From: a virus | Reading direction: 5' to 3' (one strand) | IMG/VR virus record: IMGVR_UViG_3300049491_000465 | Span: 1-64,000 of that record | DNA length: 64,000 nt | Shown: positions 1-64,000 of the stretch, piece by piece | Layout of the letters: each line of letters starts with the position of its first letter | How positions within the stretch are numbered: position 1 is the stretch's first letter | Program-made: the position numbers and the translations under genes | The notes under the pieces: generated by a model | Told to the model about the DNA's origin: nothing | What the model saw: the letters and a program-made list of their open reading frames with translations, nothing else | Databases searched by the model: none

Positions 1-40
1 ACCCCCCCCCCCCACCCCCCCCCCCCCCCCACCCCCACCA
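1..40. repeat. poly-C low-complexity tract at the window start
   Basis: Almost pure C runs broken by a few A; may be a real G-rich minus-strand tract or an assembly-end artefact. Confidence 0.6.
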
Positions 41-87
41 TCAGACATCTACTATCTTTCTAAAATTTTTTTTATATAATTTTTTTT

Positions 88-133
88 ATGTGGATAGTTA
101 TTCAAGTTAAGTGGGGAGTTAATGTGGATAGTT
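88..133. repeat. 12-bp direct repeat ATGTGGATAGTT (88-99, 122-133) containing a DnaA-box-like 9-mer
   Basis: Exact repeat; TGTGGATAG is one mismatch from the DnaA box TGTGGATAA. Confidence 0.55.
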
Positions 134-170
134 CCATGATTGATTGTATTGATTTATTGGAGAGATTATT

Positions 171-178
171 TATCTTTG
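171..178 (+). promoter_or_regulatory. Bacteroidota-type -7 promoter element TATCTTTG
   Basis: Matches TAnnTTTG; intergenic, ending 23 nt before the ATG at 202. Confidence 0.6.
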
Positions 179-201
179 ATTAAATCAAAACTCGGAAGGT
201 T

Positions 202-888
202 ATGAATGAAGAAAAGAAATTCCCTGAGTTATCAGGAATAGAGATCAACTACGATTCGGTAGATGGTTTATCGGTTACAGATCCAAATAAGAAATCCTTT
301 GTTGCCAACGAAGGGGCTATTGGTGCACCTGATGTTTTTTCCGAGTCATCGGGTGTATCCAATGGCTTTAATGTAAGCATACATCAAAGTCCATACATTG
401 CAGGTATTGATCCTGTTATCAACGAGGGATTAGCAACTACTTTTGCAAAGATTCAAGAGGATTTTGAGAGACACCTGATGTTTGGACCCTCGAAGATAAA
501 GCAGGTAGATTCAAATTGGTTTGATCTTACACTTAACGGAAAGGATCTTGAATACTGGGAGCAATTGAAGTCAATGCCAAGATTCATGATTCTGGAAATT
601 ATTGTAGATCCGGAAATGGAATACAAATTTACAAAGATCATGGAGAAAAGTAAGAATCGTATTTCTCGTGTTCTCGGAAAAGATCTAACATACAACCAGG
701 AGACGATATTGATCGAGAGATACAAGGAAGCTGTTTCAGAGCAGATCTTTGGTTCTAAGGACCCAAGTACCATTCAAGAGATTATCGACGCTAAGAAGTT
801 AGAAAGTAAGTTTACGAAATTTAGAACACCATCTGTTGATAATATAGCTGACATGGTTTCAATAGCAAACCCAAATATTAAATTCTAA
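202..888 (+). CDS. hypothetical protein
   Basis: 228-aa ORF, first in the + strand operon. Confidence 0.7.
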   Translation: MNEEKKFPELSGIEINYDSVDGLSVTDPNKKSFVANEGAIGAPDVFSESSGVSNGFNVSIHQSPYIAGIDPVINEGLATTFAKIQEDFERHLMFGPSKIKQVDSNWFDLTLNGKDLEYWEQLKSMPRFMILEIIVDPEMEYKFTKIMEKSKNRISRVLGKDLTYNQETILIERYKEAVSEQIFGSKDPSTIQEIIDAKKLESKFTKFRTPSVDNIADMVSIANPNIKF

Positions 889-893
889 ATACC

Positions 894-1283
894 ATGCTTA
901 AAAAACTCGGAATAGAGATCCGCAAGATCGGAGATCCAAAGGCTTTTTACAGAGATGTAGATTCTGTACTTGTAGCCGGGGGGATTAAATCAGGGGATGT
1001 CACCAAGGATATCCAGGTGAATGCAGCCGCACATTCCCTTCAGAAGATGTTTAATGGTTCCCACTTCAGTGTGTGCACAATCAATAGCTGTAAAGGCATG
1101 TGTGGAATCGTTATCCAGCAAGAGAGAATGAATGTGTATGATGCGATACACTGCGTTAACTGGTCAGACATGCTTCCGGAGTTCCGCCAACAGATTATCG
1201 CACTTGTCATGGACGATTTTCGTCCTGTTTTCGGAGAACTTTCAGATGAAGCAATAACAGATATATCAACAATCAATTGTTAA
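894..1283 (+). CDS. hypothetical protein
   Basis: 129-aa ORF, tightly packed in the operon. Confidence 0.7.
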   Translation: MLKKLGIEIRKIGDPKAFYRDVDSVLVAGGIKSGDVTKDIQVNAAAHSLQKMFNGSHFSVCTINSCKGMCGIVIQQERMNVYDAIHCVNWSDMLPEFRQQIIALVMDDFRPVFGELSDEAITDISTINC

Positions 1284-1293
1284 CAACTTAGAT

Positions 1294-1854
1294 ATGAGTA
1301 CAGAGAGAACAATACTGATAACAAAGCTTGTAGGATTCAGAGAGGGAATTACTAATGCTTTAGATTTTTCAGAGATCAATATCCCTGGTGCAATGGGGTA
1401 CGTTAAACTACTTGAAGCAAGAATGGCTATTGGCCGGGCTTGTTTACATCTTGGTTCACCAGATCCATACAAGAGTAATAGAGATTTAAACATGGTCATT
1501 GAGGATGGTGTTGACCTTGGGGAATTGGCAGCTATTTCAAATCCCGGAGATGTGCTTTCATTGAAGTCAATGATTCGTACTTGTGATTTATATCTTAGAG
1601 AGATTGTTGAAATCAGAATGAGACCTCTGCATTCAATAAGTCCTGCTTATGGGTATTTGCTTGTCCGATCATTAGATCGTGCAGTGGATTCCCTGGAAGA
1701 GGCTATCTGTTATTATTCAAGAGATCTTCGTGAGTGGAAGAAAGTGAATGCTGATGCCTATGAAGAAATTCTCAGAGAAAACAACAGCGAAGCAACGGTT
1801 CCGGAGGATGCCGTGCGAACTGATGAGATCATGAAAAACAGATCAAAGGAGTAA
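1294..1854 (+). CDS. hypothetical protein
   Basis: 186-aa ORF; its stop overlaps the next ATG (TAATG). Confidence 0.7.
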   Translation: MSTERTILITKLVGFREGITNALDFSEINIPGAMGYVKLLEARMAIGRACLHLGSPDPYKSNRDLNMVIEDGVDLGELAAISNPGDVLSLKSMIRTCDLYLREIVEIRMRPLHSISPAYGYLLVRSLDRAVDSLEEAICYYSRDLREWKKVNADAYEEILRENNSEATVPEDAVRTDEIMKNRSKE

Positions 1855-2033
1855 TGAATAATATAATCGACAAAAGAATATGCCCACTATGCATGGGGGA
1901 GGGATCATTAACATTTTGGTCCCCGAACCTGCGTAATGGTTTTTTTGTTTTTGAAGATACAATTGAAGACTGTCCGTTATGCGAGGCTGATGGACATATT
2001 CATGTAATACGAGAATATGAGCACGAAAGATGA
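1854..2033 (+). CDS. small DnaJ-type zinc-finger protein (59 aa, absent from the ORF track)
   Basis: Manual translation MNNIIDKRICPLCMGEGSL...EDCPLCEADGHIHVIREYEHER; two CxxCxxxG motifs; TAATG coupling; fills the gap between genes. Confidence 0.7.
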   Translation: MNNIIDKRICPLCMGEGSLTFWSPNLRNGFFVFEDTIEDCPLCEADGHIHVIREYEHER

Positions 2034-2475
2034 AATAGAAAAGAGAGGGATATTTATTCCAGGAGAAGTACCATCATCAAAGAACTCCAAAGAAATAGGG
2101 TACTTCTTTTTGAAAGCCGGAACACCAGCTAAGATTTTCGTGGAAAGAGGAGGTAAATTCCTTCCTGTAAGATTGAATCTTATGCATTCAGATACAACAA
2201 AAAGATACATAAAGGATCACTCAGTCGATTACATGTCAAAAAAAGTTGAATTCCTTAACATGATAAAAGGATTCTCGTCTCCGTATCGTATTTGTTTTAA
2301 GTTCATTAGAGGTAGTCGAAGAAAATTTGATTACATAAATGCAGCTCAAATAGTTCAGGACATGATGGTGGAATATGGATGGATAACAGATGATAACTGC
2401 GATGAGCTTCGTCCATACTTTTTGGAGTACGAATATGACAAAAAGAACCCTGGTGTTATCATATCAATCTTCTGA
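2017..2475 (+). CDS. rusA: RusA-like Holliday junction resolvase
   Basis: IPGEVPSSKNS, RRKFDYIN..Q..QD and GWITDDN resemble the RusA acidic catalytic motifs. Confidence 0.7.
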   Translation: MSTKDEIEKRGIFIPGEVPSSKNSKEIGYFFLKAGTPAKIFVERGGKFLPVRLNLMHSDTTKRYIKDHSVDYMSKKVEFLNMIKGFSSPYRICFKFIRGSRRKFDYINAAQIVQDMMVEYGWITDDNCDELRPYFLEYEYDKKNPGVIISIF

Positions 2476-2485
2476 TTTTTTTTCA

Positions 2486-2493
2486 TACATTTG
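2486..2493 (+). promoter_or_regulatory. Bacteroidota-type -7 promoter element TACATTTG
   Basis: Matches TAnnTTTG; lies just upstream of the ATG at 2506. Confidence 0.5.
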
Positions 2494-2505
2494 AACAAAA
2501 GAAAG

Positions 2506-2835
2506 ATGTCAGATCAACAGAAAATATCACAAAGAGACGATAAGTATTGGATAAAGCCTGGGGTTGAAGTTGCTCATAGAGAATATCCGGATCGAAAAAT
2601 GATTGTCGATGATGTCTTAAAGAAGACTGAGACAGTGATTGATAATGGAAAAGAGAAGCCAAAAACTTTTGTTATCGGAGTTGAATGTCATTGGTTTGAT
2701 AAGTCAGGAAGATACGACAGAGGAAGGTTTCTTACCATGGAGCTTCTTCCATTTGGAAAGAAGATTCAATCAGTAGATCCTGAATCATTCCCTAAACAAA
2801 TTCCAACATCAGCTTTATCAGAAGATGTTCTTTGA
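2506..2835 (+). CDS. YodC/DUF2158-like small beta-barrel protein
   Basis: KPGVEV..KMIV..VECHWFD..GRF..ELL pattern; ATG at 2506 preferred over TTG at 2491. Confidence 0.5.
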   Translation: MSDQQKISQRDDKYWIKPGVEVAHREYPDRKMIVDDVLKKTETVIDNGKEKPKTFVIGVECHWFDKSGRYDRGRFLTMELLPFGKKIQSVDPESFPKQIPTSALSEDVL

Positions 2836-3346
2836 GTTACACAACACAAAAGTAGTCGTGACGGAGCAAGGATTAATGAATGCTTCGATTAAAAGACTGT
2901 ATGATTCTGATACCGGAAAAAACCGTGATAGGTTTTACAAGATGGCCTCATACATTTTTTATGTTTACGACAAAAGATCTATTTACTCCAGCATGAGTTT
3001 ATCTGATCGTCAAAAATTAGTTTCCAATGATATCGTAATGGATCCTGATTATTGGAAATCAGTTGAAGAAAACTCTACATTCAAAGAGATTGTTGATAAG
3101 CTTAACAGCATACAATTCAATCACAAAGAAAGATTGTTAGAGGGGGTAAAGAAAAAGATTGATGAATACCTTGATGTCTTCAATGGGATGAGTATCACAG
3201 AGAAGAATTATAAGGACCATCAAGCGATGGCCAAAGGCAGTCAAGATCTTTTAGAGTTGTATGACAAATTAGAACAGATGGTAAGTAAGGAAGCTCTCTC
3301 TAAACAAGTTGGAGGAGGTACTGCAAGAATGTTTGAAGACGAATAA
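2825..3346 (+). CDS. helical phage protein (possible terminase small subunit)
   Basis: 173 aa, helical/coiled-coil, ends GGGTARMFEDE; function is a guess. Confidence 0.35.
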   Translation: MFFELHNTKVVVTEQGLMNASIKRLYDSDTGKNRDRFYKMASYIFYVYDKRSIYSSMSLSDRQKLVSNDIVMDPDYWKSVEENSTFKEIVDKLNSIQFNHKERLLEGVKKKIDEYLDVFNGMSITEKNYKDHQAMAKGSQDLLELYDKLEQMVSKEALSKQVGGGTARMFEDE

Positions 3347-3558
3347 TGGGAGGATTTTTTAGAAAGAGCGGTAACAGCCGGGGAGTATTTCCGGACACTT
3401 CGATAGAGGAGTACAGATCTCTTTTTACAAATGAAGACGAGAGAGATTCGAGTTGCCCATGTTCTATTGCTGATGGAGAAATCAATAACCAGCAACCACC
3501 AACATCATGTACTCCAGCAAATCCTGTTATAGAAGAGATTGTTCCTGAAGATTTCTAA
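3346..3558 (+). CDS. small hypothetical protein (F/G-rich N-terminus, CPC)
   Basis: 70 aa, TAATG-coupled to the previous gene. Confidence 0.6.
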   Translation: MGGFFRKSGNSRGVFPDTSIEEYRSLFTNEDERDSSCPCSIADGEINNQQPPTSCTPANPVIEEIVPEDF

Positions 3559-3578
3559 CTGAAATTAAAATTGAAGAT

Positions 3579-3863
3579 ATGTCACTAAGCGGAGGAATGT
3601 TCAAAGGATTCAATCGAAACTCTTTTTTTAGAGATTCATTGAATGGAAAAGAGAAGAGGAGTATTTTTGGTAATCAAATACCTCAAGTAGCTAAAGCAAA
3701 AGAACCTTTCAGATCATCTGCATGTTGTGTTTACTTGAACGCAGGAGATCTTCCTTCAGGAGGATTCAACATGAATGCTTTCTATCCTTCGATATGGAAG
3801 CATAACATGAGAAATATTTTAATTGGAACCATGGCTTTCGGAGACGAATGCTGCAATAATTAA
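3579..3863 (+). CDS. small hypothetical protein with two CC pairs
   Basis: 94-aa ORF in the operon. Confidence 0.6.
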   Translation: MSLSGGMFKGFNRNSFFRDSLNGKEKRSIFGNQIPQVAKAKEPFRSSACCVYLNAGDLPSGGFNMNAFYPSIWKHNMRNILIGTMAFGDECCNN

Positions 3864-3868
3864 TCATC

Positions 3869-5377
3869 ATGTTTGGTCCAGAGTCAAAGTTATTCCCAAA
3901 GCAGTCCAAGGCAAAAGGTCATGGAGGCAATTCACAATATCCAGGTCAGCAAGCTGGAGACATTCCTGATTGGAAGAGGTCTTATGAATATGATTTAGGT
4001 AGAGAAGTAATGAATCCATCTACCGGATTATATTATAGATGTATAGTAAATCATATATCTGGAAACAGTTTTTTAACTGATCTTGGATTAGGCAGGTGGG
4101 TGTTAATGTTTTCCGGTTCATCTGGACCGGCATTGGTGCGTTATTCTAACGTACTGTGGGTTGATCCTATCCACGGAAATAATGGAACTGCTTTACCTGG
4201 TAGATTTGATTTACCATATCAAACAATAAGCCAAGCTGCCTCAGTTGCTTTTTCTATTGGTAGATCAAGCAATGATAAGGTTCTTATACATATCAGACAA
4301 GGTTACTATGCTGATTATGTAGGTTTAATTGATTGGGTTGATTATTATTGTGAGCCAGGAGTTGTACTTGATGGAAGTGAGATTTCTGATGGTGCTTATG
4401 GTGCTGGAACATCAAATTTTTATGGTTATGCAGTTTTGAAAGAAACCATAATAAGAATATTGAATCCTTCGAATTGCATTCTTGAATTTGACAATTATGT
4501 AGCTACGGCCGCAGCAATAATAATAGTTCCATCTTCTGGTGTGGCTAACATCACTATTAACGCTGATTATATTTATGCTTTCGGAAGTGTCAGTGCATTC
4601 GCTATAACAGTCAGAGGTAATTCAAATGTTTTTATAAATGTTTCAAAAAGCATAGAGTGTCCTCATCAATGTATAGTTTTCAGAAACCATACAGGAAAAT
4701 GTGTTGTAAACTGTCCTAAATTGATAATGACTTCCGGCAATGTATTTGGAGGAAATTTTAAAAGCGTTATATCCCTTTTCGATACTGTATCTGGTGAGAT
4801 AATTATAAATGGAGACCTGGTTCATTCTGATGACGACTATTATGGTGGAACATCATCTATGGTTTTGGTTTGGAGTATAAACGCTTTATCAGGTAAGTTT
4901 ACATTAAACGGAAATATTGATGCCAAACTAATTCAACCAATAAACGGAAACGTAACAGGAGGAGGTAGTATGATTTTTAATGGAGACATTGATTCAGTAA
5001 ACTTCGCATCTTACTGTTATGGAAATGGTAAATTCCTATTCAGAAATTCAAAGATAAATATCGGACCAGATAACTTTGAGGCGTTCTTGTTGTTAGTAAC
5101 TGAAACAGCAGAATTGTATATTAAAAATTGTTATATGTATAACGCTAAAGAAGATTCATCATTAGTATCTGTTAATGGAGGAGTTGCTTTATTATCAATG
5201 GATAATGTTGTTGGATTTGGAGAGGGTGTTGGTTTTTCTTTAGAAACAAACGTAGGTGTAACCACTGTTTATGTCACTAATTCTAGATTTAATAACATTA
5301 TAAATCCATTAATAACAAATGCCTGTCTTCCAGATGGAATTGTTATAGATCCAAATATTAAAGTACCTAAATTTTAA
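3869..5377 (+). CDS. putative fibre/spike protein: shared N-terminal module with a CBM5/12-like motif, then a beta-helix-like body
   Basis: DWKRSYEYDLG.EV...YYRC...H.S...W motif; VDPIHGNNGTA..PYQTISQA typical of a beta-helix start; N/G/I-rich beta repeats. Confidence 0.55.
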   Translation: MFGPESKLFPKQSKAKGHGGNSQYPGQQAGDIPDWKRSYEYDLGREVMNPSTGLYYRCIVNHISGNSFLTDLGLGRWVLMFSGSSGPALVRYSNVLWVDPIHGNNGTALPGRFDLPYQTISQAASVAFSIGRSSNDKVLIHIRQGYYADYVGLIDWVDYYCEPGVVLDGSEISDGAYGAGTSNFYGYAVLKETIIRILNPSNCILEFDNYVATAAAIIIVPSSGVANITINADYIYAFGSVSAFAITVRGNSNVFINVSKSIECPHQCIVFRNHTGKCVVNCPKLIMTSGNVFGGNFKSVISLFDTVSGEIIINGDLVHSDDDYYGGTSSMVLVWSINALSGKFTLNGNIDAKLIQPINGNVTGGGSMIFNGDIDSVNFASYCYGNGKFLFRNSKINIGPDNFEAFLLLVTETAELYIKNCYMYNAKEDSSLVSVNGGVALLSMDNVVGFGEGVGFSLETNVGVTTVYVTNSRFNNIINPLITNACLPDGIVIDPNIKVPKF

Positions 5378-5380
5378 GAT

Positions 5381-5701
5381 ATGCTTATTATTCAATCAGG
5401 ATCAAGTGGATCGATAGGAACCCATGTATTAATGGGCATCTATGGTGATGGAGCTTTATTATACCGCAAGAATGTTGAATTGTTTACTGATTCAAATAAA
5501 GCTATATACAATGACTTTTTCAATCTTGTAGGAAGTCATGCAACGATAGCGTTAATAAATTCACCGTACACAATGATGATTAATCATGTTATACCAGGTG
5601 AAGTTTCAAATGAAATTGTTGAGATAGATTATGAATCATTATCAGAATCAGAAAGATCAATAGTAGATCTTGCTTACAACACCTTTGTAAACGAATTCTA
5701 A
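5381..5701 (+). CDS. hypothetical protein (possible fibre-associated/chaperone)
   Basis: 106 aa between two paralogous fibre genes. Confidence 0.55.
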   Translation: MLIIQSGSSGSIGTHVLMGIYGDGALLYRKNVELFTDSNKAIYNDFFNLVGSHATIALINSPYTMMINHVIPGEVSNEIVEIDYESLSESERSIVDLAYNTFVNEF

Positions 5702-6912
5702 TGTTTGGACCAGAATCGAAATTGTTCCCGAAGCAATCTAAGATAAAAGGGAACTCAGGAAACAGTCAGTACCCCGGAGCTAATCCAGGAGATATTCCAG
5801 ATTGGAAACAGTCGTATGAGTATGATGCTGGAACCGAGGTAAAAGCCCCTGACAACAATTATTATAGATGCGTACAAGATCATGTATCTAACAACTTCGC
5901 TTCTGATCTTGGTTCTGGTAAGTGGACTATTTTTGCCGGCCCAGGAATAAATACGGATCACCAAGTCCTAAGTCTTGATCCGGATAATGTTACATTACGT
6001 TTGTCCGGAGGATTGGTTCCGGATAGCACAGTTGATTTAACACCATTCCTTGATAATACAGACGATCAAGTTTTATCCCTTGATTTAGATGGAACAACTT
6101 TACGGTTATCAAATGGAACCGGTTCAGACACAACTGTTGACCTTTCTCCATTTCTTGATAATACCGATTCTCAGCAATTATCCCTTACCGGAAACACATT
6201 AAGCTTAACTAACGGTGGTTCAGTTGATTTAAGTCCGTATTTAGACAATACCGATGCACAACAACTTTCTCTTACAGGTAATACTTTAAGCCTAACAGGA
6301 GGCGGATCCGTTGATCTCAGTCCTTTTCTCGACAACACAGACTCTCAAACCCTTTCTATATTAGGTAATACTTTATCGATTAGTGGAGGAAACTCTGTTC
6401 CTCTACCAGCTTCGGCTGGAAACAGTGTTGTTTCAGAATTATCATTCGCAACAAATGTAGTTGATACAAGAGTTGGTGCCGGTGCAATGGCTACTGTTTA
6501 CAGTATTCCATACGCAATAAATCCTGCTGTTACCGATGGGAAAACAAGAAGACTTCAATATATAGCTAATTACACGAAAACAGTCGGTGTTACAACTACT
6601 GATTTCGAATTTGTTGTTGGAGGAATAGTTATTCCGTTTACATCAACAGCTATTGGTAATGCGGCTATTACAAATGGAACATATGTATTGAATCTATTGA
6701 TAAACTTCAGAGCTGGAAACCAAGCTTATGTAGGTGTTGAAATAAAGAGATATGATCCTCTTGGTGTATTGGTTCAAACTGCTCTTGTAAAAAGCCCGGT
6801 AGGAACATGGGATAAAACAATTGCGAACACAATCGATTTTAGATGGCAAGTTGTTAGCGGAACAACTACAAATACAATTACGATACTCGATGTAACAAGT
6901 GAATTGATATGA
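5701..6912 (+). CDS. putative fibre protein with the same N-terminal module and DNTD-x-Q-x-LSL tandem repeats
   Basis: First ~80 aa paralogous to 3869; about five repeats; beta-rich C-terminal domain. Confidence 0.6.
   Translation: MFGPESKLFPKQSKIKGNSGNSQYPGANPGDIPDWKQSYEYDAGTEVKAPDNNYYRCVQDHVSNNFASDLGSGKWTIFAGPGINTDHQVLSLDPDNVTLRLSGGLVPDSTVDLTPFLDNTDDQVLSLDLDGTTLRLSNGTGSDTTVDLSPFLDNTDSQQLSLTGNTLSLTNGGSVDLSPYLDNTDAQQLSLTGNTLSLTGGGSVDLSPFLDNTDSQTLSILGNTLSISGGNSVPLPASAGNSVVSELSFATNVVDTRVGAGAMATVYSIPYAINPAVTDGKTRRLQYIANYTKTVGVTTTDFEFVVGGIVIPFTSTAIGNAAITNGTYVLNLLINFRAGNQAYVGVEIKRYDPLGVLVQTALVKSPVGTWDKTIANTIDFRWQVVSGTTTNTITILDVTSELI
5950..6400 (+). repeat. intragenic tandem repeats (~29-34 aa unit DNTDxQxLSLTGNTLSLTxGGSVDLSPFL)
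   Basis: About five degenerate units visible in the translation. Confidence 0.85.
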
Positions 6913-7256
6913 ATTTAGATGAACTAAAAAAAGTCAGATGCAAAGAGATCGATCTTCGAACAAGTGAATTGATAGAGGAAGGTTTTGTTTTTGACGGACG
7001 TACATTTTCAATGAGTATTAATGCTCAGATTAATTGGAGTAATTTTCCGAATTTACCTGAGTATGTATTTCCTCTCGTTGTGATTGACAAGAATGATGAA
7101 TCATACTCTTTGTCTCTAAACAATAAATTGAACTTTTATCTTTCGGCATTGAGTTTTAAGAATTCAAAACTTCAAACTGGAGGTGCTCTGAAAATACAAA
7201 TCAACAACTGTTCAGATGAAGAATCTGTATTAGCTGTTATTGATGATAGAAATTAA
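6909..7256 (+). CDS. DUF4376-like tail fibre accessory protein
   Basis: LKKVRCKEID.RT..LIEEGFVFDG.TFS..AQ.N...LKIQINNC pattern; follows a fibre gene. Confidence 0.55.
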   Translation: MNLDELKKVRCKEIDLRTSELIEEGFVFDGRTFSMSINAQINWSNFPNLPEYVFPLVVIDKNDESYSLSLNNKLNFYLSALSFKNSKLQTGGALKIQINNCSDEESVLAVIDDRN

Positions 7257-7267
7257 CAAAAAAGAAT

Positions 7268-7834
7268 ATGGCAGAAGTAATCTCAAATCCATTAAGCAAT
7301 CAACAACCAAGTTCTCAGAATCAAAATGTTTCTGGATTAAGAAACCCTTTGATTTCTCAATTATGTATTGATGCTTTGAATTATAGAATTCAGCAAGAGG
7401 AGTTATCCTCAAGGATATATCTTTCAATGAGCATGTGGTTGAATAACAAAGGATACACTGGTGCAGCTCAATTATGGAGAAAGTATTCAAATGAAGAATT
7501 GATTCATGCAGATTGGGCCAGGGATTATTTATTATCATTTGGTGTTGAGCCAGGAACTCCTGCATTAGAAAAACAAACCTCATCATTCGAAGGTCTTCCT
7601 GAGATTATAAAGAAGTCATTTGATCATGAAGTAGAAGTAAGTAAACAGATCAAACAAATGGCTGATCACGCAATGAAAATAGCAGATCACATGTTGTACG
7701 AACTTTGTTTAAAGTATTTGAAAGAACAAGTTGAAGAGCACAACAAAATGCAAACCTGGATTGATAAACTTGAGATATTTGGCACTGAAAAAATTGCCTT
7801 GAGATTACTGGATAACGAAATGTTAAGTTATTAA
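7268..7834 (+). CDS. ftnA: non-haem ferritin (Ftn-like)
   Basis: Ferroxidase residues present: QQEELSSRIY, EELIHA, HEVEV, EQVEEH. Confidence 0.85.
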   Translation: MAEVISNPLSNQQPSSQNQNVSGLRNPLISQLCIDALNYRIQQEELSSRIYLSMSMWLNNKGYTGAAQLWRKYSNEELIHADWARDYLLSFGVEPGTPALEKQTSSFEGLPEIIKKSFDHEVEVSKQIKQMADHAMKIADHMLYELCLKYLKEQVEEHNKMQTWIDKLEIFGTEKIALRLLDNEMLSY

Positions 7835-7836
7835 AA

Positions 7837-8139
7837 ATGGAAGACGTTAATACTGGTACGCTTTGGTTGGTTGTTGGTATATCCGGAACCCTGATAACAA
7901 TTCTCCTTGGGATTATTGGATTCTTTCTTTCAAGATTGATCTCTGATGTGAAGTCTGTAATTGAAGAGACAGGTAAGAATAAGGGTAGAATAGAGCTTGT
8001 TGAACAACAGCAACAGAATGATGTTAAAAGAATTGAACAGATGACACAATTCGAATTAAAGGTAATGTCTGAGAAAGTTGGTGAACTTGCAAGTAGCATA
8101 AACAGACTTGTTTTTGGAAAAATGACAGGTGATAAATAA
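7837..8139 (+). CDS. single-TM plus coiled-coil lysis protein (holin/antiholin-like)
   Basis: N-terminal hydrophobic helix; position in the lysis cluster. Confidence 0.5.
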   Translation: MEDVNTGTLWLVVGISGTLITILLGIIGFFLSRLISDVKSVIEETGKNKGRIELVEQQQQNDVKRIEQMTQFELKVMSEKVGELASSINRLVFGKMTGDK

Positions 8140-8145
8140 TTCATT

Positions 8146-8403
8146 ATGTTGAAGAGATTGATTGAATACTTTAAAAGTTTAACTTACGGAACCAGTAAGG
8201 AATCCTCTAAACGCTTCATAGCGTTATATGTTGGTGTCGTCCTTATTTCGTACATTGTCTTTGTATTCACAAGACCTTCCAACGTAGAGATGGTCCTTGG
8301 TGAACTGGTTGCATTTGTATGTGTGTTACTTGGTGTTGCCGCATGGGAAAGAAGAGGTGTTTCTTCGAGAAATAAAAAAGATAAAAAAGATGAATCCGAG
8401 TAG
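8146..8403 (+). CDS. putative two-TM holin
   Basis: ESSKRF followed by two TM helices and a charged C-terminal tail. Confidence 0.6.
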   Translation: MLKRLIEYFKSLTYGTSKESSKRFIALYVGVVLISYIVFVFTRPSNVEMVLGELVAFVCVLLGVAAWERRGVSSRNKKDKKDESE

Positions 8404-8878
8404 ATATAAAACAGGTGACGTATTCGCTTGCACAGGTAATACCGTGTTAAGTAAAACGATAATGGGCATCACTAAATCAAAGAGATCTCATGCTGCTGTT
8501 TTTGTTGAAATATGGGGGAATCCATACATTGTAGATGCTCAAAGAAATGGTATAAATCCAAAACCTTTACAAGAGTGGATGGATGAATATGGATATTCCT
8601 TTGATGTTTATAGACCACCGGCAGGATTTATTGAAGATGAAAAAGCGTTCTGTATTAGAGCATTCTCAAAAGTTGGACTTACCGGTTATGGTTTTGTTGA
8701 TCTAATTATACGTCATCCATGGAGAGCACTTACAGGTGAATGGAAAGAAAAGAATCCATACGATAAAATGACTTGTGGAGAATATACTCTATGGACATAC
8801 GGTGTTGAGAAGGCTTACAGAATGAATCCAGGAGAAGTAGAGGAATGGTGTATCCAAAACAACTTTACTAAAGTTTGA
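8390..8878 (+). CDS. permuted NlpC/P60 (YaeF/YiiX-like) cysteine hydrolase
   Basis: KTGDVF, SHAAVF (His) and MTCGEY (Cys) in permuted order; ATG at 8390. Confidence 0.7.
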   Translation: MNPSRYKTGDVFACTGNTVLSKTIMGITKSKRSHAAVFVEIWGNPYIVDAQRNGINPKPLQEWMDEYGYSFDVYRPPAGFIEDEKAFCIRAFSKVGLTGYGFVDLIIRHPWRALTGEWKEKNPYDKMTCGEYTLWTYGVEKAYRMNPGEVEEWCIQNNFTKV

Positions 8879-8882
8879 TAAA

Positions 8883-9383
8883 ATGAGAAGCACAAAAAAA
8901 CAAAATATCATATTAGTATCTCAAATTCTATTAGGGATACTTTTTCTTTTTATGGTATTCAAGAAAGATATTCAGGTTATAAAATATCCGAAACAAAGAA
9001 CAATCATCAACAATATACAGGGAAAAGAAAGATCAATACAGACAATTGAAAGATCATTAATCCCTGATAATGCTGAGATAAAAAGATTGAATGGAACTGT
9101 TTCTGATCTTATGAATGAAGTTTTGCTTTTAAAAAACCGTAGAGACACAGCTATGCTTGTTGAAACTCAAGATACACTTATAACAGTACTATACACTCAG
9201 GGTCAAATAAAAGATACTGTAATCAATAAACAAGAAAGAATTATTAGTGATCTGAAATACATTAGTAATTCAAAAGATACACTGATAGCAATTAAAGATG
9301 CTAAAATAAAGAAAGCCATTCGTCAAAGGAATATCTTTATGATTACAACAGGAATTTTAACCGGAATAGCAATAGTTAAGTAA
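8883..9383 (+). CDS. membrane-anchored coiled-coil protein (spanin-like)
   Basis: N- and C-terminal hydrophobic segments with a central coiled coil; next to the endolysin. Confidence 0.5.
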   Translation: MRSTKKQNIILVSQILLGILFLFMVFKKDIQVIKYPKQRTIINNIQGKERSIQTIERSLIPDNAEIKRLNGTVSDLMNEVLLLKNRRDTAMLVETQDTLITVLYTQGQIKDTVINKQERIISDLKYISNSKDTLIAIKDAKIKKAIRQRNIFMITTGILTGIAIVK

Positions 9384-9384
9384 T

Positions 9385-9885
9385 ATGGACCAGATAACAA
9401 TCGACAGAATCAAGAAAGCTCATCCTAAAGTTAGAGAAGAGTTAGAGACTCAATATCGTGAGATAAACAATAGACTTCCGGTTGGATGTAGATTGCGATT
9501 TGCTTACGTTCTAAGAACTCCAGAAGAACAGCACACACTTTACCTTCAAAGACCAAAAGTTACTAATGCAGATGCATGGCAATCAATCCATAATTACGGT
9601 TTGGCTTTCGATATTGTTTTGCTTTACGACAACAATGGAGACGGTAAATTTGAAGAAGCTTCATGGTCTTTAAAGAAAGACTTTGATGGAGATGGTACTC
9701 CTGAGTGGATGGAGGTTGTTAACTATTTTAAATCAAAAGGATGGACCTGGGGAGGTGATTGGAAATCTTTTAAAGATGCACCACACTTCGAGAAAAGCTT
9801 TGGTCTCGGATGGAGAGATATGAAGAAAATGGTTGACAATGGAAATTGCGTTATAGAGAATGGTGTAAAGTACATCAACTTATAA
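9385..9885 (+). CDS. endolysin, peptidase M15 (L-Ala-D-Glu peptidase-like)
   Basis: RTPEEQ..LY, SIHNYGLAFD, WGGDW..F.DAPHFE zinc-binding motifs. Confidence 0.9.
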   Translation: MDQITIDRIKKAHPKVREELETQYREINNRLPVGCRLRFAYVLRTPEEQHTLYLQRPKVTNADAWQSIHNYGLAFDIVLLYDNNGDGKFEEASWSLKKDFDGDGTPEWMEVVNYFKSKGWTWGGDWKSFKDAPHFEKSFGLGWRDMKKMVDNGNCVIENGVKYINL

Positions 9886-9906
9886 TCACAGATAAAAAGA
9901 CGAAAG

Positions 9907-10254
9907 ATGAACAGATTTAAAGATACAGAGCTTGGTGAATTTTTGATTAATAATTTTCCAGATATTGCAGATGAGGTAATTACTCTTACAAGTTTAAACA
10001 GATTACCTGATCCTGAGATAATAAAAGAATCATGGAAGAATACTCCAGGAATTGAGTTTAGTGATCGTATGAAGTTTGAAGAGCTTATGGCTTTTTATCC
10101 TACTGATGGATGTGAAACTAAAAACGACATGATGAATGATATGATTGATCCTGGAAGAAGTATCAAGTTTCCAACAAAAGAGATAGGAGTAATCGTTCTT
10201 TGTTTATTGGCATCAATTGGTTTGGCTGCTTTTATTACTAAATTAATAGGGTAA
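9907..10254 (+). CDS. hypothetical protein with a C-terminal TM helix
   Basis: 115-aa ORF. Confidence 0.6.
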   Translation: MNRFKDTELGEFLINNFPDIADEVITLTSLNRLPDPEIIKESWKNTPGIEFSDRMKFEELMAFYPTDGCETKNDMMNDMIDPGRSIKFPTKEIGVIVLCLLASIGLAAFITKLIG

Positions 10255-10255
10255 C

Positions 10256-12127
10256 ATGTACGCCAATACGGTATTATTTTCACCGGTTGTTACCGATGGA
10301 TTATGTCGTGCCAACCCATTGTCGTATGAATATCGTCAATGGTGGCATGAGCAGAAGAGGCGTTGTCTTGAAGGATACACTATTGCCGGAACTTATATAC
10401 CTGGAGACTATTATTGGTATTTGAATTTCTGGAAAATCAGAGGTAAGGATCCTAAGACTGGTAGAAAAACATTGATATCTCCAAGGTTCCTTGATATGGA
10501 TCTTGAGTATTTTCTTGCAGTTGAAGAAGCAAGGAAAGCCGGGAAACACATGGTTGTTGTTAAGGCCCGGCAGAAAGGTTTCTCTGAAAAACATTCCGCA
10601 TTACTTGGAAAAGAGTTTACGTTCTTTCCGCATTCTCAAGCGATTATTACAGCAGGAGAAGAGAAGTATTCAAATGCAACAATGAGAATGTGTGTTCGTG
10701 GATTAAACTCTCTGAAGGAAACGGAATTCTATAAAAGGAGAATGCCTGATACACTGGATTATATTCAGGCTAAGTACAAGGTGATTGAAAATGGAGTCCC
10801 ACATTGGAAAGGAATTCACAGTGAGGTTTACAACATTACATCAAAGAATAATCCACAAGCAACAATTGGTAAGTCCCCTTCATTAATCATTTTTGAAGAA
10901 GCTGGTAAGTTTCCGGGATTGATTGATTCTTTCAAATATATCCAACCAGCACTTGAAGCTGAAGGAGGAGAAAAGACTGGATTCGCAATTATTGTTGGAA
11001 CAGGTGGTGACATGGAGAAGGGAGCAGCAGAACTTGAACAAATGTTCTATCATCCTGAAGCTTACGACATGATGGCTTACCGTAATGATTACGAAGAAGA
11101 TGGTGGAGATTCAAAAATTGGATACTTTGTTCCAGCATCAAAATTCAAGATTGTAGATCAATTCGGGAACTCTCTAAAAAAGGAAAGTGAAGACTTCATA
11201 AATGTAAAACGTGAGGCTGCAAGAACCTCAAATAAAGCAAGTGACTTCATAAACACAATAACCCAGGACCCATTAGTTCCGAGTGAAGCGTTTATGAGAA
11301 CCGGTGGAAACATGTTTAATGCTAATTTACTTAACAAGCAATATGCGAGATTAAGAAATGATAAGGCATTATCAAACATGGCTGATCAAGGAAGACTTGA
11401 ATGGGTTCGTGATGATCTTGGTAAGATTTCTGGTGTTAGATTCGTTCATGATTCAGAAGGAAACTTATTAATCATGGAACATCCTGAACTTGACGAGAAC
11501 GGAGAGACTTACTTAAATCTATATGTGGCCGGAACCGACTCCTATGACAAGGACGAGGCTAACACATCTGATTCAAAGGGATCTTGTTCTATGTATAAAA
11601 TCTTTAAGGATATTAATTCAACATCTAATATCTTTGTAGCAAGATATACAGATCGACCATCAACAGCGGAAAAGTTTTATGAAGAGACAGCTAAACTTTG
11701 CATGTACTATAAATCTCCAAATTTGATTGAGTGGTCAAATATATCGATATTTAACTGGTACAAAAACAATGGGTTTGAAGGTTATTTAAAAGAACGTCCA
11801 CAAATAGCTTACGCTAATGTTAAGGACAGCAAGGTGAATAATCGTTACGGTGTAGATCCAGGAACAAAACTTGAATGGTTGATTATGTATAGAGATTACA
11901 TTGAGCAATATTCAGAGGTTATGTATGATATGCATCAAATTGATAGAGCAATAAAGTTCAGAAATGAAAGAAGTTATAACTGTGATATTACCATATCTTC
12001 AGCCTTGGCAGTTTGTCATGCTAAAGATAACATAGATATAAAATTGAAAAAAAGTCAAGACATAGGTGTAAAGGAAGAGTTCTTTCATTACAAATCAAAT
12101 CAAGGTAGAATGCAAGTAAAATTTTAA
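10256..12127 (+). CDS. terL: terminase large subunit
   Basis: KARQKGFS (Walker A), LIIFEEAG (Walker B), GTGG and nuclease AGTDSYD; crAss-like. Confidence 0.92.
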   Translation: MYANTVLFSPVVTDGLCRANPLSYEYRQWWHEQKRRCLEGYTIAGTYIPGDYYWYLNFWKIRGKDPKTGRKTLISPRFLDMDLEYFLAVEEARKAGKHMVVVKARQKGFSEKHSALLGKEFTFFPHSQAIITAGEEKYSNATMRMCVRGLNSLKETEFYKRRMPDTLDYIQAKYKVIENGVPHWKGIHSEVYNITSKNNPQATIGKSPSLIIFEEAGKFPGLIDSFKYIQPALEAEGGEKTGFAIIVGTGGDMEKGAAELEQMFYHPEAYDMMAYRNDYEEDGGDSKIGYFVPASKFKIVDQFGNSLKKESEDFINVKREAARTSNKASDFINTITQDPLVPSEAFMRTGGNMFNANLLNKQYARLRNDKALSNMADQGRLEWVRDDLGKISGVRFVHDSEGNLLIMEHPELDENGETYLNLYVAGTDSYDKDEANTSDSKGSCSMYKIFKDINSTSNIFVARYTDRPSTAEKFYEETAKLCMYYKSPNLIEWSNISIFNWYKNNGFEGYLKERPQIAYANVKDSKVNNRYGVDPGTKLEWLIMYRDYIEQYSEVMYDMHQIDRAIKFRNERSYNCDITISSALAVCHAKDNIDIKLKKSQDIGVKEEFFHYKSNQGRMQVKF

Positions 12128-12132
12128 ATGAT

Positions 12133-14655
12133 ATGCCGTTACCAAATCAAAATATTCCAGAGGGTGCCAAGACTCAAGAATGGATGGAAAGATGTGTGAG
12201 TGCCATAGTAAACATGTCGTTTACAAATCGTCTTGCAAAAGCAAAGGATAAGTTTTGTTACGACCTATATAATGGAGTTCAAAATGAAGGAGACTTCGAT
12301 TACCTGAGAAAGGTCGATGATTATGAATACCCTGCAAAGATCCGATTCGTTCCTTTGTTACGTCCAAAGTTTGATCGTCTTCGTGCTGAAGAAACAAAAC
12401 GTCCATTTAATTACCGGGTGTTTACAATTGACAGTAATTCTATAAACGATAAAAGTCAAAAGCGTTTCGAGAAGATCATTTCTGCGATGTCAGCTAATAA
12501 ACAGAAGGTTAGTCTTGCTTATGCCGAAGCATTGCGTGGTATTGAAGAAATGAAGGCCCAACTTAATGCTGCAAGGCAACAGGCGGCTCAACAAGGAACT
12601 CAGATCGACCCTCAAACAGAAATGAATCTTAGAGCTGCTGAAAGAGAACTTGAGATGGGTAAATTCGCTATATCTCATGAGAGTTTGATTTCAGAAAAGG
12701 AGCTTGAAGAAATCAATGTTTACTTCAAATATAAATACAAGGATTTCCTTGAGATCATGGCTGAAAAAGGTATTAAATACCTTATGGCTACTCAAGGGTT
12801 AAAAGACACTTTCAACCGAGGATTCGAAGATAAACTTGTCACTGATAAAGAGATTTATTATGTAGACTGGGAAGATACAATGAATTCAAAAGATCCTGTT
12901 TGTCGTAAAGTAAGTCCTATGGGATTCTACTACTCAGGTGACAGTCAAGTTGAATGGATTGATGATGCTGAATGGGCAATGGAAGAAAGGTTTCTTACAG
13001 CCAATCAGATTATTGATGAGTTCGGTGATAAGCTTTCATTTGAAGATCTTGAGAAGATCAAATCAAGACACTCGTACATAAATACTCAAACTGGATACGG
13101 TTATGGATACTATGGCTTTAATAGTTCTGTTGGAGGATCTGAATATGGGTCAAACAACGTCGAAGGATGTGGTCCCGATAGTTTATACTCTGGATCAGAA
13201 GATTTTTCTTCCGTAATAAGAGTTTGTAAAGTTTTCTGGAAATCCCCAAGAAGAGTTCGATCTAAAAAATCACCAAACCCACACAATGAAGAATCGGAAT
13301 TTACACATGTTATTTCTGATCAAGAAAAAATTAAACCTGAAAAAGGTGAGAAAGAACAGGTTGGCTACATGAATGATGTCTACCAAGGAGTAATGATTGA
13401 CACAAACATATTTATTGATTGCAGAAAGAAAGCTGTTGTTCGTGCTAATGATAACTTCGGTAAAGTTCAACTTCCATTCATAGGTCGTGCTTACAATTTC
13501 TACACAAGAAAACCATACTCTCTTGTATGGGCTGCAAAAGATGTTCAGATTTTGTACAATATCATTCACTACCATAAAGAGCTATGGTTGGCACTATCTG
13601 GTGTAAAAGGATTCATCATGGATAAGTCTCAGATCCCGGAAGGTATGTCAATGAAAGAATGGATGTATCAAAGAAAAATGGGAGTTGGGTGGATTCAATC
13701 TGTAAGATCAGGTTTGAATAAGCAAGCTACATTCAATCAATTCCAAAACTTTGATGACTCAATGGGTCAAGGTGTTCAATATCTACTTGTAATGCTTCAG
13801 CATCTTGAACAACTTGCCTCAAGTATTACCGGTGTATCTCCTCAAAGAATGGGTGATGTTGCTCCAACAGACCAGGTTGGTACAACTGAGCAAAGTATCC
13901 GGAATTCGGCATTGGTAACTGAGATTATCTTCTATGATCATGAACAGACCAAACGAAGAGTTTGTAACAGACTAATCAATCTTTGCCGAAGAGCATGGAA
14001 AGATGGAAAACATGGATCCTATGTTTTAGGAGATTTCGCACAAGAACTCTTTAACATACCAGCTAATGCATTGGAAAGAGCTGACTACCTTGTATTCGCA
14101 AGTGATAGCGGTCAGGAGGAAAGAGCTTTAAATGATCTTAAACAATTGTCAATGGCACAATACCAAAAAGGTATGTTGTCATTCTCAAATATTGTTAAAC
14201 TGTACAACACAGATAATCTTCGGGAAATGGAGGCTAAAGTTGAGCAGTATGAAGAGATAGCTTTAAAGAGAGCTGAAGCAGTAGGTGAAACACAGAGACA
14301 GCATGATATTCAATTAAAGCAAATGGACCAGGAGTTTAAAGCTATGATTGATAAGCAAGCTGATGATGCTAAAATGATCATGGCTGAACTTGAAAAAGCT
14401 AAGTTCGAATGGGAAATGCAGAAATTTGGAATGGATCAACAACTTAAAAAATACGAAGTTGATGCTAAAAATAATATTGACAATAAAAACATCGATACAG
14501 AGAGAGATGTTGAGTTGGCATATCTTGAACAGCAGAAAAAAGAAGCTAATCAAGAAGTTCAAATAGCAAGAGCAGATTTAGCAATGAGAGGCGTTGAGGC
14601 TACTGAGTCTCAACTCGATCAATCTCGAAAACAAAAAGAGAGTATAAAAGATTGA
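12133..14655 (+). CDS. portal protein
   Basis: 840 aa directly after TerL; long helical C-terminus; crAss-like gene order. Confidence 0.85.
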   Translation: MPLPNQNIPEGAKTQEWMERCVSAIVNMSFTNRLAKAKDKFCYDLYNGVQNEGDFDYLRKVDDYEYPAKIRFVPLLRPKFDRLRAEETKRPFNYRVFTIDSNSINDKSQKRFEKIISAMSANKQKVSLAYAEALRGIEEMKAQLNAARQQAAQQGTQIDPQTEMNLRAAERELEMGKFAISHESLISEKELEEINVYFKYKYKDFLEIMAEKGIKYLMATQGLKDTFNRGFEDKLVTDKEIYYVDWEDTMNSKDPVCRKVSPMGFYYSGDSQVEWIDDAEWAMEERFLTANQIIDEFGDKLSFEDLEKIKSRHSYINTQTGYGYGYYGFNSSVGGSEYGSNNVEGCGPDSLYSGSEDFSSVIRVCKVFWKSPRRVRSKKSPNPHNEESEFTHVISDQEKIKPEKGEKEQVGYMNDVYQGVMIDTNIFIDCRKKAVVRANDNFGKVQLPFIGRAYNFYTRKPYSLVWAAKDVQILYNIIHYHKELWLALSGVKGFIMDKSQIPEGMSMKEWMYQRKMGVGWIQSVRSGLNKQATFNQFQNFDDSMGQGVQYLLVMLQHLEQLASSITGVSPQRMGDVAPTDQVGTTEQSIRNSALVTEIIFYDHEQTKRRVCNRLINLCRRAWKDGKHGSYVLGDFAQELFNIPANALERADYLVFASDSGQEERALNDLKQLSMAQYQKGMLSFSNIVKLYNTDNLREMEAKVEQYEEIALKRAEAVGETQRQHDIQLKQMDQEFKAMIDKQADDAKMIMAELEKAKFEWEMQKFGMDQQLKKYEVDAKNNIDNKNIDTERDVELAYLEQQKKEANQEVQIARADLAMRGVEATESQLDQSRKQKESIKD

Positions 14656-14675
14656 AAATTATACACTTAATTCTC

Positions 14676-14683
14676 TATATTTG
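14676..14683 (+). promoter_or_regulatory. Bacteroidota-type -7 promoter element TATATTTG
   Basis: Matches TAnnTTTG in the gap before the scaffold and MCP genes. Confidence 0.6.
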
Positions 14684-14727
14684 CTTGAAAGATTTAAGAA
14701 TAAAAGAAACAAGAAAAACCAAATGTT

Positions 14728-15879
14728 ATGAGTGATAATATGAACAACGGTCAAGGCCAAAATACAGATCCATCATTAGAGGTTAACTTTGATGCTTTAT
14801 CTGCTCCGGAAGGACAGTATAATCCATTTATTCATGGCGATGGTAATGGAAACGTAAATAATTCTGGTTCTAACGAACCGGGTGAACCGAGCATTCCAGG
14901 AAGTACTGAAGATCTTATTAATGGACTTCCTAACTTAGATAAGGAATTCAATCAACAGCAATTAGATCAACAGAATCAACAGCAAAGCCAAGATCAGCAA
15001 CAGAATCAGAATCAAGATCCTAATGCTGGGCAAAACAATAATCAACAGCAAACTTCCGGTGATTACTGGATGAAGCCGTTTGAGCAAATAAAAGCAGCTA
15101 ATCCTGAATGGGAAATCCCCCAAGGATTGAACGAAGAGAACTACCTTCAAACTCTTCAGGAAATATTTACGCCAGAACTTCATCCTGAAGTCGTGAAAAT
15201 ACAAGAGGCAATTGATAAAGGAGTTACTTTTGATCAAGTTGTTGAGGCGTATAAAGGAGGTAACGATATGTCGAAAATGACAGATCGTGAAATGATGGAT
15301 CAGCATTTCAAAAATTCTTACAAGGATTGGGACGATGCTAAAATCAAAGAAGTTCTTGATAAGATGGAGAATTCCGGTTATCTTGAAATTGAAGCCGGTA
15401 GGCTTAGAAAAGAGATCAACGAGCAACAGTCAAGTGCTCTTGACAATATGACGAAAACTTTTGAGCAACAACGCTCTCAAGAAGTCGCAAGGATCAATGA
15501 TGAGCGTTCAAAGCAAATCAATGAATCACTCAATATAATCAACAAAGCAAATGATGTTTATGGTCTACCACTAAGTCAATCTGAAAAGGTAGAGTTCAGT
15601 GAATATTTCGCTAAGTTGGTTACTCCAGACGAAACTGGTATGGCCCCTATGTTCCGGGAATTGCAAAGCAATGAAACATTGGTGAAAGTAGCAGCTATGT
15701 TATGGAAAGGTGATTCAAAAATCCGTGCAGCTTTAACGAGTGCTAAAGAATCTGGTAAAGCATCAGTTCTTGATAAGCTTGATAAAACTCCGAATAATGT
15801 TCAGAGAGGTGGCGGTAATCAAGATCCAACCCAAGTAGATTTCGATGCATTGTCAGCTCCAGAGCGATTGATGCATTGA
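14728..15879 (+). CDS. putative capsid scaffolding protein
   Basis: Acidic, Q/N-rich, coiled-coil; between portal and MCP. Confidence 0.65.
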   Translation: MSDNMNNGQGQNTDPSLEVNFDALSAPEGQYNPFIHGDGNGNVNNSGSNEPGEPSIPGSTEDLINGLPNLDKEFNQQQLDQQNQQQSQDQQQNQNQDPNAGQNNNQQQTSGDYWMKPFEQIKAANPEWEIPQGLNEENYLQTLQEIFTPELHPEVVKIQEAIDKGVTFDQVVEAYKGGNDMSKMTDREMMDQHFKNSYKDWDDAKIKEVLDKMENSGYLEIEAGRLRKEINEQQSSALDNMTKTFEQQRSQEVARINDERSKQINESLNIINKANDVYGLPLSQSEKVEFSEYFAKLVTPDETGMAPMFRELQSNETLVKVAAMLWKGDSKIRAALTSAKESGKASVLDKLDKTPNNVQRGGGNQDPTQVDFDALSAPERLMH

Positions 15880-15917
15880 TGAATTAAATTATTGTTGAAT
15901 TTAAAAAAAGGTACGAG

Positions 15918-17372
15918 ATGAAAATTATCGGTACTGGCACATACGATGCCAACAGGACCACAATGACAAACTCCCTTGCGGCAGCTCTTTTGACTCGCCC
16001 GGAGATTTCGTCAAACGTGGTGAATTTATTTGAGGACAATTTTACAGCGTTCTCATCTTACCTCGCACGAAGAGGTTTTATGAAAAAAGGTCTGACTCCC
16101 GGATTAGAAACATCTGATTTCAAAGTGATTGGAAACCGAAAGTTCATGTGGGCTTTGAAAGGTTATCCTTTCCGAAAAGGAAGAATCGTTGTTGATGCTA
16201 CCGATGCAAATGGTGGTGCAACAGCACAACCGGGTGTTAATCAATCAGTGTTCATCATTACTTTGGATACTAATTTCTTTTCACCAAATGATACTTTGGA
16301 ATTGGGAGATCGTAGAACGATCGTTCAAGTCATGGATGAGTATCCGGTGGAAGTGGGTTCAGGAAACTGGAAATACAAAGTGAAGTTAGTTACCAATGTT
16401 CAAGGTGCATGGGTTGATCCTACTCTTGTCTCTGCTGACAGAGAAGTTGGTTTCAGTTACACTGCGTTCCCGGAACTTTCTGAAACTGGTTACGAGAAAA
16501 ACACATTCCCTGAGTGGCATACAAACTACATGACTATCCAACGTATGCAATTCTCAATTTCTGGTTCTGCACAGAACACAGTATTGTGGGTTGAGCACAA
16601 TGGTCAAAAATTGTGGTTTAAGCAACAAGAGATGGACATGCTTCGTCGTTGGGCTTATGCTCGTGAGAATCAATTGATTTTCGGTAAAGCATCTATTGAT
16701 GCAAACGAAAATGTATTGCTTCGTGACTTGAAAGGTCGTGAGATCATCCAGGGAGATGGTATCGTTGCACAAGGAGATTCTTCATTGAAATTCCAGTACA
16801 ACAACTTGAATGTAAAAACTCTTGAGAACATCATGCAGAACTTACAATTGTTGTCTAACAACGATGGTATGACTGAGGTGTTTGTAATGGGTGGTCAAGC
16901 ATTCGTTTGGAACTTCCAACGATTGATGCGTGATGTATTCAAGTACAATCCTACTCCATTATTTGTTTCTGAAGGAGACAAAGAAAAAGGAGTTAAAGTG
17001 GCTTTCAACAGCTACGAGATGGGTGGTGTTAAGTTGGTTGTTGCTTGGAATAAAGCAATGGACGCAGCTTGGAGACCGCAAGAGAAAGATATCTATGGTG
17101 TAAACCTTGAGTCTTATCGTGGATTCTTCGTGAGTCTTGGTAACACTATCGGAGGTGATGCAAACGTAGATCTTGTTGCTCTTGGTAACGGATCTGATGA
17201 TCGTCGATATGTGAAAAAGATTATCGACGGTATGTCCACTCCACAAGGATCTGGTCGTCGTGAATTCGCTTCAAATTCAGTTGATGGATACCAAGTACAG
17301 ATCTTGTCTGAGACAGGTCTTTGCTTGAAAAATCCATTCGGATTTGCTGAGATCTACAAACCAAGAGGATAA
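15918..17372 (+). CDS. major capsid protein (crAss-like HK97 fold)
   Basis: 484 aa; position; N.MTIQR and ILSETGLCLKNP resemble crAss-like MCP motifs. Confidence 0.85.
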   Translation: MKIIGTGTYDANRTTMTNSLAAALLTRPEISSNVVNLFEDNFTAFSSYLARRGFMKKGLTPGLETSDFKVIGNRKFMWALKGYPFRKGRIVVDATDANGGATAQPGVNQSVFIITLDTNFFSPNDTLELGDRRTIVQVMDEYPVEVGSGNWKYKVKLVTNVQGAWVDPTLVSADREVGFSYTAFPELSETGYEKNTFPEWHTNYMTIQRMQFSISGSAQNTVLWVEHNGQKLWFKQQEMDMLRRWAYARENQLIFGKASIDANENVLLRDLKGREIIQGDGIVAQGDSSLKFQYNNLNVKTLENIMQNLQLLSNNDGMTEVFVMGGQAFVWNFQRLMRDVFKYNPTPLFVSEGDKEKGVKVAFNSYEMGGVKLVVAWNKAMDAAWRPQEKDIYGVNLESYRGFFVSLGNTIGGDANVDLVALGNGSDDRRYVKKIIDGMSTPQGSGRREFASNSVDGYQVQILSETGLCLKNPFGFAEIYKPRG

Positions 17373-17419
17373 TCTCAAAAGAAAAAAGAATTAAGGACCC
17401 AGATAAAAGACTTTAAGAA

Positions 17420-18277
17420 ATGGAAGCTTTAACATCAAATATTAAAAGACTGGTGGCAACTGATAAAAAGTATCATGAGGCCCCAGTCTTCATTGCTCCG
17501 AAGGAGGATTCGAAGACAAGAAAACCAATTGATTACGCTGCTCGATTGAGTGATGCTCAAAGAGAGAAGCTGACAATTACTCTTGCTCCGAAAGAAGATC
17601 GTGATGGAAACATCGTTGACGAAATGGTTATCAGAATTGGTCATCTTCATGTCTTTGACTTGAGTATGCCAAATGATGCCTTACTTTTCGAAGTAGTCAA
17701 AGATGACGAAATGATCGCCGCTTCTAAGGCTCATGTGAACCCCACGGTTCATCGTTTCTACATTGAGGATAAAGAGAAAGAAGCTGTTGCTACTATCAGT
17801 AAGTCCAAATTGAAGAAACAAGCGTTTGCTGTCATCGATGGTTTATCCATTGATCAAATGGCAAATTACGCTAAGATCCTTGGGAAGTTTGTACAATCAC
17901 TTTCTGCAACTCAGATTGAATCTGCTTTGTATGAGATTGCTGAAGACAAACCACAATTGATCCTTGATGTGAATAATGATAAGGATCTCAAATACAAGAT
18001 CTTCTTGAAGAAATGTATTGAGAAAAATTATCTTCACATGGACAATGGGAAGTACATGAATGGTAAAGATCTTGTTGGAGTAAATGAAGATTACGCTATC
18101 CAATGGCTAAAAGATCCACAGAACGCTACTATTGTAAGCCAGTGGGGATCTATGTTTGAAGGTAGAAACGTCAGCAATTACGACCCAATTAAAGATCAGA
18201 ATTTTGATGATGCTCCCAAGAAGGTAGGTGCCAAAGGTGCAACTACCAAAGCGAATGAAAGCAAAACTGACGAGTAA
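17420..18277 (+). CDS. conserved crAss-like protein downstream of MCP
   Basis: Synteny (gene-75-like position); 285 aa. Confidence 0.55.
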   Translation: MEALTSNIKRLVATDKKYHEAPVFIAPKEDSKTRKPIDYAARLSDAQREKLTITLAPKEDRDGNIVDEMVIRIGHLHVFDLSMPNDALLFEVVKDDEMIAASKAHVNPTVHRFYIEDKEKEAVATISKSKLKKQAFAVIDGLSIDQMANYAKILGKFVQSLSATQIESALYEIAEDKPQLILDVNNDKDLKYKIFLKKCIEKNYLHMDNGKYMNGKDLVGVNEDYAIQWLKDPQNATIVSQWGSMFEGRNVSNYDPIKDQNFDDAPKKVGAKGATTKANESKTDE

Positions 18278-18290
18278 AAACTGATACACC

Positions 18291-19013
18291 ATGTTGATCA
18301 CTGCTCAAAATATGTTCACGTTGTTTCTTGATCTCCTCAATAAAGAGGAGACAGGAACCGTGACACCTGCTGAATTCAATAGATTGATAAACAATTCCCA
18401 AGAGGAATTGGTAAAGAATAAATATCATGAAGTTGAGTTGACTCAGAAAAGAGTAGATGATCTAAGAATTTTAGAAGTTAGAGATGTTCTTCCTAATGTA
18501 GGAGTGAATGTTCCTGGTGGTGAAATTTTTGAATTGCCTTATAGCGAAACAGGAATGGTAACAACCCCAGGAAATCCTAATGGAGATAATCATGGTTATA
18601 TGTTTTTATTGAATGTAGCATTCAGGATTCAATATGTAAACAATAAATGTAAGCATACTGGAATCTCAAAACCCTTAAAGACAAAGCGAATGACTGCTGA
18701 TAAGGAATATGAGATAGATAGTGATCCATACAACAAACCAACTGATGAACGGTTGTATCACAAAATGATTGGTAATACAATCAGATGCATTACAGGAACA
18801 GAATCGTTTGGTGTTGAAGCTTATATTGATTACTTGAGATATCCGAGACAAATCAATGTTCCGGTTCCAAATGCAAATCAGGATATTCCATGTGAACTTC
18901 CATTGCATTTGAGAGAGGAGATTGTAAGAATTGCTGTCAGAAAGAAACTTGGTATCTACGAATCACCGAGATACCAACAATCAATTGCTGAAGATGCTCA
19001 GTCAATAACGTAA
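18291..19013 (+). CDS. head-tail ring/adaptor protein
   Basis: N.SQEELV, IDYLRYP..I and CELPLHLREEIV.IAV patterns. Confidence 0.65.
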   Translation: MLITAQNMFTLFLDLLNKEETGTVTPAEFNRLINNSQEELVKNKYHEVELTQKRVDDLRILEVRDVLPNVGVNVPGGEIFELPYSETGMVTTPGNPNGDNHGYMFLLNVAFRIQYVNNKCKHTGISKPLKTKRMTADKEYEIDSDPYNKPTDERLYHKMIGNTIRCITGTESFGVEAYIDYLRYPRQINVPVPNANQDIPCELPLHLREEIVRIAVRKKLGIYESPRYQQSIAEDAQSIT

Positions 19014-19037
19014 AAATAATTTTTAAATCTAAAAGAA

Positions 19038-19808
19038 ATGTTAAGAAGACATGCCGATAGGATTTTGATTAACTCAATCAATCCTGCACTAATCACAAAC
19101 GTAGTTCCTGGTGTATCGTTGACGATCGAAGGATACGGAACTTTGACTGTTGCTGGTCAAGTAGAGTCTCATAAAGAGTGCACAACTCCGGAAATCGCTA
19201 AAGTTGTTGGTGTTACAGTTGTAATTCCAGTATCATGCGAATGTCCTTACGAGTGGTGTATGACTGTTGAGTGCTTGCCAAACCTTAAAAATTATGAGGT
19301 TCAAACAACATTCCCTGCTATTCGTACTTATTGTTACGAAGATCCTGCTGGTGGAACTCCGACTGCTGCTGCTACTGCTGCTGCTATCACTGCTTCCATC
19401 AACAACGATCCTTTCTCTTGTGTTACTGCTTCTGTTGTTGGAACTGTAATCACATTGACAGGGAAACCTGGTGTGAATTTCAATGCTTACACAGCTTCAG
19501 GGGCCGTTGCGGAGGTAACTCCTTACACTCCTGCTTTGATTGATTCAGAGTATATGGCTCGTTTGTTCCCAATTCGTCATGGTTCTTTTGGTTCTCAACC
19601 AAATTTACCTCTTCCTGGAAGCGACTATTGTGAGTATCACTTCACAATTCGTAAGCAATCTGATGTTCAGGATGTTGACGGTGCGAATCATTGGAATGAT
19701 TACGAAAAAGAAGTTTACTTCTATGTTCGTCCTGATGATGCGAACTACGCAGCATTCGATACTCCTGTTGCAGGATTAATTCCAATTGCTAACGGTGGTA
19801 CTCTATAA
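19038..19808 (+). CDS. structural protein (auxiliary capsid/decoration-like), Cys-rich
   Basis: Beta-rich, AAATAAAITASINNDP, 8 Cys; crAss gene-74-like position. Confidence 0.55.
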   Translation: MLRRHADRILINSINPALITNVVPGVSLTIEGYGTLTVAGQVESHKECTTPEIAKVVGVTVVIPVSCECPYEWCMTVECLPNLKNYEVQTTFPAIRTYCYEDPAGGTPTAAATAAAITASINNDPFSCVTASVVGTVITLTGKPGVNFNAYTASGAVAEVTPYTPALIDSEYMARLFPIRHGSFGSQPNLPLPGSDYCEYHFTIRKQSDVQDVDGANHWNDYEKEVYFYVRPDDANYAAFDTPVAGLIPIANGGTL

Positions 19809-20155
19809 TGAGTTTCACTGAATTAATAGTGGCAATATCCCTATTCTGTCTTGGTCTTCGTGAGGTAACTGACGAAATAGATCAAGGCAGGATAGGGTAT
19901 CCTATTAGACGGTGGTTCATAGATCAAGAATGGATTCCATTATTTATCGCAAAGCCTATCATTCTTTGTGTGGCTTGTATGGCAAGTTTCTGGGGATCCA
20001 TTATTTACTGGTCTATTGTTTATTATCAATCCAACAACTTCGATTTTATTTCTGATCCAATGACGTATATCAAGTGGATTTTTTGCTGTACATCAGCTTC
20101 ATTTGTAAACACATTATTCTGGACAATAAGAAATAGATTCATCGGGGTTTCTTGA
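19808..20155 (+). CDS. multi-TM membrane protein with CxxC (DUF1360-like)
   Basis: KPIILCVACMASFWG at the start of a TM helix; about three TM segments. Confidence 0.6.
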   Translation: MSFTELIVAISLFCLGLREVTDEIDQGRIGYPIRRWFIDQEWIPLFIAKPIILCVACMASFWGSIIYWSIVYYQSNNFDFISDPMTYIKWIFCCTSASFVNTLFWTIRNRFIGVS

Positions 20156-20165
20156 TTAATTAGTT

Positions 20166-20831
20166 ATGTCAAAGACTCTTGCTGAAGTAGGATATAGCAT
20201 CCGAAATCAAATTAAAGGTTACTTCTCAACTGATGATGAGCGAATTGATATTCAACTTATCTATGACAAGTGTTGGGATGTAAGATCTATTTTACTGAAA
20301 GAAGAGTATCGTCAATTCAAGAAGATAAATGATCAAGATTTTACTACTGAGTGCTGCCTTGAGGTTCAATGTAGCAGTATCGTATGCAACGGAATTGATT
20401 CCGGAGTAAAAGAATTTTTCGTTCAGATACCAAAAATTGAAGCTTCCATTGGTTACGATGGAATTAAATATTTTGGTACAGTTGATAAGAAGACTCCATT
20501 CAGAAGAGTTAATTATCAAGGACACATGTTTTCCGGCCATGAGAAATATACCGGTAGAGCACCAATGTTCACTCTGGTTGATGATAAAGCAATATTGTCA
20601 AACATGCCAACGTCAGGTATGAAGTTCGTCTGCCTCATTGCTATTTTCGAAGATCCAAGAGGTATATGTAATGAAAATGATCCATTCCCATTAGCAAGAC
20701 ATTTAGTTCACAAACTTGAATTGATTGTTATTCAACAATTGATGAGCACAATTCAAATAGGACCAGATGAAACTAATAATGGAAGAGACAATTCTCCGGA
20801 TCAATTACAGAAACAAAGCCGTGTAGAGTAA
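20166..20831 (+). CDS. tail ring/adaptor protein
   Basis: IAIFEDP..C...DPFPL pattern; crAss gene-73-like position. Confidence 0.6.
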   Translation: MSKTLAEVGYSIRNQIKGYFSTDDERIDIQLIYDKCWDVRSILLKEEYRQFKKINDQDFTTECCLEVQCSSIVCNGIDSGVKEFFVQIPKIEASIGYDGIKYFGTVDKKTPFRRVNYQGHMFSGHEKYTGRAPMFTLVDDKAILSNMPTSGMKFVCLIAIFEDPRGICNENDPFPLARHLVHKLELIVIQQLMSTIQIGPDETNNGRDNSPDQLQKQSRVE

Positions 20832-21226
20832 TGGAAAATACAAACATAATAAAGCAGGTAAATCACAAAGGACATGTGACATTCCAGAATCGTGTTTACA
20901 TGGCTGGTGTTCTTTTTAAGATCAACAGTCAATGGCCTTTTGATATGGTTGTATGGCTTCGTGTTGGTTGTGGTTGTAGCGGTTCTACATTCCAAGATAT
21001 AAAACATTATCGTGTATTAGCAAGTGGACATGCAATACTTATAGATGCAAGGTACGTTGTTGAAACTACCGTTCCTATACCTATTGAAAGTCAAGACTTT
21101 GATGAGGCACGAAGAGAACAGCATTTGAATCCAGGAACAGATTTCACAGACATTGTGGCTCATCCGGATCCAGATGCAATAAGAGCATTAGCAAATGGTC
21201 AAGCTATTGATCGTTTCAAACATTAG
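20831..21226 (+). CDS. hypothetical protein with a GCGC motif
   Basis: 131 aa, TAATG-coupled. Confidence 0.6.
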   Translation: MENTNIIKQVNHKGHVTFQNRVYMAGVLFKINSQWPFDMVVWLRVGCGCSGSTFQDIKHYRVLASGHAILIDARYVVETTVPIPIESQDFDEARREQHLNPGTDFTDIVAHPDPDAIRALANGQAIDRFKH

Positions 21227-21235
21227 ATAAACAGA

Positions 21236-21688
21236 ATGAAGTACAAAAGATGGTACTGTTTAGATCATGCTTATACGCATAAAGTCAATTACATTGACGA
21301 TGTGTTTGATTTAAAGAGGTTTAAAAAGCGTTCTTTTACAGATTTCAAAGAGTTACTTAATATGCCAAAGGAAAGAGAGGCAAAGCAAAAAGCAAAAAAT
21401 GTTTTAACTTCTTTTCTAAAAACTCTTGCTCAAGATATCATTGTTAAAAATGAAATATTTGTTCTTCCGTGTGTGAATTTTGGTTACATAAAAATAACCA
21501 ATACAGCAGATCCGAGAAGAAAAGATTATTTCTACGACATAGAATCTGAAGGTAAGATTTTTACACCTAAATTGACTCTTGATAATCGTGTAGTTAAAAT
21601 GAACAAAAAACATTACAAGTTAAGGTTTAATCAAAACCTCAGAATTCAAATGATGAATTTGATTAAGTCAGGACATAAATACATGTGA
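21236..21688 (+). CDS. basic protein, possible IHF/HU-like
   Basis: Very basic; IFVLP..NFGYIKI; sits before the tail-tube gene as in crAss-like phages. Confidence 0.45.
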   Translation: MKYKRWYCLDHAYTHKVNYIDDVFDLKRFKKRSFTDFKELLNMPKEREAKQKAKNVLTSFLKTLAQDIIVKNEIFVLPCVNFGYIKITNTADPRRKDYFYDIESEGKIFTPKLTLDNRVVKMNKKHYKLRFNQNLRIQMMNLIKSGHKYM

Positions 21689-21689
21689 T

Positions 21690-22442
21690 ATGAGCGACAA
21701 TTTCAATAATCCGGCATATACTGTCAACATTAGTGTTGATCCGAGCTTGAGAGCCCTTAATGATAACTCTGTCAATCTCACATGTAACGATGGTAGTTCA
21801 ATAAATTTCCAGGCAAGTTCAGTTGAAGAAGTTGGTTCTGGAAAATATTCTTCGGTAAAAAATGTTGCCGCAAGAATAGCAAGAAATGTTAAAGGAAAAG
21901 AGTTTGACATTTACGATATCGCAGAATGGTGTGGTGAATGTGAGACTGATGAAATTGGCATGTATGAAGGTTTTGCTAAGTATCGCAATGTACCAATACA
22001 GGTCAAAAATAATAAAGGGTATGTCCCTTGCAATGTGTACCGGTTATTAAGTGTTCACAGAAATAAATGTTCTGTTGCTAAATACGACTGGGATGGTGCA
22101 TTTCTTCGATTCAACTTTGATGATCCAGGAACGATGAATAGTGAATACACTGTTTACATCGATTACCTTGGTGTGAAAGTTGACAGTGAAGGATTGCCAA
22201 TGATCTTAGATGGACATCAAGAAGCTTGCTTCTGGTACTGCATGACTAAGATCTATTTCGAAGATTATATGAATGGCCTTACTCCGGAAAATAGATTCAT
22301 GTTTCTCCAGGATCGTCTTGGTCATTATGTAAGTAAAGCAAAAACTTCATTCAGATATGTCACAAGAGATGATATGAATGAGATCCAGAGAATCATGCAT
22401 AATCTGGTTCCTAAAGTGAAAATGTCAAGAAATGTAGGGTAA
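21690..22442 (+). CDS. tail tubular/ring protein
   Basis: VYIDYLGVKVDSEGLPMI.D...EACFWY; synteny with the muzzle gene. Confidence 0.65.
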   Translation: MSDNFNNPAYTVNISVDPSLRALNDNSVNLTCNDGSSINFQASSVEEVGSGKYSSVKNVAARIARNVKGKEFDIYDIAEWCGECETDEIGMYEGFAKYRNVPIQVKNNKGYVPCNVYRLLSVHRNKCSVAKYDWDGAFLRFNFDDPGTMNSEYTVYIDYLGVKVDSEGLPMILDGHQEACFWYCMTKIYFEDYMNGLTPENRFMFLQDRLGHYVSKAKTSFRYVTRDDMNEIQRIMHNLVPKVKMSRNVG

Positions 22443-24568
22443 TGAAACTGAAGACTAAAATAGGGAAATCTGAAATCCATGGTAAAGGTCTTATGGCTGG
22501 AAAGGATTTGAAGCCAGGTGAAAACCTTGGAGTTTCTCATGTTGACAATTGGCCCACAAAAGATATTGGTGAAAACTATAATCATTCAGATAATCCAAAT
22601 GCCATGAGTAAAAATGTAGGTAATAAAAAGATTGTCGTTCCGATAAAGAAGTTAAAGAAAGGCGATGAGATTACTGTTGATTATAGAACTAATCCTGAAC
22701 TGGAACAGCCTGAAGGTTTTAAATCTGGAGGTAGTCTTTATAAGATGATGGATTATCAAAATGGAGGACCCGAAAATTCATCTTCAACACCAGTCAGACC
22801 TGTATCAAACAAACCAAAACCATTAGAGATAGCTGATCCTAAAGAATACAAGTATAGAAAATCTATGTATGATGATAGTTTAAGTCTTTTTAATGCATAT
22901 CAATTTCAGAAAAAGAATATTAATCCCACACCAATATTAAGGGAATATGTAGAGGATTACAATACCACTACTAAAAAATATTTTAATGGAAAAAGACCCA
23001 CCCTAACAGTAGATCAAATAAAAAAAACACGAGATACTAACTTCAACAAAAACTTACCTAAGTTTAGTCACAATGAATACTTAAAAACTAAAAAAGATCC
23101 ATCAGGAGGATTTGATCCAATGGATAAAGCAAGTGGAGATTATAAGATTTATGACCATAATAAAAAGTTAAATTTTAATTATCCAGTATCGTTAGGAAAA
23201 CACAGTTCTCCTGATCTTTGGCATTCAAAAATAAACCCATCAGGTTCTTATTTTGATGGTGTTGCTTATTCTCCAAAGTATAAAAAACCAATTCAACCTG
23301 TTCAGTTTGTTGAAAAACAAACGGAAACATCCGAGAACACAATTAAAGAAGGGTTAAATACAGAAGTAAAAACAATATCTCCTGAAGAACAAGCACCAGT
23401 ATCAAATACGACACCAGAATCTAAAACAACAACTAAATATCCAATTCAACAAGCTTACAGAGCTCAAACAATAATGGAGCCTGATACTGCAATGCCTGGT
23501 AAATACAAAGTAAAAGAAATAAGACAAGTGCCTTATCAAGCTACATCAGGAGATAGTGAATCAGACTGGAAAGATGTTCATGCACCAATTATGCTGTGGG
23601 TTAATGATAAAGGAGAAGAAGTTGAATATGATCCAAGAAAAGGACAAGATTCAGTTAATCATACACAAAACAACGCATCTCAAACAGAGGTTCAGAACGA
23701 AAAAGCTAAAGCAGAAAGAAGATCTCAATTCTTTGATCCAAGTGATCCCAACAGACCTTCGTTCAATAAGGGCGGAAGTATCTATGGTATGATGGAGTAT
23801 CCCGATGGTGGACCAGGTTCAATGACTCCTCCGGCAATGAGTTTAGGAATGACTGATTCAGCCGCAGGGAAAACCATGTTGAATCCATTTTACAGAGAAC
23901 AGCTTAAAATTTATAACGACTGGCCCACATCGTCAAATTTTGGATCAACCACAGCTAAGGTTTTAGAAGGAAGAGAACTTGATAATTGGTATTCAGAAGC
24001 GGTAAAAAATCAACCTGATTTAATTAAAGAAGGAGGGTTGTATGCCGGTAATTTTAAGCCATCAAGAGTTTATTTAGATGAAACAGGAATTTCAGCTTAC
24101 CCAATGTTTAATAAACCTTCAAGATATATACCGGCACCAGAACCAACCCCTCCTCCAGCTCCAGTACCAGTTAAAAGACCTGGTATGTATTTGAGTGCGA
24201 ATACCGCACAGCCAATGCCTGATAGAGGATCTCCTGGACAAGTTGATAGACAGTACAGTCAATACTTAGAAGAGTTCGCAAATTCTCCAGAACAAGTTGC
24301 AGCAAGACAATCTACTCAAGCTAACATGAGTAGTAACACAGAGTTGCTTCAAACCATGACTGAAGAACAGAAGGCTGAAGCCAGAAAAAAGAAAATGACC
24401 CCTACTGAATTTCTTTCTACACAAAATAAAAGTGATTCTGTACAGTCGTCAGGATCGATTGCCAATCCAGTTTCAACAGAAAATACATCTCCGTTCTTTG
24501 ATCCAAACGATCCTAAAAGACCGTCTTTTAATAAGGGTGGTAGTCTGTATAGAATGATGAAATATTAA
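22442..24568 (+). CDS. SET-domain protein fused to low-complexity cargo-like modules
   Basis: KSEIHGKGLMA...NHSDNPNA...KKGDEITVDY in aa 1-~85; three GG-x-LY-x-MM repeats; no Cys. Confidence 0.75.
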   Translation: MKLKTKIGKSEIHGKGLMAGKDLKPGENLGVSHVDNWPTKDIGENYNHSDNPNAMSKNVGNKKIVVPIKKLKKGDEITVDYRTNPELEQPEGFKSGGSLYKMMDYQNGGPENSSSTPVRPVSNKPKPLEIADPKEYKYRKSMYDDSLSLFNAYQFQKKNINPTPILREYVEDYNTTTKKYFNGKRPTLTVDQIKKTRDTNFNKNLPKFSHNEYLKTKKDPSGGFDPMDKASGDYKIYDHNKKLNFNYPVSLGKHSSPDLWHSKINPSGSYFDGVAYSPKYKKPIQPVQFVEKQTETSENTIKEGLNTEVKTISPEEQAPVSNTTPESKTTTKYPIQQAYRAQTIMEPDTAMPGKYKVKEIRQVPYQATSGDSESDWKDVHAPIMLWVNDKGEEVEYDPRKGQDSVNHTQNNASQTEVQNEKAKAERRSQFFDPSDPNRPSFNKGGSIYGMMEYPDGGPGSMTPPAMSLGMTDSAAGKTMLNPFYREQLKIYNDWPTSSNFGSTTAKVLEGRELDNWYSEAVKNQPDLIKEGGLYAGNFKPSRVYLDETGISAYPMFNKPSRYIPAPEPTPPPAPVPVKRPGMYLSANTAQPMPDRGSPGQVDRQYSQYLEEFANSPEQVAARQSTQANMSSNTELLQTMTEEQKAEARKKKMTPTEFLSTQNKSDSVQSSGSIANPVSTENTSPFFDPNDPKRPSFNKGGSLYRMMKY

Positions 24569-24580
24569 AATTTACACACG

Positions 24581-27500
24581 ATGCCAGTACAAAATAATGA
24601 ATTTTTCAAAGGAGACAACAGGGATCTTGATGTTCTGAGAATGCCGAATGATACAGCTCGGAGACTTCAGAACATGCGTATTATTGATGTCGATGGAAAA
24701 GGTCTTGTTTGTACTAATATTGGTGGTAATGAATTCAGATTCTCTTTGACTCATGGATTCATTCCAATTGGAAGATGTGAATACAATGGTATAGGATATA
24801 TCGCTTCAGTTAATCCTGATACAGGGGAAGGTGAAATAGGATGTTATCCTGCACCAACAGCATTAGCGGATCAGAATCCTTCTGCCGTAGGATTTGGTGC
24901 AAAGGTATATGCTCCGTTATTCAATTTTACCGGTGGAAATATTTCGAGAGATCCAAATTCAATTGCTCAAGCATTTAGAACTCCATTGTTCAATTTTGAT
25001 TGTCACAATCAGATCGACATGTTTGCCAGAGAAGATTATGATGGATCTGTAAATCTTTATCTTGCGGAAAAAGGAAATCCATTAAGGGTTATTAACTCTG
25101 GATTTGATAAATCAGGTGCTCTTACATCGATCGGAAGAAGATATTGGAATGGATCGTTCCCAAATGCAATCAGCTTGATTAATGAGTCTGAAAATCATAT
25201 TGACGTTCAATTCACTGGTCTTGGAAAAGCAGGATCATTAAGAGGTGGTAACTGGATATTCTTTGTTCGTTATGCTACTGAGAATTTTGACAAGACATCT
25301 TTCTTTACAGAAACGAATGCAATAATGATTACATCCGGTGAATATGCAAACGAAGGCATAAGACATCATGGTGTTAAGGGTGGTGAAGTAACAGACAAAA
25401 GTGTTAATCTTTCGTTTTCCGATATCGATCCAACATACTCTTATCTTGAGATAGGATACATGTATTCATTCAATGAATCACAAGAGTTTGGAATCATTGA
25501 TAAATTGTATGCACTCGATCCAAATTCCTCAACAATAAACATTGAGATAACCGGATACGAAGGTAGATTTGAAACAGGATTCGAAGAGGTTATCAGATCG
25601 AAAGTAAGATTTGACGGAGCCACAACTCATACCCAATTAGAGAACAGATACTTTGCTGCTGATCTTTTTGACAATACTGATTTTGATGATGATGCATCTC
25701 AAGATATTCTTGATTTTGCTCAGAAAATAAAACCAAAGTATGATGATTCAAAACTTATAGCACACATTTCTGGATCCGGATCTCCAATTGGTATCTACAA
25801 CAATGTTGATAACACATACAATTTCACTGGTCATTTTAGAGGAGAGTCGTATGCTTACGGTATAGTTTGTGTTTTGAACAATGGAAGAGAAACTCAAGCT
25901 TATCCAATAGAAGGTGTTGATGATTACAATGGAGTTGGGGGTACTACAAATCAAAATGGTATTTATAGATTTCCGAATATAAACCTATCTCAAACTGTTG
26001 CCGGTAACAATATTCGTGTTATGGGTATCAAGTTCGATATATCGTCTGCAATCGCTTCAATCCCTCAATACATCCTTGATAACGTATCAGGGTTTTACTT
26101 TGTGAGATCTAAAAGAAATGAAACATTACTGTACCAAGGACTTACACTTCCTTGTTACAATGCTGCTGAAGGGAAGGACATTAGAGGATTATGGTTTGCT
26201 TTTCCAGATTTCCCACAGATTCTTAAAAGAAACGAGAATCTGGTTCCTATGTTTGAGTTGAATGGAGATGATGAGAATGGTGCTGAGTTTCCGTACATAC
26301 ACAGATTTGATCCAGACGATCTTCTTGACAGGGAGTTTACCTTTGTGTTCTGGCATAACAATCTGAATAAAAGAATTGCCAATAAATTTGGATTCTATTC
26401 TCCAGATCACTTCTTTAACAAAAGTGTTGGTGTTAATAAAGCTTTTGTTTCAACATTCGCTGATGTTACATTCAATATCTCTCAAGAAGATAAGTTGAGT
26501 AAGCCGGATTATTTTTACGGTGATAATACATACACCTATATTCTTGGACCAAAATCCATGTATGACATTGCTAATATCAAAGAGTGGGAACCGGCTAATA
26601 ATAATGGATATGCTTCCTATTTCAATGAAGGTGCAAAAAGTGATTTCAATGGTAACTTCTATTTCTTTGCGAAAAACTTACTTGGAACAAAGTATATTGA
26701 GGTAAGAAATCATGAGATGGCTTGGAATTCATACATTGGAATCAATTCATCTAATGCTTTAAGATATAGATTGTCAAACATTTACAGAACAAATGTTGAT
26801 CCTTCTATTTTTGATATAAATGATCTTTATGACATCAAGGCAACTGAGTATTACAAGATTAGTAAGTTCTACAAAATATCAGATGTCGTAGCTGATCCAT
26901 CGATTGTAAACGGTAACATCTTTTATCGTGGAGATTGTTTCCTTCAGAGAACTTGGTTGAAGCAGTTATTCAATCCTAAGTACGGTGTAGGTGTGAAAGA
27001 TGATGGAGGAGGCGTGTTCGGATGGACAGCAGCACTTCCGGGACCAATAAAGGAACGGTTATTCACATTTGGTACATCATTCAGTATTATCACTGAAAAC
27101 AAGATTAATACCGAGATGCGTTTGGATAATGCAATTAATAAATATTACCCCGGATCTGTTGCTCTCATATACGATCATGCTGCAAAAAACATTGAGAAGG
27201 AATCTCAGGATTTGAATCGTGGATACAATGAATTGTTGTCTGTAAAATCTTATCGTGGAATTGATAGAGAGATACCGTTTATTCCAGAAAAGAAACACGC
27301 TGCAATCATGGTGAGTAACAAGCATGTTCTCGGATCTTTCCTTGATGGATACCGTGTTATTGATCAGAATGCGATTCGTGATTACGATTACAGAATGGGT
27401 AAAATTGTTCGTATAGGAGTATTGAATAACATACTTTTGAGCGTTCAAGAATTTGGTGTGAATAGACATTTTGTAAATGAAAAAGCTGTACTTAATGGGG

Positions 27501-28495
27501 GTCAATCCTCTGGTGAATTACTTCTGGGAACTGGTGACGTTCTTGATCCTAAACATTTGAATCTTTCTGATTTTGTCGGATCACAACATGCTTGGTCGGT
27601 AGTATTTACTGATCGTGCTATGTATGGTGTGGATTACAATAAGAGAAAAGTCTGGAGAGCACTCCAGCAAGAAGGTGGACTTTCTGTTGAACCAACAAGT
27701 GATATATATGGATACCGAACAACTATACATCAGCTTTGTGAGAAGAATACTGGGGACTCTGATATTACTGAACTTCTTGATGATAACCCTGTATGTAATG
27801 CAGGTATTGTGGCACATTATGACAGAAAACATAATGACATTATCTTCTCTTGGATATATGGAAATCCAACCACTCCAAATGATTGTGACATTAATAAAAA
27901 CGGTTCTACAATTGTTTTCAATGAATGGATGAATGCATTCCATGGAGAGAGAACTGTTGCTTCACCAATGTCTCTTTCTGTGAATGAGGATTTCTTTTAT
28001 TTCAATCCAAACATATTCCCAAGTATGAATCCAATTCCTGTTCCAAATGGAGACGCTTGGATTCAGGATATTAAGATTTCAGGTGGAATTGAAAATGCTA
28101 CATTGTTCTTTGGGATTGCAGATCCTCATATCTCTTTTGTTGAATTCATTGTTAAAGAACCTGCTGATATTGCAAAAGTGTTTGATAATCTTCACATCAA
28201 CTCTTCTCCGGAAGATTTGTATAAAGCTTTCTATGAAACTCAACATCAAACAGGAGAACATTTTCCATGGATCGTTGGAGATGAAATAAACTACTGGAGA
28301 GATCCTATATACCAAGAAAATCTCTGGAGACTTCCGATTATTAGAACTCAGCAAATACAGGAACCTGAAAACAATATCTATGATGTAGATAGCAGATTCA
28401 GAGGGCGTTGGTTGAAAATAAGATTGGAATATAAGACAGGAAGCAATATCTTTATAAAATCAGTTTTGACTGCATTTAGAGAGTCTAAACACTAA
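24581..28495 (+). CDS. tail muzzle/stabilisation protein
   Basis: 1304 aa; N-terminal KG.NRDLD..P..T.R.LQNMRI, GHFRGESYAYGIV, C-terminal RFRGRWLKIRL; synteny. Confidence 0.75.
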   Translation: MPVQNNEFFKGDNRDLDVLRMPNDTARRLQNMRIIDVDGKGLVCTNIGGNEFRFSLTHGFIPIGRCEYNGIGYIASVNPDTGEGEIGCYPAPTALADQNPSAVGFGAKVYAPLFNFTGGNISRDPNSIAQAFRTPLFNFDCHNQIDMFAREDYDGSVNLYLAEKGNPLRVINSGFDKSGALTSIGRRYWNGSFPNAISLINESENHIDVQFTGLGKAGSLRGGNWIFFVRYATENFDKTSFFTETNAIMITSGEYANEGIRHHGVKGGEVTDKSVNLSFSDIDPTYSYLEIGYMYSFNESQEFGIIDKLYALDPNSSTINIEITGYEGRFETGFEEVIRSKVRFDGATTHTQLENRYFAADLFDNTDFDDDASQDILDFAQKIKPKYDDSKLIAHISGSGSPIGIYNNVDNTYNFTGHFRGESYAYGIVCVLNNGRETQAYPIEGVDDYNGVGGTTNQNGIYRFPNINLSQTVAGNNIRVMGIKFDISSAIASIPQYILDNVSGFYFVRSKRNETLLYQGLTLPCYNAAEGKDIRGLWFAFPDFPQILKRNENLVPMFELNGDDENGAEFPYIHRFDPDDLLDREFTFVFWHNNLNKRIANKFGFYSPDHFFNKSVGVNKAFVSTFADVTFNISQEDKLSKPDYFYGDNTYTYILGPKSMYDIANIKEWEPANNNGYASYFNEGAKSDFNGNFYFFAKNLLGTKYIEVRNHEMAWNSYIGINSSNALRYRLSNIYRTNVDPSIFDINDLYDIKATEYYKISKFYKISDVVADPSIVNGNIFYRGDCFLQRTWLKQLFNPKYGVGVKDDGGGVFGWTAALPGPIKERLFTFGTSFSIITENKINTEMRLDNAINKYYPGSVALIYDHAAKNIEKESQDLNRGYNELLSVKSYRGIDREIPFIPEKKHAAIMVSNKHVLGSFLDGYRVIDQNAIRDYDYRMGKIVRIGVLNNILLSVQEFGVNRHFVNEKAVLNGGQSSGELLLGTGDVLDPKHLNLSDFVGSQHAWSVVFTDRAMYGVDYNKRKVWRALQQEGGLSVEPTSDIYGYRTTIHQLCEKNTGDSDITELLDDNPVCNAGIVAHYDRKHNDIIFSWIYGNPTTPNDCDINKNGSTIVFNEWMNAFHGERTVASPMSLSVNEDFFYFNPNIFPSMNPIPVPNGDAWIQDIKISGGIENATLFFGIADPHISFVEFIVKEPADIAKVFDNLHINSSPEDLYKAFYETQHQTGEHFPWIVGDEINYWRDPIYQENLWRLPIIRTQQIQEPENNIYDVDSRFRGRWLKIRLEYKTGSNIFIKSVLTAFRESKH

Positions 28496-28507
28496 AAAAC
28501 GTAAGTT

Positions 28508-29509
28508 ATGCCATGGCCAGCAATTGCCGCAATAGCGGGTAAAGTATTAGGAGGATTAGCTGCATCTGGAGCAGGTGCAGGAGCGGCCGGTGCTGCCGGA
28601 GCAGGAGGAGCTGGTGCAAGTGGTATTGGTGGAATGCTTGGCGGAGGCGGAGGCGGTATGATGGGCGGAAAAGGTATCATGGGAATGATGGGTGGCCAAG
28701 GTGGAGGCGGAGGTCAAGCCGGTGGAATGATGCAAAATATAGCTGGTAAAATAGGATCGACTGGTGCTGCTGTACAAGGTGGACTTGTTAATATGCTTGA
28801 AGCACAAGATGGTTTATTGATTGATCCTAAATTGTTTGATTATTTATCAAAGATGCAAGGAACCGAAGGACAAGCTCCAGCAATGGGAAATCCTCCAGTA
28901 GCAGACAATACTGCTATGGCATCTGGATTAGAAGCTCAAACACCTCAAGTTCAAGGACAAGATGTTCCTGATGCAGCAGGTTCAGCACCTCCAGTAAATC
29001 CAATGACTCAAGTTCCAGATCCAAATCAACAAGTGGCGGATCCGGCAAGGCAACCTGCTCAACAGCAAACTATCACACCTGGAAATCCAAGTGATTTAAA
29101 AACTAATTTACCTGGTGCAAATCAGGGCCCTCCAGGAAAAGGAGCAGCCGGACAGATTAGCTCTTTAATGGGAATGATGGGTAAAGGAAATTATACAACC
29201 GATCAAAGAGGTGTTACACAAGTTTCTGAAACAAGTGATGTTTTAGGTAATTCTGTTAAGAAATTCGACCCTAAAAAGCCTGGCTCAGCCATTACTGCTA
29301 CTGCTGCTTTTGTTACCGGGATAGCTAAACAGCAATCAGAACAGAGAAGAGCTCGTCGTGAAGAAGCACAATTAGCTTCTGATTTCTCAAGAGCACAACA
29401 AGCCTCAAGTGTTTATGCAGATCCAAACAGTGTTTACTATTCTGCAAAAGATGGTGCACCTGTTAGTTTATCAAAGATGATGGTTGGAGGTAGAACTAAA
29501 AACTGTTAA
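28508..29509 (+). CDS. Gly/Ala/Met-rich putative ejection (cargo) protein
   Basis: Gly-rich hydrophobic N-terminus, P/Q-rich middle; follows the muzzle gene. Confidence 0.55.
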   Translation: MPWPAIAAIAGKVLGGLAASGAGAGAAGAAGAGGAGASGIGGMLGGGGGGMMGGKGIMGMMGGQGGGGGQAGGMMQNIAGKIGSTGAAVQGGLVNMLEAQDGLLIDPKLFDYLSKMQGTEGQAPAMGNPPVADNTAMASGLEAQTPQVQGQDVPDAAGSAPPVNPMTQVPDPNQQVADPARQPAQQQTITPGNPSDLKTNLPGANQGPPGKGAAGQISSLMGMMGKGNYTTDQRGVTQVSETSDVLGNSVKKFDPKKPGSAITATAAFVTGIAKQQSEQRRARREEAQLASDFSRAQQASSVYADPNSVYYSAKDGAPVSLSKMMVGGRTKNC

Positions 29510-29512
29510 GAG

Positions 29513-30988
29513 ATGAGTATCTTGAAAATGTCATACGGAACAATACCTGGTAATGGTCATCATAAGTCTGATGATAAGGTTATGAATGCAGGTCCCGGAC
29601 ATGTTGTTCCAGGGGAAAATCTTCATGTGGCTAAAAGACTTGTTTCTGATATGGGATATGATCCTGATGCAAGTGTTGATCTTAATCAAGGTAGAGGGAA
29701 TGGTCAGAACATAAAGATCAGTTCCGGTGAATTCTTCATGAATGAACAACAAGTTGAGGAGTTGAGAAATAAAGGGGTTAATCCTGAATCTCTGTCTCCG
29801 AACTCAAAGTATAATCAAAGCGGAAACAATATGAACGGTGGTCCAAACGCTTATGCTTCAGGGGGTATGACTCTCTATGAGCTAATGATGAATAACAATA
29901 ATCAGTATCCATCATATCAAGATGCTGGGTCTACCGATCCATTAAAAGATCCTTGGGAACAAAGGCCGGCTAATGAAATTCTAATGCCTCCAGGAGCTAC
30001 TGCTGATCAAGGTTCAGAACTTCCATCTGCACCAAGAGATATGAAAGAAAACTTTCCTATCAGTACAGAGATGCAGGTTCTTGATCCTAACTCATGGAGT
30101 CCAAACATTCCAGATTATGATCCTTTAAGAGAACCATGGGAACAATTACCTGCTGGAGAAATATTATCACCTGGAAATCCAGATCAAGGATCTGATTTAC
30201 CAATAACTCCAGGTAATTTAAGAGAACCATACAATCTTGGACCAAAACCTTTTGAAGCAGAAAAACCTGCTGGAAAAAGTCCTGAAGATATTTACTTACA
30301 AGATTTGCTTCATAAGAACAAGAAGTCAGCAGACAAGGAGGTTCTTGCAAATATGGCTATGTTTGGCTGGAATGCTTCAAGAGGTAGAATGCCTGGTGAA
30401 CAGCCAAAAATGGTTCATATGAGAGAGGCTGTTCGTGATTACCAAGGTATGAAGAATCTTGCTGCTGGAGATCTTGAGAGAGCTGAAAGACGAAACGCTT
30501 ACACATTGAAACAACTTGGTGCTCCAGAAAAGATTGTTGGTCTTCATGCGAATACCATCCAAGGTGCAAACAAGATCAATGAGTCTATCTGGGATATGCA
30601 AGGACAGGATTCTATGCAGAATGCCGGTGTAGCAAATCAGGTTCGTATGGATTACGAGAATGCTATGCGTCAATACCGAGCTAATGAATCTGCTGCAACA
30701 CAGAATTTCAGAGATATGAAAGGTAAAAACATGGCTGAAAATGTTGCTCAAACATTCGATGTTCGTGATAATGAACTCTCAAATGAAACTACTCTTCGTG
30801 GATACAAGAAGAATCAAGAGATGGATGAGCTGGATCGTCAGTACAACACATTGAGCAAAAATGCATTTCAAGGTAAATATTTTAGTAGACAAGATTGGTA
30901 CAAAATGACTCCTGATCAGAGATCTAAATATATAAAGACATCTGATGAGCATACAGCAAAAATGAAAGGCTCAACTAATCAGGGCTAA
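29513..30988 (+). CDS. putative ejection (cargo) protein
   Basis: G.G..KSDD...ISSGEFFM motif as in tape-measure/ejection proteins; YASGG motif; internal duplication; no Cys. Confidence 0.55.
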   Translation: MSILKMSYGTIPGNGHHKSDDKVMNAGPGHVVPGENLHVAKRLVSDMGYDPDASVDLNQGRGNGQNIKISSGEFFMNEQQVEELRNKGVNPESLSPNSKYNQSGNNMNGGPNAYASGGMTLYELMMNNNNQYPSYQDAGSTDPLKDPWEQRPANEILMPPGATADQGSELPSAPRDMKENFPISTEMQVLDPNSWSPNIPDYDPLREPWEQLPAGEILSPGNPDQGSDLPITPGNLREPYNLGPKPFEAEKPAGKSPEDIYLQDLLHKNKKSADKEVLANMAMFGWNASRGRMPGEQPKMVHMREAVRDYQGMKNLAAGDLERAERRNAYTLKQLGAPEKIVGLHANTIQGANKINESIWDMQGQDSMQNAGVANQVRMDYENAMRQYRANESAATQNFRDMKGKNMAENVAQTFDVRDNELSNETTLRGYKKNQEMDELDRQYNTLSKNAFQGKYFSRQDWYKMTPDQRSKYIKTSDEHTAKMKGSTNQG

Positions 30989-31018
30989 AATAATGTTGCT
31001 AAATAATTCGTTTTTAAG

Positions 31019-31026
31019 TAGATTTG
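31019..31026 (+). promoter_or_regulatory. Bacteroidota-type -7 promoter element TAGATTTG
   Basis: Matches TAnnTTTG in the gap before 31044 and the giant ORF. Confidence 0.55.
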
Positions 31027-31043
31027 ACAAAAAGAAATAGGTT

Positions 31044-32990
31044 ATGGCGTTAGTGGATTACATGGGTGATGCTCCTGGTTTTATGTCTTATAGAAGACAG
31101 CCTACTAAGAACATGACCGCTATACCACAGCGTCAAGTTCCTGCACAAAAGGAATTCAAACAAGAAGACTACGATATAAAAGCTGAAGGTCTCCCTGGTG
31201 ATAAACAAGTTGTTTATAATCAACAAAAATCATTTAATGATGGTCTTAAATCTTTATACAATCAGTATGGAGGTGAAATGGATTGGGTTACATCTGATCC
31301 AAGATACAAGGAACTTGTTAAATCCCAGGCTTACGCTGTTTATTCTGCTGATGCCGCTGTTCATAACGAAGAGAATGTTAAGGCAAGAAAAACAAAACTA
31401 AACGACGAGAATAGCGGTCATCATGGTAGTGATTTAGAGCTTGTCAGAAATCAAGATGGAACAATGTCTCCTAAAATAGGAGGCTTAGAGTCCGGTTACT
31501 TGAATAAAGAACAATTCGTTCAGCATGTAAGTGAAAATCCTAATTACAAAGAAATGCCTGATGGAAGTCTTGGTATTGGATATGTTGATTTCGATGAATC
31601 GGTTGGTTCAGGAAAAGCTTTTCACGAGATGCTTGATGGTGTTTATAAAGGAGGTGCATTAGGTGTAACAAGAAATGCAAGAAGTCTATCTGAGACTGAG
31701 AACACGAAAGTTACTGAAGGAATGAATTTTGCTGTGAATCATTTTGTGAAACATGGTAGGGATTATTCAGCAAATTTTGATCAATTACAAGATGCAACAG
31801 ACTATTTATTAAGATATGGAATGAATGAAAGTCAAGAGACTTTTCTTTGGCAATCATTTTTTAAAGACGCTCAAAAGGGACGAGAATTCAATATGCCTAA
31901 ATTGGATGAGAATGGTAAAGTCGTAACTAAAGATGGTCAAATGGTTATGGATAAAATCTATCCTACTGATGCAGATCTAAATGATCCTGCAAAGAAAAAG
32001 GTTTTATTCAACGTATATGTTCAAGATAGAATAATAGATTATTCTAAAAAATTCAAAACATCAAGTTCGGAAAGAGATGATCAAGAGCGTTTTGGTTATC
32101 AAAATTTTGATCCAGGAACAGGTCAGCCAATAGTTAATCAACAACTTCCTTGGTGGGCTAATGTTCAGTCAGGTCAAGGACCTGCCGGTGAAGGATTTAA
32201 AAAGAAAGAAACATACCCAACCTCTTCAACAAGTGCATATAGTCCAAGTTTATCTGGAAATCCAGAGAAACTCGAAGGAGATGTAATTGTTTATAATAGA
32301 TCAAATACTTCAAGTCAGTATATGGATCAAGCGGAAAAATCACTAATAGGAAATACTCTTGGGGAGATATCCGATGGAGGTCATTTTTTTGTAGGTAAAC
32401 ACCGCCAACCATTAGGAGGATTAAAAGATGTTACTATTTCTAAAGTAAAAGATATCCGACAAGTTCCAAGCGGAAAAATGGTAAAAGATCCTAAGACAGG
32501 AAAAATGGTTCCTGGAACAACTTGGGCTGCAAGAGTATTTATTGCTGCTGATGATGATTCTGATCTATTTGACAACTTAGAATATTGGGATGGAGCTGAT
32601 GGTTCTATAAAACCAATTGCTACCGAAGGATTTTTCGGAACGGATTACAATGATGAGCAAGCTCAACATATGGGTTATATTGTGGAAATGGATCGTTCTA
32701 TTGCTGAAAGTGATAAACTAATCATTAATGGTGACGAAGGTTCTTCATTGGGTGGTGGATCTCTTCTTGGAGGTGGAAGTGGAAAAGTTAAAGGTATTTG
32801 GGCTGATATTCCTGTTTCAGGTTATACAATGGCTGGATTCGATCAAGCTGGTAGACCTGAGAGTCAAAAATGGAGATCAGAAAAAATACAAGTTGGTGCT
32901 AGTCAAAAAGCTCACGCTATTCATAACGCTCAAAACCAGAGAAGTCAATATGGACAATCTTCAGGTGCGGTTTGGGTTCCGAAAAAATAA
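31044..32990 (+). CDS. putative ejection (cargo) protein
   Basis: 648 aa, no Cys; precedes the virion RNAP gene. Confidence 0.55.
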   Translation: MALVDYMGDAPGFMSYRRQPTKNMTAIPQRQVPAQKEFKQEDYDIKAEGLPGDKQVVYNQQKSFNDGLKSLYNQYGGEMDWVTSDPRYKELVKSQAYAVYSADAAVHNEENVKARKTKLNDENSGHHGSDLELVRNQDGTMSPKIGGLESGYLNKEQFVQHVSENPNYKEMPDGSLGIGYVDFDESVGSGKAFHEMLDGVYKGGALGVTRNARSLSETENTKVTEGMNFAVNHFVKHGRDYSANFDQLQDATDYLLRYGMNESQETFLWQSFFKDAQKGREFNMPKLDENGKVVTKDGQMVMDKIYPTDADLNDPAKKKVLFNVYVQDRIIDYSKKFKTSSSERDDQERFGYQNFDPGTGQPIVNQQLPWWANVQSGQGPAGEGFKKKETYPTSSTSAYSPSLSGNPEKLEGDVIVYNRSNTSSQYMDQAEKSLIGNTLGEISDGGHFFVGKHRQPLGGLKDVTISKVKDIRQVPSGKMVKDPKTGKMVPGTTWAARVFIAADDDSDLFDNLEYWDGADGSIKPIATEGFFGTDYNDEQAQHMGYIVEMDRSIAESDKLIINGDEGSSLGGGSLLGGGSGKVKGIWADIPVSGYTMAGFDQAGRPESQKWRSEKIQVGASQKAHAIHNAQNQRSQYGQSSGAVWVPKK

Positions 32991-33020
32991 TGTTTGTTTT
33001 GAATTTTAGAATAATTAAAT

Positions 33021-36000
33021 ATGGCAGAAGATCAATTATCGAATGAAGCTCAAGACTTAGAGCTTCCTCAAGATCCTATTCAGGAAACATCTGTTCCGGA
33101 ATCATCTATTCCAGAGGCAGATCCTCCAGTTAAAAAATCATATTCAGTTCCAAAAGAGCATGTTGACTTTTATGGATTAACATCCATATATGGAAATTCT
33201 GATGCTGATGTTTTTGAAATGCAAAAAACAAAACCTCAGAAGATATTATCCATGATGCCGAAGGAAGAGGCTTTCAAACATTATTCTGAAGAGGCTAAAC
33301 GAATGGGTCTTGATTGGACTCCAGAGAAATTCGAACAAGATTATTCTTTTCGTGAAAAACAATATGCTAATTATAAAAAAGGCGTGTTTGATCATGGTAC
33401 TGGATTTGACCATACATTCAATAGAAGTTGGTCGAATCTTTTCGCAGACATGATATCTCCATACGAATTCAATCCATCAAGTGCATGGGTAAAAGTCAAT
33501 CCTCTTGATACTCAATTTATACATGAAGACGGAGAGCTTAAACGTGTAAAAACAAAAGATGAATCCATGTATGATCTTGGGTTTGTTTTGACTGATATTC
33601 AAGGTGATAAAGTAAAAAACGTATATGGTGATTACGTTAAAAACGAAAGGAAATATAAAGAAATAGAGATCGGTGGAAGAAAAATGAGAGTTCTCGATCT
33701 TGAAGCTCATAAAGATGATTTCTTTAATACTTCAAGAAACAACCCTGGTCCTGAAGGGAATACTGTTCTTGTTGCTTCTGAACTTCCAGACGGAACTCCA
33801 GCTTGGAAAGAAGAGACCATCGGTAAAATATCCGGTAAAGTTCATAGTGATGAAGTTGCCAGTGTTTACGGGCCAAGATCAATGAGACAATCATGGCATG
33901 AAAATCTATGGATGGCTTCACTTCCAAATGCAGCAGCTTCTATTCAAACATCTATTGTCGGTTTTGCTGATTATATTAAAGATGCTTTTGGATATGGAAA
34001 TGTTTATCTAAAAAATATGACTGGCGGTATTGGATCGACAGAATCCATTAGTGCGTTATATCAGGCTGGAACACCAGACTGGTTAGATAAAGCAGATAAA
34101 GAGTATAGGGATCATGCTGCTTGGATGAAGCCTAAAGCACCAGAGAATGTTCGTGGTGCTGGTGCTTTTGATAGTGCTCAATCTTTCGCTTGGAGCGGAG
34201 GGGCTGTTGCTGGTGAATTAATTAAAATGATAGCAGCAAGAAACTTCTCTTCATGGGCTGGAAAAACAGTTGGCATGACTCAGATGGGTGCTGCTAAACT
34301 TGGAGGATACATGGGTTCTGGAACCATGGCTATTTCTGCTGCTGATCAATTTAAGCAATCAATGATTGATAATGGTATATCTGAGGATAATCAATTCCTT
34401 CTGTATGGTCCAGCATTAGTTTCTTCATTTTTTGTTGAACGACTTGGCGGTAACATCCTTGATGATGGACTCAAATCATTCTATGCTAAACAGAATGTTA
34501 AAAAATATGTTGATGAAGGGATTCAGGAACAAGTTAAATTGTTCGGATTAAAATCTGCTTCTGAAATGTCAAAAGAACAAGTTAGATCAACTGGTAAAGT
34601 TGTATGGAATAAGATTTTCGATGCAAGTAAGTCGATGGGTGCTTTAGGTGTTAAGGCCGCTGGTGTTGCTGAGAAATATGCCCCTATATCTATTAAAGCT
34701 GCATGGGAGGAAGGAATGGAAGAAGCTGTTGAAGGAAGGATTTATACTGCTTTAGAAACTATTCACGATATGCATCAGGCTCATGATGCAAGAATGGGTA
34801 AAGATCTTGATCGATACACATATTCTTCATCTCCAGATGAAAAGAATTTTTATGAGGTAGACCGTCTTACTGGAATCAAAAGAAAGATTAGTTCTGAAAC
34901 ATACGAAAAGATGTCTTCAGCTCAAAAGATTAAGCCTGGAAACGGAATGTTCGGAGAGTATAATCCTGAGCTTGGTCTTATTTCTAACTGGACAAATAGA
35001 GCTACCGAAGGTCTTGTTGAAGACTTTGTTCTTGGTGCTTTTGCTGGTGGATTAATGACTGGTGCTGGAAAGCTTACTAATGGAAAAGATGCTCAAAAAG
35101 AAAAAACTCTTCAAGATTATGTTGTCCGTGGAAATGGCGATATAATGAGAAGTAAGTTTGCAGAGATGCATGAGAAGGGTCTTTTTGGACCAACAGACAT
35201 AAACACTCAAGATAAAGTTCATAACCCTCAAGATGAGAATTCTTTAAGTCTTAATGACATGGGTTATCAAACTGCTTTGAAAGAACTTGAAGAAGCTGAA
35301 TTAACTTTTAAGTTAACTGGACTTGAAGGAGATGCTCTTAAAGAAATGATGGAGTCTGAATACGGACATTCTCTTCTGAAGGAGGCTTATAACAATGTGG
35401 GCAAACAAAGAGATCTTCAGTCTGAAATAGATGATATTAATAAAGAGATGTCTGAAACAACAGACCCTCAATTAATCAAGAATCTTCAAGAAAAAATTAC
35501 TGATAAAACAAGGTTAAAGGAAGACTTGAATATTCAGTTGGGAGAGATCAGATCTGGAGATCGTATGATTCAAAGTGTTTCTGATTACGCTATAAAAGAT
35601 TGGAGCTCACAAAACAATACTGGTATCATCGATCCTAATGGAAATAAAGTAACTCCTGGTATAGCAGAATTGAAAAACGTAAGTGATCGTTACGATTCTA
35701 AGAAAGCTGCTGAGATTGAAAAAATAAATGAAGCGAAATCAAAAAGAGTACAGCTTGAAAATGAGGTCGGTTCTTTTTCTAAATCAAAAATAGATCCATT
35801 AAGTGCTGAATCAAATGTTTTTGAAAAGATCTCTGATATTCAGATAAAAGCTTCTGAAGTTGGTTTATCTGAATCCGGAACTAAATCAATGATGGATAAA
35901 CTTCAAGGTATTCGAAAAGATATTTTGAGAGGTATCGATCAATTTTTTACAGCGGAACAAATAACTGAAGCAGAAACGTCTCCTGATGAAGAAGCATTAA

Positions 36001-39000
36001 TGACTATGGCTAAATCTGGAATAGCTGGTTCTGATGCTGAAAAGATTGCTAAAACTTATGATGATCTTGATAGATCAATTAAGTCATTCAATGTTGATAA
36101 GAAGCCGGAAATAAAAAAAGATGACTTTGTTCAATGGACTCAATCTGGTCAATCACAATTTGATCAACCCAGAAAAGTTACGAAGATTTCTGATGACGGT
36201 GAATTTGGATTTGTAGAAGGATCTGATACTGGAATTCCTATTTCTCAATTACATGATCCAAATTACACAGGGGGTCGTGTTCGTGGATCTATTCCTGAAT
36301 CTTTTGATGAATCTACATTTAAAAGAAACTTCTACGACACTTATATTGATACTCAAGGAAATGAGGTTAGTATCAATCAAACAATGTCAGATCTCGCAAG
36401 TAGAAAAATGAATAGTGAAGATGAGAAGACTATTGAACTTTTGAATCAAGCTATTTCAAATAATGATTACCTGGCAAATGTTAATCACAATGTTTTAAAG
36501 GATCTTTCAAGCAGTAAAGATATTAATCTTGGTAAATACAAGCCTTCAGATGAGTCTATCTTAAATGATGATGAGTATAAAGCTGTAATAAATGATCTTG
36601 CAGATAAAAAGAATAGACTTAGAGATCTTTCTGAAGTTCAAAAAAAGGATGCTAATAACAAAAAGAATAGAGAGGGAAAGCTTCGTTATAACGATTACAA
36701 AATGCGTAATGACATTCTTGTTCTCGCATCTAATGTTGAGCATATTTCTCTTGATTCAAGAAACGAAATAGCAAGATTAAAAGCTCAGATATCAGAAGCT
36801 TTAGATTTGATTAAAGATAGTTATAGTAGTGAAAAGCAATACAAAAGAGAATATCTTGATCAAGTCGATCCGTTACTTGTAAAGGCTGAAACTATTCTTC
36901 ATTATGAATTTAATGGAGATAATAGAATTGAAATAATTGAAGGTATAACTGCTCAGTTTAAGCAGTATAAAGGATATGGTCCTTACAAGTCTCAAATCTA
37001 TCACAACGCAAGTGAGTTTGTAATGCATGATTTTGAAAATGTTTTTGATTACAGTTCTTTTAGTGAACAGGTGGTTAACAACGGAAAATCTAAAGGGGCT
37101 GCTTTTATGGCTAACATTCAGTTTGCCAATACATATTTCACAAATCATCTTCAAACTATTGATCGATTGGATCCTAAAAGATTCTTTGATTTTTATGCGA
37201 ATTCTGTTGCTGGATTAGATTTAGAATCAGGTCAAGTTCCTTCTTATGAACAGATTAAATCGATCTATCATACTACTGCATTCATGTCAAATCAGAAGAC
37301 TGATCTTCTTTGGAAGGTTCAGGATATTCTCACTGGTGCAAAGAATGAGAAGTCAAAGGAGATGCATTTCAATAGAGCATTATTTCTTCGTGGATTTGCT
37401 GGAACCGGAAAGACATCTTTAGTAATTAAATATGCTTCGAACATATTCTCTGATATGAACCAGAGAGATTTGGTTATAGATGTTGTTGCACCAAGTACAG
37501 AGCTTCAAAAATCATTGAGTTCAAATCTTGTTTCCTTTAGATCAAATTCTACTAATCCGAGTATGGATTATTATTCATTAGTTGATCACATCTTAAACCC
37601 TAAGTCAACTATTGACAAAACAGATTTGATTATAATTGATGAGGCATCTAATTTAAGCAAGAGTCAATTGAAAGATCTTAGAACTGCATTGAGCAAGTCT
37701 CGTGCAAGCAAAAGACTTTCTGTAATATTCCTTGGTGATCAGTCTCAAATGACATCTGTAAACAGTACAGTGAATGAGCTTGTTGCTGTTGAGAGAATCA
37801 TGGAAAGAACAATGCCTACAACTGAGGTATTTCGTTCTGGTGCTGCTGACATTAGTAATCTTCAGAACTCATTCCGTAGCTCAACATTCCAGAGAAAAGA
37901 AGCGATTCTTCCGAAAGGAACTTACGATAAGGAAAAGAACAATGGTCTTCATTATTTTGGAGGTACAAAAAAAGAAATGTACGATCAATTCATTTCTGAC
38001 TTAAACGACGGTGGTGACTTTAAAAAGAACAACACAGCATTGATTGTTTACAAGAAATCTGATCGTGAAGCTGCTATGAATTATGTTCGTAAAGCTTTAA
38101 AGGATGGATCTTTTGATCTTGATTCAAAAATCAAAACAATTGAAGAGGGTGAATTCTCTGCTCAAGGTCTTGGGTATGGAAGAATTTATGTAGCAATTGA
38201 TCAAGCTGATGCTGCTCATTTGTATAACCCAGCAATGCTCACTGCTATTTCCAGAGCAAAAAGAATTGATGATGAACATAATGGTTTTGCTTCAGTTCTT
38301 TCCACAAGAGGATTTAGCCAGGAAGGATCTCCTCTTATTGTTGAAACAAAAACTGCTTCTGCTGAAGATATTGAACGTCACAAATCTTGGGTATCATCTA
38401 TCATAGGTATGCCTGTTGAGTCTTCTGACAAAGCACAAAAAGAAGCTTCATCTACAATTTCTGATGTTACCAGTGCAAACTTCAATTCATTAAAATCGAA
38501 CCTTAGTTCCATTTTAGGAAAAGGAAAAATTGAATTTACTGAAGGAGGCTTTATTGCTGATGGATTAAGATTCAGATACAAAATAAAAAACAAACCGGTT
38601 CAATCTGTAACTCAAAAATTATCTTCAGCAACATCTCAATCTGAGACAGATAGAACATTGGATCCTCATGCTAAAAGAGGAAATGCTGTTCATAGAATTG
38701 TTGAAGCACATTTGTTAAAGCAACAAAAGAAAGGTGGTAAACTGTTTACCAAACAAGATATTGATGCCATCAAAGGGTATGTGAAGAGTTATAACGATCA
38801 GGTAGCTAAATGGAATGAATTGGCTAAACCTGAATCAAGACTTCAAACTATCGATCTTAATAACGATGAGGCTACATTTGAGACTAATAAGTTTATCCAG
38901 GATGTGATAAGTAATGTTGCAATTCCTATTGCAAACAAACTTAATCAAGGAGGTAAGTATTCTATTCCGGAATCTGTTATTGGTATTTATTACAATGACA

Positions 39001-42000
39001 TTGCTGGAACCATTGATATTATCGATCATGTTGGAATGGATGGTGACATCCCTGTCGTTGACATTCTCGACATCAAAACACTCACTCCTTCAGCATACAA
39101 GTTTTTTGGTGATGGAAATGTTGAATCAAAATTAAAGCTTCCAATAATCACTTCTCCGACTGGTGAAACTTATGCGGCAAGCGGATTGAATAAGGCTCTT
39201 TCTCAATTAGCAACATACAAAGCTATGCTTGAGAATGGAGATACTGAGACTGGTTTTAAACCAATGAAAGTTCGTAACGTAACAATCATTAAATCAAGTT
39301 TGACCGGTGCAAATGAAGTGTCTTCAATTGTGAATGATGATTTTGTAACATACGATACTGAATCTTCTGACTTCAAGAAGTTTAAGGATTACGGTGATAT
39401 GACTGTAAGTAATGGTGTTATTCTTCAAAACAAGAATACTCGTAACTATGATCCAAGTGATGAAGCATTAGGTTCTTTGATAACGACTCCTGAAGGAAGT
39501 TCCGTTGAAGTTACTGGAAGCTTTAAAGATGTTGATGGAAATCAGTCTTATGAATTAAACAACGACATCAACAATCCTGTGTCTTCTGATAAGTTTTCCG
39601 AATTGGAGTTAAATAACATTTCTAAGGAAATATCCGAAGATCCAACAATGATGAATAGCGAGAGAGTTTACAAACGATCTGCTGTAAGTCATTCAAATGG
39701 AAACACTTTCTCTTTCTCTACCGCTTCAACTTCTGTTGATAATGGTAAGCCTGGATATGCAAATGATCACTTTAAATTCAAATCTGAATTCATGAAGGTC
39801 ATTGCTCCAAAGATGAATTTCGGTTCTCCAAATGCACCGAAAGTAAATATGGTATTCCATCCGGAGCTTCAGTTATTAAATGACAAAGGTGAACTACAAA
39901 TGTTCAAGAATGTTGTTGCTTCATACATATCTGAAGATTCTATTTCTGATATAGTTAAAGCCGCTAAGACTTTGCCTTGGGCTACTGGAATGACAGATGC
40001 TCAGATCATGAAGGAAATAAAAGATCGTAACTATTTGTTGCTTTCAACTCTTCCTCATCCTGATTCTAATTTCGGTAAAACAGAGCGTGATATCGATTAT
40101 ACCGATCAGGCACAAGTTCAGAAATTGATTGAAAGAATCAAGAATGGATTTACTACCGATGGTGTTGCTGATAAGTTCAAACCACAATTAGTTCAATACC
40201 ATACAGATCTTGTTTCATACAGATCTTTAGGTGCTAAGAATCCAGGTGAAGTATTTGCTACTGTTAAGCTCAAAGGTCTTTCTAATCCATCTGTAATCTA
40301 TGATGGAAAGCAAAGATCAATGGACTCTCTTCTTACAGGTTTAAGTGCTAAAGGATTCAAAATTGGAAAACCATACTTTGGATCAAAACTTTACCAAAAG
40401 GTAGATGCTAATGGTAAGGTTTCGAATATTGCATCTTGGGCCGTTGATGTATGGAGAGTTTCTCCTTCAGTTGATTCTTCAAGAATAATTTTAAGAACCG
40501 GTGAATTTGATGATAATCATTACAGTGAGTTAAAGAAAAATATTAGTGATTTAAGATCTAATAAAGCATTGACTCATGGTGAGATAAATCAATCATTGGC
40601 AATGGGCTTTATTCTTCAGAATAGATCATTCTTGATTGATCCAACAACCGGAAAATTAACAGAAGAGATTCCTGGATTATCAAACTTTATAAAAGTTGAT
40701 GGCCATACAATTGATCTTAATGTTGATGGTAAAAAAACAATTCCAGCATTAATCGATTCTTTATCAAAAGCTATTGACTTGTTGAATGGTTCAAGAAAAT
40801 CAAACAATAAAGTAGCCAAGAATTTACGTCAGTCAGTTCCTTTTGTGATTGGAGATAATAACATGCGTGTTATCCCTTCCGGAATGGAATCTAAGCTGTT
40901 CACATCTGCATCTGATGTTCATTCCTTTGGAATTGAATTAGGAATGTCTGTCGTTAAAACAGAATCAGAAACAGGTGTTTATGGAGGTATGACATCTCCA
41001 TCTAAAAGCGATGAGGATTTATTGAAAAACATGGGTATTATTGATCCTAATCCTAATAAGGGTGGTATAGCATTCATGGAAGATATTGAGGAAGAACCAG
41101 GCATTCCATTGAGCGGCCATGAGTCTTCTTCAGATCCGGATTCCACACCAGTAAATGAGAAGGATCGTACATTCTACGATTTTGCTACAAGATACTTTGG
41201 TGACATTCGTATTATGAATGAAATCAAAAAAGATGTTTCAAGAATACTGATCCAGAATTCAAATTACAATCGTGATTTGAATACTCCTACAATGTCTAAT
41301 ACTGACATGCTCGCAAAAGCTTGGGACCATTATTCAAGATTGTCTGCGTTGATCGCAAAAGATTACAGTTCTATTGATGTGAAGAGTGGTAACAATCATT
41401 ACACTAATCTTTCAGAAATCTCTGGAGATACGGCACATCTTTTATATGAGGATAAATCGGCATTTTCAAGATACTTCAATTATGCAGTAGGATCTGATCA
41501 AGAGTTATTTTTTGCTATTGTTGATCGTGCACTACCAAACTTGAATATCAAGAAAATGAATAAGCTTGATATTGGAGAAGCTCTTGCTTTAAGAATGAAC
41601 TCTTTCCTTGATCGTGATGCTGAAGGTGTTACAGAAGAAGAAAAGGATATCATGTCTGCCAATGAAAACAGTCAGACGAGTGTAATGGATAGTATTAATT
41701 CCAGAGCATTCACTGATACTCTTTCCGGGTTTGTTCATCTAATGAAAAACCATGTTAAGCTAAAGGAATACTCAATTGATCCTAAAACAGGTGATCTTGT
41801 TGGTTCTGAAACTGGAGGATATATTAATCCTAAAACTATCGAAAAATCACTTGTTGATTCAGCTCAAACATCTTCTCCATTAAAAGGAGACTTGATGGAA
41901 CAATGGGTTAATAATTTCTTAGAAATTGCTAATCGATCTGGAGTTGGTTCTCCGACGTACAATCACTTAATGAGTTTTCATGACGATTTCTTTGGAGATC

Positions 42001-45000
42001 AAATGTCCCATAAATATCTTCGTGACAATGCTATTAGAACCGGAGGAGAAAGTTCTTTGATAGAAATTAAGACTGGTGCTAATCCTGAGATTATTAAAGC
42101 AAAAGCAAAAGCTTCAAGCGACCTGCTTAGTGCATTATACTCTCATATGGTATCTGTTTCCAGTAAGAAGTACATAAAGATGAATTTGAATTCTTCTGGT
42201 GATAAAATTTCCAGAAAGATAAAAACTCAGTCTCTTGCTGTTGGGGTTCAGGTTGTTCAGGATATTAAATCAAGAATGAACAATGCGTTATTCTCAATGT
42301 CAGAGAATGGTATTGAAATTAATCCAAAGGTTTCTGAGCTTATCACTGAGGGTCAAAACCAAAGATACAGGATCAATTCAAGTGGTGTATTCGATTTGGC
42401 TGGAGGTAAAGCTACTAAGCTGATCGGTTTCACAACTCAAAATGGAAAAATAGTAGACTTTGTTATTCCAGATGGAATTGCCAGTCAGGACATTAAAGAT
42501 TTGCTGAATATAATCAACCTTAAAGGTGATGTTGTCTACACAACAACAATCAAAACCTATATGGGTAATGAATCAGACAGTAATCCGGATCCTGAAAAAA
42601 GAAGAGATCGAAGCAAGATTGCTGAGATTGTCGGTATGTTCATGTTGACAACTAAGAATGCTGTTAATCCATCTCCTTCAGAAACATCTCTTTTAGATGC
42701 TTATTACAAGGAAAACGGATATACAAAAGACTCTCTTGATGATTTGAATGATGACGGAACAGTTGACATGGAGAAAACTGGAACAGACATCTACAAGCCA
42801 ACAGATCTTTATCGATTGATTGAGAATCTTGCAAAAGTTCAATCTGAAATCGGATTGAATAATCATGCTGATTTCTTCTACAATGTAAATGGAGATAAGG
42901 TTTACAAGCATACTAATGGGAATACATTCTTGAGATTATTCAGTAATGCTGATGTTGGTGATAAACTTCCTACATCAAACATTAAAGAATACTATAAGGA
43001 ATTCGTTCTTTCTGATCAGAACATTGAAAACATCATCTACAATCCAAATGTCGCAAGAGCAAATGATGGTAAGATTAAAGTTCTTAACACATTAATGGAT
43101 CCGAATTCAGATCATCATATCATGGATGCTTATGTTGTTGACGGTACGGAGGGTAACTTCAAGTCTGTTCAACAGGGTAAATCAATGACCGATATGGATT
43201 ATGTAGATTTCTCCATAAACGGAATGTTTGTTGACGATATTTTGAGTGGTAAAAAGATTCAGAATATTAGACTTCCTTATCATCAGATATCAAACAAGTC
43301 AGCTTATGTTGCAGAACATAATTTCGGAAGCAATAAATTTACCCATACAGAAAATGGTATAATTGCTGATCGTGCATGGATAAATGAAAATATTAGTAAG
43401 ATATTTTTCTACCATAATAGTGCCAGAAGAGTCTCTTATCTAAGATGGAGAAACGCATTGGTATCCATGGGTTTTAATGTTGACAGAACAACATTTGAAG
43501 GATGGATGACTGATCCTCAATCTTTTAAAAACACTTTATCCATGGCTTCTCAAAGTCTTGGAAAAGTTAATAAAGGTGCGAGCTTTAACGATTTCATTAC
43601 AGGTAGTACTGAACTTGTTGAAAATCGTGACTACAAAATAGGTAGAGATGGATCTGTTCTTCCGGGTAACGCTCCAATGATGACTATTGACAGTGTTTAC
43701 AATTGGAAAAACTTCAATAAATTAAAAGAGGCCAGTGCTGGTGTTTCAGGACTTACTGTTGATGAATTGATCGATTCTTTATTCTACAAAAGACATATTG
43801 ATACAGCTTCACATTTCTCAAGAAATGGATTCAAACTTGATCAAAGATTAAATAATAACAACTGGTTGTTAAAGCAATCTGATAAGAAGAATGCAAAAGG
43901 ATTCAGTATTTGGAAAGTCAATCCTACTCTTGAATCTTATTTGTACGCTTGGCATATTGCTGATCACAACTTGAGTCAGCTCACAATGGGAGACGCTTCT
44001 CAGTACAAAGATATTTCTGATGTAATTAAAAGAAGCTCTGGTCCATTCGCTCAATCATGGAGACCAGATACAAGTTCACCTAATGGAATTGGTAAGTTCT
44101 CCAATGCTGTTATAATTGAGGATATTCAAGGTGAAACATACGAACAACTTGAAACGATATTTGGTCAACCAGGAAATCATGTTGAAACAGATGGTCTTGG
44201 TATAATCAATCCTATTTCTTTGACGATAATGAAAAATTCTTACGGTGGTGAGGAGCTTGGAGTTATTGGAAAAGGAATGCTTAAACCGGTTTACTTTAAA
44301 CCAGACATGAATACCAATGATGCTGTTTATTTTAAATATGCATTATTACCATTAACACAACAAGTTCTTGAGAACTCTTCAATTGCAAGAGAGACCTTCA
44401 GAAAGATGGTTACTCCAGAAATGTTCGAGATGTGGCAATCTGGTAAGACATTCGATGAAATAGCTGATTACGTCGTTGAAAATGGATTACAGCAAGACAT
44501 GTTAATGCAAGCTGTTTTCAAGTCTGGTAACAAAACCGGTAATCGTGGTGTTCAAAAGTTCGATTCTCCGGAGTGGACTACATCTGTTGAGGTTGATAAT
44601 GACTTCTTTGGTATTCAGTTGAATCCTTCTCAAGATGTTGAGAGTACTGAGAATATGGCTGGTCCATCTCAGCTTAATGCAACTCTTGGAATAGGAAGTC
44701 AAAACACTGAAAGAGTTAGTGCTTTAAATGAATTGAAAGCCGGGATTGCTGTCGATGCTTTAGCTAAAATGAAAGGCGACTTTTCTACCGATGGTAATTT
44801 TGACCCTAAAAAGTTTGAAGATTATCTTCGTAAGATTGGCCAGAAATCATCTGAGAAAACTGGTGAGATAACTAAGTTCGCTGAGATGTTGTACGATGAT
44901 AAGGTTGATTTGAACATACCTACTCAACGAACAAAACTTATTCAAATGTATATGAACCGAATTACATCAGACGTAATTAGTCCAAGATGGAATGGTGTTC

Positions 45001-48000
45001 GTATGTCTCAGGCTCCAGGATTTATGTTTCCTATTTACATGGATGTTGATGGTAATCCATACATGGAGAATGAATACAAAAAATACTTTGGAGAACCGGG
45101 TCCTGAATCAATGTCAAGATCACTTCAACCAATGAAGTTCTATAAGGATGAGAAGTTCATAAATGAAATAACAAGTCAGGAAGAATTCGCTTCACTAATG
45201 GAGACCGGAGAGGTCTTTGTTAAACCAGGAGATGTTATTGTTCCATTTAGTTATTTCGAGAAATTTGGATTGAAAGAATACATTGATGCTGATCCTTCTT
45301 TCAGTTTGAATGATGTATTTATGGTTCAGCTTGAAGATGGTAATCTTGCTAATGTAAGATCCATGAACGAAGATGAAACATCAATTCTAATTGATCGTGC
45401 TTTTGATTCTGCTAAAGACAAAAAAGAAGAAGGACTTGATCAAGATGCTATTACTTTCCTTCAAAAGAAATTCAGTTCAGCCAGTGCAGCGAAAGCATTC
45501 ATAAAAGAATTCAGAGAGGCATTACAGGTTATACCGGATCGTATCCCAACATCATCTACTTCTTTTGGGTGGATAGGTGAGATTACCGGTTGGATAAATG
45601 ACAATGGAAACACTGTTTTCACATCAGCTCAAAAGAATATCCTTGATGGTGGTGACTACGATATTGACCAATTGAATATCTACTTCAAGTTCCTTGATTC
45701 AAATGGTAAAATTGTAAAAGGAGACTCAAAACAAGGTAAGATCAATCAAATGTTTGATTTAATTACTGAGTACTACAACGATCCTAAAAACGCTGAGATA
45801 TTCATGAAGCGTTTGAGTATGGAAAAACTTGAAAGCCAGGTTGAAGAGATAAAAAGAACTCAAACTAAATTCAAAGGACATCATAATGACTTTGGTACAA
45901 ACATTTACTATTACGATAACATCAAGCAAGGAGATTCATTAATTGGTATTTTCGCTAACATCGTAAAAACATTCTCGTATTTATCTCATGTTTCAACAAA
46001 AGCAGATGGTCTGTCTTCTAAAGTTGAAATCAATTCTAATTCATTGAACTCATCAGGTGAATACATCTCAAATGTTCTTGAGAGATTCTTGAATGCTGCA
46101 ATGGATAATGTGAAAGAGTCTATACTTGGATACCTTGGGGCCACAGAAGATGCAGGAAATCTTATTGGTGCTGCTGCAATCAAAGGGATGGATGAGATTG
46201 AAATTGCAAACTTGTTGAAAAACGATGTTGTTGTTGATGTCTTCAGAAAGATGAAAAACAGCAAGCGTGTAACAAGTGCAAAAAAATCAAACATACTTGA
46301 TGTTATTGATTCTAAAATTGAAGACATAACAAAAAGAAATTCTATTGATTTAAGAGAAGATCTCGAAAAGCAACTCAAAGAATTAAAAGGTAAGATTGGT
46401 GCTCCAAGTGAGGATGAAGGAATTGATGATGCCTATGTTGCTGAATTCGATAGACTTCAGGAAATGATTAATGACGCTGATAATTTTGAGGTTGTAAAAC
46501 AAGACCAGCTTGACGTTCTTTATCGATTAAAAGATCTCGCTTATTTTGGTGAATCAATCTCAAGACTAAATTCAATCATTCGAATTGATAGTGTAGGAGC
46601 TCCTGTATTTGATTATCACATTGAGAAACAAATCAGAGATGTAGAATACAATCTTGGAATGCCTTTAGATGATTTCCTTGCCGGAAAAACCGGATCAAGT
46701 GATTGGTATAAATCAAGAAAAACATACTTAACTTTTGATGATTCACAAAAACTTGAAGAGAGAGAACCGGCAATAAGAAGCTACCTTGATCTACAAAAAA
46801 TAACAAAAGAGTTACCTCACATCATGGCTTATCTTGAAGCTTTGAATGAGGGTCGTAACAATATGAAAAATACATTCATCAGAAATAGTAAGTTGATTCA
46901 GGATTTATCTGACAGCTTCCTTGGTAAGATGAAAATGGATTGGTTCAGATCTGAGAGATCTTATTATTCATTCCATAATGAAGTTGATAATTTCTTTATC
47001 GCTACATTCTTTGGAACTCATTTCAAAGGAAAGATGTTCCAGTCTCAATTTGGATTAACAAAAGGATCCGAGAGTGTAAACATTTCAACGAGAGAGGGTC
47101 GTTATCAATTTGGAATTGAATTCCCTACTTCTGTAATTGAAGAGGCGGATAGAATAAGAAGAAAACCAAAAGAAGAGCTTACACCAAGAGAATTAGATCT
47201 TGTTGAAAACACTTTCTTGAATTCATTAACTGTAAACTCAACTCCAAGTGGAGACTTTCTGGAGTTCAAGAACAGTTGGAAATTAACTGAGGATGATTTC
47301 CGTGATCTTCGTGCTTCATTTAAGAAGTTACCTGCTGCTTGGAAAGAGAAGTTCTATGTTTATCAATTAGCAAAGGATGGGTTCAACTTTACAAAAGGAG
47401 GTCTTTATGAGGCTATGGACAATGAATTGTTCAGAATGTATTCTACGTTCCTGGATAAAGTAAAAGGAGCTGTTGACACATACGGAACCGACAAGGAAAC
47501 TCCATTTGATTTCATTGACTCCAATGGTGTTCTTGTTCAGAAAACTCTTTCTGAGATATTTGATTCCAATTTCCTTGAAGATGTTGGTGCTATGTCTGAT
47601 GAGATGAATCTACTTCCTTTTGAACCAAGAGAAGGTGGTTTTGAACCTCATCTACAACCCGATCAACATAAGGTCCGTGAAAAGAATGGAAGCTTTACTG
47701 TTTCAAAGGTTAAGAAGAAAGGTCTTGATTCTACGTTCCAACCATCTTCTAAGAAGACCTTTAATGGATATGATCCTTTGAATTCTGTTCTTACTACAAT
47801 GGATGTTATCCGTAAGATATCAAAGGATACTTACAAGAAATTGAAAAGTGGAGCTGAAGCAACGATCAGGTTTAATGGAAAGGTTCAATACAAATTGAAA
47901 GACGCTTACATTCCGGATGGAACTCTTGTTAGAATAAAAAGTGCTACTTCAAATTCAATAACTGTTCTTCCTATTGTAAGTACAAATCCAATGAATGTTT

Positions 48001-51000
48001 ACCAATCAAAAACTGGTAAGGAGGATTTGTTGAATTCAATTGTTGAAAACTCTAAAAATGATTTGAATTCTAAATTGGCAAAATCAATTTTGGAAATGAC
48101 TGATCCTAAATTCTTACAAAGAGGTTTGGTTAATTTCACCAATGAAGATGCTGATGCTACATTCAATGATCAAAGAGAGAAAGGAAATAAAACTCCTGGA
48201 TACTGGGATCAGGCAAGCCGCACAATAGGTATGAATATGTCTCAAATCAGAGATATAAACAAACTTGAACATGTGTTCCTTCATGAGATGATCCATGACA
48301 TTACATTTAATGCAATGGAAATCACAGATCAGGAAGCTGATTCTTTAGGTGAAAAAGGTCAACGAATCAAAGAATTCAAGGAAAACATCGAGAAGATCTA
48401 CCAGAAAGCTAAGTTGGCTTATACTGACAGCGGTGAGAAACACTACGGAATGAAAGATGCTACGGAATTCCTTTCTGAGGCTATCTCAAACCCTGAATTC
48501 CAAAGATTCTTGTCTAATCAAGAGATTGAAGAATCTGTTGGAACAAGTTTTATCGACAAGGTAAAAGATCTTTACAGAGCTGTTATTGGATCAATAAGAA
48601 ACTTACTTGGTATATCTGAGAAAGATGCTCCATACACCATGCTTGATCAGGTTGTTGGTCTTGTTATTCGTCATGCTAAAGCTGGTGATTACGATTTCAA
48701 AACTTCATCAAATACATCTGAAGGAAAGGTATTCTTCTCTGAAGATTCTAAACCGGAAACCGAAGTGAATGAAACGAAAGACATTATCAATAGTCTTCAA
48801 CCGGACGGATTCTCTAAGACTTATACTCAATATCAAGAAGAGCAGTTAGTTACTGACATCTACAATAGTATCGATCCAAAAACCGGTATCTACTACTACA
48901 ATGGTGATAAGTTCTACTTCAAGAGTAAGGAAGGTGAAATGATGGATGAGCTTTCAGCTAAGAATAAGATCAAAAATGAAGTTGTTCCAAAATTCACTGA
49001 GTTCGAAACCAACTATAAGAATAGTGTTATTGGATGGTTGAACAATGGTGCTCAAGTTGACGGTTCATTGCCAGCTACATTCTTCCCTAAGAAAGGTGGC
49101 ACTTCACGTTACAGCCAGGGAACTCTTGGTGAGATGAGAAGACTTATCGATCATGATGTTAACGATTTCTATGTTCGATATAGTGAATTGAAAAACAATG
49201 AGGAATTCAAGGATATACCTTACATAGCTGAGTTTGAAGGATTTGATCCTATTGTTTCGATTCACAAATCAATCGACGGATCAAACATGTCAATCTCTAT
49301 TTTCGATGCAACATCGTTGAGGCTGAACAAAAAAGGTATCCTTGAAGGCAATATCTTCAAGAAGCATATTGCTGATGATTACGAAGCCAGAAACAAAGGT
49401 GTTACCCTTGGTAATAACGAAGGTGATGTTCGTAGATTACTTCTTGGTCTTCAGGTAATGGCTATGAAAAAAGCTAATCCAGATCTTAAAATCAAACACG
49501 TTGGAGTTCTTGGTGTAAGTAATAAATCAATTGATTCTACATGGGTATTCATGGAAGATTTCGTATCCAATGTAAAGGCTATGAATGGAATTGAGGCAAT
49601 CATGAAAACCCTTCCAGAGTCAATCAAGGATATTGTAAGTGATGATTCATTGCACAAACAGGATTATGATCAGCCATGGATATTTATGCTTCGTAGAAAG
49701 TTCCAGCAACGAGTACAAGATCTTGATGGAATTGAAAACCAAGAATTCAATATCAAGAAAATCAATGATTCAGTGAGTCAAATTGATGCTTATTTGAATG
49801 GTCAAGGAAGTAAAGATGAGGTTCTTAATATGATGATTCATCGAATGGAAGAGATCCAGAATACTTATCACAAAGACGAAGAATTATTGAATGATAAAGA
49901 ATACATCTACCTGTCGAATACTATTCGAGAGATGTCTGCTGTTGCTTCATTTGATAAAAATGGAACCAAGGATCTTGATACTATAAAATCATTCTTAACT
50001 CCAACTCCAGATATCAGTCATGATATTGTCAACTGGGCACAAGAACAGATATTCAAATCAATGAGAATTGTTCAGGATAAAGTTCGTGATTTCCAGAATG
50101 ATAAGTTCGTTCCTATTTTAAAAGACTTCAACAATAGATACTTCAAGAAATATCCGGAACAAAGAGCTATGGATTATTTACAGGATCTTTCCGGTAAAAA
50201 GTTTATGCCTTTATTCAAAACCAGAAAGGTTAAAGATCAATCTGGAAATGATATCGAAGTTAACTCAATGGAGATTCATTGGGACATGAATGATGCCGAA
50301 ACAAAAGAAGCAATCAGAACAAATAAAATATCTACTAAAGATGTTGAGTTTGGTAAGTTCATTGTTGATACTCTTGAAGAGCAAATGATCGAGAATATTC
50401 TCCACTCTAAACGTCATGATAAAGGTTTCAAAAAAGAAGATGCCAAGAAAGATCTTGATCGTAAATGGAGAAGAGGAATGATTCCAGTGATGAGTTCTTC
50501 TGTCAATGAAATGTTAATGAAGAAGGATGCTAAAAGTGCCAAGGCTGCTTATGATAAATTCTTCAGACAATTGACTAATCTTGACGATATCTACGATGAG
50601 GTTGACAAGCAAAAATTAAAAGATACCAAACGTCAAAAGATCCTCAAAGAAATGACTGATTTCTTCATGAATCAAATTGGTCTTGACTCTGATATTTATG
50701 GTTCTGATGCCAGAATGAAAATGATGGGATTAAGAAATGACATTACCGGTCCTATCTTGATGGATTCAAACACTAATGAGAACTTGAGCACAAACCTTGA
50801 GTTGATCACGATGTATATGGTGTCATCAAGTGAGCGTAAACGAGTATTTGACAAGAAGGTTCTTCCTTACGTTAATGCTGCACAAACAATGCTTCATAAC
50901 CCTCAATTATCAGGTCTTGATGGTGATCAGCAGGTAACTAAATCTTATTTCCAGAATTATATCAATTCAGTATTGAAAGGAATGCCTGAGACTACTGATT

Positions 51001-52265
51001 CTAAGATTCTTGGAGTTAATGTTGATGCTGCTATTTCTTCTGTTGTTCAACTTGCTTCATTCAATGGTCTTGCATTAAATGTTCCGGTAGCAGCTTCGTC
51101 TGCATTAATGAATGCCGGTCAATTAATGAACAGTGCAATAGCAAATGATATGGCTACAAATGGTCTTTACGGAAAGGCTGAAGCTATGAAGGCTATTAAA
51201 ATGTTCGGAACTGTTGAGGGTAGAAAGTTCATTGAATCAATTATGGATATGTACAAGGTTGCTGATCGTACAGAAAGAGACATGATGCATAATCCAAGAA
51301 TGAAAGTGACAAACAAGAATATCTTCACTTCCCATCATGCTTACTGGATGAACTGGTACACGGATTATAATGTTCGTGGTATTGTGGCTGCTGCTCAAAT
51401 GATTAAAGACGGTTCTATCGCTGCTTATACTTTAAATAAAAAGACAGGCAAACTTGAGTATGATGAATCAAAAGACCCTAACTTTAAGGGAGAAACTGGT
51501 GAACATTTCAAAAACCACATCAAACAAAGGTTAATCGAAGAGGGTGTTATGAATTCCATGGACGAAAAAATGCCAAGAGGATACGATCACAAGATGGCTT
51601 CTCAATTGAAGCATCTTGCTGACAAACATGTTGTTGGTAACTTGGATGATGCAACAAAAGGTCGATTTGGCCGTACTGTTGCAGCTAAACCATTCATGCA
51701 GTTCATCTCCTGGCTACCTACTAAAATGGTGAATTATTTTGGTAGCACTAAAGCCTCTGCTGTTGGTGGGAAATATGTCACCAACAAGAATGAGCATGGT
51801 GAGGCTGAAACTGTATGGGAACAAACTGTTCAAGAAGGCATCTTTACTACTTTGAAAAACATCCATAGTGAGTTAAGAGAGAATAAATACAAATCAATGC
51901 GTTCTTGGAGTGAAATGAAACCTCATGAAAGATACAATGTCACAAAACTTGGTATCGATTTGATTTCATTCACTGTACTTTACGGATTGTATGCTGGGCT
52001 TACCGGTGACTGGGATGATGAAGAAGGTGATCAAGCAATGGTAGAGGATTCAAGATTAATGAAAGTATTCAAGTATTCAGCAATGGATTATCTTGCTTTC
52101 AATCCATTGAAGATTACAGAGAGTTTATTAACTGTTCCAGTACTTGAACAAGCAGAAAGATTATCAGGAATTTTCATTGGAGATTTTAGTGGAGTAGAAA
52201 GATCACTACCTTTGAGTTCAACAGTAAGATCTTTCTCTGAAGTTTTAAGTGACGAAGAAAAATAA
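33021..52265 (+). CDS. giant virion polyprotein: SF1 helicase + PD-(D/E)XK nuclease + two-barrel RNA polymerase + zincin protease
   Basis: GFAGTGKT (37392), IIIDEAS, LGDQSQ, TAISRAK; GTIDII..ILDIKT..QLATY; ETDG, RIP and GGDYDID (45654); HEMIH (48282)..EFLSEA. Confidence 0.85.
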   Translation: MAEDQLSNEAQDLELPQDPIQETSVPESSIPEADPPVKKSYSVPKEHVDFYGLTSIYGNSDADVFEMQKTKPQKILSMMPKEEAFKHYSEEAKRMGLDWTPEKFEQDYSFREKQYANYKKGVFDHGTGFDHTFNRSWSNLFADMISPYEFNPSSAWVKVNPLDTQFIHEDGELKRVKTKDESMYDLGFVLTDIQGDKVKNVYGDYVKNERKYKEIEIGGRKMRVLDLEAHKDDFFNTSRNNPGPEGNTVLVASELPDGTPAWKEETIGKISGKVHSDEVASVYGPRSMRQSWHENLWMASLPNAAASIQTSIVGFADYIKDAFGYGNVYLKNMTGGIGSTESISALYQAGTPDWLDKADKEYRDHAAWMKPKAPENVRGAGAFDSAQSFAWSGGAVAGELIKMIAARNFSSWAGKTVGMTQMGAAKLGGYMGSGTMAISAADQFKQSMIDNGISEDNQFLLYGPALVSSFFVERLGGNILDDGLKSFYAKQNVKKYVDEGIQEQVKLFGLKSASEMSKEQVRSTGKVVWNKIFDASKSMGALGVKAAGVAEKYAPISIKAAWEEGMEEAVEGRIYTALETIHDMHQAHDARMGKDLDRYTYSSSPDEKNFYEVDRLTGIKRKISSETYEKMSSAQKIKPGNGMFGEYNPELGLISNWTNRATEGLVEDFVLGAFAGGLMTGAGKLTNGKDAQKEKTLQDYVVRGNGDIMRSKFAEMHEKGLFGPTDINTQDKVHNPQDENSLSLNDMGYQTALKELEEAELTFKLTGLEGDALKEMMESEYGHSLLKEAYNNVGKQRDLQSEIDDINKEMSETTDPQLIKNLQEKITDKTRLKEDLNIQLGEIRSGDRMIQSVSDYAIKDWSSQNNTGIIDPNGNKVTPGIAELKNVSDRYDSKKAAEIEKINEAKSKRVQLENEVGSFSKSKIDPLSAESNVFEKISDIQIKASEVGLSESGTKSMMDKLQGIRKDILRGIDQFFTAEQITEAETSPDEEALMTMAKSGIAGSDAEKIAKTYDDLDRSIKSFNVDKKPEIKKDDFVQWTQSGQSQFDQPRKVTKISDDGEFGFVEGSDTGIPISQLHDPNYTGGRVRGSIPESFDESTFKRNFYDTYIDTQGNEVSINQTMSDLASRKMNSEDEKTIELLNQAISNNDYLANVNHNVLKDLSSSKDINLGKYKPSDESILNDDEYKAVINDLADKKNRLRDLSEVQKKDANNKKNREGKLRYNDYKMRNDILVLASNVEHISLDSRNEIARLKAQISEALDLIKDSYSSEKQYKREYLDQVDPLLVKAETILHYEFNGDNRIEIIEGITAQFKQYKGYGPYKSQIYHNASEFVMHDFENVFDYSSFSEQVVNNGKSKGAAFMANIQFANTYFTNHLQTIDRLDPKRFFDFYANSVAGLDLESGQVPSYEQIKSIYHTTAFMSNQKTDLLWKVQDILTGAKNEKSKEMHFNRALFLRGFAGTGKTSLVIKYASNIFSDMNQRDLVIDVVAPSTELQKSLSSNLVSFRSNSTNPSMDYYSLVDHILNPKSTIDKTDLIIIDEASNLSKSQLKDLRTALSKSRASKRLSVIFLGDQSQMTSVNSTVNELVAVERIMERTMPTTEVFRSGAADISNLQNSFRSSTFQRKEAILPKGTYDKEKNNGLHYFGGTKKEMYDQFISDLNDGGDFKKNNTALIVYKKSDREAAMNYVRKALKDGSFDLDSKIKTIEEGEFSAQGLGYGRIYVAIDQADAAHLYNPAMLTAISRAKRIDDEHNGFASVLSTRGFSQEGSPLIVETKTASAEDIERHKSWVSSIIGMPVESSDKAQKEASSTISDVTSANFNSLKSNLSSILGKGKIEFTEGGFIADGLRFRYKIKNKPVQSVTQKLSSATSQSETDRTLDPHAKRGNAVHRIVEAHLLKQQKKGGKLFTKQDIDAIKGYVKSYNDQVAKWNELAKPESRLQTIDLNNDEATFETNKFIQDVISNVAIPIANKLNQGGKYSIPESVIGIYYNDIAGTIDIIDHVGMDGDIPVVDILDIKTLTPSAYKFFGDGNVESKLKLPIITSPTGETYAASGLNKALSQLATYKAMLENGDTETGFKPMKVRNVTIIKSSLTGANEVSSIVNDDFVTYDTESSDFKKFKDYGDMTVSNGVILQNKNTRNYDPSDEALGSLITTPEGSSVEVTGSFKDVDGNQSYELNNDINNPVSSDKFSELELNNISKEISEDPTMMNSERVYKRSAVSHSNGNTFSFSTASTSVDNGKPGYANDHFKFKSEFMKVIAPKMNFGSPNAPKVNMVFHPELQLLNDKGELQMFKNVVASYISEDSISDIVKAAKTLPWATGMTDAQIMKEIKDRNYLLLSTLPHPDSNFGKTERDIDYTDQAQVQKLIERIKNGFTTDGVADKFKPQLVQYHTDLVSYRSLGAKNPGEVFATVKLKGLSNPSVIYDGKQRSMDSLLTGLSAKGFKIGKPYFGSKLYQKVDANGKVSNIASWAVDVWRVSPSVDSSRIILRTGEFDDNHYSELKKNISDLRSNKALTHGEINQSLAMGFILQNRSFLIDPTTGKLTEEIPGLSNFIKVDGHTIDLNVDGKKTIPALIDSLSKAIDLLNGSRKSNNKVAKNLRQSVPFVIGDNNMRVIPSGMESKLFTSASDVHSFGIELGMSVVKTESETGVYGGMTSPSKSDEDLLKNMGIIDPNPNKGGIAFMEDIEEEPGIPLSGHESSSDPDSTPVNEKDRTFYDFATRYFGDIRIMNEIKKDVSRILIQNSNYNRDLNTPTMSNTDMLAKAWDHYSRLSALIAKDYSSIDVKSGNNHYTNLSEISGDTAHLLYEDKSAFSRYFNYAVGSDQELFFAIVDRALPNLNIKKMNKLDIGEALALRMNSFLDRDAEGVTEEEKDIMSANENSQTSVMDSINSRAFTDTLSGFVHLMKNHVKLKEYSIDPKTGDLVGSETGGYINPKTIEKSLVDSAQTSSPLKGDLMEQWVNNFLEIANRSGVGSPTYNHLMSFHDDFFGDQMSHKYLRDNAIRTGGESSLIEIKTGANPEIIKAKAKASSDLLSALYSHMVSVSSKKYIKMNLNSSGDKISRKIKTQSLAVGVQVVQDIKSRMNNALFSMSENGIEINPKVSELITEGQNQRYRINSSGVFDLAGGKATKLIGFTTQNGKIVDFVIPDGIASQDIKDLLNIINLKGDVVYTTTIKTYMGNESDSNPDPEKRRDRSKIAEIVGMFMLTTKNAVNPSPSETSLLDAYYKENGYTKDSLDDLNDDGTVDMEKTGTDIYKPTDLYRLIENLAKVQSEIGLNNHADFFYNVNGDKVYKHTNGNTFLRLFSNADVGDKLPTSNIKEYYKEFVLSDQNIENIIYNPNVARANDGKIKVLNTLMDPNSDHHIMDAYVVDGTEGNFKSVQQGKSMTDMDYVDFSINGMFVDDILSGKKIQNIRLPYHQISNKSAYVAEHNFGSNKFTHTENGIIADRAWINENISKIFFYHNSARRVSYLRWRNALVSMGFNVDRTTFEGWMTDPQSFKNTLSMASQSLGKVNKGASFNDFITGSTELVENRDYKIGRDGSVLPGNAPMMTIDSVYNWKNFNKLKEASAGVSGLTVDELIDSLFYKRHIDTASHFSRNGFKLDQRLNNNNWLLKQSDKKNAKGFSIWKVNPTLESYLYAWHIADHNLSQLTMGDASQYKDISDVIKRSSGPFAQSWRPDTSSPNGIGKFSNAVIIEDIQGETYEQLETIFGQPGNHVETDGLGIINPISLTIMKNSYGGEELGVIGKGMLKPVYFKPDMNTNDAVYFKYALLPLTQQVLENSSIARETFRKMVTPEMFEMWQSGKTFDEIADYVVENGLQQDMLMQAVFKSGNKTGNRGVQKFDSPEWTTSVEVDNDFFGIQLNPSQDVESTENMAGPSQLNATLGIGSQNTERVSALNELKAGIAVDALAKMKGDFSTDGNFDPKKFEDYLRKIGQKSSEKTGEITKFAEMLYDDKVDLNIPTQRTKLIQMYMNRITSDVISPRWNGVRMSQAPGFMFPIYMDVDGNPYMENEYKKYFGEPGPESMSRSLQPMKFYKDEKFINEITSQEEFASLMETGEVFVKPGDVIVPFSYFEKFGLKEYIDADPSFSLNDVFMVQLEDGNLANVRSMNEDETSILIDRAFDSAKDKKEEGLDQDAITFLQKKFSSASAAKAFIKEFREALQVIPDRIPTSSTSFGWIGEITGWINDNGNTVFTSAQKNILDGGDYDIDQLNIYFKFLDSNGKIVKGDSKQGKINQMFDLITEYYNDPKNAEIFMKRLSMEKLESQVEEIKRTQTKFKGHHNDFGTNIYYYDNIKQGDSLIGIFANIVKTFSYLSHVSTKADGLSSKVEINSNSLNSSGEYISNVLERFLNAAMDNVKESILGYLGATEDAGNLIGAAAIKGMDEIEIANLLKNDVVVDVFRKMKNSKRVTSAKKSNILDVIDSKIEDITKRNSIDLREDLEKQLKELKGKIGAPSEDEGIDDAYVAEFDRLQEMINDADNFEVVKQDQLDVLYRLKDLAYFGESISRLNSIIRIDSVGAPVFDYHIEKQIRDVEYNLGMPLDDFLAGKTGSSDWYKSRKTYLTFDDSQKLEEREPAIRSYLDLQKITKELPHIMAYLEALNEGRNNMKNTFIRNSKLIQDLSDSFLGKMKMDWFRSERSYYSFHNEVDNFFIATFFGTHFKGKMFQSQFGLTKGSESVNISTREGRYQFGIEFPTSVIEEADRIRRKPKEELTPRELDLVENTFLNSLTVNSTPSGDFLEFKNSWKLTEDDFRDLRASFKKLPAAWKEKFYVYQLAKDGFNFTKGGLYEAMDNELFRMYSTFLDKVKGAVDTYGTDKETPFDFIDSNGVLVQKTLSEIFDSNFLEDVGAMSDEMNLLPFEPREGGFEPHLQPDQHKVREKNGSFTVSKVKKKGLDSTFQPSSKKTFNGYDPLNSVLTTMDVIRKISKDTYKKLKSGAEATIRFNGKVQYKLKDAYIPDGTLVRIKSATSNSITVLPIVSTNPMNVYQSKTGKEDLLNSIVENSKNDLNSKLAKSILEMTDPKFLQRGLVNFTNEDADATFNDQREKGNKTPGYWDQASRTIGMNMSQIRDINKLEHVFLHEMIHDITFNAMEITDQEADSLGEKGQRIKEFKENIEKIYQKAKLAYTDSGEKHYGMKDATEFLSEAISNPEFQRFLSNQEIEESVGTSFIDKVKDLYRAVIGSIRNLLGISEKDAPYTMLDQVVGLVIRHAKAGDYDFKTSSNTSEGKVFFSEDSKPETEVNETKDIINSLQPDGFSKTYTQYQEEQLVTDIYNSIDPKTGIYYYNGDKFYFKSKEGEMMDELSAKNKIKNEVVPKFTEFETNYKNSVIGWLNNGAQVDGSLPATFFPKKGGTSRYSQGTLGEMRRLIDHDVNDFYVRYSELKNNEEFKDIPYIAEFEGFDPIVSIHKSIDGSNMSISIFDATSLRLNKKGILEGNIFKKHIADDYEARNKGVTLGNNEGDVRRLLLGLQVMAMKKANPDLKIKHVGVLGVSNKSIDSTWVFMEDFVSNVKAMNGIEAIMKTLPESIKDIVSDDSLHKQDYDQPWIFMLRRKFQQRVQDLDGIENQEFNIKKINDSVSQIDAYLNGQGSKDEVLNMMIHRMEEIQNTYHKDEELLNDKEYIYLSNTIREMSAVASFDKNGTKDLDTIKSFLTPTPDISHDIVNWAQEQIFKSMRIVQDKVRDFQNDKFVPILKDFNNRYFKKYPEQRAMDYLQDLSGKKFMPLFKTRKVKDQSGNDIEVNSMEIHWDMNDAETKEAIRTNKISTKDVEFGKFIVDTLEEQMIENILHSKRHDKGFKKEDAKKDLDRKWRRGMIPVMSSSVNEMLMKKDAKSAKAAYDKFFRQLTNLDDIYDEVDKQKLKDTKRQKILKEMTDFFMNQIGLDSDIYGSDARMKMMGLRNDITGPILMDSNTNENLSTNLELITMYMVSSSERKRVFDKKVLPYVNAAQTMLHNPQLSGLDGDQQVTKSYFQNYINSVLKGMPETTDSKILGVNVDAAISSVVQLASFNGLALNVPVAASSALMNAGQLMNSAIANDMATNGLYGKAEAMKAIKMFGTVEGRKFIESIMDMYKVADRTERDMMHNPRMKVTNKNIFTSHHAYWMNWYTDYNVRGIVAAAQMIKDGSIAAYTLNKKTGKLEYDESKDPNFKGETGEHFKNHIKQRLIEEGVMNSMDEKMPRGYDHKMASQLKHLADKHVVGNLDDATKGRFGRTVAAKPFMQFISWLPTKMVNYFGSTKASAVGGKYVTNKNEHGEAETVWEQTVQEGIFTTLKNIHSELRENKYKSMRSWSEMKPHERYNVTKLGIDLISFTVLYGLYAGLTGDWDDEEGDQAMVEDSRLMKVFKYSAMDYLAFNPLKITESLLTVPVLEQAERLSGIFIGDFSGVERSLPLSSTVRSFSEVLSDEEK

Positions 52266-52271
52266 TAAGAT

Positions 52272-52628
52272 ATGAACTATTACGAATTACGAGATTGTTC
52301 TAATATTCTGCCCGACATCTGGACGGATGCTGATTTGAGTGATATTAACTTGAATCAGCTCCTCCAGACTGTCGAATATCCTGGTGTATGCTGGGAGATT
52401 ATACAGATTGTCGATTTAGATCCTCAAATGGATCCTATACCGCCATTGACGGTAATAACTCCAGTTGGACCTGTATTCAATACTTGCATCGATTGTACAA
52501 GCAATATTATTCAAGGTTGTACAGATCCAAGAGCTTGTAATTTCAATCCTTGTGCAACTATTGATAATGGTAGCTGCACCTACAATGATATTACAATAAG
52601 GATTCTGTGTAATGATGATAACAACTAA
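52272..52628 (+). CDS. Cys-rich small virion protein with a GCTDPxACNF repeat
   Basis: 9 Cys in 118 aa; GCTDPRACNFNPCATIDNGSC. Confidence 0.65.
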   Translation: MNYYELRDCSNILPDIWTDADLSDINLNQLLQTVEYPGVCWEIIQIVDLDPQMDPIPPLTVITPVGPVFNTCIDCTSNIIQGCTDPRACNFNPCATIDNGSCTYNDITIRILCNDDNN

Positions 52629-52642
52629 AAATTAAAACGATT

Positions 52643-54517
52643 ATGGCTACTAAATCTTATTATGTATCTAATTTTTACACAGGATATGTTAGGAAGTCAA
52701 CTGACTTATTTGCCACGCTTGGAACAGATATTCCTATACCTTCATCTGATTCCAATCTTGAGGCTATCATGTGTGTTCCTGGCTTTTCTGACAGAGTTAT
52801 AACATGTGGATCTAATAAACGAATCTATTTATCAAATGACGCTGGTGTAAATTGGGTATTAGCTCTTGGTGATTATTCCACAACATCAAACAATCATCCA
52901 ATAAGAGATCTTTGGATTTTGGATCAAAACATTTCTTATGCTGTTGGTCCTGATGGTGCTTGTATGAAATCGATAAATGGAGGTGCTACATTCAATTTAA
53001 CCCCAACACATCCAACTGATACTGGTTCTTTAAGTGTAGATCATCATTGTTCAACACTACATTTCACCAATTTATTATCTGGAGTTGTTGCTACAATTAA
53101 AGATGGTGAAGGTGTTTTTGTTTATAAAACAATTGACGGAGGAGATACCTGGACTGTATTGAATGCTGGTTTACCAATAACAAATGACATTGATGCTGGT
53201 GGTATTCACATGACAGCAGATCAAACAAAAATCATTGTCGTTTGTGCTTCAGGAATTTACACATCAATAGACGGAGGTGTTTCTTTCGGTTTAACTCAGC
53301 AGTTACTTGTTAACAGTACCCCGATAGGTAGGCATTTGACAAGAACTTCTGATGACAACATGTATGTTACATGTCTTTACACAGGGTTTTACCGATCTAT
53401 TGATCAGGGTCTCACATGGATTGAGATAATTACACCGGTTGAATTTGATCCGGATTTCGTGTCATCTTTCTTTTACACGCCAACACAAGGTTTAATTTCT
53501 ACTGGTGGAGAACTTTGGGATTGTAGTGATACTGGTGTTGATTTTAATCAGGCTTTAGAGACTGCTGGCCCAGCAACATCGATATGGATTGAAACAGATC
53601 TGAACATCCCTATTCTTGATTGTCCACATTTCAATATTGACATTACAGGACCTTCATGTGCTCCGGATTGTATTCAACCAGGATCCATTGTTCAGTTTGA
53701 TCTTGGAGGAAGCATCAGTTCAATTGTATATCCTACAACTATAAGTTTCAAGGTTTACAATAAAGCCACAGATCAAGAGGTTTTTAATGCTGAATATCCG
53801 GTTGCTGATGATGATAAGTTAAATGCTATCATTATTAACTTCATAGCTCCTGAACCAGGGAGTTATTGCTCTTATGTAAGTTTCCCTGGATGTAATACAA
53901 TCAAGGCTTTGTGTTTTGATGTTTGTGAACCGTTTGACATTTACAAAGATGAATGTAATAAATGGCATGTTCATCGTCCAGAACAATCTTCAAGAACAGA
54001 GTTTCTTGTTGATTTAAGAGAACTTGAGGGTGAATACTTGATTACAGATCAATTATGGGATACTGATCAAGATAACACTTTTGAGTTTGAACTTACTGGA
54101 GATGGTATTTATATCTTCGAAATGAAAGATGTGGATACTGGTGAAGTTATTTACAGTTTTAGTTCATTTGAAACATGCTCTCTTCAGGAATGCTATATGA
54201 TTATGATGGATAAAATCATGTGTAGCTGTTCTGATCCTTGCTGTAAAAAATGTACTGGTGTTCCTGATCAGCATAGAGAGTTTGCTCGAATGACATTGAA
54301 CAAATTGGTTCCATTGTATTTAACATACCTTGGTATGGCAAGAAGAAACGAGCTATACACCACTGGAATGAAATTAATTAGTGATGAGCAAATATGTTTT
54401 TTACATGATGCCAACCAGGTTCTTGGAAAGATTTTAGAAATAATTGAGGATTGCGGATGTCTTTGTCCAGAGCAGAAAAATACTGCTTCAAATAGAGGCG
54501 GATGCACAAGTTGTTAA
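52643..54517 (+). CDS. BNR/Asp-box beta-propeller protein with a Cys-rich C-terminus (putative receptor-binding/tail)
   Basis: SNDAGVNW, SINGGATF, TIDGGDTW, SIDGGVSF, SIDQGLTW. Confidence 0.7.
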   Translation: MATKSYYVSNFYTGYVRKSTDLFATLGTDIPIPSSDSNLEAIMCVPGFSDRVITCGSNKRIYLSNDAGVNWVLALGDYSTTSNNHPIRDLWILDQNISYAVGPDGACMKSINGGATFNLTPTHPTDTGSLSVDHHCSTLHFTNLLSGVVATIKDGEGVFVYKTIDGGDTWTVLNAGLPITNDIDAGGIHMTADQTKIIVVCASGIYTSIDGGVSFGLTQQLLVNSTPIGRHLTRTSDDNMYVTCLYTGFYRSIDQGLTWIEIITPVEFDPDFVSSFFYTPTQGLISTGGELWDCSDTGVDFNQALETAGPATSIWIETDLNIPILDCPHFNIDITGPSCAPDCIQPGSIVQFDLGGSISSIVYPTTISFKVYNKATDQEVFNAEYPVADDDKLNAIIINFIAPEPGSYCSYVSFPGCNTIKALCFDVCEPFDIYKDECNKWHVHRPEQSSRTEFLVDLRELEGEYLITDQLWDTDQDNTFEFELTGDGIYIFEMKDVDTGEVIYSFSSFETCSLQECYMIMMDKIMCSCSDPCCKKCTGVPDQHREFARMTLNKLVPLYLTYLGMARRNELYTTGMKLISDEQICFLHDANQVLGKILEIIEDCGCLCPEQKNTASNRGGCTSC

Positions 54518-54520
54518 GCT

Positions 54521-54976
54521 ATGGCGTGTTGCGAAGATAAAATAACAATGAATGATATCTTGTTCCGGGATTACTGGGACAAGATGTTTCCATATTTATC
54601 AGACAGAATATGTGATGTTCATAATTTTGAAGTATTCGGTAATTCAAAAGGGGCTTTAGAGCAATATGATCTAATGAACGAGATCTATTACATGTTTTTG
54701 TATGGATATATCGCTTATTACGAACAGGAAATGATGCTAAAGAAACTTTATCCATCAGCACCAGGTCAATGCCCGGATAAAACACCGGTAATGAAAGACG
54801 TATGGGATAAATTTGGCTTTGAATGTAAAGCTGATTACTTCCGTTGTAAGCATGGTATTGATCTAAAAGATGTATTAATTCGAGTTTTTGGTCTCGGTAC
54901 AGGTATTGGGAAAGGAATTGACTATATGCGTATCGAAAATGATGACGATTGTATTCCACCATTTAAAATAAAGTAA
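54521..54976 (+). CDS. Cys-rich structural protein
   Basis: Starts MACC; C-terminal GIDYMRIE; 7 Cys. Confidence 0.55.
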   Translation: MACCEDKITMNDILFRDYWDKMFPYLSDRICDVHNFEVFGNSKGALEQYDLMNEIYYMFLYGYIAYYEQEMMLKKLYPSAPGQCPDKTPVMKDVWDKFGFECKADYFRCKHGIDLKDVLIRVFGLGTGIGKGIDYMRIENDDDCIPPFKIK

Positions 54977-54978
54977 TC

Positions 54979-55965
54979 ATGATTGTAGGAAGAGCGTATT
55001 TTTTTACACCGACAGTTAACACGGAGCGTTTCTTGTCGAAAGATGAACCGACAGAACAAGTAATGAGAAATTTCTTGGATTCTATTGCGTTTAAAAAGGA
55101 GGCTTCTGATACAGCCTCCGAAACACAACAAGGTCTTGTTGAAACAGCTACACAAGCTGAGTTTATTGCCGGAACTGATAACAATGCAAATGGATATGCA
55201 TTGTATGTTCGTCCTTCAATGATTAAGTCAACCCTTGATTCTATTGTTTCGAATTTCAACTCACAGATCTCAACGATCACTAATGATATAACGAATCTTC
55301 AGAATTCAGTAACGAATCTTGAGAACAATGTAACAAACCTTACCAATACGGTAACTCTTGGTTTCCAGGAACAAATGCCGATTGGTTCAATGATTGAATA
55401 TCCTGTTGCTACACCTCCAAATTCAAAATGGTTGTTGTGTGAGGGTCAGACATTAAACACTGGATCGTATCCTGACTTATTTGCATTGATAGGATATAAT
55501 TTTGGTGGAGCTGGTGTTAACTTCAATCTTCCTGATAAAAGAGGTAAGTTTACTGCTGGATTTGATTCTGCCGGTTCTGCTGAATATCAAACTATTGGAC
55601 AAGGTGGCGGTTCAAATGATGTAACATTGACAAATGCACAAATACCAAAACATAATCACGTTTTAGATACTGGTGTCGATGGTGCAAGTCAATCTGATCC
55701 AGGGGATCATAATCACCGTGGAGGTTATACATTTAATTCAATATTAGAAGGAGGAGATGTACCGCCTGATCAAACATGGGATATTGATGAAGGAGGTGCT
55801 GCTGGTCCAAACTTTAAGCGTGTTGGTGCTGTTCCATTTTCTGATGGTGCACACACCCATACTGGTAATACTGGTGATGGAACTACCGATGGTCTCAATA
55901 ATCAACCTCACGAGAACCGTCCGGAATTCGTAGTATTCCCTACAATGATTAAAGTATTAAATTAA
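54979..55965 (+). CDS. tail fibre protein with a phage tail-collar domain
   Basis: PIGSMIEY..PP..WLLCEG..YPDLFALIG..FNLPD.RG; HNH/HTH repeats; heptad coiled coil. Confidence 0.85.
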   Translation: MIVGRAYFFTPTVNTERFLSKDEPTEQVMRNFLDSIAFKKEASDTASETQQGLVETATQAEFIAGTDNNANGYALYVRPSMIKSTLDSIVSNFNSQISTITNDITNLQNSVTNLENNVTNLTNTVTLGFQEQMPIGSMIEYPVATPPNSKWLLCEGQTLNTGSYPDLFALIGYNFGGAGVNFNLPDKRGKFTAGFDSAGSAEYQTIGQGGGSNDVTLTNAQIPKHNHVLDTGVDGASQSDPGDHNHRGGYTFNSILEGGDVPPDQTWDIDEGGAAGPNFKRVGAVPFSDGAHTHTGNTGDGTTDGLNNQPHENRPEFVVFPTMIKVLN

Positions 55966-55977
55966 AAATTGAATAAG

Positions 55978-57027
55978 ATGTCTGGATGTGGATCTTGCGG
56001 AAGCAAAAAGAAATGTAATTGCCCGGAACAAATTCCTGGGCCAATTGGACTTACCGGCCCTCAAGGCCCACAAGGTCCTACCGGTGATCAGCCGGCTTAC
56101 GAATGGAATGGAACTCAAATCAGATTTGAGAATCCTGATGGATCATGGGGTCCATGGGTGAATCTTCAAGGACCTCCGGGACCATGTTCTTCTGGTACAC
56201 AAGGATTGCAAGGACCACAGGGTCCTGCTGGGCCTGCTGGTCCAAGCGGACCTGCTGGTGTGTCTGGTCCTCAAGGTATAGAAGGTCCTATCGGTCCTCA
56301 AGGTCCAGCCGGTCCATCTGTTATACTACCTGATTCAGGTTGGCAAGACTTACTTGGTTTTGAGTTTTACACATCTCAAATAAAGCCTCAAGCCAGAAGA
56401 ATTGGAAATATAGTTTATTTCAGAGGTACTGCAATTATTCCTTTAAGTTCAACGGCAGATGGATTGACCCTTGAAGATCCAGCAGGATATATTTCAGAAG
56501 CTTCTCCCTATTCTTATATTGGAGTTGGAGGTGTTGATGTTAATACTAATGGAAGTTTGATCTTCAACGATAACAACCCTATAATCCCTCCTACATTGGG
56601 AATAGTTCCTACGGCAGGTAATTATTTTGATAGTATTCGTATTAATCCACAAATAGCAATTAGGATTGTTGATACTTCAAGTGCTTCAGATTCAATAGCT
56701 TTGAGTGCCTGGTTGAATGTTCAGATTTTAGCAAATGGTAAGTTGCAAGTTGTAACTCTTAAAGATCCGGAAATAGCTTCTGGTAATTCAGGTTTACTTG
56801 GATCTTCTCATTTGCGATATATAACATCAAATATTAGATCTGGAGAGAATGTTCCTGATTACAATAATGCAGGATCAGATATACACAACTTTAGTGCCTC
56901 CGGTTTACAGCCTGTTATTGTTGATGCAAGTGTAAATACATATACATTTTCTTGTGATGCATCTTTAGCAGAACAAGTTGGTGGTTTTGCTTTTACTTTA
57001 GATGGATTGACATCTTTTATAGTATAA
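55978..57027 (+). CDS. collagen-like fibre protein with a Cys-rich N-terminus
   Basis: G-X-Y runs; starts [15 protein letters not shown]; ATG at 55978. Confidence 0.8.
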
Positions 57028-57088
57028 TTTATTATATTAGTACTCTATTAGTATTGTTCCAATACTTGCACAGCTAAAAACCCAACCT

Positions 57089-57132
57089 AAAAAAAAGACC
57101 CCCACTCTGTAATAGAATGGGGGTCTTTTTTT
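57089..57132. terminator. bidirectional rho-independent terminator
   Basis: A8-GACCCCCA...TGGGGGTC-T7 between convergent gene blocks. Confidence 0.9.
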
Positions 57133-57382
57133 ATTTAGAGTACTTCTTTGCGAATTTTAATATGAATGCATTTTCAAGACATGCTCTGTTCAATCCGTCT
57201 GCTTTTGTTAAAGCCCAATAATAATCTCCTGCAAGAACAGCTTTCATAAATGAACCTGCTCCTCTTTCGTATCTTTCAACATCAATTTGTTTATTGATTA
57301 TTTTGGTGCAAACTTCAGCTACATTTTCATTACCAGATTTGGTTAATGCTTTAAGCATTTCATCTCTTGTTAAATTATTCAT
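57131..57382 (-). CDS. hypothetical protein
   Basis: 83 aa; GSFMKAVL.GD...A...AD..N. Confidence 0.65.
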   Translation of the reverse strand: MNNLTRDEMLKALTKSGNENVAEVCTKIINKQIDVERYERGAGSFMKAVLAGDYYWALTKADGLNRACLENAFILKFAKKYSK

Positions 57383-57767
57383 CGCTCATCATGTTTTTGA
57401 TGGTTGAAGGAATTAGTCTATCTGGAATTTCCATTCCATTGGCTATCATAAAAGCCAGCTCTATTGAGTCCCGGTATTCCTGATTAGTAAATCCTTTAAG
57501 AAATCTTATAGTACAATTTTCGAATCCGAATTCACGCTTAATATCTTCAGTTGTAGGAAGAATACATGGTTTTCCATCTGATGATTCTAATGAAAAATCA
57601 ACAAACTTATATTGATCTTTTATATAGATGTTTCTGCTTAAAAAGCTGATAAACTCTCTATTGTTTTTACAAAAGATTAAATAATGTTTTTTGCTTGATC
57701 TTAAACCTCTTAAAGGCTGAACATTCTGACGAATCTTTTTACTGTCGTCACTACTTTTCTGGTTCAT
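57375..57767 (-). CDS. hypothetical protein
   Basis: Overlapping operon packing. Confidence 0.6.
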   Translation of the reverse strand: MNQKSSDDSKKIRQNVQPLRGLRSSKKHYLIFCKNNREFISFLSRNIYIKDQYKFVDFSLESSDGKPCILPTTEDIKREFGFENCTIRFLKGFTNQEYRDSIELAFMIANGMEIPDRLIPSTIKNMMSDE

Positions 57768-58131
57768 ACTTCACATCATTAAATGATCCGTCATCCAATA
57801 TTGTTGACGTTCCCAGAACTCCCTGGGTAATAAACAACTGTTCCAATGAACTGATTACATCCCTCAAATGCTTTGCACTGTCAATTAAGCCCATTTGATG
57901 AGCGTAATGAATGTTTGCTGCTAAAGAGGTTACGAGAACTTCTTTTATGGCATTACAGCCATCTAAAGTAGGTTTTCCCTCAGAGTCTTTGTAGGCTTCT
58001 TCTCTTAGATTATCAGAAACCTCTAAAGAATACCTTGATGTTCTATGTTGTTTTGCATCAGTTCTATCCCTGTCAAAATTTTGTACTTCTATTTCAAGAA
58101 AGCTTACGACTTCAAATACTATTTTACTCAT
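57751..58131 (-). CDS. hypothetical protein
   Basis: Overlapping operon packing. Confidence 0.65.
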   Translation of the reverse strand: MSKIVFEVVSFLEIEVQNFDRDRTDAKQHRTSRYSLEVSDNLREEAYKDSEGKPTLDGCNAIKEVLVTSLAANIHYAHQMGLIDSAKHLRDVISSLEQLFITQGVLGTSTILDDGSFNDVKYEPEK

Positions 58132-58438
58132 TTTCTTCCGGTCTTTTAATTTCTATTTCTTTTCTGCTTGTTACTTTATCAAGTAGTTCTGGTAGTACTT
58201 CCCATCCATCGCATTTTGCAACGTCATAAAATGGTTTTCCTTCATTGTTGTAATTTACTGATGGAAAAAATGCTTTCTTCAAACAATACATGTGAGGTCT
58301 TTCTCTGGTTCCGTTGAGAACCTCTTCATTAGACATCGGTATTTTTCCTGACGGCATGTGGATACATGATTCGCAAAGAGATGTCATTTTGAATTCACCA
58401 ACTGCTATTGCACGATGCTTAAACTTTTTGTCATTCAT
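58124..58438 (-). CDS. hypothetical Cys-containing protein
   Basis: CESC...C...C. Confidence 0.6.
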   Translation of the reverse strand: MNDKKFKHRAIAVGEFKMTSLCESCIHMPSGKIPMSNEEVLNGTRERPHMYCLKKAFFPSVNYNNEGKPFYDVAKCDGWEVLPELLDKVTSRKEIEIKRPEENE

Positions 58439-58450
58439 TTCAAATCGTTT

Positions 58451-58744
58451 TTAAGGTTTCTTTTTTGATTTTATTTTGTTCTTCAGATAATCTAATCTTC
58501 TTTTTATCTGATCGATTTTAGTGATCTTTTCAGAGTCTTTTCGTTTAGCTTTGAAATAATGTTTAAATTGATTCATTGACGAAACGTGATACTTATCACA
58601 ATGTTCGCACAAATATATCCCTTTAATCGTTTTTCCTTCTCCTGTTTCTGAAACATCCCTATTTATGTAAAACCTAACTCTTCTTGCTTGTTTTTTTGTT
58701 AGCATTCTTTTCCCAGTAAACCAACATAATTCCCAATCGGTCAT
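58451..58744 (-). CDS. basic zinc-ribbon protein
   Basis: IYLCEHCDKYHVSS. Confidence 0.6.
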   Translation of the reverse strand: MTDWELCWFTGKRMLTKKQARRVRFYINRDVSETGEGKTIKGIYLCEHCDKYHVSSMNQFKHYFKAKRKDSEKITKIDQIKRRLDYLKNKIKSKKKP

Positions 58745-58746
58745 CT

Positions 58747-58935
58747 TTAATTTGATCGATTTTTTGAATCGTATTCAATAAGTTCTTTTAGAAAAAACAA
58801 TTCCATTGAGAACATCCTGTTTCTCTCGATAAGGATCTCTTTTTCTGTATCATTTTTTTCTCTTAGGAAGTTTCTCATTAACTCCTCTTTTTGCATTTCA
58901 ATCTTTGAAATTCTGTTTTTGATTTTCTCAATCAT
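58747..58935 (-). CDS. small coiled-coil protein
   Basis: 62-aa ORF. Confidence 0.55.
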   Translation of the reverse strand: MIEKIKNRISKIEMQKEELMRNFLREKNDTEKEILIERNRMFSMELFFLKELIEYDSKNRSN

Positions 58936-58970
58936 GATTCAATTATTTAGTTTGACAAAAGGTTAAATTG

Positions 58971-58997
58971 AAAAGCCCCCTAATAAAAGGAGGCTTT
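58971..58997 (-). terminator. rho-independent terminator (- strand)
   Basis: Minus strand reads AAAGCCTCCT-TTTATT-AGGGGGCTTTT. Confidence 0.6.
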
Positions 58998-59060
58998 AAC
59001 CTAAACCACTATTCACTGAACTTGAATGTACATAAATATACAAATTTCTCTTATTAAATC

Positions 59061-59465
59061 CTAATTGTAAGATGTTAATTCCGAGTAGTTTGACGTTTTT
59101 GTACCTGAAGTATATTTAATACCATTTAAGTTGTAAGCCCTACCTATTCTGAGGCTTCCAGACCCTTCAATTATCGCATAAGAATAAACTGTTCCTGTAA
59201 GACTTGATACACAAGTGAATGTCAGCATGTTTTCTTCTTCGATATATTCATGGAGGTTTATGTAATAACATTGACTGGCTGTAACATTGCCATTTGCATC
59301 CATGACTATATGTGTCATATATTCATCAGCTACGTTTACTATGTAAATGTCATTAACACGCTCAATTACGACTCCATCTTTCGACCATTGAGACACCCTG
59401 AATGTTAATTGGGAATAAGATATCCCTGATAAAGCTATGAAGATAGCTAAGATTAAATTTTTCAT
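59061..59465 (-). CDS. secreted/periplasmic protein with a signal peptide
   Basis: MKNLILAIFIALSGISYS|Q, a Sec signal followed by Gln as is common in Bacteroidota. Confidence 0.7.
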   Translation of the reverse strand: MKNLILAIFIALSGISYSQLTFRVSQWSKDGVVIERVNDIYIVNVADEYMTHIVMDANGNVTASQCYYINLHEYIEEENMLTFTCVSSLTGTVYSYAIIEGSGSLRIGRAYNLNGIKYTSGTKTSNYSELTSYN

Positions 59466-59471
59466 AAATCT

Positions 59472-59663
59472 TTAAAAATTGGTTTTTCGATATGTGTCAT
59501 TCAAATCATCCTCAATCAACTCCTGGGTTAATTTTTTGGCAAGATAAACAGAGCACTTGAATCTTTTCCGAATGTAAGCCTCAATTTCTTTTGGATCTTC
59601 TGGAAAATCTCTTCTGTCTCTATTTATTATCAGTTTTATTGATCTTCTCTTTGTACTCTTCAT
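59472..59663 (-). CDS. small basic hypothetical protein
   Basis: Likely start MKSTKRR at 59663; the longer ORF-track start overlaps the neighbour too much. Confidence 0.5.
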   Translation of the reverse strand: MKSTKRRSIKLIINRDRRDFPEDPKEIEAYIRKRFKCSVYLAKKLTQELIEDDLNDTYRKTNF

Positions 59664-59928
59664 ACACTTGTTTGTGAAATTTAGAATTGATTTTACTGTT
59701 TTGATCTTTCTCTGCATGAAACCACACTGGCACTTTCTTCCATTCTTCCCATTCAAGAGATTCATACCTTACAGAGATCACGTCATGATCTCTTTTAATG
59801 ATGAAAATAGCAGCTTTGATTTGTTCTTCTGTATGAACTCCTTTTAAAGGGAACAACCAGAATCTTGCACCTCCAACACCTAAAGCGTAATCGTACTTTA
59901 TGGTTGTATTTTCTACAAGTTCAGTCAT
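59620..59928 (-). CDS. hypothetical protein
   Basis: Operon packing. Confidence 0.6.
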   Translation of the reverse strand: MTELVENTTIKYDYALGVGGARFWLFPLKGVHTEEQIKAAIFIIKRDHDVISVRYESLEWEEWKKVPVWFHAEKDQNSKINSKFHKQVYEEYKEKINKTDNK

Positions 59929-60290
59929 TAGTTGAACAGTTCTTGATCATTGGTGTGATCACCTTTTTGAGCATCTATCTCAAGTGTTTGTTTCACAGAT
60001 TTCATTACCTGAAGACAAACATCTTGATGATACGATATCAAGTCATCAATTATAATGATTGTGTTTACAGTATCTTCAATTTTTTGCAACTCTTCTTTCT
60101 TTGCTTTAATCTTGAACTGTAATCCTTGAGGAGAAGGTTCGATTTTAGCACAGGAGTATGAAGCATCAACTTTCATGAAGTGTTCTCCAAATCCAGGAGA
60201 ATGAAGTACGATTGATCCATTGATGTCGTACTTGTCAAGAATAGCCTTGATATCTTTCATGGCATTCTTTAGTTTAGGGTCAAATTTCAT
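59928..60290 (-). CDS. hypothetical protein
   Basis: Operon packing. Confidence 0.65.
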   Translation of the reverse strand: MKFDPKLKNAMKDIKAILDKYDINGSIVLHSPGFGEHFMKVDASYSCAKIEPSPQGLQFKIKAKKEELQKIEDTVNTIIIIDDLISYHQDVCLQVMKSVKQTLEIDAQKGDHTNDQELFN

Positions 60291-60723
60291 TCAAATAATC
60301 GTAATTACCGCCAAAAAGATCTGGTTGTTTTGTGTATCCTCTCTTTCGACATTCGTTAATAAACACTTGTGGAGTCTTCACTCCATACTTTTGATCTTCA
60401 TGGATCAGGTACTCTATATCTAAGTAATCCCAACATTCATACACCCTTTTACAGCATCCGAAATTCTCTATTTGCTCTTCATATTCAAGATCAGAAATCT
60501 CTCTTGTTACGATAACTTCAATTGCTTTATCCATTGCTGGAGGACGTATTTTCCCAGGAAAATGATCAATTAAAAATAAAATATATCTGTTGTTTCTTCT
60601 TTCTTGTTTCCAGATGCAATACTTTATTTTCCATTTTGATTTAGGAAGCTTTTTTCTTAAGAATGCTTTTTCCTTATCTGTAAACTTTCTTCCTTTTACG
60701 TTGTAAAGATCATCAAGTTTCAT
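60280..60723 (-). CDS. hypothetical protein
   Basis: Operon packing. Confidence 0.6.
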   Translation of the reverse strand: MKLDDLYNVKGRKFTDKEKAFLRKKLPKSKWKIKYCIWKQERRNNRYILFLIDHFPGKIRPPAMDKAIEVIVTREISDLEYEEQIENFGCCKRVYECWDYLDIEYLIHEDQKYGVKTPQVFINECRKRGYTKQPDLFGGNYDYLNEI

Positions 60724-60748
60724 CAGTCTTTTTTTTTAATTTTTAGAA

Positions 60749-61048
60749 CTACACCAATTCATTTAAATGACGTAAACTGAACTCGATTTTTGAATTACAT
60801 CTCTCTAACTTCTCAATTAGACGAAGAACTTCGTCCGCAAAGCTTTCTGATTCATTAATTGATCTTTCATCTTCCACTTCTGGTTCAGAATATCTTTTGA
60901 TAATCTGTAATTTTGAATCCAAATCAAAAGTAAGACATTCAAAATGATTTACAGCGTTAGTTAGTCTTTCTGTTAATTCAACTAATTCAGGTCTTCTATC
61001 TCTCATTGGACGAGCGACCTCTTCACATTGTTTGTTTTTACTTACCAT
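60749..61048 (-). CDS. coiled-coil hypothetical protein
   Basis: 99-aa ORF. Confidence 0.6.
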   Translation of the reverse strand: MVSKNKQCEEVARPMRDRRPELVELTERLTNAVNHFECLTFDLDSKLQIIKRYSEPEVEDERSINESESFADEVLRLIEKLERCNSKIEFSLRHLNELV

Positions 61049-61181
61049 TTTGTTTTTCTAATTGTTTAATAATAATGTATCCCGTAAGGAATATAGCACC
61101 CAGTATAGCGTAGGTGTCGCTTTTGAATAAAAGACAGAAAAATGTTGATATTATTCCTGATGCGTAAAGAACTTTTTTCAT
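61038..61181 (-). CDS. small two-TM membrane protein (47 aa, absent from the ORF track)
   Basis: Manual translation MKKVLYASGIISTFFCLLFKSDTYAILGAIFLTGYIIIKQLEKQNGK; fills the gap between genes. Confidence 0.6.
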   Translation of the reverse strand: MKKVLYASGIISTFFCLLFKSDTYAILGAIFLTGYIIIKQLEKQNGK

Positions 61182-61202
61182 TTGTTAATTTTTAAAATTT
61201 AA

Positions 61203-61254
61203 CATAACAAAGCGTAAGCGAGACTTCGCCATCGCCTACTTGCCTTCCGTTATG
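61203..61254 (-). other. attC-like imperfect palindrome overlapping a stop codon
   Basis: Minus strand CATAAC..GTAGGCGA..TCGCTTAC..GTTATG. Confidence 0.45.
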
Positions 61255-61690
61255 AACCATATTTCTCTAAAAATGATACTACATCACTTATGTCTCGAAT
61301 TTTTGTTTTTAAATTCCTCATGTCAAATAATCCATAATTCGATGCAAGATCATGTTCAACATCTGCACTTTCTATTTTTTGTTCAATTATACTTTCTTCA
61401 GGAGGAGAATTATGAGAAATTTCAAACCCCCAATCACCATCGTGATCAAGATAAAATATAAGGGTTCTCATATTGGTATCTCTTGAAACTAAAACTTCTT
61501 TCATATTATCTAAAGAATAATCGAAAGTGAAATCTGGACTGTCGAAAGCGAATTGTAATGCTTCTGAAATAATTATTACTTCTTCATCTGAAATAATCCC
61601 TTCATTTACATGAAAAAACATTGCATCAATTCCAACTCTAACATTAATTAAAAGTTCTAATGAATCTTCTGTAAAAGAAATTGTTGTCAT
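61250..61690 (-). CDS. acidic hypothetical protein
   Basis: 146-aa ORF. Confidence 0.6.
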   Translation of the reverse strand: MTTISFTEDSLELLINVRVGIDAMFFHVNEGIISDEEVIIISEALQFAFDSPDFTFDYSLDNMKEVLVSRDTNMRTLIFYLDHDGDWGFEISHNSPPEESIIEQKIESADVEHDLASNYGLFDMRNLKTKIRDISDVVSFLEKYGS

Positions 61691-61941
61691 ACTATTCCAA
61701 GTTTTTTAAAGCTCCATTGATACTTACATTTAGGACATGTTACATATAGCCATTTACGATTCCTGAATCCTTTGACTTTATATCCGGCTTCATGATCGTA
61801 ATGCTCTATTTTTAGCCCTTTAAGAAAAACAAAAGAGGATTCTTTCGAATCTGTTCTTCTACACCATTTACAATCTTTTTGATCCAACTCTTGTTGGTGT
61901 TCCTCAATTGATTTTATCATTTTTAACAGTTGAAGGGTCAA
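61687..61941 (-). CDS. zinc-finger protein
   Basis: CKWC...CPKC. Confidence 0.55.
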   Translation of the reverse strand: MTLQLLKMIKSIEEHQQELDQKDCKWCRRTDSKESSFVFLKGLKIEHYDHEAGYKVKGFRNRKWLYVTCPKCKYQWSFKKLGIV

Positions 61942-62152
61942 TGAAACTTTTGTTTTTAATTAAATAATCCCAATGCTTCTCGAATCTTTCTACTTTTCGA
62001 TACCTTGGAACAATAAAGAATATGGTTTTTGGTATTTTGATTAATCCCCAAAATATTAATCTTACAAGCTTCAATTCATAAACAGTTCCGACATCTCTAT
62101 CGGAACTTTGTATGCTTGAAACTTTATAAGATACTAATTGAATTTTACTCAT
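61904..62152 (-). CDS. hypothetical protein
   Basis: Operon packing. Confidence 0.55.
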   Translation of the reverse strand: MSKIQLVSYKVSSIQSSDRDVGTVYELKLVRLIFWGLIKIPKTIFFIVPRYRKVERFEKHWDYLIKNKSFIDPSTVKNDKIN

Positions 62153-62928
62153 ACAGTAACGATTTTCTTTGCTTTTGTAGCATCAACACAAAGACTTTCA
62201 GCTAATGGACAATTCTTGCAATTGGATTCCATTGGCCGGGTGTAATAACCTTTGCTTTCATGCCGGTTAATTTTTTCGATTGTAGATCTAATTGCTTCTT
62301 GTAGTTCGTACTTCTCCAACGTACCCATCAATTTCTTAATGATTTTGTATTCTGGAGTCGGTTTGTAATCAAACACAAGGTAGTAGAATGGCACATCCTT
62401 TCCATACAGTATCTCATACAGAGTTTTATACATATAAACCTGCGTATGATCCATATTATGAGGAAAATGCCAACAGTAGGGTCCAAATTGAGAATAAATA
62501 TTCTCTGTCAGTTTAAGATCAAATATCACATCCGGAAGAGGTCCATCTGTATCATCCCATACTGATCCAGTAAAATCAATTTCACCACACATGAAAAGAT
62601 CCTTCTCAAACTCATGTTCTAAATACAATTGAGTTTTATCAATTTTAATTCTGTGAGCATTAAGGACGTTTGGAAACTCCATTGCTTGCATATCAATACG
62701 CAATTGAGCAGTAGATTTGTTTCCGTTTTTCAATCTCTTCAGATCGGTTATTTTCTTCCCTTTTGCTCCAGAGCCTAAACAGAGAGTCTCAAAGTAAGCC
62801 CCTCTGTTCATAGCTTCTGACGGAATTAAATCGTGAGTCTTATCAATGTAAACTTTTTTGAGCTTCATCGGACAATAATCATCCGTGTTGAACGCTTTGA
62901 TTAATGATTGACTGATTTTTAGTACCAT
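62149..62928 (-). CDS. Cas4/RecB-like PD-(D/E)XK exonuclease with probable Fe-S ligands
   Basis: SQS..YCP, RG..FE, GEID..IFDLK, QVYMY, CKNCPLAESLC. Confidence 0.8.
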   Translation of the reverse strand: MVLKISQSLIKAFNTDDYCPMKLKKVYIDKTHDLIPSEAMNRGAYFETLCLGSGAKGKKITDLKRLKNGNKSTAQLRIDMQAMEFPNVLNAHRIKIDKTQLYLEHEFEKDLFMCGEIDFTGSVWDDTDGPLPDVIFDLKLTENIYSQFGPYCWHFPHNMDHTQVYMYKTLYEILYGKDVPFYYLVFDYKPTPEYKIIKKLMGTLEKYELQEAIRSTIEKINRHESKGYYTRPMESNCKNCPLAESLCVDATKAKKIVTV

Positions 62929-63451
62929 ATAGATTTGTTTTAGTAGTGTTACAGAATATTGAATTTATTCTCTCAGAAACTTCATCTCTCAAATCGTCTC
63001 CTCTTAAATAGGAGTCAAGTAGGTTCTGTTTTATCTTGATTACCAATTCTTCAAGCTTATCCATTTCCTGTATCAATTCGTAGAATGATTGGTCTTGAAG
63101 TTTTTGAAATTGTTCATCACTTTTCTTTGATCGAAACAGAAATTCTCTTCTGATTGGATCGAATAGATTCTTGTAGTTTTTGTAGTTCTGACTGTACAAT
63201 TCAATATGCTCAACAAGACCATGTGTAATTGATGAATGGTCTTTATTAACCAAAGTAGCTACATCTATATTGCTTTCTTCGATTTCATCCATTAACGCAT
63301 ACATCATGTATCTTGAGAATACTACTTCTTGTTTTCTGTTTTTTGAATAGATATCATTCCTGTTTAAGCCTAAATAGCTTGATATAATCTCCAAGGCAAG
63401 ACAGAAATTTAATTTGGTACTATTCTTTATTAAATTTGAATTCTTTCTCAT
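62879..63451 (-). CDS. DnaA domain-IV-like HTH protein
   Basis: SKNRKQEVVFSR...MY.L.....VA..VNKDHSSITHG resembles the DnaA C-terminal RDHTTV.H signature. Confidence 0.75.
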   Translation of the reverse strand: MRKNSNLIKNSTKLNFCLALEIISSYLGLNRNDIYSKNRKQEVVFSRYMMYALMDEIEESNIDVATLVNKDHSSITHGLVEHIELYSQNYKNYKNLFDPIRREFLFRSKKSDEQFQKLQDQSFYELIQEMDKLEELVIKIKQNLLDSYLRGDDLRDEVSERINSIFCNTTKTNLYGTKNQSIINQSVQHG

Positions 63452-63454
63452 AAT

Positions 63455-63742
63455 CTAATCGATGTCGTAATTTGTTTTACCTAGATCTTTCAGTATTTCA
63501 ACTGAGTTAATGTTTGGGTCTGATAATTTATCATAGTTGAGATGAAGCTGTAAACACACCTTTTTTATCACCCTTTCTTTGAATTTAACAACCCTTTTCT
63601 CTTCGTTGATGATAAGTATTACCTCAACTGCTTTGGTTACAACTGGAACAGGAAACTCAACTTTTCTTCCATTTGGATTTATCTTGTAAGTTTTCTCGTT
63701 GTACTTGATTGATACTTTTGCGAGTTTAATTGATCCTCTCAT
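63455..63742 (-). CDS. hypothetical protein
   Basis: 95-aa ORF. Confidence 0.55.
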   Translation of the reverse strand: MRGSIKLAKVSIKYNEKTYKINPNGRKVEFPVPVVTKAVEVILIINEEKRVVKFKERVIKKVCLQLHLNYDKLSDPNINSVEILKDLGKTNYDID

Positions 63743-63971
63743 CGACGTTCTTTACTGAATTCCACAAAATTGATAGTTTTTCATAAGGGATTTTGACCAC
63801 AAGATCTCTTCCACCAAGGAAAATGATGGTACTGGACTCCGGGTTTTCTCCAGGCATTATTCCAGACACATGTTTTAAATCAAATTGTATTTCCTCCTCT
63901 TGATCGATGCTCTTCCCAAGTAACTCGGTATGGTATTCATCTGTAAAGATTATTGTTGATTTTATTATCAT
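63726..63971 (-). CDS. hypothetical protein
   Basis: 81-aa ORF. Confidence 0.55.
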   Translation of the reverse strand: MIIKSTIIFTDEYHTELLGKSIDQEEEIQFDLKHVSGIMPGENPESSTIIFLGGRDLVVKIPYEKLSILWNSVKNVDERIN

Positions 63972-64000
63972 AATATTTTCTCGTAAATAAGATTCATGAA

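Follow-up and report, generated by a model that had tools for sequence, protein, structure and literature searches.

A virion divided by cysteine content and a conserved CxxC membrane protein of possible morphogenetic role in an uncultured crAss-like phage

Here we describe a 64,000-nucleotide window (the whole stretch of DNA analysed) of an uncultured virus with a 77.9-kb record in IMG/VR, which Pfam matches to crassvirus markers identify as a distant crAss-like phage. The open reading frames, motifs and Cys counts on which the original prediction had been built were all recovered in place (Table 1). The window carries the same structural genes as crAss001, the virion structure of which has been solved (Bayfield et al. 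2023, PMC10172136; PDB 7QOF-7QOJ), i.e. those encoding the major capsid protein (MCP), capsid auxiliary protein, tail ring proteins R2 and R1, and muzzle. These phages differ in the interval between the auxiliary and R2 genes, which is occupied in crAss001 by the hub proteins THA and THB, and in the present clade by a CxxC membrane protein of 115 aa. The latter is unrelated to THB. The CxxC membrane protein of crAss001 itself, gp97, is encoded outside the structural block, unlike the 115-aa gene.

Table 1. Features of the window considered in this study
Feature	Position	Strand	Basis
Endolysin cassette, separate; endolysin flanked by single-TM ORFs	7837-10254		
Major capsid protein (MCP), 1 Cys/484 aa	15918..17372	+	Pfam Crass_capsid, E=1.8e-39
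Ring-like virion structural protein (putative)	18291..19013	+	Weak match to PHROG 'virion structural protein'; Cys conservation
Capsid auxiliary (cement) protein, crAss001 gp36 type, 8 Cys/256 aa, incl. CEC	19038..19808	+	AF2 model, Foldseek, Cys covariation
115-aa membrane protein, three hydrophobic segments, CxxC	19808..20155	+	Hydrophobicity scan, alignment, AF2 model
Tail ring protein 2 (R2), 7 Cys/221 aa, ECC..C..C	20166..20831	+	Pfam CrAss_Ring_2, E=1.7e-13; PDB 7qog_C gp40
131-aa protein, GCGC	20831..21226	+	GCGC conservation; no family match in Pfam and PHROG searches
Tail ring protein 1 (R1), 7 Cys	21690..22442	+	Pfam CrAss_Ring_1, E=3.6e-23
708-aa Cys-free protein, SET domain at N-terminus	22442..24568	+	Pfam SET, E=2.5e-5; 0 Cys
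Muzzle protein, 10 Cys/1304 aa	24581..28495	+	Pfam crAss_MUZ, E=7.6e-42
Two Cys-free proteins, 491 and 648 aa	29513..32990	+	Cys counts
6414-aa ORF, 0 Cys	33021..52265	+	Lies where crassviruses encode virion RNA polymerase and cargo
118-aa protein, 9 Cys	52272..52628	+	Cys count
624-aa distal tail protein, 28 Cys	52643..54517	+	BNR/Asp-box-like N-terminal part
151-aa protein, 7 Cys, MACC at start	54521..54976	+	Cys count
Collagen-repeat tail fibre	55969..57027 (alternative start 55978)	+	Pfam Collagen and PHROG tail fibre matches

The outer proteins had been described as unusually Cys-rich. Measured against the window proteome minus the giant ORF (1.37% Cys), the description holds clearly by count for three of them only, the 118-aa (P=4e-5), 624-aa (P=8e-8) and 151-aa (P=0.005) proteins; it is marginal for the auxiliary protein (P=0.026), R2 (P=0.034) and R1 (P=0.059), and it fails for the GCGC protein and the collagen-repeat fibre, neither of which is enriched over this baseline. 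Cysteines of the 624-aa protein are crowded in its C-terminal part, which ends with GGCTSC, while the fibre bears its cluster, CGSCG..CNC, at the N-terminus. Among relatives, invariant positions were found in the auxiliary protein (C48, C67, C69, C198), R2 (C64, C69, C74), the GCGC protein (C47, C49) and R1 (C81, C114, C127, C180), which supports their function beyond the raw counts; in the ring-like protein C120 and C201 are invariant among 16 homologues.

The complement of this enrichment, absent from the original prediction, is the stronger signal: nine virion proteins of together 10,074 aa contain four Cys, and the 6414-aa ORF contains none (P=3e-39). The SET-domain protein probably represents ejected cargo, and the 491- and 648-aa proteins are likely cargo as well. 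Two relatives (G004 and G005) show the same partition even more strongly, with giant-ORF orthologues of 6829 and 6790 aa, both devoid of Cys, and fibre proteins containing 37 Cys in 803 aa, 75 in 1399 aa (both orthologues of the 624-aa protein) and 66 in 1696 aa; the G004 orthologue of the 118-aa protein has 11 Cys in 125 aa. crAss001 is partitioned in the same manner (THA, 11 Cys/215 aa; R2, 5 Cys/225 aa; gp45-gp50, 7 Cys/~7,480 aa), its cargo and RNA polymerase proteins being almost free of Cys like the ejected proteins here, whereas its fibres contain about 1% Cys and the distal tail proteins of the present phage 4-8%.

The AF2 model of the auxiliary protein (pLDDT 80.7) matched 7qof_a in a Foldseek search (E=3e-8, prob 1.00); the protein has the fold of gp36, which in crAss001 is the auxiliary protein exposed on the capsid. 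In 19 homologues its variable Cys columns come and go strictly pairwise (74/99, 79/128, 208/221 and 60/137) with no mismatch, and the pair 79/128 was repeatedly lost jointly. Such pairwise gain and loss means that these residues behave like disulfide partners, as expected of the outer virion Cys by the original prediction, and in crAss001 solved disulfides connect hub, R1 and R2 and also occur inside the gp57 dimer. Disulfide-stapled tails being already known from crAss001, where inter-subunit bonds stabilise the tail collar, the tail part of our observation, likened to it from sequence, extends a known principle. The auxiliary protein has one Cys in crAss001 and none in phi14:2 compared with 8 here and 6-17 in relatives, and a Cys-rich capsid surface is therefore a feature of this clade without solved precedent. 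Similar stapling occurs in other phage groups: Jabs has a virion-wide network of about 1,700 bonds (PMC13419713), and PMC13576161 cites disulfide networks in PD491P1 and siphovirus tail tubes. Those bonds come from solved structures while ours are deduced from sequence, and they staple the particle covalently although tailed phages assemble in the cytoplasm.

Alternatively, the Cys clusters may be Zn or Fe sites, with the membrane protein holding or delivering the metal through its C14, C54 and C57. We regard this as distinctly unlikely. The terminal clusters CGSCG..CNC, CSCSDPCCKKC and GCGC resemble metal knuckles, and the invariant C48, C67-x-C69 and C198 of the auxiliary protein could form a Cys4 site, but its variable Cys evolved as pairs that come and go independently, not in fours, the ring and hub Cys of crAss001 were solved as disulfides, and metal binding leaves the total exclusion of Cys from ejected proteins unexplained. 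Paired metal ligands are also conceivable in principle for the covarying columns.

The 115-aa protein contains the motif LCVACMASFWG and a CC, and the three segments found by hydrophobicity scan agree with its earlier description as a multi-TM protein. In 50 representatives out of 129 hits C54, C57 and S60 are invariant, which confirms the presumed conservation of the CxxC and makes it the only invariant Cys pair of the family; G63 and C14, located in TM1, are also conserved, with C14 absent from a long-loop subfamily. In the AF2 model (pLDDT 95.5) the CxxC lies at the N-terminus of helix 55-75. Loop 1 carries on average 4.3 K+R and the C-tail 2.4, versus 0 and 0.3 on the opposite side, consistently in 50/50 sequences, and the positive-inside rule predicts an N-out/C-in protein in which TM2 begins at the cytoplasmic face with the CxxC, the orientation that had been anticipated. 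Three conserved Cys at one membrane face would also fit a metal ligand set.

No match to this protein was found in Pfam, PHROGs or NCBIfam, and its suggested DUF1360 (PF07098) character is upheld only in part. In comparison with mycobacteriophage PG1 gp7 and crAss001 gp97 it has the same layout: TM1 terminates with a turn resembling R-x-(I/V)-T-x-x-D, a loop helix follows, the next TM opens with an invariant CxxC-x-x-x-W, and there is a third TM after it. Its named structural neighbours in BFVD are DUF1360 only (probability 0.93; gp97 1.00), and PF07098 is assigned to 14% of members of its top ESM Atlas cluster. PG1 gp7 also lies in a packaging/head block, immediately upstream of the portal gene. 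On the other hand, the Pfam model PF07098 does not match the protein, and profile-profile comparison gave E=0.075 against the DUF1360 alignment and 0.0021 against gp97. DUF1360 proteins have CPWC and, in TM3, a conserved S-H, while the 115-aa family has C-x-x-C-M-A-S-F-W-G and the conserved TM1 Cys; the CxxC with a near-invariant His in the DUF1360 alignment is again compatible with metal binding. DUF1360 being a domain of unknown function, belonging to it would leave the mechanism of the 115-aa protein unexplained.

The ATG of the 115-aa gene overlaps the stop codon of the auxiliary gene (TAATG). The claimed coupling to a structural gene was borne out: wherever the junction is covered a Cys-rich auxiliary gene lies directly upstream, and in every crass-like locus covering both flanks the distance is -1 to +14 nt. 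This order persists at 42-50% MCP identity (whole range 42-91%), and the adjacency is fixed though flanking genes have diverged to ~30% identity.

Taken together, we give about even chances to a virion partitioned by Cys, with disulfides on the outside, in which the 115-aa protein takes part in maturation or assembly of the auxiliary protein. Conserved, pairwise co-evolving Cys would form disulfides in the rigid outer proteins (auxiliary protein, R1, R2 and the distal tail proteins encoded at 52272-57027), so that the principle of the crAss001 tail collar may extend to the capsid surface and fibres, and proteins that presumably unfold to traverse the tail (the SET protein, the nearby cargo proteins and the 6414-aa ORF) would have been purged of Cys. 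The 115-aa protein would be a late membrane protein that is conserved and belongs to a DUF1360-like family, with C14, C54 and C57 as a putative thiol or metal site in the cytoplasmic leaflet, probably produced at a fixed ratio with the auxiliary protein and most likely acting on it at the membrane; it is the gene position that suggests this morphogenetic role. Equally, the disulfides may need no dedicated enzyme and close after subunit packing, when oxygen reaches the particle.

In DsbB and VKOR four TM helices are combined with two essential pairs of Cys, periplasm-facing active sites with a CxxC near the quinone position, and a soluble thioredoxin-fold partner. The 115-aa protein is likewise a small helical membrane protein with a CxxC, hydrophobic at x-x, at the end of a TM helix, and the original prediction was that it oxidises virion Cys. 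As a candidate cytoplasm-facing membrane thiol oxidase it would pass electrons from nascent virion Cys, those of the co-translated auxiliary protein first, through the CxxC to membrane quinone and thus create structural disulfides before lysis despite the reducing cytoplasm. Poxvirus and NCLDV sulfhydryl oxidases are FAD-dependent, with an Erv fold and thioredoxin-like relays. A virus-encoded route to virion disulfides in a reducing cytoplasm is a shared concept; PMC13576161 names E10R-A2.5L-G4L of poxviruses and Erv1/ALR of NCLDV. According to a 2026 paper phages have no known disulfide-forming machinery, and the available text of the papers on Jabs, PD491P1 and siphovirus tube disulfides assigns no enzyme. 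Such an oxidase would be the first disulfide-forming enzyme found in phages.

The invariant helix-start CxxC in the predicted cytoplasmic leaflet, the disulfide-like pairs and the gene coupling speak for the oxidase, as does the strict succession of a Cys-rich auxiliary gene (6-17 Cys) and the CxxC gene in crass-like phages, while crAss001 and phi14:2, with Cys-poor auxiliary proteins, have no CxxC membrane gene at that place; this correlation may reflect one ancestral event. The 115-aa protein is moreover the sole redox candidate in the genome, and proteins with 75 Cys would be hard to fold under reducing conditions. Two long-loop relatives (L084, L085) have large neighbouring proteins containing 2-4% Cys on their flanks, and one of these proteins matches a virion structural protein family. 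The postulated co-occurrence with Cys-rich virions came out as a weak trend: in a group of ~44-kb phages a protein of >=300 aa with >=2.5% Cys lay within 10 kb (<=10 kb) of 10/20 loci with the gene and 0/5 without it (P=0.057, loci non-independent). Against the oxidase, the expected resemblance to DsbB or VKOR was not found in sequence or fold, nor was one to Erv1; there are just three hydrophobic segments with a single Cys pair, predicted cytoplasmic, C14 being absent from the long-loop subfamily, and no Erv1, thioredoxin or glutaredoxin match occurs in the genome. Some phages carry a relative beside Cys-poor structural genes (in L113 and L138 the CxxC is intact and the downstream 10 kb contains 0.54% Cys), and in phi14:2 R2 and g087 are Cys-enriched, yet no family member is detectable. 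Other relatives lie in replication modules, either with SSB on one side and a RecA-like gene on the other, close to RNR, or next to ThyX, on fragments for which CheckV completeness suggests much larger phage genomes. Missing homology, missing partner and these contexts leave the oxidase possible, though on the unlikely side. The replication-module relatives, like the position of gp97, also sit poorly with a morphogenetic role.

The changing context of the family from one phage group to another would also suit a host-membrane effector that merely resides in the late operon, such as a holin-like lysis timer or a superinfection-exclusion protein. Size and the three-segment N-out/C-in layout are similar to those of class I holins, and holins appear among the weak BFVD neighbours. 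We consider this explanation unlikely, as the endolysin and single-TM ORFs are placed elsewhere, an invariant CxxC-S-WG across 129 divergent representatives is rare for holins or exclusion proteins, and the place beside the auxiliary gene is kept despite diverged flanks. An invariant CxxC at the start of a helix, for its part, typifies redox or metal sites more than passive assembly factors.

The window represents a distant crAss-like phage and covers the initial 64 kb of a 77,884-bp IMG/VR virus record, for which CheckV estimated 93% completeness. Components of the Crassvirales virion module, namely the major capsid protein (MCP), the tail ring proteins R1 and R2 and the muzzle protein, were all matched by Pfam profiles in the window (see the table), with the MCP sharing only 23–26% identity with its counterparts from gut crassviruses. 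Between the R1 and muzzle genes lies a 708-aa cysteine-free protein (22442-24568) that carries a SET domain at its N-terminus (Pfam, 2.5e-5); this N-terminus is homologous in relatives, and the protein length is very different among them (1012 aa in G004, a near-complete relative).

Virion module and probable lysis genes located in the window
Feature	Position	Evidence or remark
Probable lysis cassette	7837-10254	upstream of the terminase gene
ORF with single N-terminal TM segment	7837-8139	flanks the endolysin gene
ORF with single N-terminal TM segment	8883-9383	flanks the endolysin gene
Endolysin	9385-9885	PHROG, 4e-22
ORF with single C-terminal TM segment	9907-10254	flanks the endolysin gene
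MCP	15918-17372	Pfam Crass_capsid, 1.8e-39
R2	20166-20831	Pfam CrAss_Ring_2, 1.7e-13
R1	21690-22442	Pfam CrAss_Ring_1, 3.6e-23
Muzzle protein	24581-28495	Pfam crAss_MUZ, 7.6e-42

In the virion proteins of this phage the exclusion of cysteine is a stronger signal than its enrichment. Nine of them, comprising 10,074 aa in sum, have 4 cysteines between them, and not one is found in the 6414-aa ORF at 33021-52265, presumably an ejected polyprotein of RNA polymerase and cargo (P=3e-39). Orthologues of this ORF in two relatives (6829 and 6790 aa) are likewise free of cysteine despite identity of just 23–38%, which indicates that selection against this residue is absolute. A similar partition is found in crAss001, where the hub protein THA has 11 cysteines in 215 aa, R2 5 in 225 and gp57 5 in 104; the approximately 7,480 aa of gp45-gp50 include 7. 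Such near-total exclusion offers a simple sequence rule for deciding which virion proteins of crass-like phages are injected and which are retained, useful regardless of the role of the small membrane protein discussed below.

As for the outer proteins, the ORFs, cysteine counts and motifs listed in the original prediction were all found as quoted, while their description as unusually cysteine-rich held in part. Measured against a background of 1.37% cysteine, the ORFs starting at 52272, 52643 and 54521 are strongly enriched; 19038, R2 and R1 are so only marginally, and 20831 and 55969 show no enrichment. Conservation of cysteines is more telling than their counts: across 9–16 relatives the invariant residues are C48, C67, C69 and C198 in 19038, C64, C69 and C74 in R2, C47 and C49 in 20831, and C81, C114, C127 and C180 in R1. 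In two near-complete relatives the distal tail proteins carry 37 cysteines in 803 aa, 75 in 1399 aa and 66 in 1696 aa.

Several features of the distal genes were noted in addition. The N-terminal half of the product of 52643-54517 gave weak BNR/Asp-box and sortilin-type beta-propeller signals, and conservation resides in its C-terminal 320 aa (65% identity to G004), which bear most of the cysteines. The collagen-repeat tail fibre 55969-57027 has a four-cysteine N-terminal cluster (CGSCG..CNC) immediately ahead of its Gly-X-Y repeats, which could serve to knot the chains together or to dock the fibre covalently onto the tail. In the near-complete relative G005 (L071-L072) three consecutive distal tail proteins of 1399, 1696 and 397 aa, with 75, 66 and 17 cysteines, are encoded at 30100-40598, directly after a cysteine-free ORF of 6790 aa.

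The cysteine-rich product of 19038-19808 was modelled using 19 homologues (pLDDT 80.7), and its best match in PDB is 7qof_a, the 333-aa auxiliary capsid protein gp36 of crAss001 (E=3.1e-8, prob 1.00, TM 0.52). FliD and flagellin appear lower in the same list of matches; likeness of the gp36 fold to these proteins was described in the crAss001 structure paper (PMC10172136). By fold match 19038 is therefore a gp36-type capsid auxiliary protein with PH and FliD-like domains, and proteins of this type cover a large share of the exposed capsid surface. Its identification with the hub protein THA was ruled out by BLASTP.

In the alignment of 19038 homologues (A4) the variable cysteine columns are gained or lost strictly in pairs, i.e. 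74/99, 79/128, 208/221 and 60/137, each with 0 mismatches, and the patchy distribution of the 79/128 pair implies its repeated joint loss. This is how disulfide partners behave, and it argues against Cys4 metal sites. In the crAss001 structure disulfides connect hub with hub, hub with ring and R1 with R2, and are also present within the gp57 dimer (PMC10172136). The reading of the virion cysteines as disulfides thus appears well supported, both by inference from sequence comparison and by this precedent. Very probably, the outer particle is stapled by disulfides and the ejected proteome is kept free of cysteine. In comparison with crAss001 and phi14:2, whose auxiliary proteins have 1 and 0 cysteines and whose fibres have about 1% or less, the stapling would here newly reach the capsid surface and the fibres.

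Directly downstream of the cement protein gene lies a 115-aa ORF (19808-20155) with three hydrophobic segments, the ATG of which overlaps the stop codon of 19038-19808. An exhaustive HMMER search collected 129 representatives of its family, mostly of 100–130 aa. In 50 representatives aligned, C54 and C57 of the CxxC motif and S60 are invariant, and C14, G16, P50 and G63 are conserved in at least 90%. In the AF2 model, which is very confident (pLDDT 95.5), helix 55-75 has CxxC at its N-terminal end. Judged by counts of K+R, loop 1 and the C-tail are inside in 50/50 sequences, from which C14, C54 and C57 are all predicted to be located in the cytoplasmic leaflet; this topology prediction agrees with the cytoplasmic orientation of CxxC proposed earlier. 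The 115-aa protein has no match in Pfam, PHROGs or NCBIfam, its 50 relatives have none in Pfam, and tblastn against GenBank phages returned no match. These results provide a widespread uncharacterised family of phage membrane proteins with a defined motif together with a topology prediction and a confident model. The possibility that the gene encodes the hub protein THB, suggested by its agreement in size and position with crAss001 gp39, was rejected, since gp39 is a soluble protein lacking CxxC at that place and shows no profile similarity.

According to the original prediction, this protein is a thiol oxidase forming the virion disulfides. The invariant CxxC at a helix start, its predicted cytoplasmic side and the coupling to the gene of a cysteine-rich cement protein are in favor of such a role, as is the finding that no other redox gene was seen in the phage record. 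In the whole record no match at E<=10 was obtained with the DsbB (PF02600), VKOR (PF07884) or Erv1/ALR (PF04777) profiles, the controls of the DsbB search having responded, and none was found for thioredoxin or glutaredoxin. No resemblance of the protein itself to known oxidases was detected, however. DsbB possesses four TM helices and two periplasmic cysteine pairs, whereas here there are three hydrophobic segments and just one invariant pair, predicted to be cytoplasmic. A Foldseek search of the model against PDB yielded no hit with E below 3, with DsbB and VKOR not among the matches, and the wide VIA-align search against PDB reached a best Z of 6.2 with generic helical proteins. Moreover, gene contexts of the family vary, and spontaneous oxidation after release may also account for the disulfides. 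On balance we regard the oxidase function as rather unlikely. A small phage membrane protein could alternatively be a holin, but this gene is situated outside the lysis cassette, about 10 kb downstream of the endolysin gene and its flanking single-TM ORFs, and the existence of this separate cassette makes the holin role less likely.

The genomic neighbourhood bears on the oxidase reading from both sides. In all crass-like loci covering both flanks the family gene is located between the auxiliary gene and R2, from -1 to +14 nt from the auxiliary stop codon, and the auxiliary homologue beside it always has 6–17 cysteines; the proposed coupling to a cysteine-rich structural gene is conserved among these loci. 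The same arrangement occurs in loci with only 50% (L167) and 42% (L088) MCP identity; in L167, as in L117 of the ~44-kb group described below, the family gene was located by six-frame HMM searches. The phages crAss001 and phi14:2 have a cysteine-poor auxiliary protein and no family gene at that place.

Outside the crass-like phages, the gene has a fixed position in a group of ~44-kb phages, between terminase and a cysteine-free protein of 700–1000 aa. In the order recurring there (L087, L091, L095, L097-L105 and L106-L130, all from IMG/VR, the complete ones being ~44 kb), terminase is followed by one to three small genes and then by the CxxC membrane protein, the cysteine-free protein and a protein of ~700 aa, after which there is often a cysteine-rich one of 380–880 aa with 10–24 cysteines. 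Within 10 kb downstream, 10 of the 20 loci with the gene and 0 of the 5 loci without it encode a protein that is at least 300 aa long and has at least 2.5% cysteine (one-sided P=0.057, the loci being related to one another). Long-loop members of the family (211–224 aa), found in L084:2646-17185 and L085:407-11765, are encoded among very large proteins with 28–43 cysteines each (2–4%), and one of these proteins has a match to a PHROG family of virion structural proteins. On the other hand, the gene is kept with its CxxC in L113 and L138, but the structural genes downstream of it there have 0.54% cysteine. Other relatives of the gene belong to replication modules, where it is either flanked by SSB and RecA-like genes, with DNA polymerase and RNR close by, or adjacent to ThyX; CheckV completeness suggests that these contigs are fragments of much larger phage genomes. 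Finally, phi14:2 has cysteine-enriched R2 and g087 and no detectable family member. We therefore consider the predicted co-occurrence with cysteine-rich virions suggestive, not established.

Tailed-phage particles are assembled in a reducing cytoplasm. Cryo-EM studies from 2023–2026 describe tailed phages stapled by tens to ~1,700 disulfides, among them crAss001, PD491P1, Jabs and siphovirus tail tubes (PMC10172136, PMC13576161, PMC13419713), and according to a 2026 paper no dedicated thiol oxidoreductase or phage-encoded disulfide machinery has so far been reported for phages (PMC13576161). The locus presented here provides a concrete, testable gene pair, an exposed cement protein with paired co-evolving cysteines and a translationally coupled membrane protein with invariant CxxC. 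It is conceivable, albeit improbable, that the 115-aa protein, along with its DUF1360-like relatives, represents a new class of minimal membrane thiol oxidases, whose cytoplasm-facing CxxC would introduce structural disulfides into cement and fibre proteins of tailed phages before lysis. If so, they would be a phage counterpart of the poxvirus/NCLDV disulfide pathways, and virion-wide disulfide networks would have found their missing enzyme.

The family was not matched by the DUF1360 Pfam profile (PF07098) at the gathering score; PG1 gp7, used as positive control, was recovered at 2e-11. Comparison of the family alignment (A1) with that of DUF1360 (A3) indicates a common architecture, in which TM1 and a loop helix precede a TM2 that opens with CxxC..W, followed by TM3. 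In hhalign the two are in register over 107 columns, with CxxC placed on CPWC, at statistically weak values (E=0.075, prob 0.75%). Named neighbours in the BFVD fold search are DUF1360 proteins (prob 0.93–1.00, TM 0.57–0.64), and in the top Atlas cluster PF07098 is assigned to 14% of members. The term "DUF1360-like" therefore seems fair for architecture and predicted fold, short of proven homology, and does not explain the mechanism; the literature on DUF1360 and yjcA yielded no functional data.

The A1 profile detected no member in crAss001 or phi14:2, positive controls having responded, and no structural analogue was detected in phi14:2 either. The second-best BFVD fold match, though, is crAss001 gp97 (prob 1.00, TM 0.64), so the absence of the family from crAss001 is true at the sequence-family level only. 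For gp97 the hhalign comparison is likewise statistically weak (E=0.0021, prob 13%), and we found no study of its role in this phage, the virion disulfides of which are solved. It is a 139-aa membrane protein (L174:18419-18838) annotated as DUF1360, with its own CxxC (F-C-I-Y-C-S-T-T-W), and its gene, remote from the structural block, adjoins one for a TROVE-domain protein.

Follow-up and report, generated by a model that had tools for sequence, protein, structure and literature searches.

Giant RNA polymerase genes are not new to crAss-like phages, for which fused polyproteins and polymerase genes as long as ~6,000 aa have already been described (PMC10136315; 10.1101/2020.03.07.982082). Virions of Cellulophaga phage phi14:2 were found by mass spectrometry to contain gp65, gp66 and gp67, and fused forms are mentioned in the same work (10.1101/2020.03.07.982082); in Bacteroides phage crAss001, gp47, gp49 and gp50 are capsid cargo, for the exit of which partial unfolding is needed (PMC10172136). 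The phi14:2 polymerase gp66 uses ssDNA and denatured dsDNA as templates, whereas native dsDNA is hardly transcribed; QDE-1, to which it is structurally related, depends on the helicase QDE-3 and on RPA. A giant "DNA helicase" of 4,774 aa (KNV26_gp059, VOG0377) is encoded by cr50_1 (RefSeq Crassvirales, Suoliviridae). Polyvalent proteins, including the N4 vRNAP gp50, are likewise very large, virion-delivered and late-gene encoded, with a polymerase, a zincin-like metallopeptidase and nucleic-acid enzymes as domains of one chain (PMC5512222).

Here we analyse a single ORF that takes up 24.7% of a 77,884-bp freshwater phage contig and lies within a window of 64,000 nucleotides (Table 1). The ORF most probably (roughly 0.85) encodes a single-chain, virion-packaged crAss transcription block, that is, a cysteine-free polyvalent protein that would act after ejection. 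The proviso of the initial annotation that such an architecture might already be common applies in part, given the polymerase genes that reach ~6,000 aa, the fused polyproteins and the cr50_1 giant: a giant crAss polymerase ORF as such is not new, and the helicase-nuclease-RNA polymerase-zincin arrangement is a variant.

Table 1. Features of the giant ORF, with positions in the window
Feature	Position	Strand	Remarks
Whole giant ORF	33021..52265	+	6,414 aa, 721.9 kDa, pI 5.4, no cysteine
Gly/Ala-rich, mildly hydrophobic N-terminal region (aa 350-760)	34068..35300	+	Kept in 29 relatives
SF1B (RecD2/Dda-type) helicase, predicted (aa ~1400-1760)	37218..38300	+	Pfam, invariant columns, Foldseek
Probable RecB-family PD-(D/E)xK nuclease (aa ~1880-2075)	38658..39245	+	Motifs, weak profile matches
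Middle stretch (aa 2076-3623)	39246..43889	+	First part poorly conserved; aa 2900-3600 kept in 29 relatives
Single-chain RNA polymerase core, predicted (aa ~3624-4800)	43890..47420	+	Homologous to phi14:2 gp66 residues 868-2051
Catalytic metal motif DYDID (D4212, D4214, D4216)	45654..45668	+	Only DxDxD in the protein
Zincin-like domain (aa ~4994-5215)	48000..48665	+	Homologous to gp65 residues 166-353
C-terminal block (aa 5300-6414)	48918..52262	+	Kept in 46 relatives; native C-terminus conserved
C-terminal hydrophobic helix LGIDLISFTVLYGLYAGLT (aa 6310-6328)	51948..52004	+	Mean Kyte-Doolittle 1.44

One gene in a crAss-type structural block

The giant ORF is one real gene. It starts with ATG and runs through 6,414 codons with a terminal stop only, as against 305-854 stops in each of the other five frames over the same 19,245 bases, which bears out the uninterrupted frame originally noted; its codon-position GC is 0.45/0.34/0.27. 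The continuity of the frame is upheld by independent assemblies. The entire ORF is spanned, with 0 differences and at a depth of 23, by a 72.6-kb Logan contig from a run on freshwater sediment that is probably the source sample, and 12 pieces with ≥99% identity to it occur in a second freshwater study. Among the runs listed for the sequence there is no RNA run. Collinear ORFs of 6,427, 6,429 and 6,829 aa come from other assemblies: the first of these (P0002) is collinear over its full length, with 82% identity measured over the searched aa 3801-5000, and the 6,829-aa counterpart lies in a complete 79-kb DTR genome from IMG/VR. That the frame is an artefact fusing separate genes might be suspected of a sequence whose sole source is a metagenomic contig without terminal repeats, but the agreement of a second assembler, the identical pieces in another study, the collinear ORFs and the stop counts make such a fusion extremely improbable.

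Upstream of the ORF lie genes for a TerL, a portal protein and an MCP of crAss type (phrog_6681, 3.9e-94; phrog_6547, 1.2e-87; phrog_11589, 2.9e-43), the TerL being ~30% identical to Crassvirales records; from these types and from gene order, the phage appears to be Crassvirales-like in the broad sense. Its obvious host candidates would be Bacteroidota of freshwater sediment. ORF 24581 resembles g071 of phi14:2 (muzzle position) and is followed by three smaller separate genes (28508-32990), two of them cysteine-free, and then by the giant ORF, so that gene order matches g071...g067-g066-g065 with the giant ORF at the place of g067-g066-g065. The neighbouring genes carry a GG-x-LY-x-MM motif that the giant ORF lacks. 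A replication block with its own DnaB, primase, SSB and Sak4 is encoded on the minus strand.

This placement bears on whether the protein is packaged at all. Because helicases and nucleases typically belong to replication modules, the protein might be made late and serve as a replication and transcription factory inside the infected cell only. We regard such a restriction to the cell as very improbable, as the gene belongs to the structural block, where the tail and cargo genes immediately precede it, and not to the minus-strand replication block, as the homologues gp66, gp65, gp50 and gp49 are virion proteins, and as the family-wide lack of cysteine matches other ejected proteins.

Relatives and absence of cysteine

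Approximately 48 metagenomic clusters of 4,500-7,000 aa have the helicase, the polymerase and the C-terminal block in common, and the contigs that bear giant relatives are 75-85 kb long. A search for related loci from the single protein found none, and one from alignment A6 found one. Cysteine is missing from all 6,414 residues of the giant ORF and numbers 0-10 in every giant relative; phi14:2 gp65-67 contain 4 in 5,398 aa, and in the other ORFs of the window cysteine makes up 1.14%.

RNA polymerase core

Residues ~3624-4800 are confirmed by profile comparison as members of the crAss-like virion RNA polymerase (gp66) family, for which activity is predicted. A profile of 30 sequences (A1) matched PDB 6VR4 at E 2.3e-40 over gp66 residues 883-2051, and hhalign probabilities were 99.5 against gp66 and 99.7 against crAss001 gp50. 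The DYDID motif at 4212-4216 aligns with DFDID 1361-1365 of gp66, with an RIP motif (R4174, P4176) upstream and NAAMDNVK (K4365) downstream; R4174, P4176, D4212, D4214, D4216 and K4365 are near-invariant. Single-sequence searches were less informative: phmmer with aa 3001-5000 found nothing useful in the PDB, and tblastn with aa 3001-5500 against GenBank phages matched phi14:2 gp65 only. The polymerase is predicted to be of the two-barrel crAss/QDE-1 type, unlike the T7-like N4 vRNAP.

Zincin-like domain and C-terminal block

Residues ~4994-6384 match gp65, the zincin-bearing polymerase-associated protein of phi14:2. The zincin region aligns with gp65 by BLASTP (3e-12) and hhalign (probability 98.8), and its HEMIH at 5088-5092 supplies H5088, E5089 and H5092, which together with E5149 are invariant in 8 relatives; a Pfam SprT-like match to the region fell below threshold. 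We take aa ~4994-5215 to be a zincin of gp65 type with putative peptidase activity. The C-terminal block is homologous to gp65 residues 948-1366 (BLASTP 1e-3, hhalign probability 97.0) and to crAss001 gp49 residues 884-1236 (hhalign probability 96.6). It includes the hydrophobic helix that the initial annotation had pointed out; the helix is present, and of 24 relatives inspected for it, gp65 and crAss001 gp49 among them, most have it ~100-140 aa before the end. A profile of the zincin and C-terminal block found no relative in the PDB, and tblastn with the C-terminal block against GenBank phages found one unannotated record.

The zincin raises the alternative that the chain is a true polyprotein, cut after synthesis or within the capsid, probably by this very domain, into gp67-, gp66- and gp65-like pieces that act as in phi14:2, as has been proposed for fused forms (10.1101/2020.03.07.982082). 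The HExxH and the Glu are invariant, and conservation falls at aa ~4,800-4,900, in a hydrophilic stretch that coincides with the starts of gp65 and of P0100, a stand-alone relative. Shorter relatives hint at boundaries at aa ~3,560 and ~4,834, some of them starting near aa ~3,560, but these mapped starts are weak evidence for gene boundaries because the majority of the shorter sequences are fragments produced by assembly. A cleavage motif could not be found in the chain, and the N4 vRNAP, which also bears a zincin, is packaged uncut (PMC5512222). Weighing these points, we give processing into pieces slightly less than even odds.

Helicase module

The part N-terminal to the polymerase contains a confirmed SF1B helicase domain (aa ~1400-1760) with intact catalytic residues, for which 5'-3' unwinding activity is predicted from sequence and model. 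Pfam AAA_30 matches it at E 1.9e-12 (47.7 bits, cut-off 27), and Walker A (G1458-T1465), Walker B (D1540/E1541) and motifs III, V and VI, as looked for in an SF1B enzyme, are all present. In two alignments, of 30 and 16 relatives, G1458, G1463, K1464, E1541, G1572, D1573, Q1576, G1642, G1716 and R1745 do not vary; D1540 is fixed in the 16-row alignment and almost fixed in the 30 relatives, T1741 is fixed in the 30 and almost fixed in the 16 rows, and T1465 is invariant or nearly so. The structural model (pLDDT 70-90 in the helicase) agrees with a two-RecA-domain fold of RecD2/Dda type, with Foldseek matches to RecD2 (3gpl, E 1.7e-11) and also to 9kwf, 3upu (Dda) and 1w36_D (RecD). Other searches found little: tblastn with the helicase-nuclease part against GenBank phages gave nothing, phmmer with the single sequence of aa 1301-2500 gave nothing useful in the PDB, and a search for homologous proteins with aa 1351-2100 as query found none among candidates of 412-1,313 aa.

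Candidate nuclease module

Behind the helicase, aa ~1880-2075 probably constitute a RecB-type nuclease. The motifs RGNAVH(1891)..E, PE(1984), GTID(1999)IID, D(2017)IK(2019)T and Q(2062)LATY(2066) fit, in our own reading, the D...(D/E)xK and QxxxY core of the RecB family, and they are conserved in 4 relatives (40-88% identity) and in G001. PHROG matches to exonucleases were weak (phrog_298, E 2.3e-4; phrog_69, E 4.3e-3), and Pfam gave none. With a low-confidence model of the region (pLDDT 60), no Foldseek match reached E ≤ 0.001 and VIA placed ExoV (7lw7) at rank 47 with Z 4.4; hhalign of the region against two phage exonucleases, crAss001 gp70 and phi14:2 g046, was not significant. Of the four enzyme motif sets in series that had been listed for this ORF, the helicase, polymerase and zincin are therefore sustained by profile, motif and homology evidence; for the nuclease, motifs are present and conserved, with weak profile matches and no fold match.

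In most other giant relatives the nuclease is absent and a second HExxH domain takes its place ~800-1,000 aa past the helicase. Because most giant relatives lack it, the nuclease cannot be indispensable for the mechanism common to the family. The exchange of domains in this slot, a nuclease here and a second zincin in most others, is as would be seen for exchangeable effectors, and nucleases and helicases with a supposed part in host conflicts are frequent in polyvalent proteins (PMC5512222); the helicase-nuclease might accordingly be a weapon or shield that degrades host DNA, or that rivals or imitates defences of RecBCD type at the entering genome end. We consider this role in conflict unlikely. 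The helicase is invariant in 43 relatives and recurs elsewhere in the chain in cr50_1, and its conservation together with this recurrence speaks for a central function linked to the polymerase.

N-terminal and middle regions

The N-terminal Gly/Ala hydrophobic segments of the initial annotation, read there as translocation segments, were sustained in composition and not in character: G+A amounts to 21% in aa 350-760 versus 12% over the whole protein, and the segments are not classical membrane helices because the maximum 19-residue hydropathy is only 1.21. No family was found for this region by Pfam or PHROGs. An atlas search with aa 300-780 led to viral hypothetical clusters and to LPD22 as a lead only, LPD22 being present in 12% of the members of the atlas neighbour cluster, and Pfam gave no LPD matches at E ≤ 0.1. 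To the first ~1,350 aa and to aa 2100-3600, no fold or family could be assigned. Profiles of the N-terminal and middle regions matched none of gp66-gp70 or crAss001 gp45-47 and gp50 by hhalign.

Comparison with described cargo blocks

The phi14:2 block g067-g066-g065, which stands in the same place behind a g071-like gene and smaller genes, has a homologous polymerase core, zincin region and C-terminal block with helix, and the two blocks are nearly or wholly cysteine-free. They differ in that phi14:2 uses three genes (5,398 aa combined) where here there is one (6,414 aa), and no similarity to the helicase or nuclease of the giant ORF was found in the phi14:2 block. In crAss001, gp50 corresponds to the polymerase core and gp49 to the C-terminal block, and gp47, gp49 and gp50 total 694 kDa versus 722 kDa here, but the cargo is encoded by separate genes on two strands, and gp47 lacks a Walker A motif and shows no similarity to the N-terminal part of the giant ORF. 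As a counterpoint to a role of the helicase in template supply, phi14:2 and crAss001 get by with a block that contains no helicase.

Within the N-terminal 2,900 aa, similarity to gp67, gp68 or crAss001 gp47 could not be detected, and the N-terminal third may therefore not correspond to gp67/gp47. The suggestion that flanking cargo genes have been fused consequently holds for the gp66 and gp65 parts, for which there is homology, and for these only; the N-terminal 2,900 aa resemble none of the three proteins, and the three upstream genes remain separate.

KNV26_gp059 of cr50_1 is likewise one chain with an HExxH, a polymerase core with DFDID (probability 97.6) and an SF1 helicase (AAA_30, 5e-21). 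Its order is zincin-polymerase-helicase, with the helicase C-terminal, whereas here the helicase is N-terminal to the polymerase; its gp65-type block is a separate gene following KNV26_gp059, whereas here it is fused; and hhalign with the nuclease profile found no significant match to a RecB-type nuclease in it. As in the polyvalent proteins, four enzyme modules including a zincin-like one are found here in one ORF within the structural block.

Proposed function

By homology with gp66/gp65 and gp50/gp49, the protein would most likely be packed into the capsid. The chain would then pass through the tail in a partly unfolded state, before or together with the DNA, and fold again in the host, in which the polymerase core would transcribe early genes. 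The helicase, with the nuclease, might open or resect the entering dsDNA genome end to provide an ssDNA template for the polymerase, and the zincin domain might process the chain into functional parts or have the cell envelope as its target. That the giant protein is injected and takes part in DNA entry and DNA processing, as initially suggested, is inferred. More tentatively, the SF1B helicase, coupled here to a RecB-type nuclease, could be the missing ssDNA-template factor of crAss-type virion polymerases, with a general helicase dependence like that of QDE-1 on QDE-3, a generalization that we put forward as possible but doubtful.

Implications for the crAss-like phages

A lineage of 75-85-kb phages devotes a quarter of its genome to a chain with a polymerase and a helicase and, in this sub-lineage, a candidate nuclease of RecB type. 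The absence of cysteine, which the chain has in common with the cargo of cultured crassviruses, may be a simple marker of proteins that pass unfolded through the tail, and could assist in recognising the ejected proteins of uncultured phages. The helicase-fused chain is a concrete and testable candidate for the step that provides a gp66-type polymerase with its ssDNA template in the cell. If the helicase does supply the template, its repeated fusion, N-terminal here and C-terminal in cr50_1, would mark a family-wide helicase dependence.

Genomic context

The TerL, portal and MCP genes upstream of the giant ORF are of crAss type (TerL shares about 30% identity with Crassvirales records), and the gene order from the g071-like ORF to the giant ORF mirrors that of Cellulophaga phage phi14:2, g071, g070, g069 and g068 followed by g067-g066-g065; thus, this is a distant, uncultured, freshwater crAss-like phage. 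Tail-fibre genes come after the giant ORF. A scan of the eight larger ORFs of the minus-strand replication block revealed no DNA polymerase. An extreme low-complexity run of Gly, Ala and Met (GGGGGGMMGGKGIMGMMGGQGGGGG) forms the start of the 333-aa ORF. The motif GGS(L/I)Y.MM.Y / GGMTLYELMM is present in three copies in the 708-aa ORF (aa 96, 444 and 699), of which the N-terminal ~80 aa (window 22442-22714) match two PHROGs of unknown function, and in one copy in the neighbouring 491-aa ORF (aa 117); the giant ORF lacks it.

Features of the phage contig and of a reference locus (window positions unless stated)
Feature	Position	Strand	Details
TerL, crAss-type	upstream of giant ORF		phrog_6681, 3.9e-94
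Portal, crAss-type	upstream of giant ORF		phrog_6547
MCP, crAss-type	upstream of giant ORF		phrog_11589
Cysteine-free ORF	14728-15879		383 aa
Cysteine-free ORF	22442-24568		708 aa
phi14:2 g071-like ORF	24581-28495		followed by three smaller ORFs, then giant ORF
333-aa ORF	28508-29509
Cysteine-free ORF	29513-30988		491 aa
Cysteine-free ORF	31044-32990		648 aa
Giant ORF (cysteine-free)	33021-52265	+	ATG start, 6,414 codons, 721.9 kDa, pI 5.4
Candidate nuclease motifs	about 120 residues C-terminal to helicase		RGNAVH..E, PE, GTIDIID, DILDIKT, SQLATY
Two ORFs right after giant ORF	52643-54976		4.5-4.6% cysteine
Replication block (L003)	57001-76900 of full contig (G000)	-	DnaG primase, DnaB, AAA ATPase, SSB, Sak4, HNH protein
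cr50_1 KNV26_gp059	4826-19150 of cr50_1 locus (L007)	-	4,774 aa

Continuity of the giant ORF

The giant ORF occupies 24.7% of a virus contig of 77,884 bp that lacks terminal repeats (the window being its bases 1-64000). Its frame contains one stop, the terminal one, and the other five frames of the same stretch contain 305-854; GC content by codon position follows a clear gradient (0.45/0.34/0.27). The initial annotation had reported a single uninterrupted frame and named misassembly as what might undo it. A 72.6-kb Logan contig from a freshwater-sediment metagenome carries the entire ORF with zero differences at depth 23, a match that tests the assembler rather than the biology, as the run is probably the source sample. 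A freshwater metagenome from a different study contains twelve 151-base pieces of the ORF at ≥99% identity. Other assemblies back the frame independently: P0002, a metagenomic relative of 6,427 aa, is collinear over its full length (82% identity over aa 3801-5000); cluster mates lie on 78-kb contigs; and a 6,829-aa counterpart is encoded in IMGVR_UViG_3300025093_000019, a genome of 79,289 bp with direct terminal repeats that CheckV rates at 100%. For practical purposes, misassembly is ruled out, and the frame stands as described.

RNA polymerase and zincin

A profile built from aa 3601-4800 and 29 shorter relatives matches the phi14:2 virion RNA polymerase gp66 (PDB 6VR4) over gp66 residues 883-2051 (E 2.3e-40), with hhalign probabilities of 99.5 against gp66 and 99.7 against Bacteroides phage crAss001 gp50. 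DYDID at 4212-4216, the sole DxDxD of the giant protein, aligns with DFDID of gp66; its three aspartates, R4174, P4176 and K4365 are near-invariant. Downstream, BLASTP aligns aa 5010-5190 with residues 146-335 of gp65, the zincin-bearing RNAP-associated protein of phi14:2 (3e-12) and pairs aa 6195-6335 with gp65 residues 1169-1318; region profiles reach probabilities of 98.8 and 97.0 with gp65, and of 96.6 with crAss001 gp49. The protease-type motif (H5088, E5089, H5092, E5149) is invariant in relatives. The C-terminal hydrophobic helix noted initially lies at aa 6310-6328; in most of the 24 relatives examined, gp65 and gp49 among them, it recurs about 100-140 residues before the C-terminus. 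More than 35 relatives share the aligned C-terminal end position.

Helicase, candidate nuclease and N-terminal region

The helicase part matches Pfam AAA_30 above the gathering score (1.9e-12) as well as further SF1 families; Walker A and B and motifs III, V and VI show no variation among 30 giants, and its AlphaFold model (pLDDT 70-90) retrieves RecD2, Dda and RecD at the top of Foldseek results (E down to 1.7e-11). Sequence and model together identify it as an SF1B helicase. The motif set that follows it, which the four closest relatives and IMGVR_UViG_3300025093_000019 retain, is probably a RecB-family PD-(D/E)xK nuclease: two PHROG exonuclease families match weakly (2.3e-4, 4.3e-3), but Pfam, Foldseek, VIA-align and a dedicated model (pLDDT 60) of this region did not confirm the identity.

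Aa 350-760, read initially as translocation segments, are indeed Gly/Ala-rich (21%) and are kept in 29 relatives, but that label is a guess, because hydropathy peaks at only 1.21. More pronounced Gly-rich hydrophobic stretches lie close to the N-termini of phi14:2 gp67 and crAss001 gp47, but neither protein shows sequence similarity to this part of the giant ORF. Family searches of aa 760-1350 and 2100-3600 gave no assignable match.

Distribution of the architecture

A phmmer search with aa 3801-5000 against 1.84 billion representatives returned 113 clusters, about 48 of them 4,500-7,000 aa long. These long clusters have their blocks in common and in the same order: the helicase (in 43 relatives), the polymerase (112) and the C-terminal block (46). 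The giant relatives looked up lie on 75-85 kb contigs and are annotated only as 'hypothetical protein'. What follows the helicase differs between relatives: a second HExxH domain occupies this slot in most giants but is lacking in the giant ORF's own sub-lineage, and nuclease motifs take its place in the giant ORF, P0002, P0003, P0008, P0011 and IMGVR_UViG_3300025093_000019. The second HExxH domain (consensus G.....P.HE..H.V.N) is separated from the helicase by about 800-1,000 residues in P0010, P0014, P0015, P0018, P0019, P0022, P0024, P0026, P0043, P0065 and most other giants. The 6,829-aa ORF, about 26% of its complete genome, is cysteine-free with the same helicase/nuclease/DxDxD/HExxH series.

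The architecture is only partly new. One hallmark of Crassvirales, according to a review (PMC10136315), is an RNA polymerase gene of 'up to ~6000 aa'. In addition, cr50_1 gp059 (RefSeq NC_055868.1), annotated only 'DNA helicase; VOG0377', contains HExxH at 1665, DFDID at 3154 (probability 97.6 with the RNAP profile) and, at its C-terminal end, an SF1 helicase (AAA_30, 5e-21), so reference genomes already include helicase-polymerase-zincin giants, though with their domains in another order. The public annotation of gp059 conceals its polymerase. In the giant ORF, by contrast, the helicase is N-terminal to the polymerase, accompanied by the probable nuclease, and the gp65-type part, a separate gp060 after gp059 in cr50_1, belongs to the same chain. 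A non-exhaustive literature search, without Yutin et al. 2018, found no discussion of a helicase in crAss RNAP giants.

Proposed mode of action

The giant ORF is a fully fused crAss-like virion RNA polymerase block in which an SF1B helicase and, probably, a RecB-type nuclease precede the polymerase; the proposal of one fused, injected machine is partly supported. By homology and position, the protein is most likely the phage's ejected transcription machine, since the phi14:2 homologues are virion proteins (10.1101/2020.03.07.982082) and those of crAss001 are capsid cargo obliged to unfold partly for exit via the tail (PMC10172136).

None of its 6,414 residues is cysteine, although the two other forward frames contain 91 and 390 TGT/TGC triplets; cysteine makes up 1.14% of the window's other ORFs, and four further structural-block ORFs are free of it. 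Nearly cysteine-free likewise are the giant relatives (0-10 each), phi14:2 gp65-68 and gp70 (4 in 5,398 residues of gp65-67) and crAss001 gp45-gp50 (7). This lack would fit passage of unfolded proteins across the envelope.

The chain may be cut into pieces or kept whole: its zincin domain retains intact ligands and conservation falls at aa ~4,800-4,900, a hydrophilic stretch where gp65 starts, but N4 vRNAP, likewise with a zincin domain, is packaged uncut (PMC5512222).

As a mechanistic lead, the helicase points to a part in transcription, the main alternative being action in conflict with the host. Gp66 efficiently transcribes single-stranded or denatured DNA and hardly any native dsDNA; QDE-1, a structural relative of gp66, depends on the helicase QDE-3 and RPA. 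Acting in cis, here alongside a nuclease, the helicase could open or resect the end of the entering genome for the polymerase, a tentative proposal that we consider somewhat unlikely.
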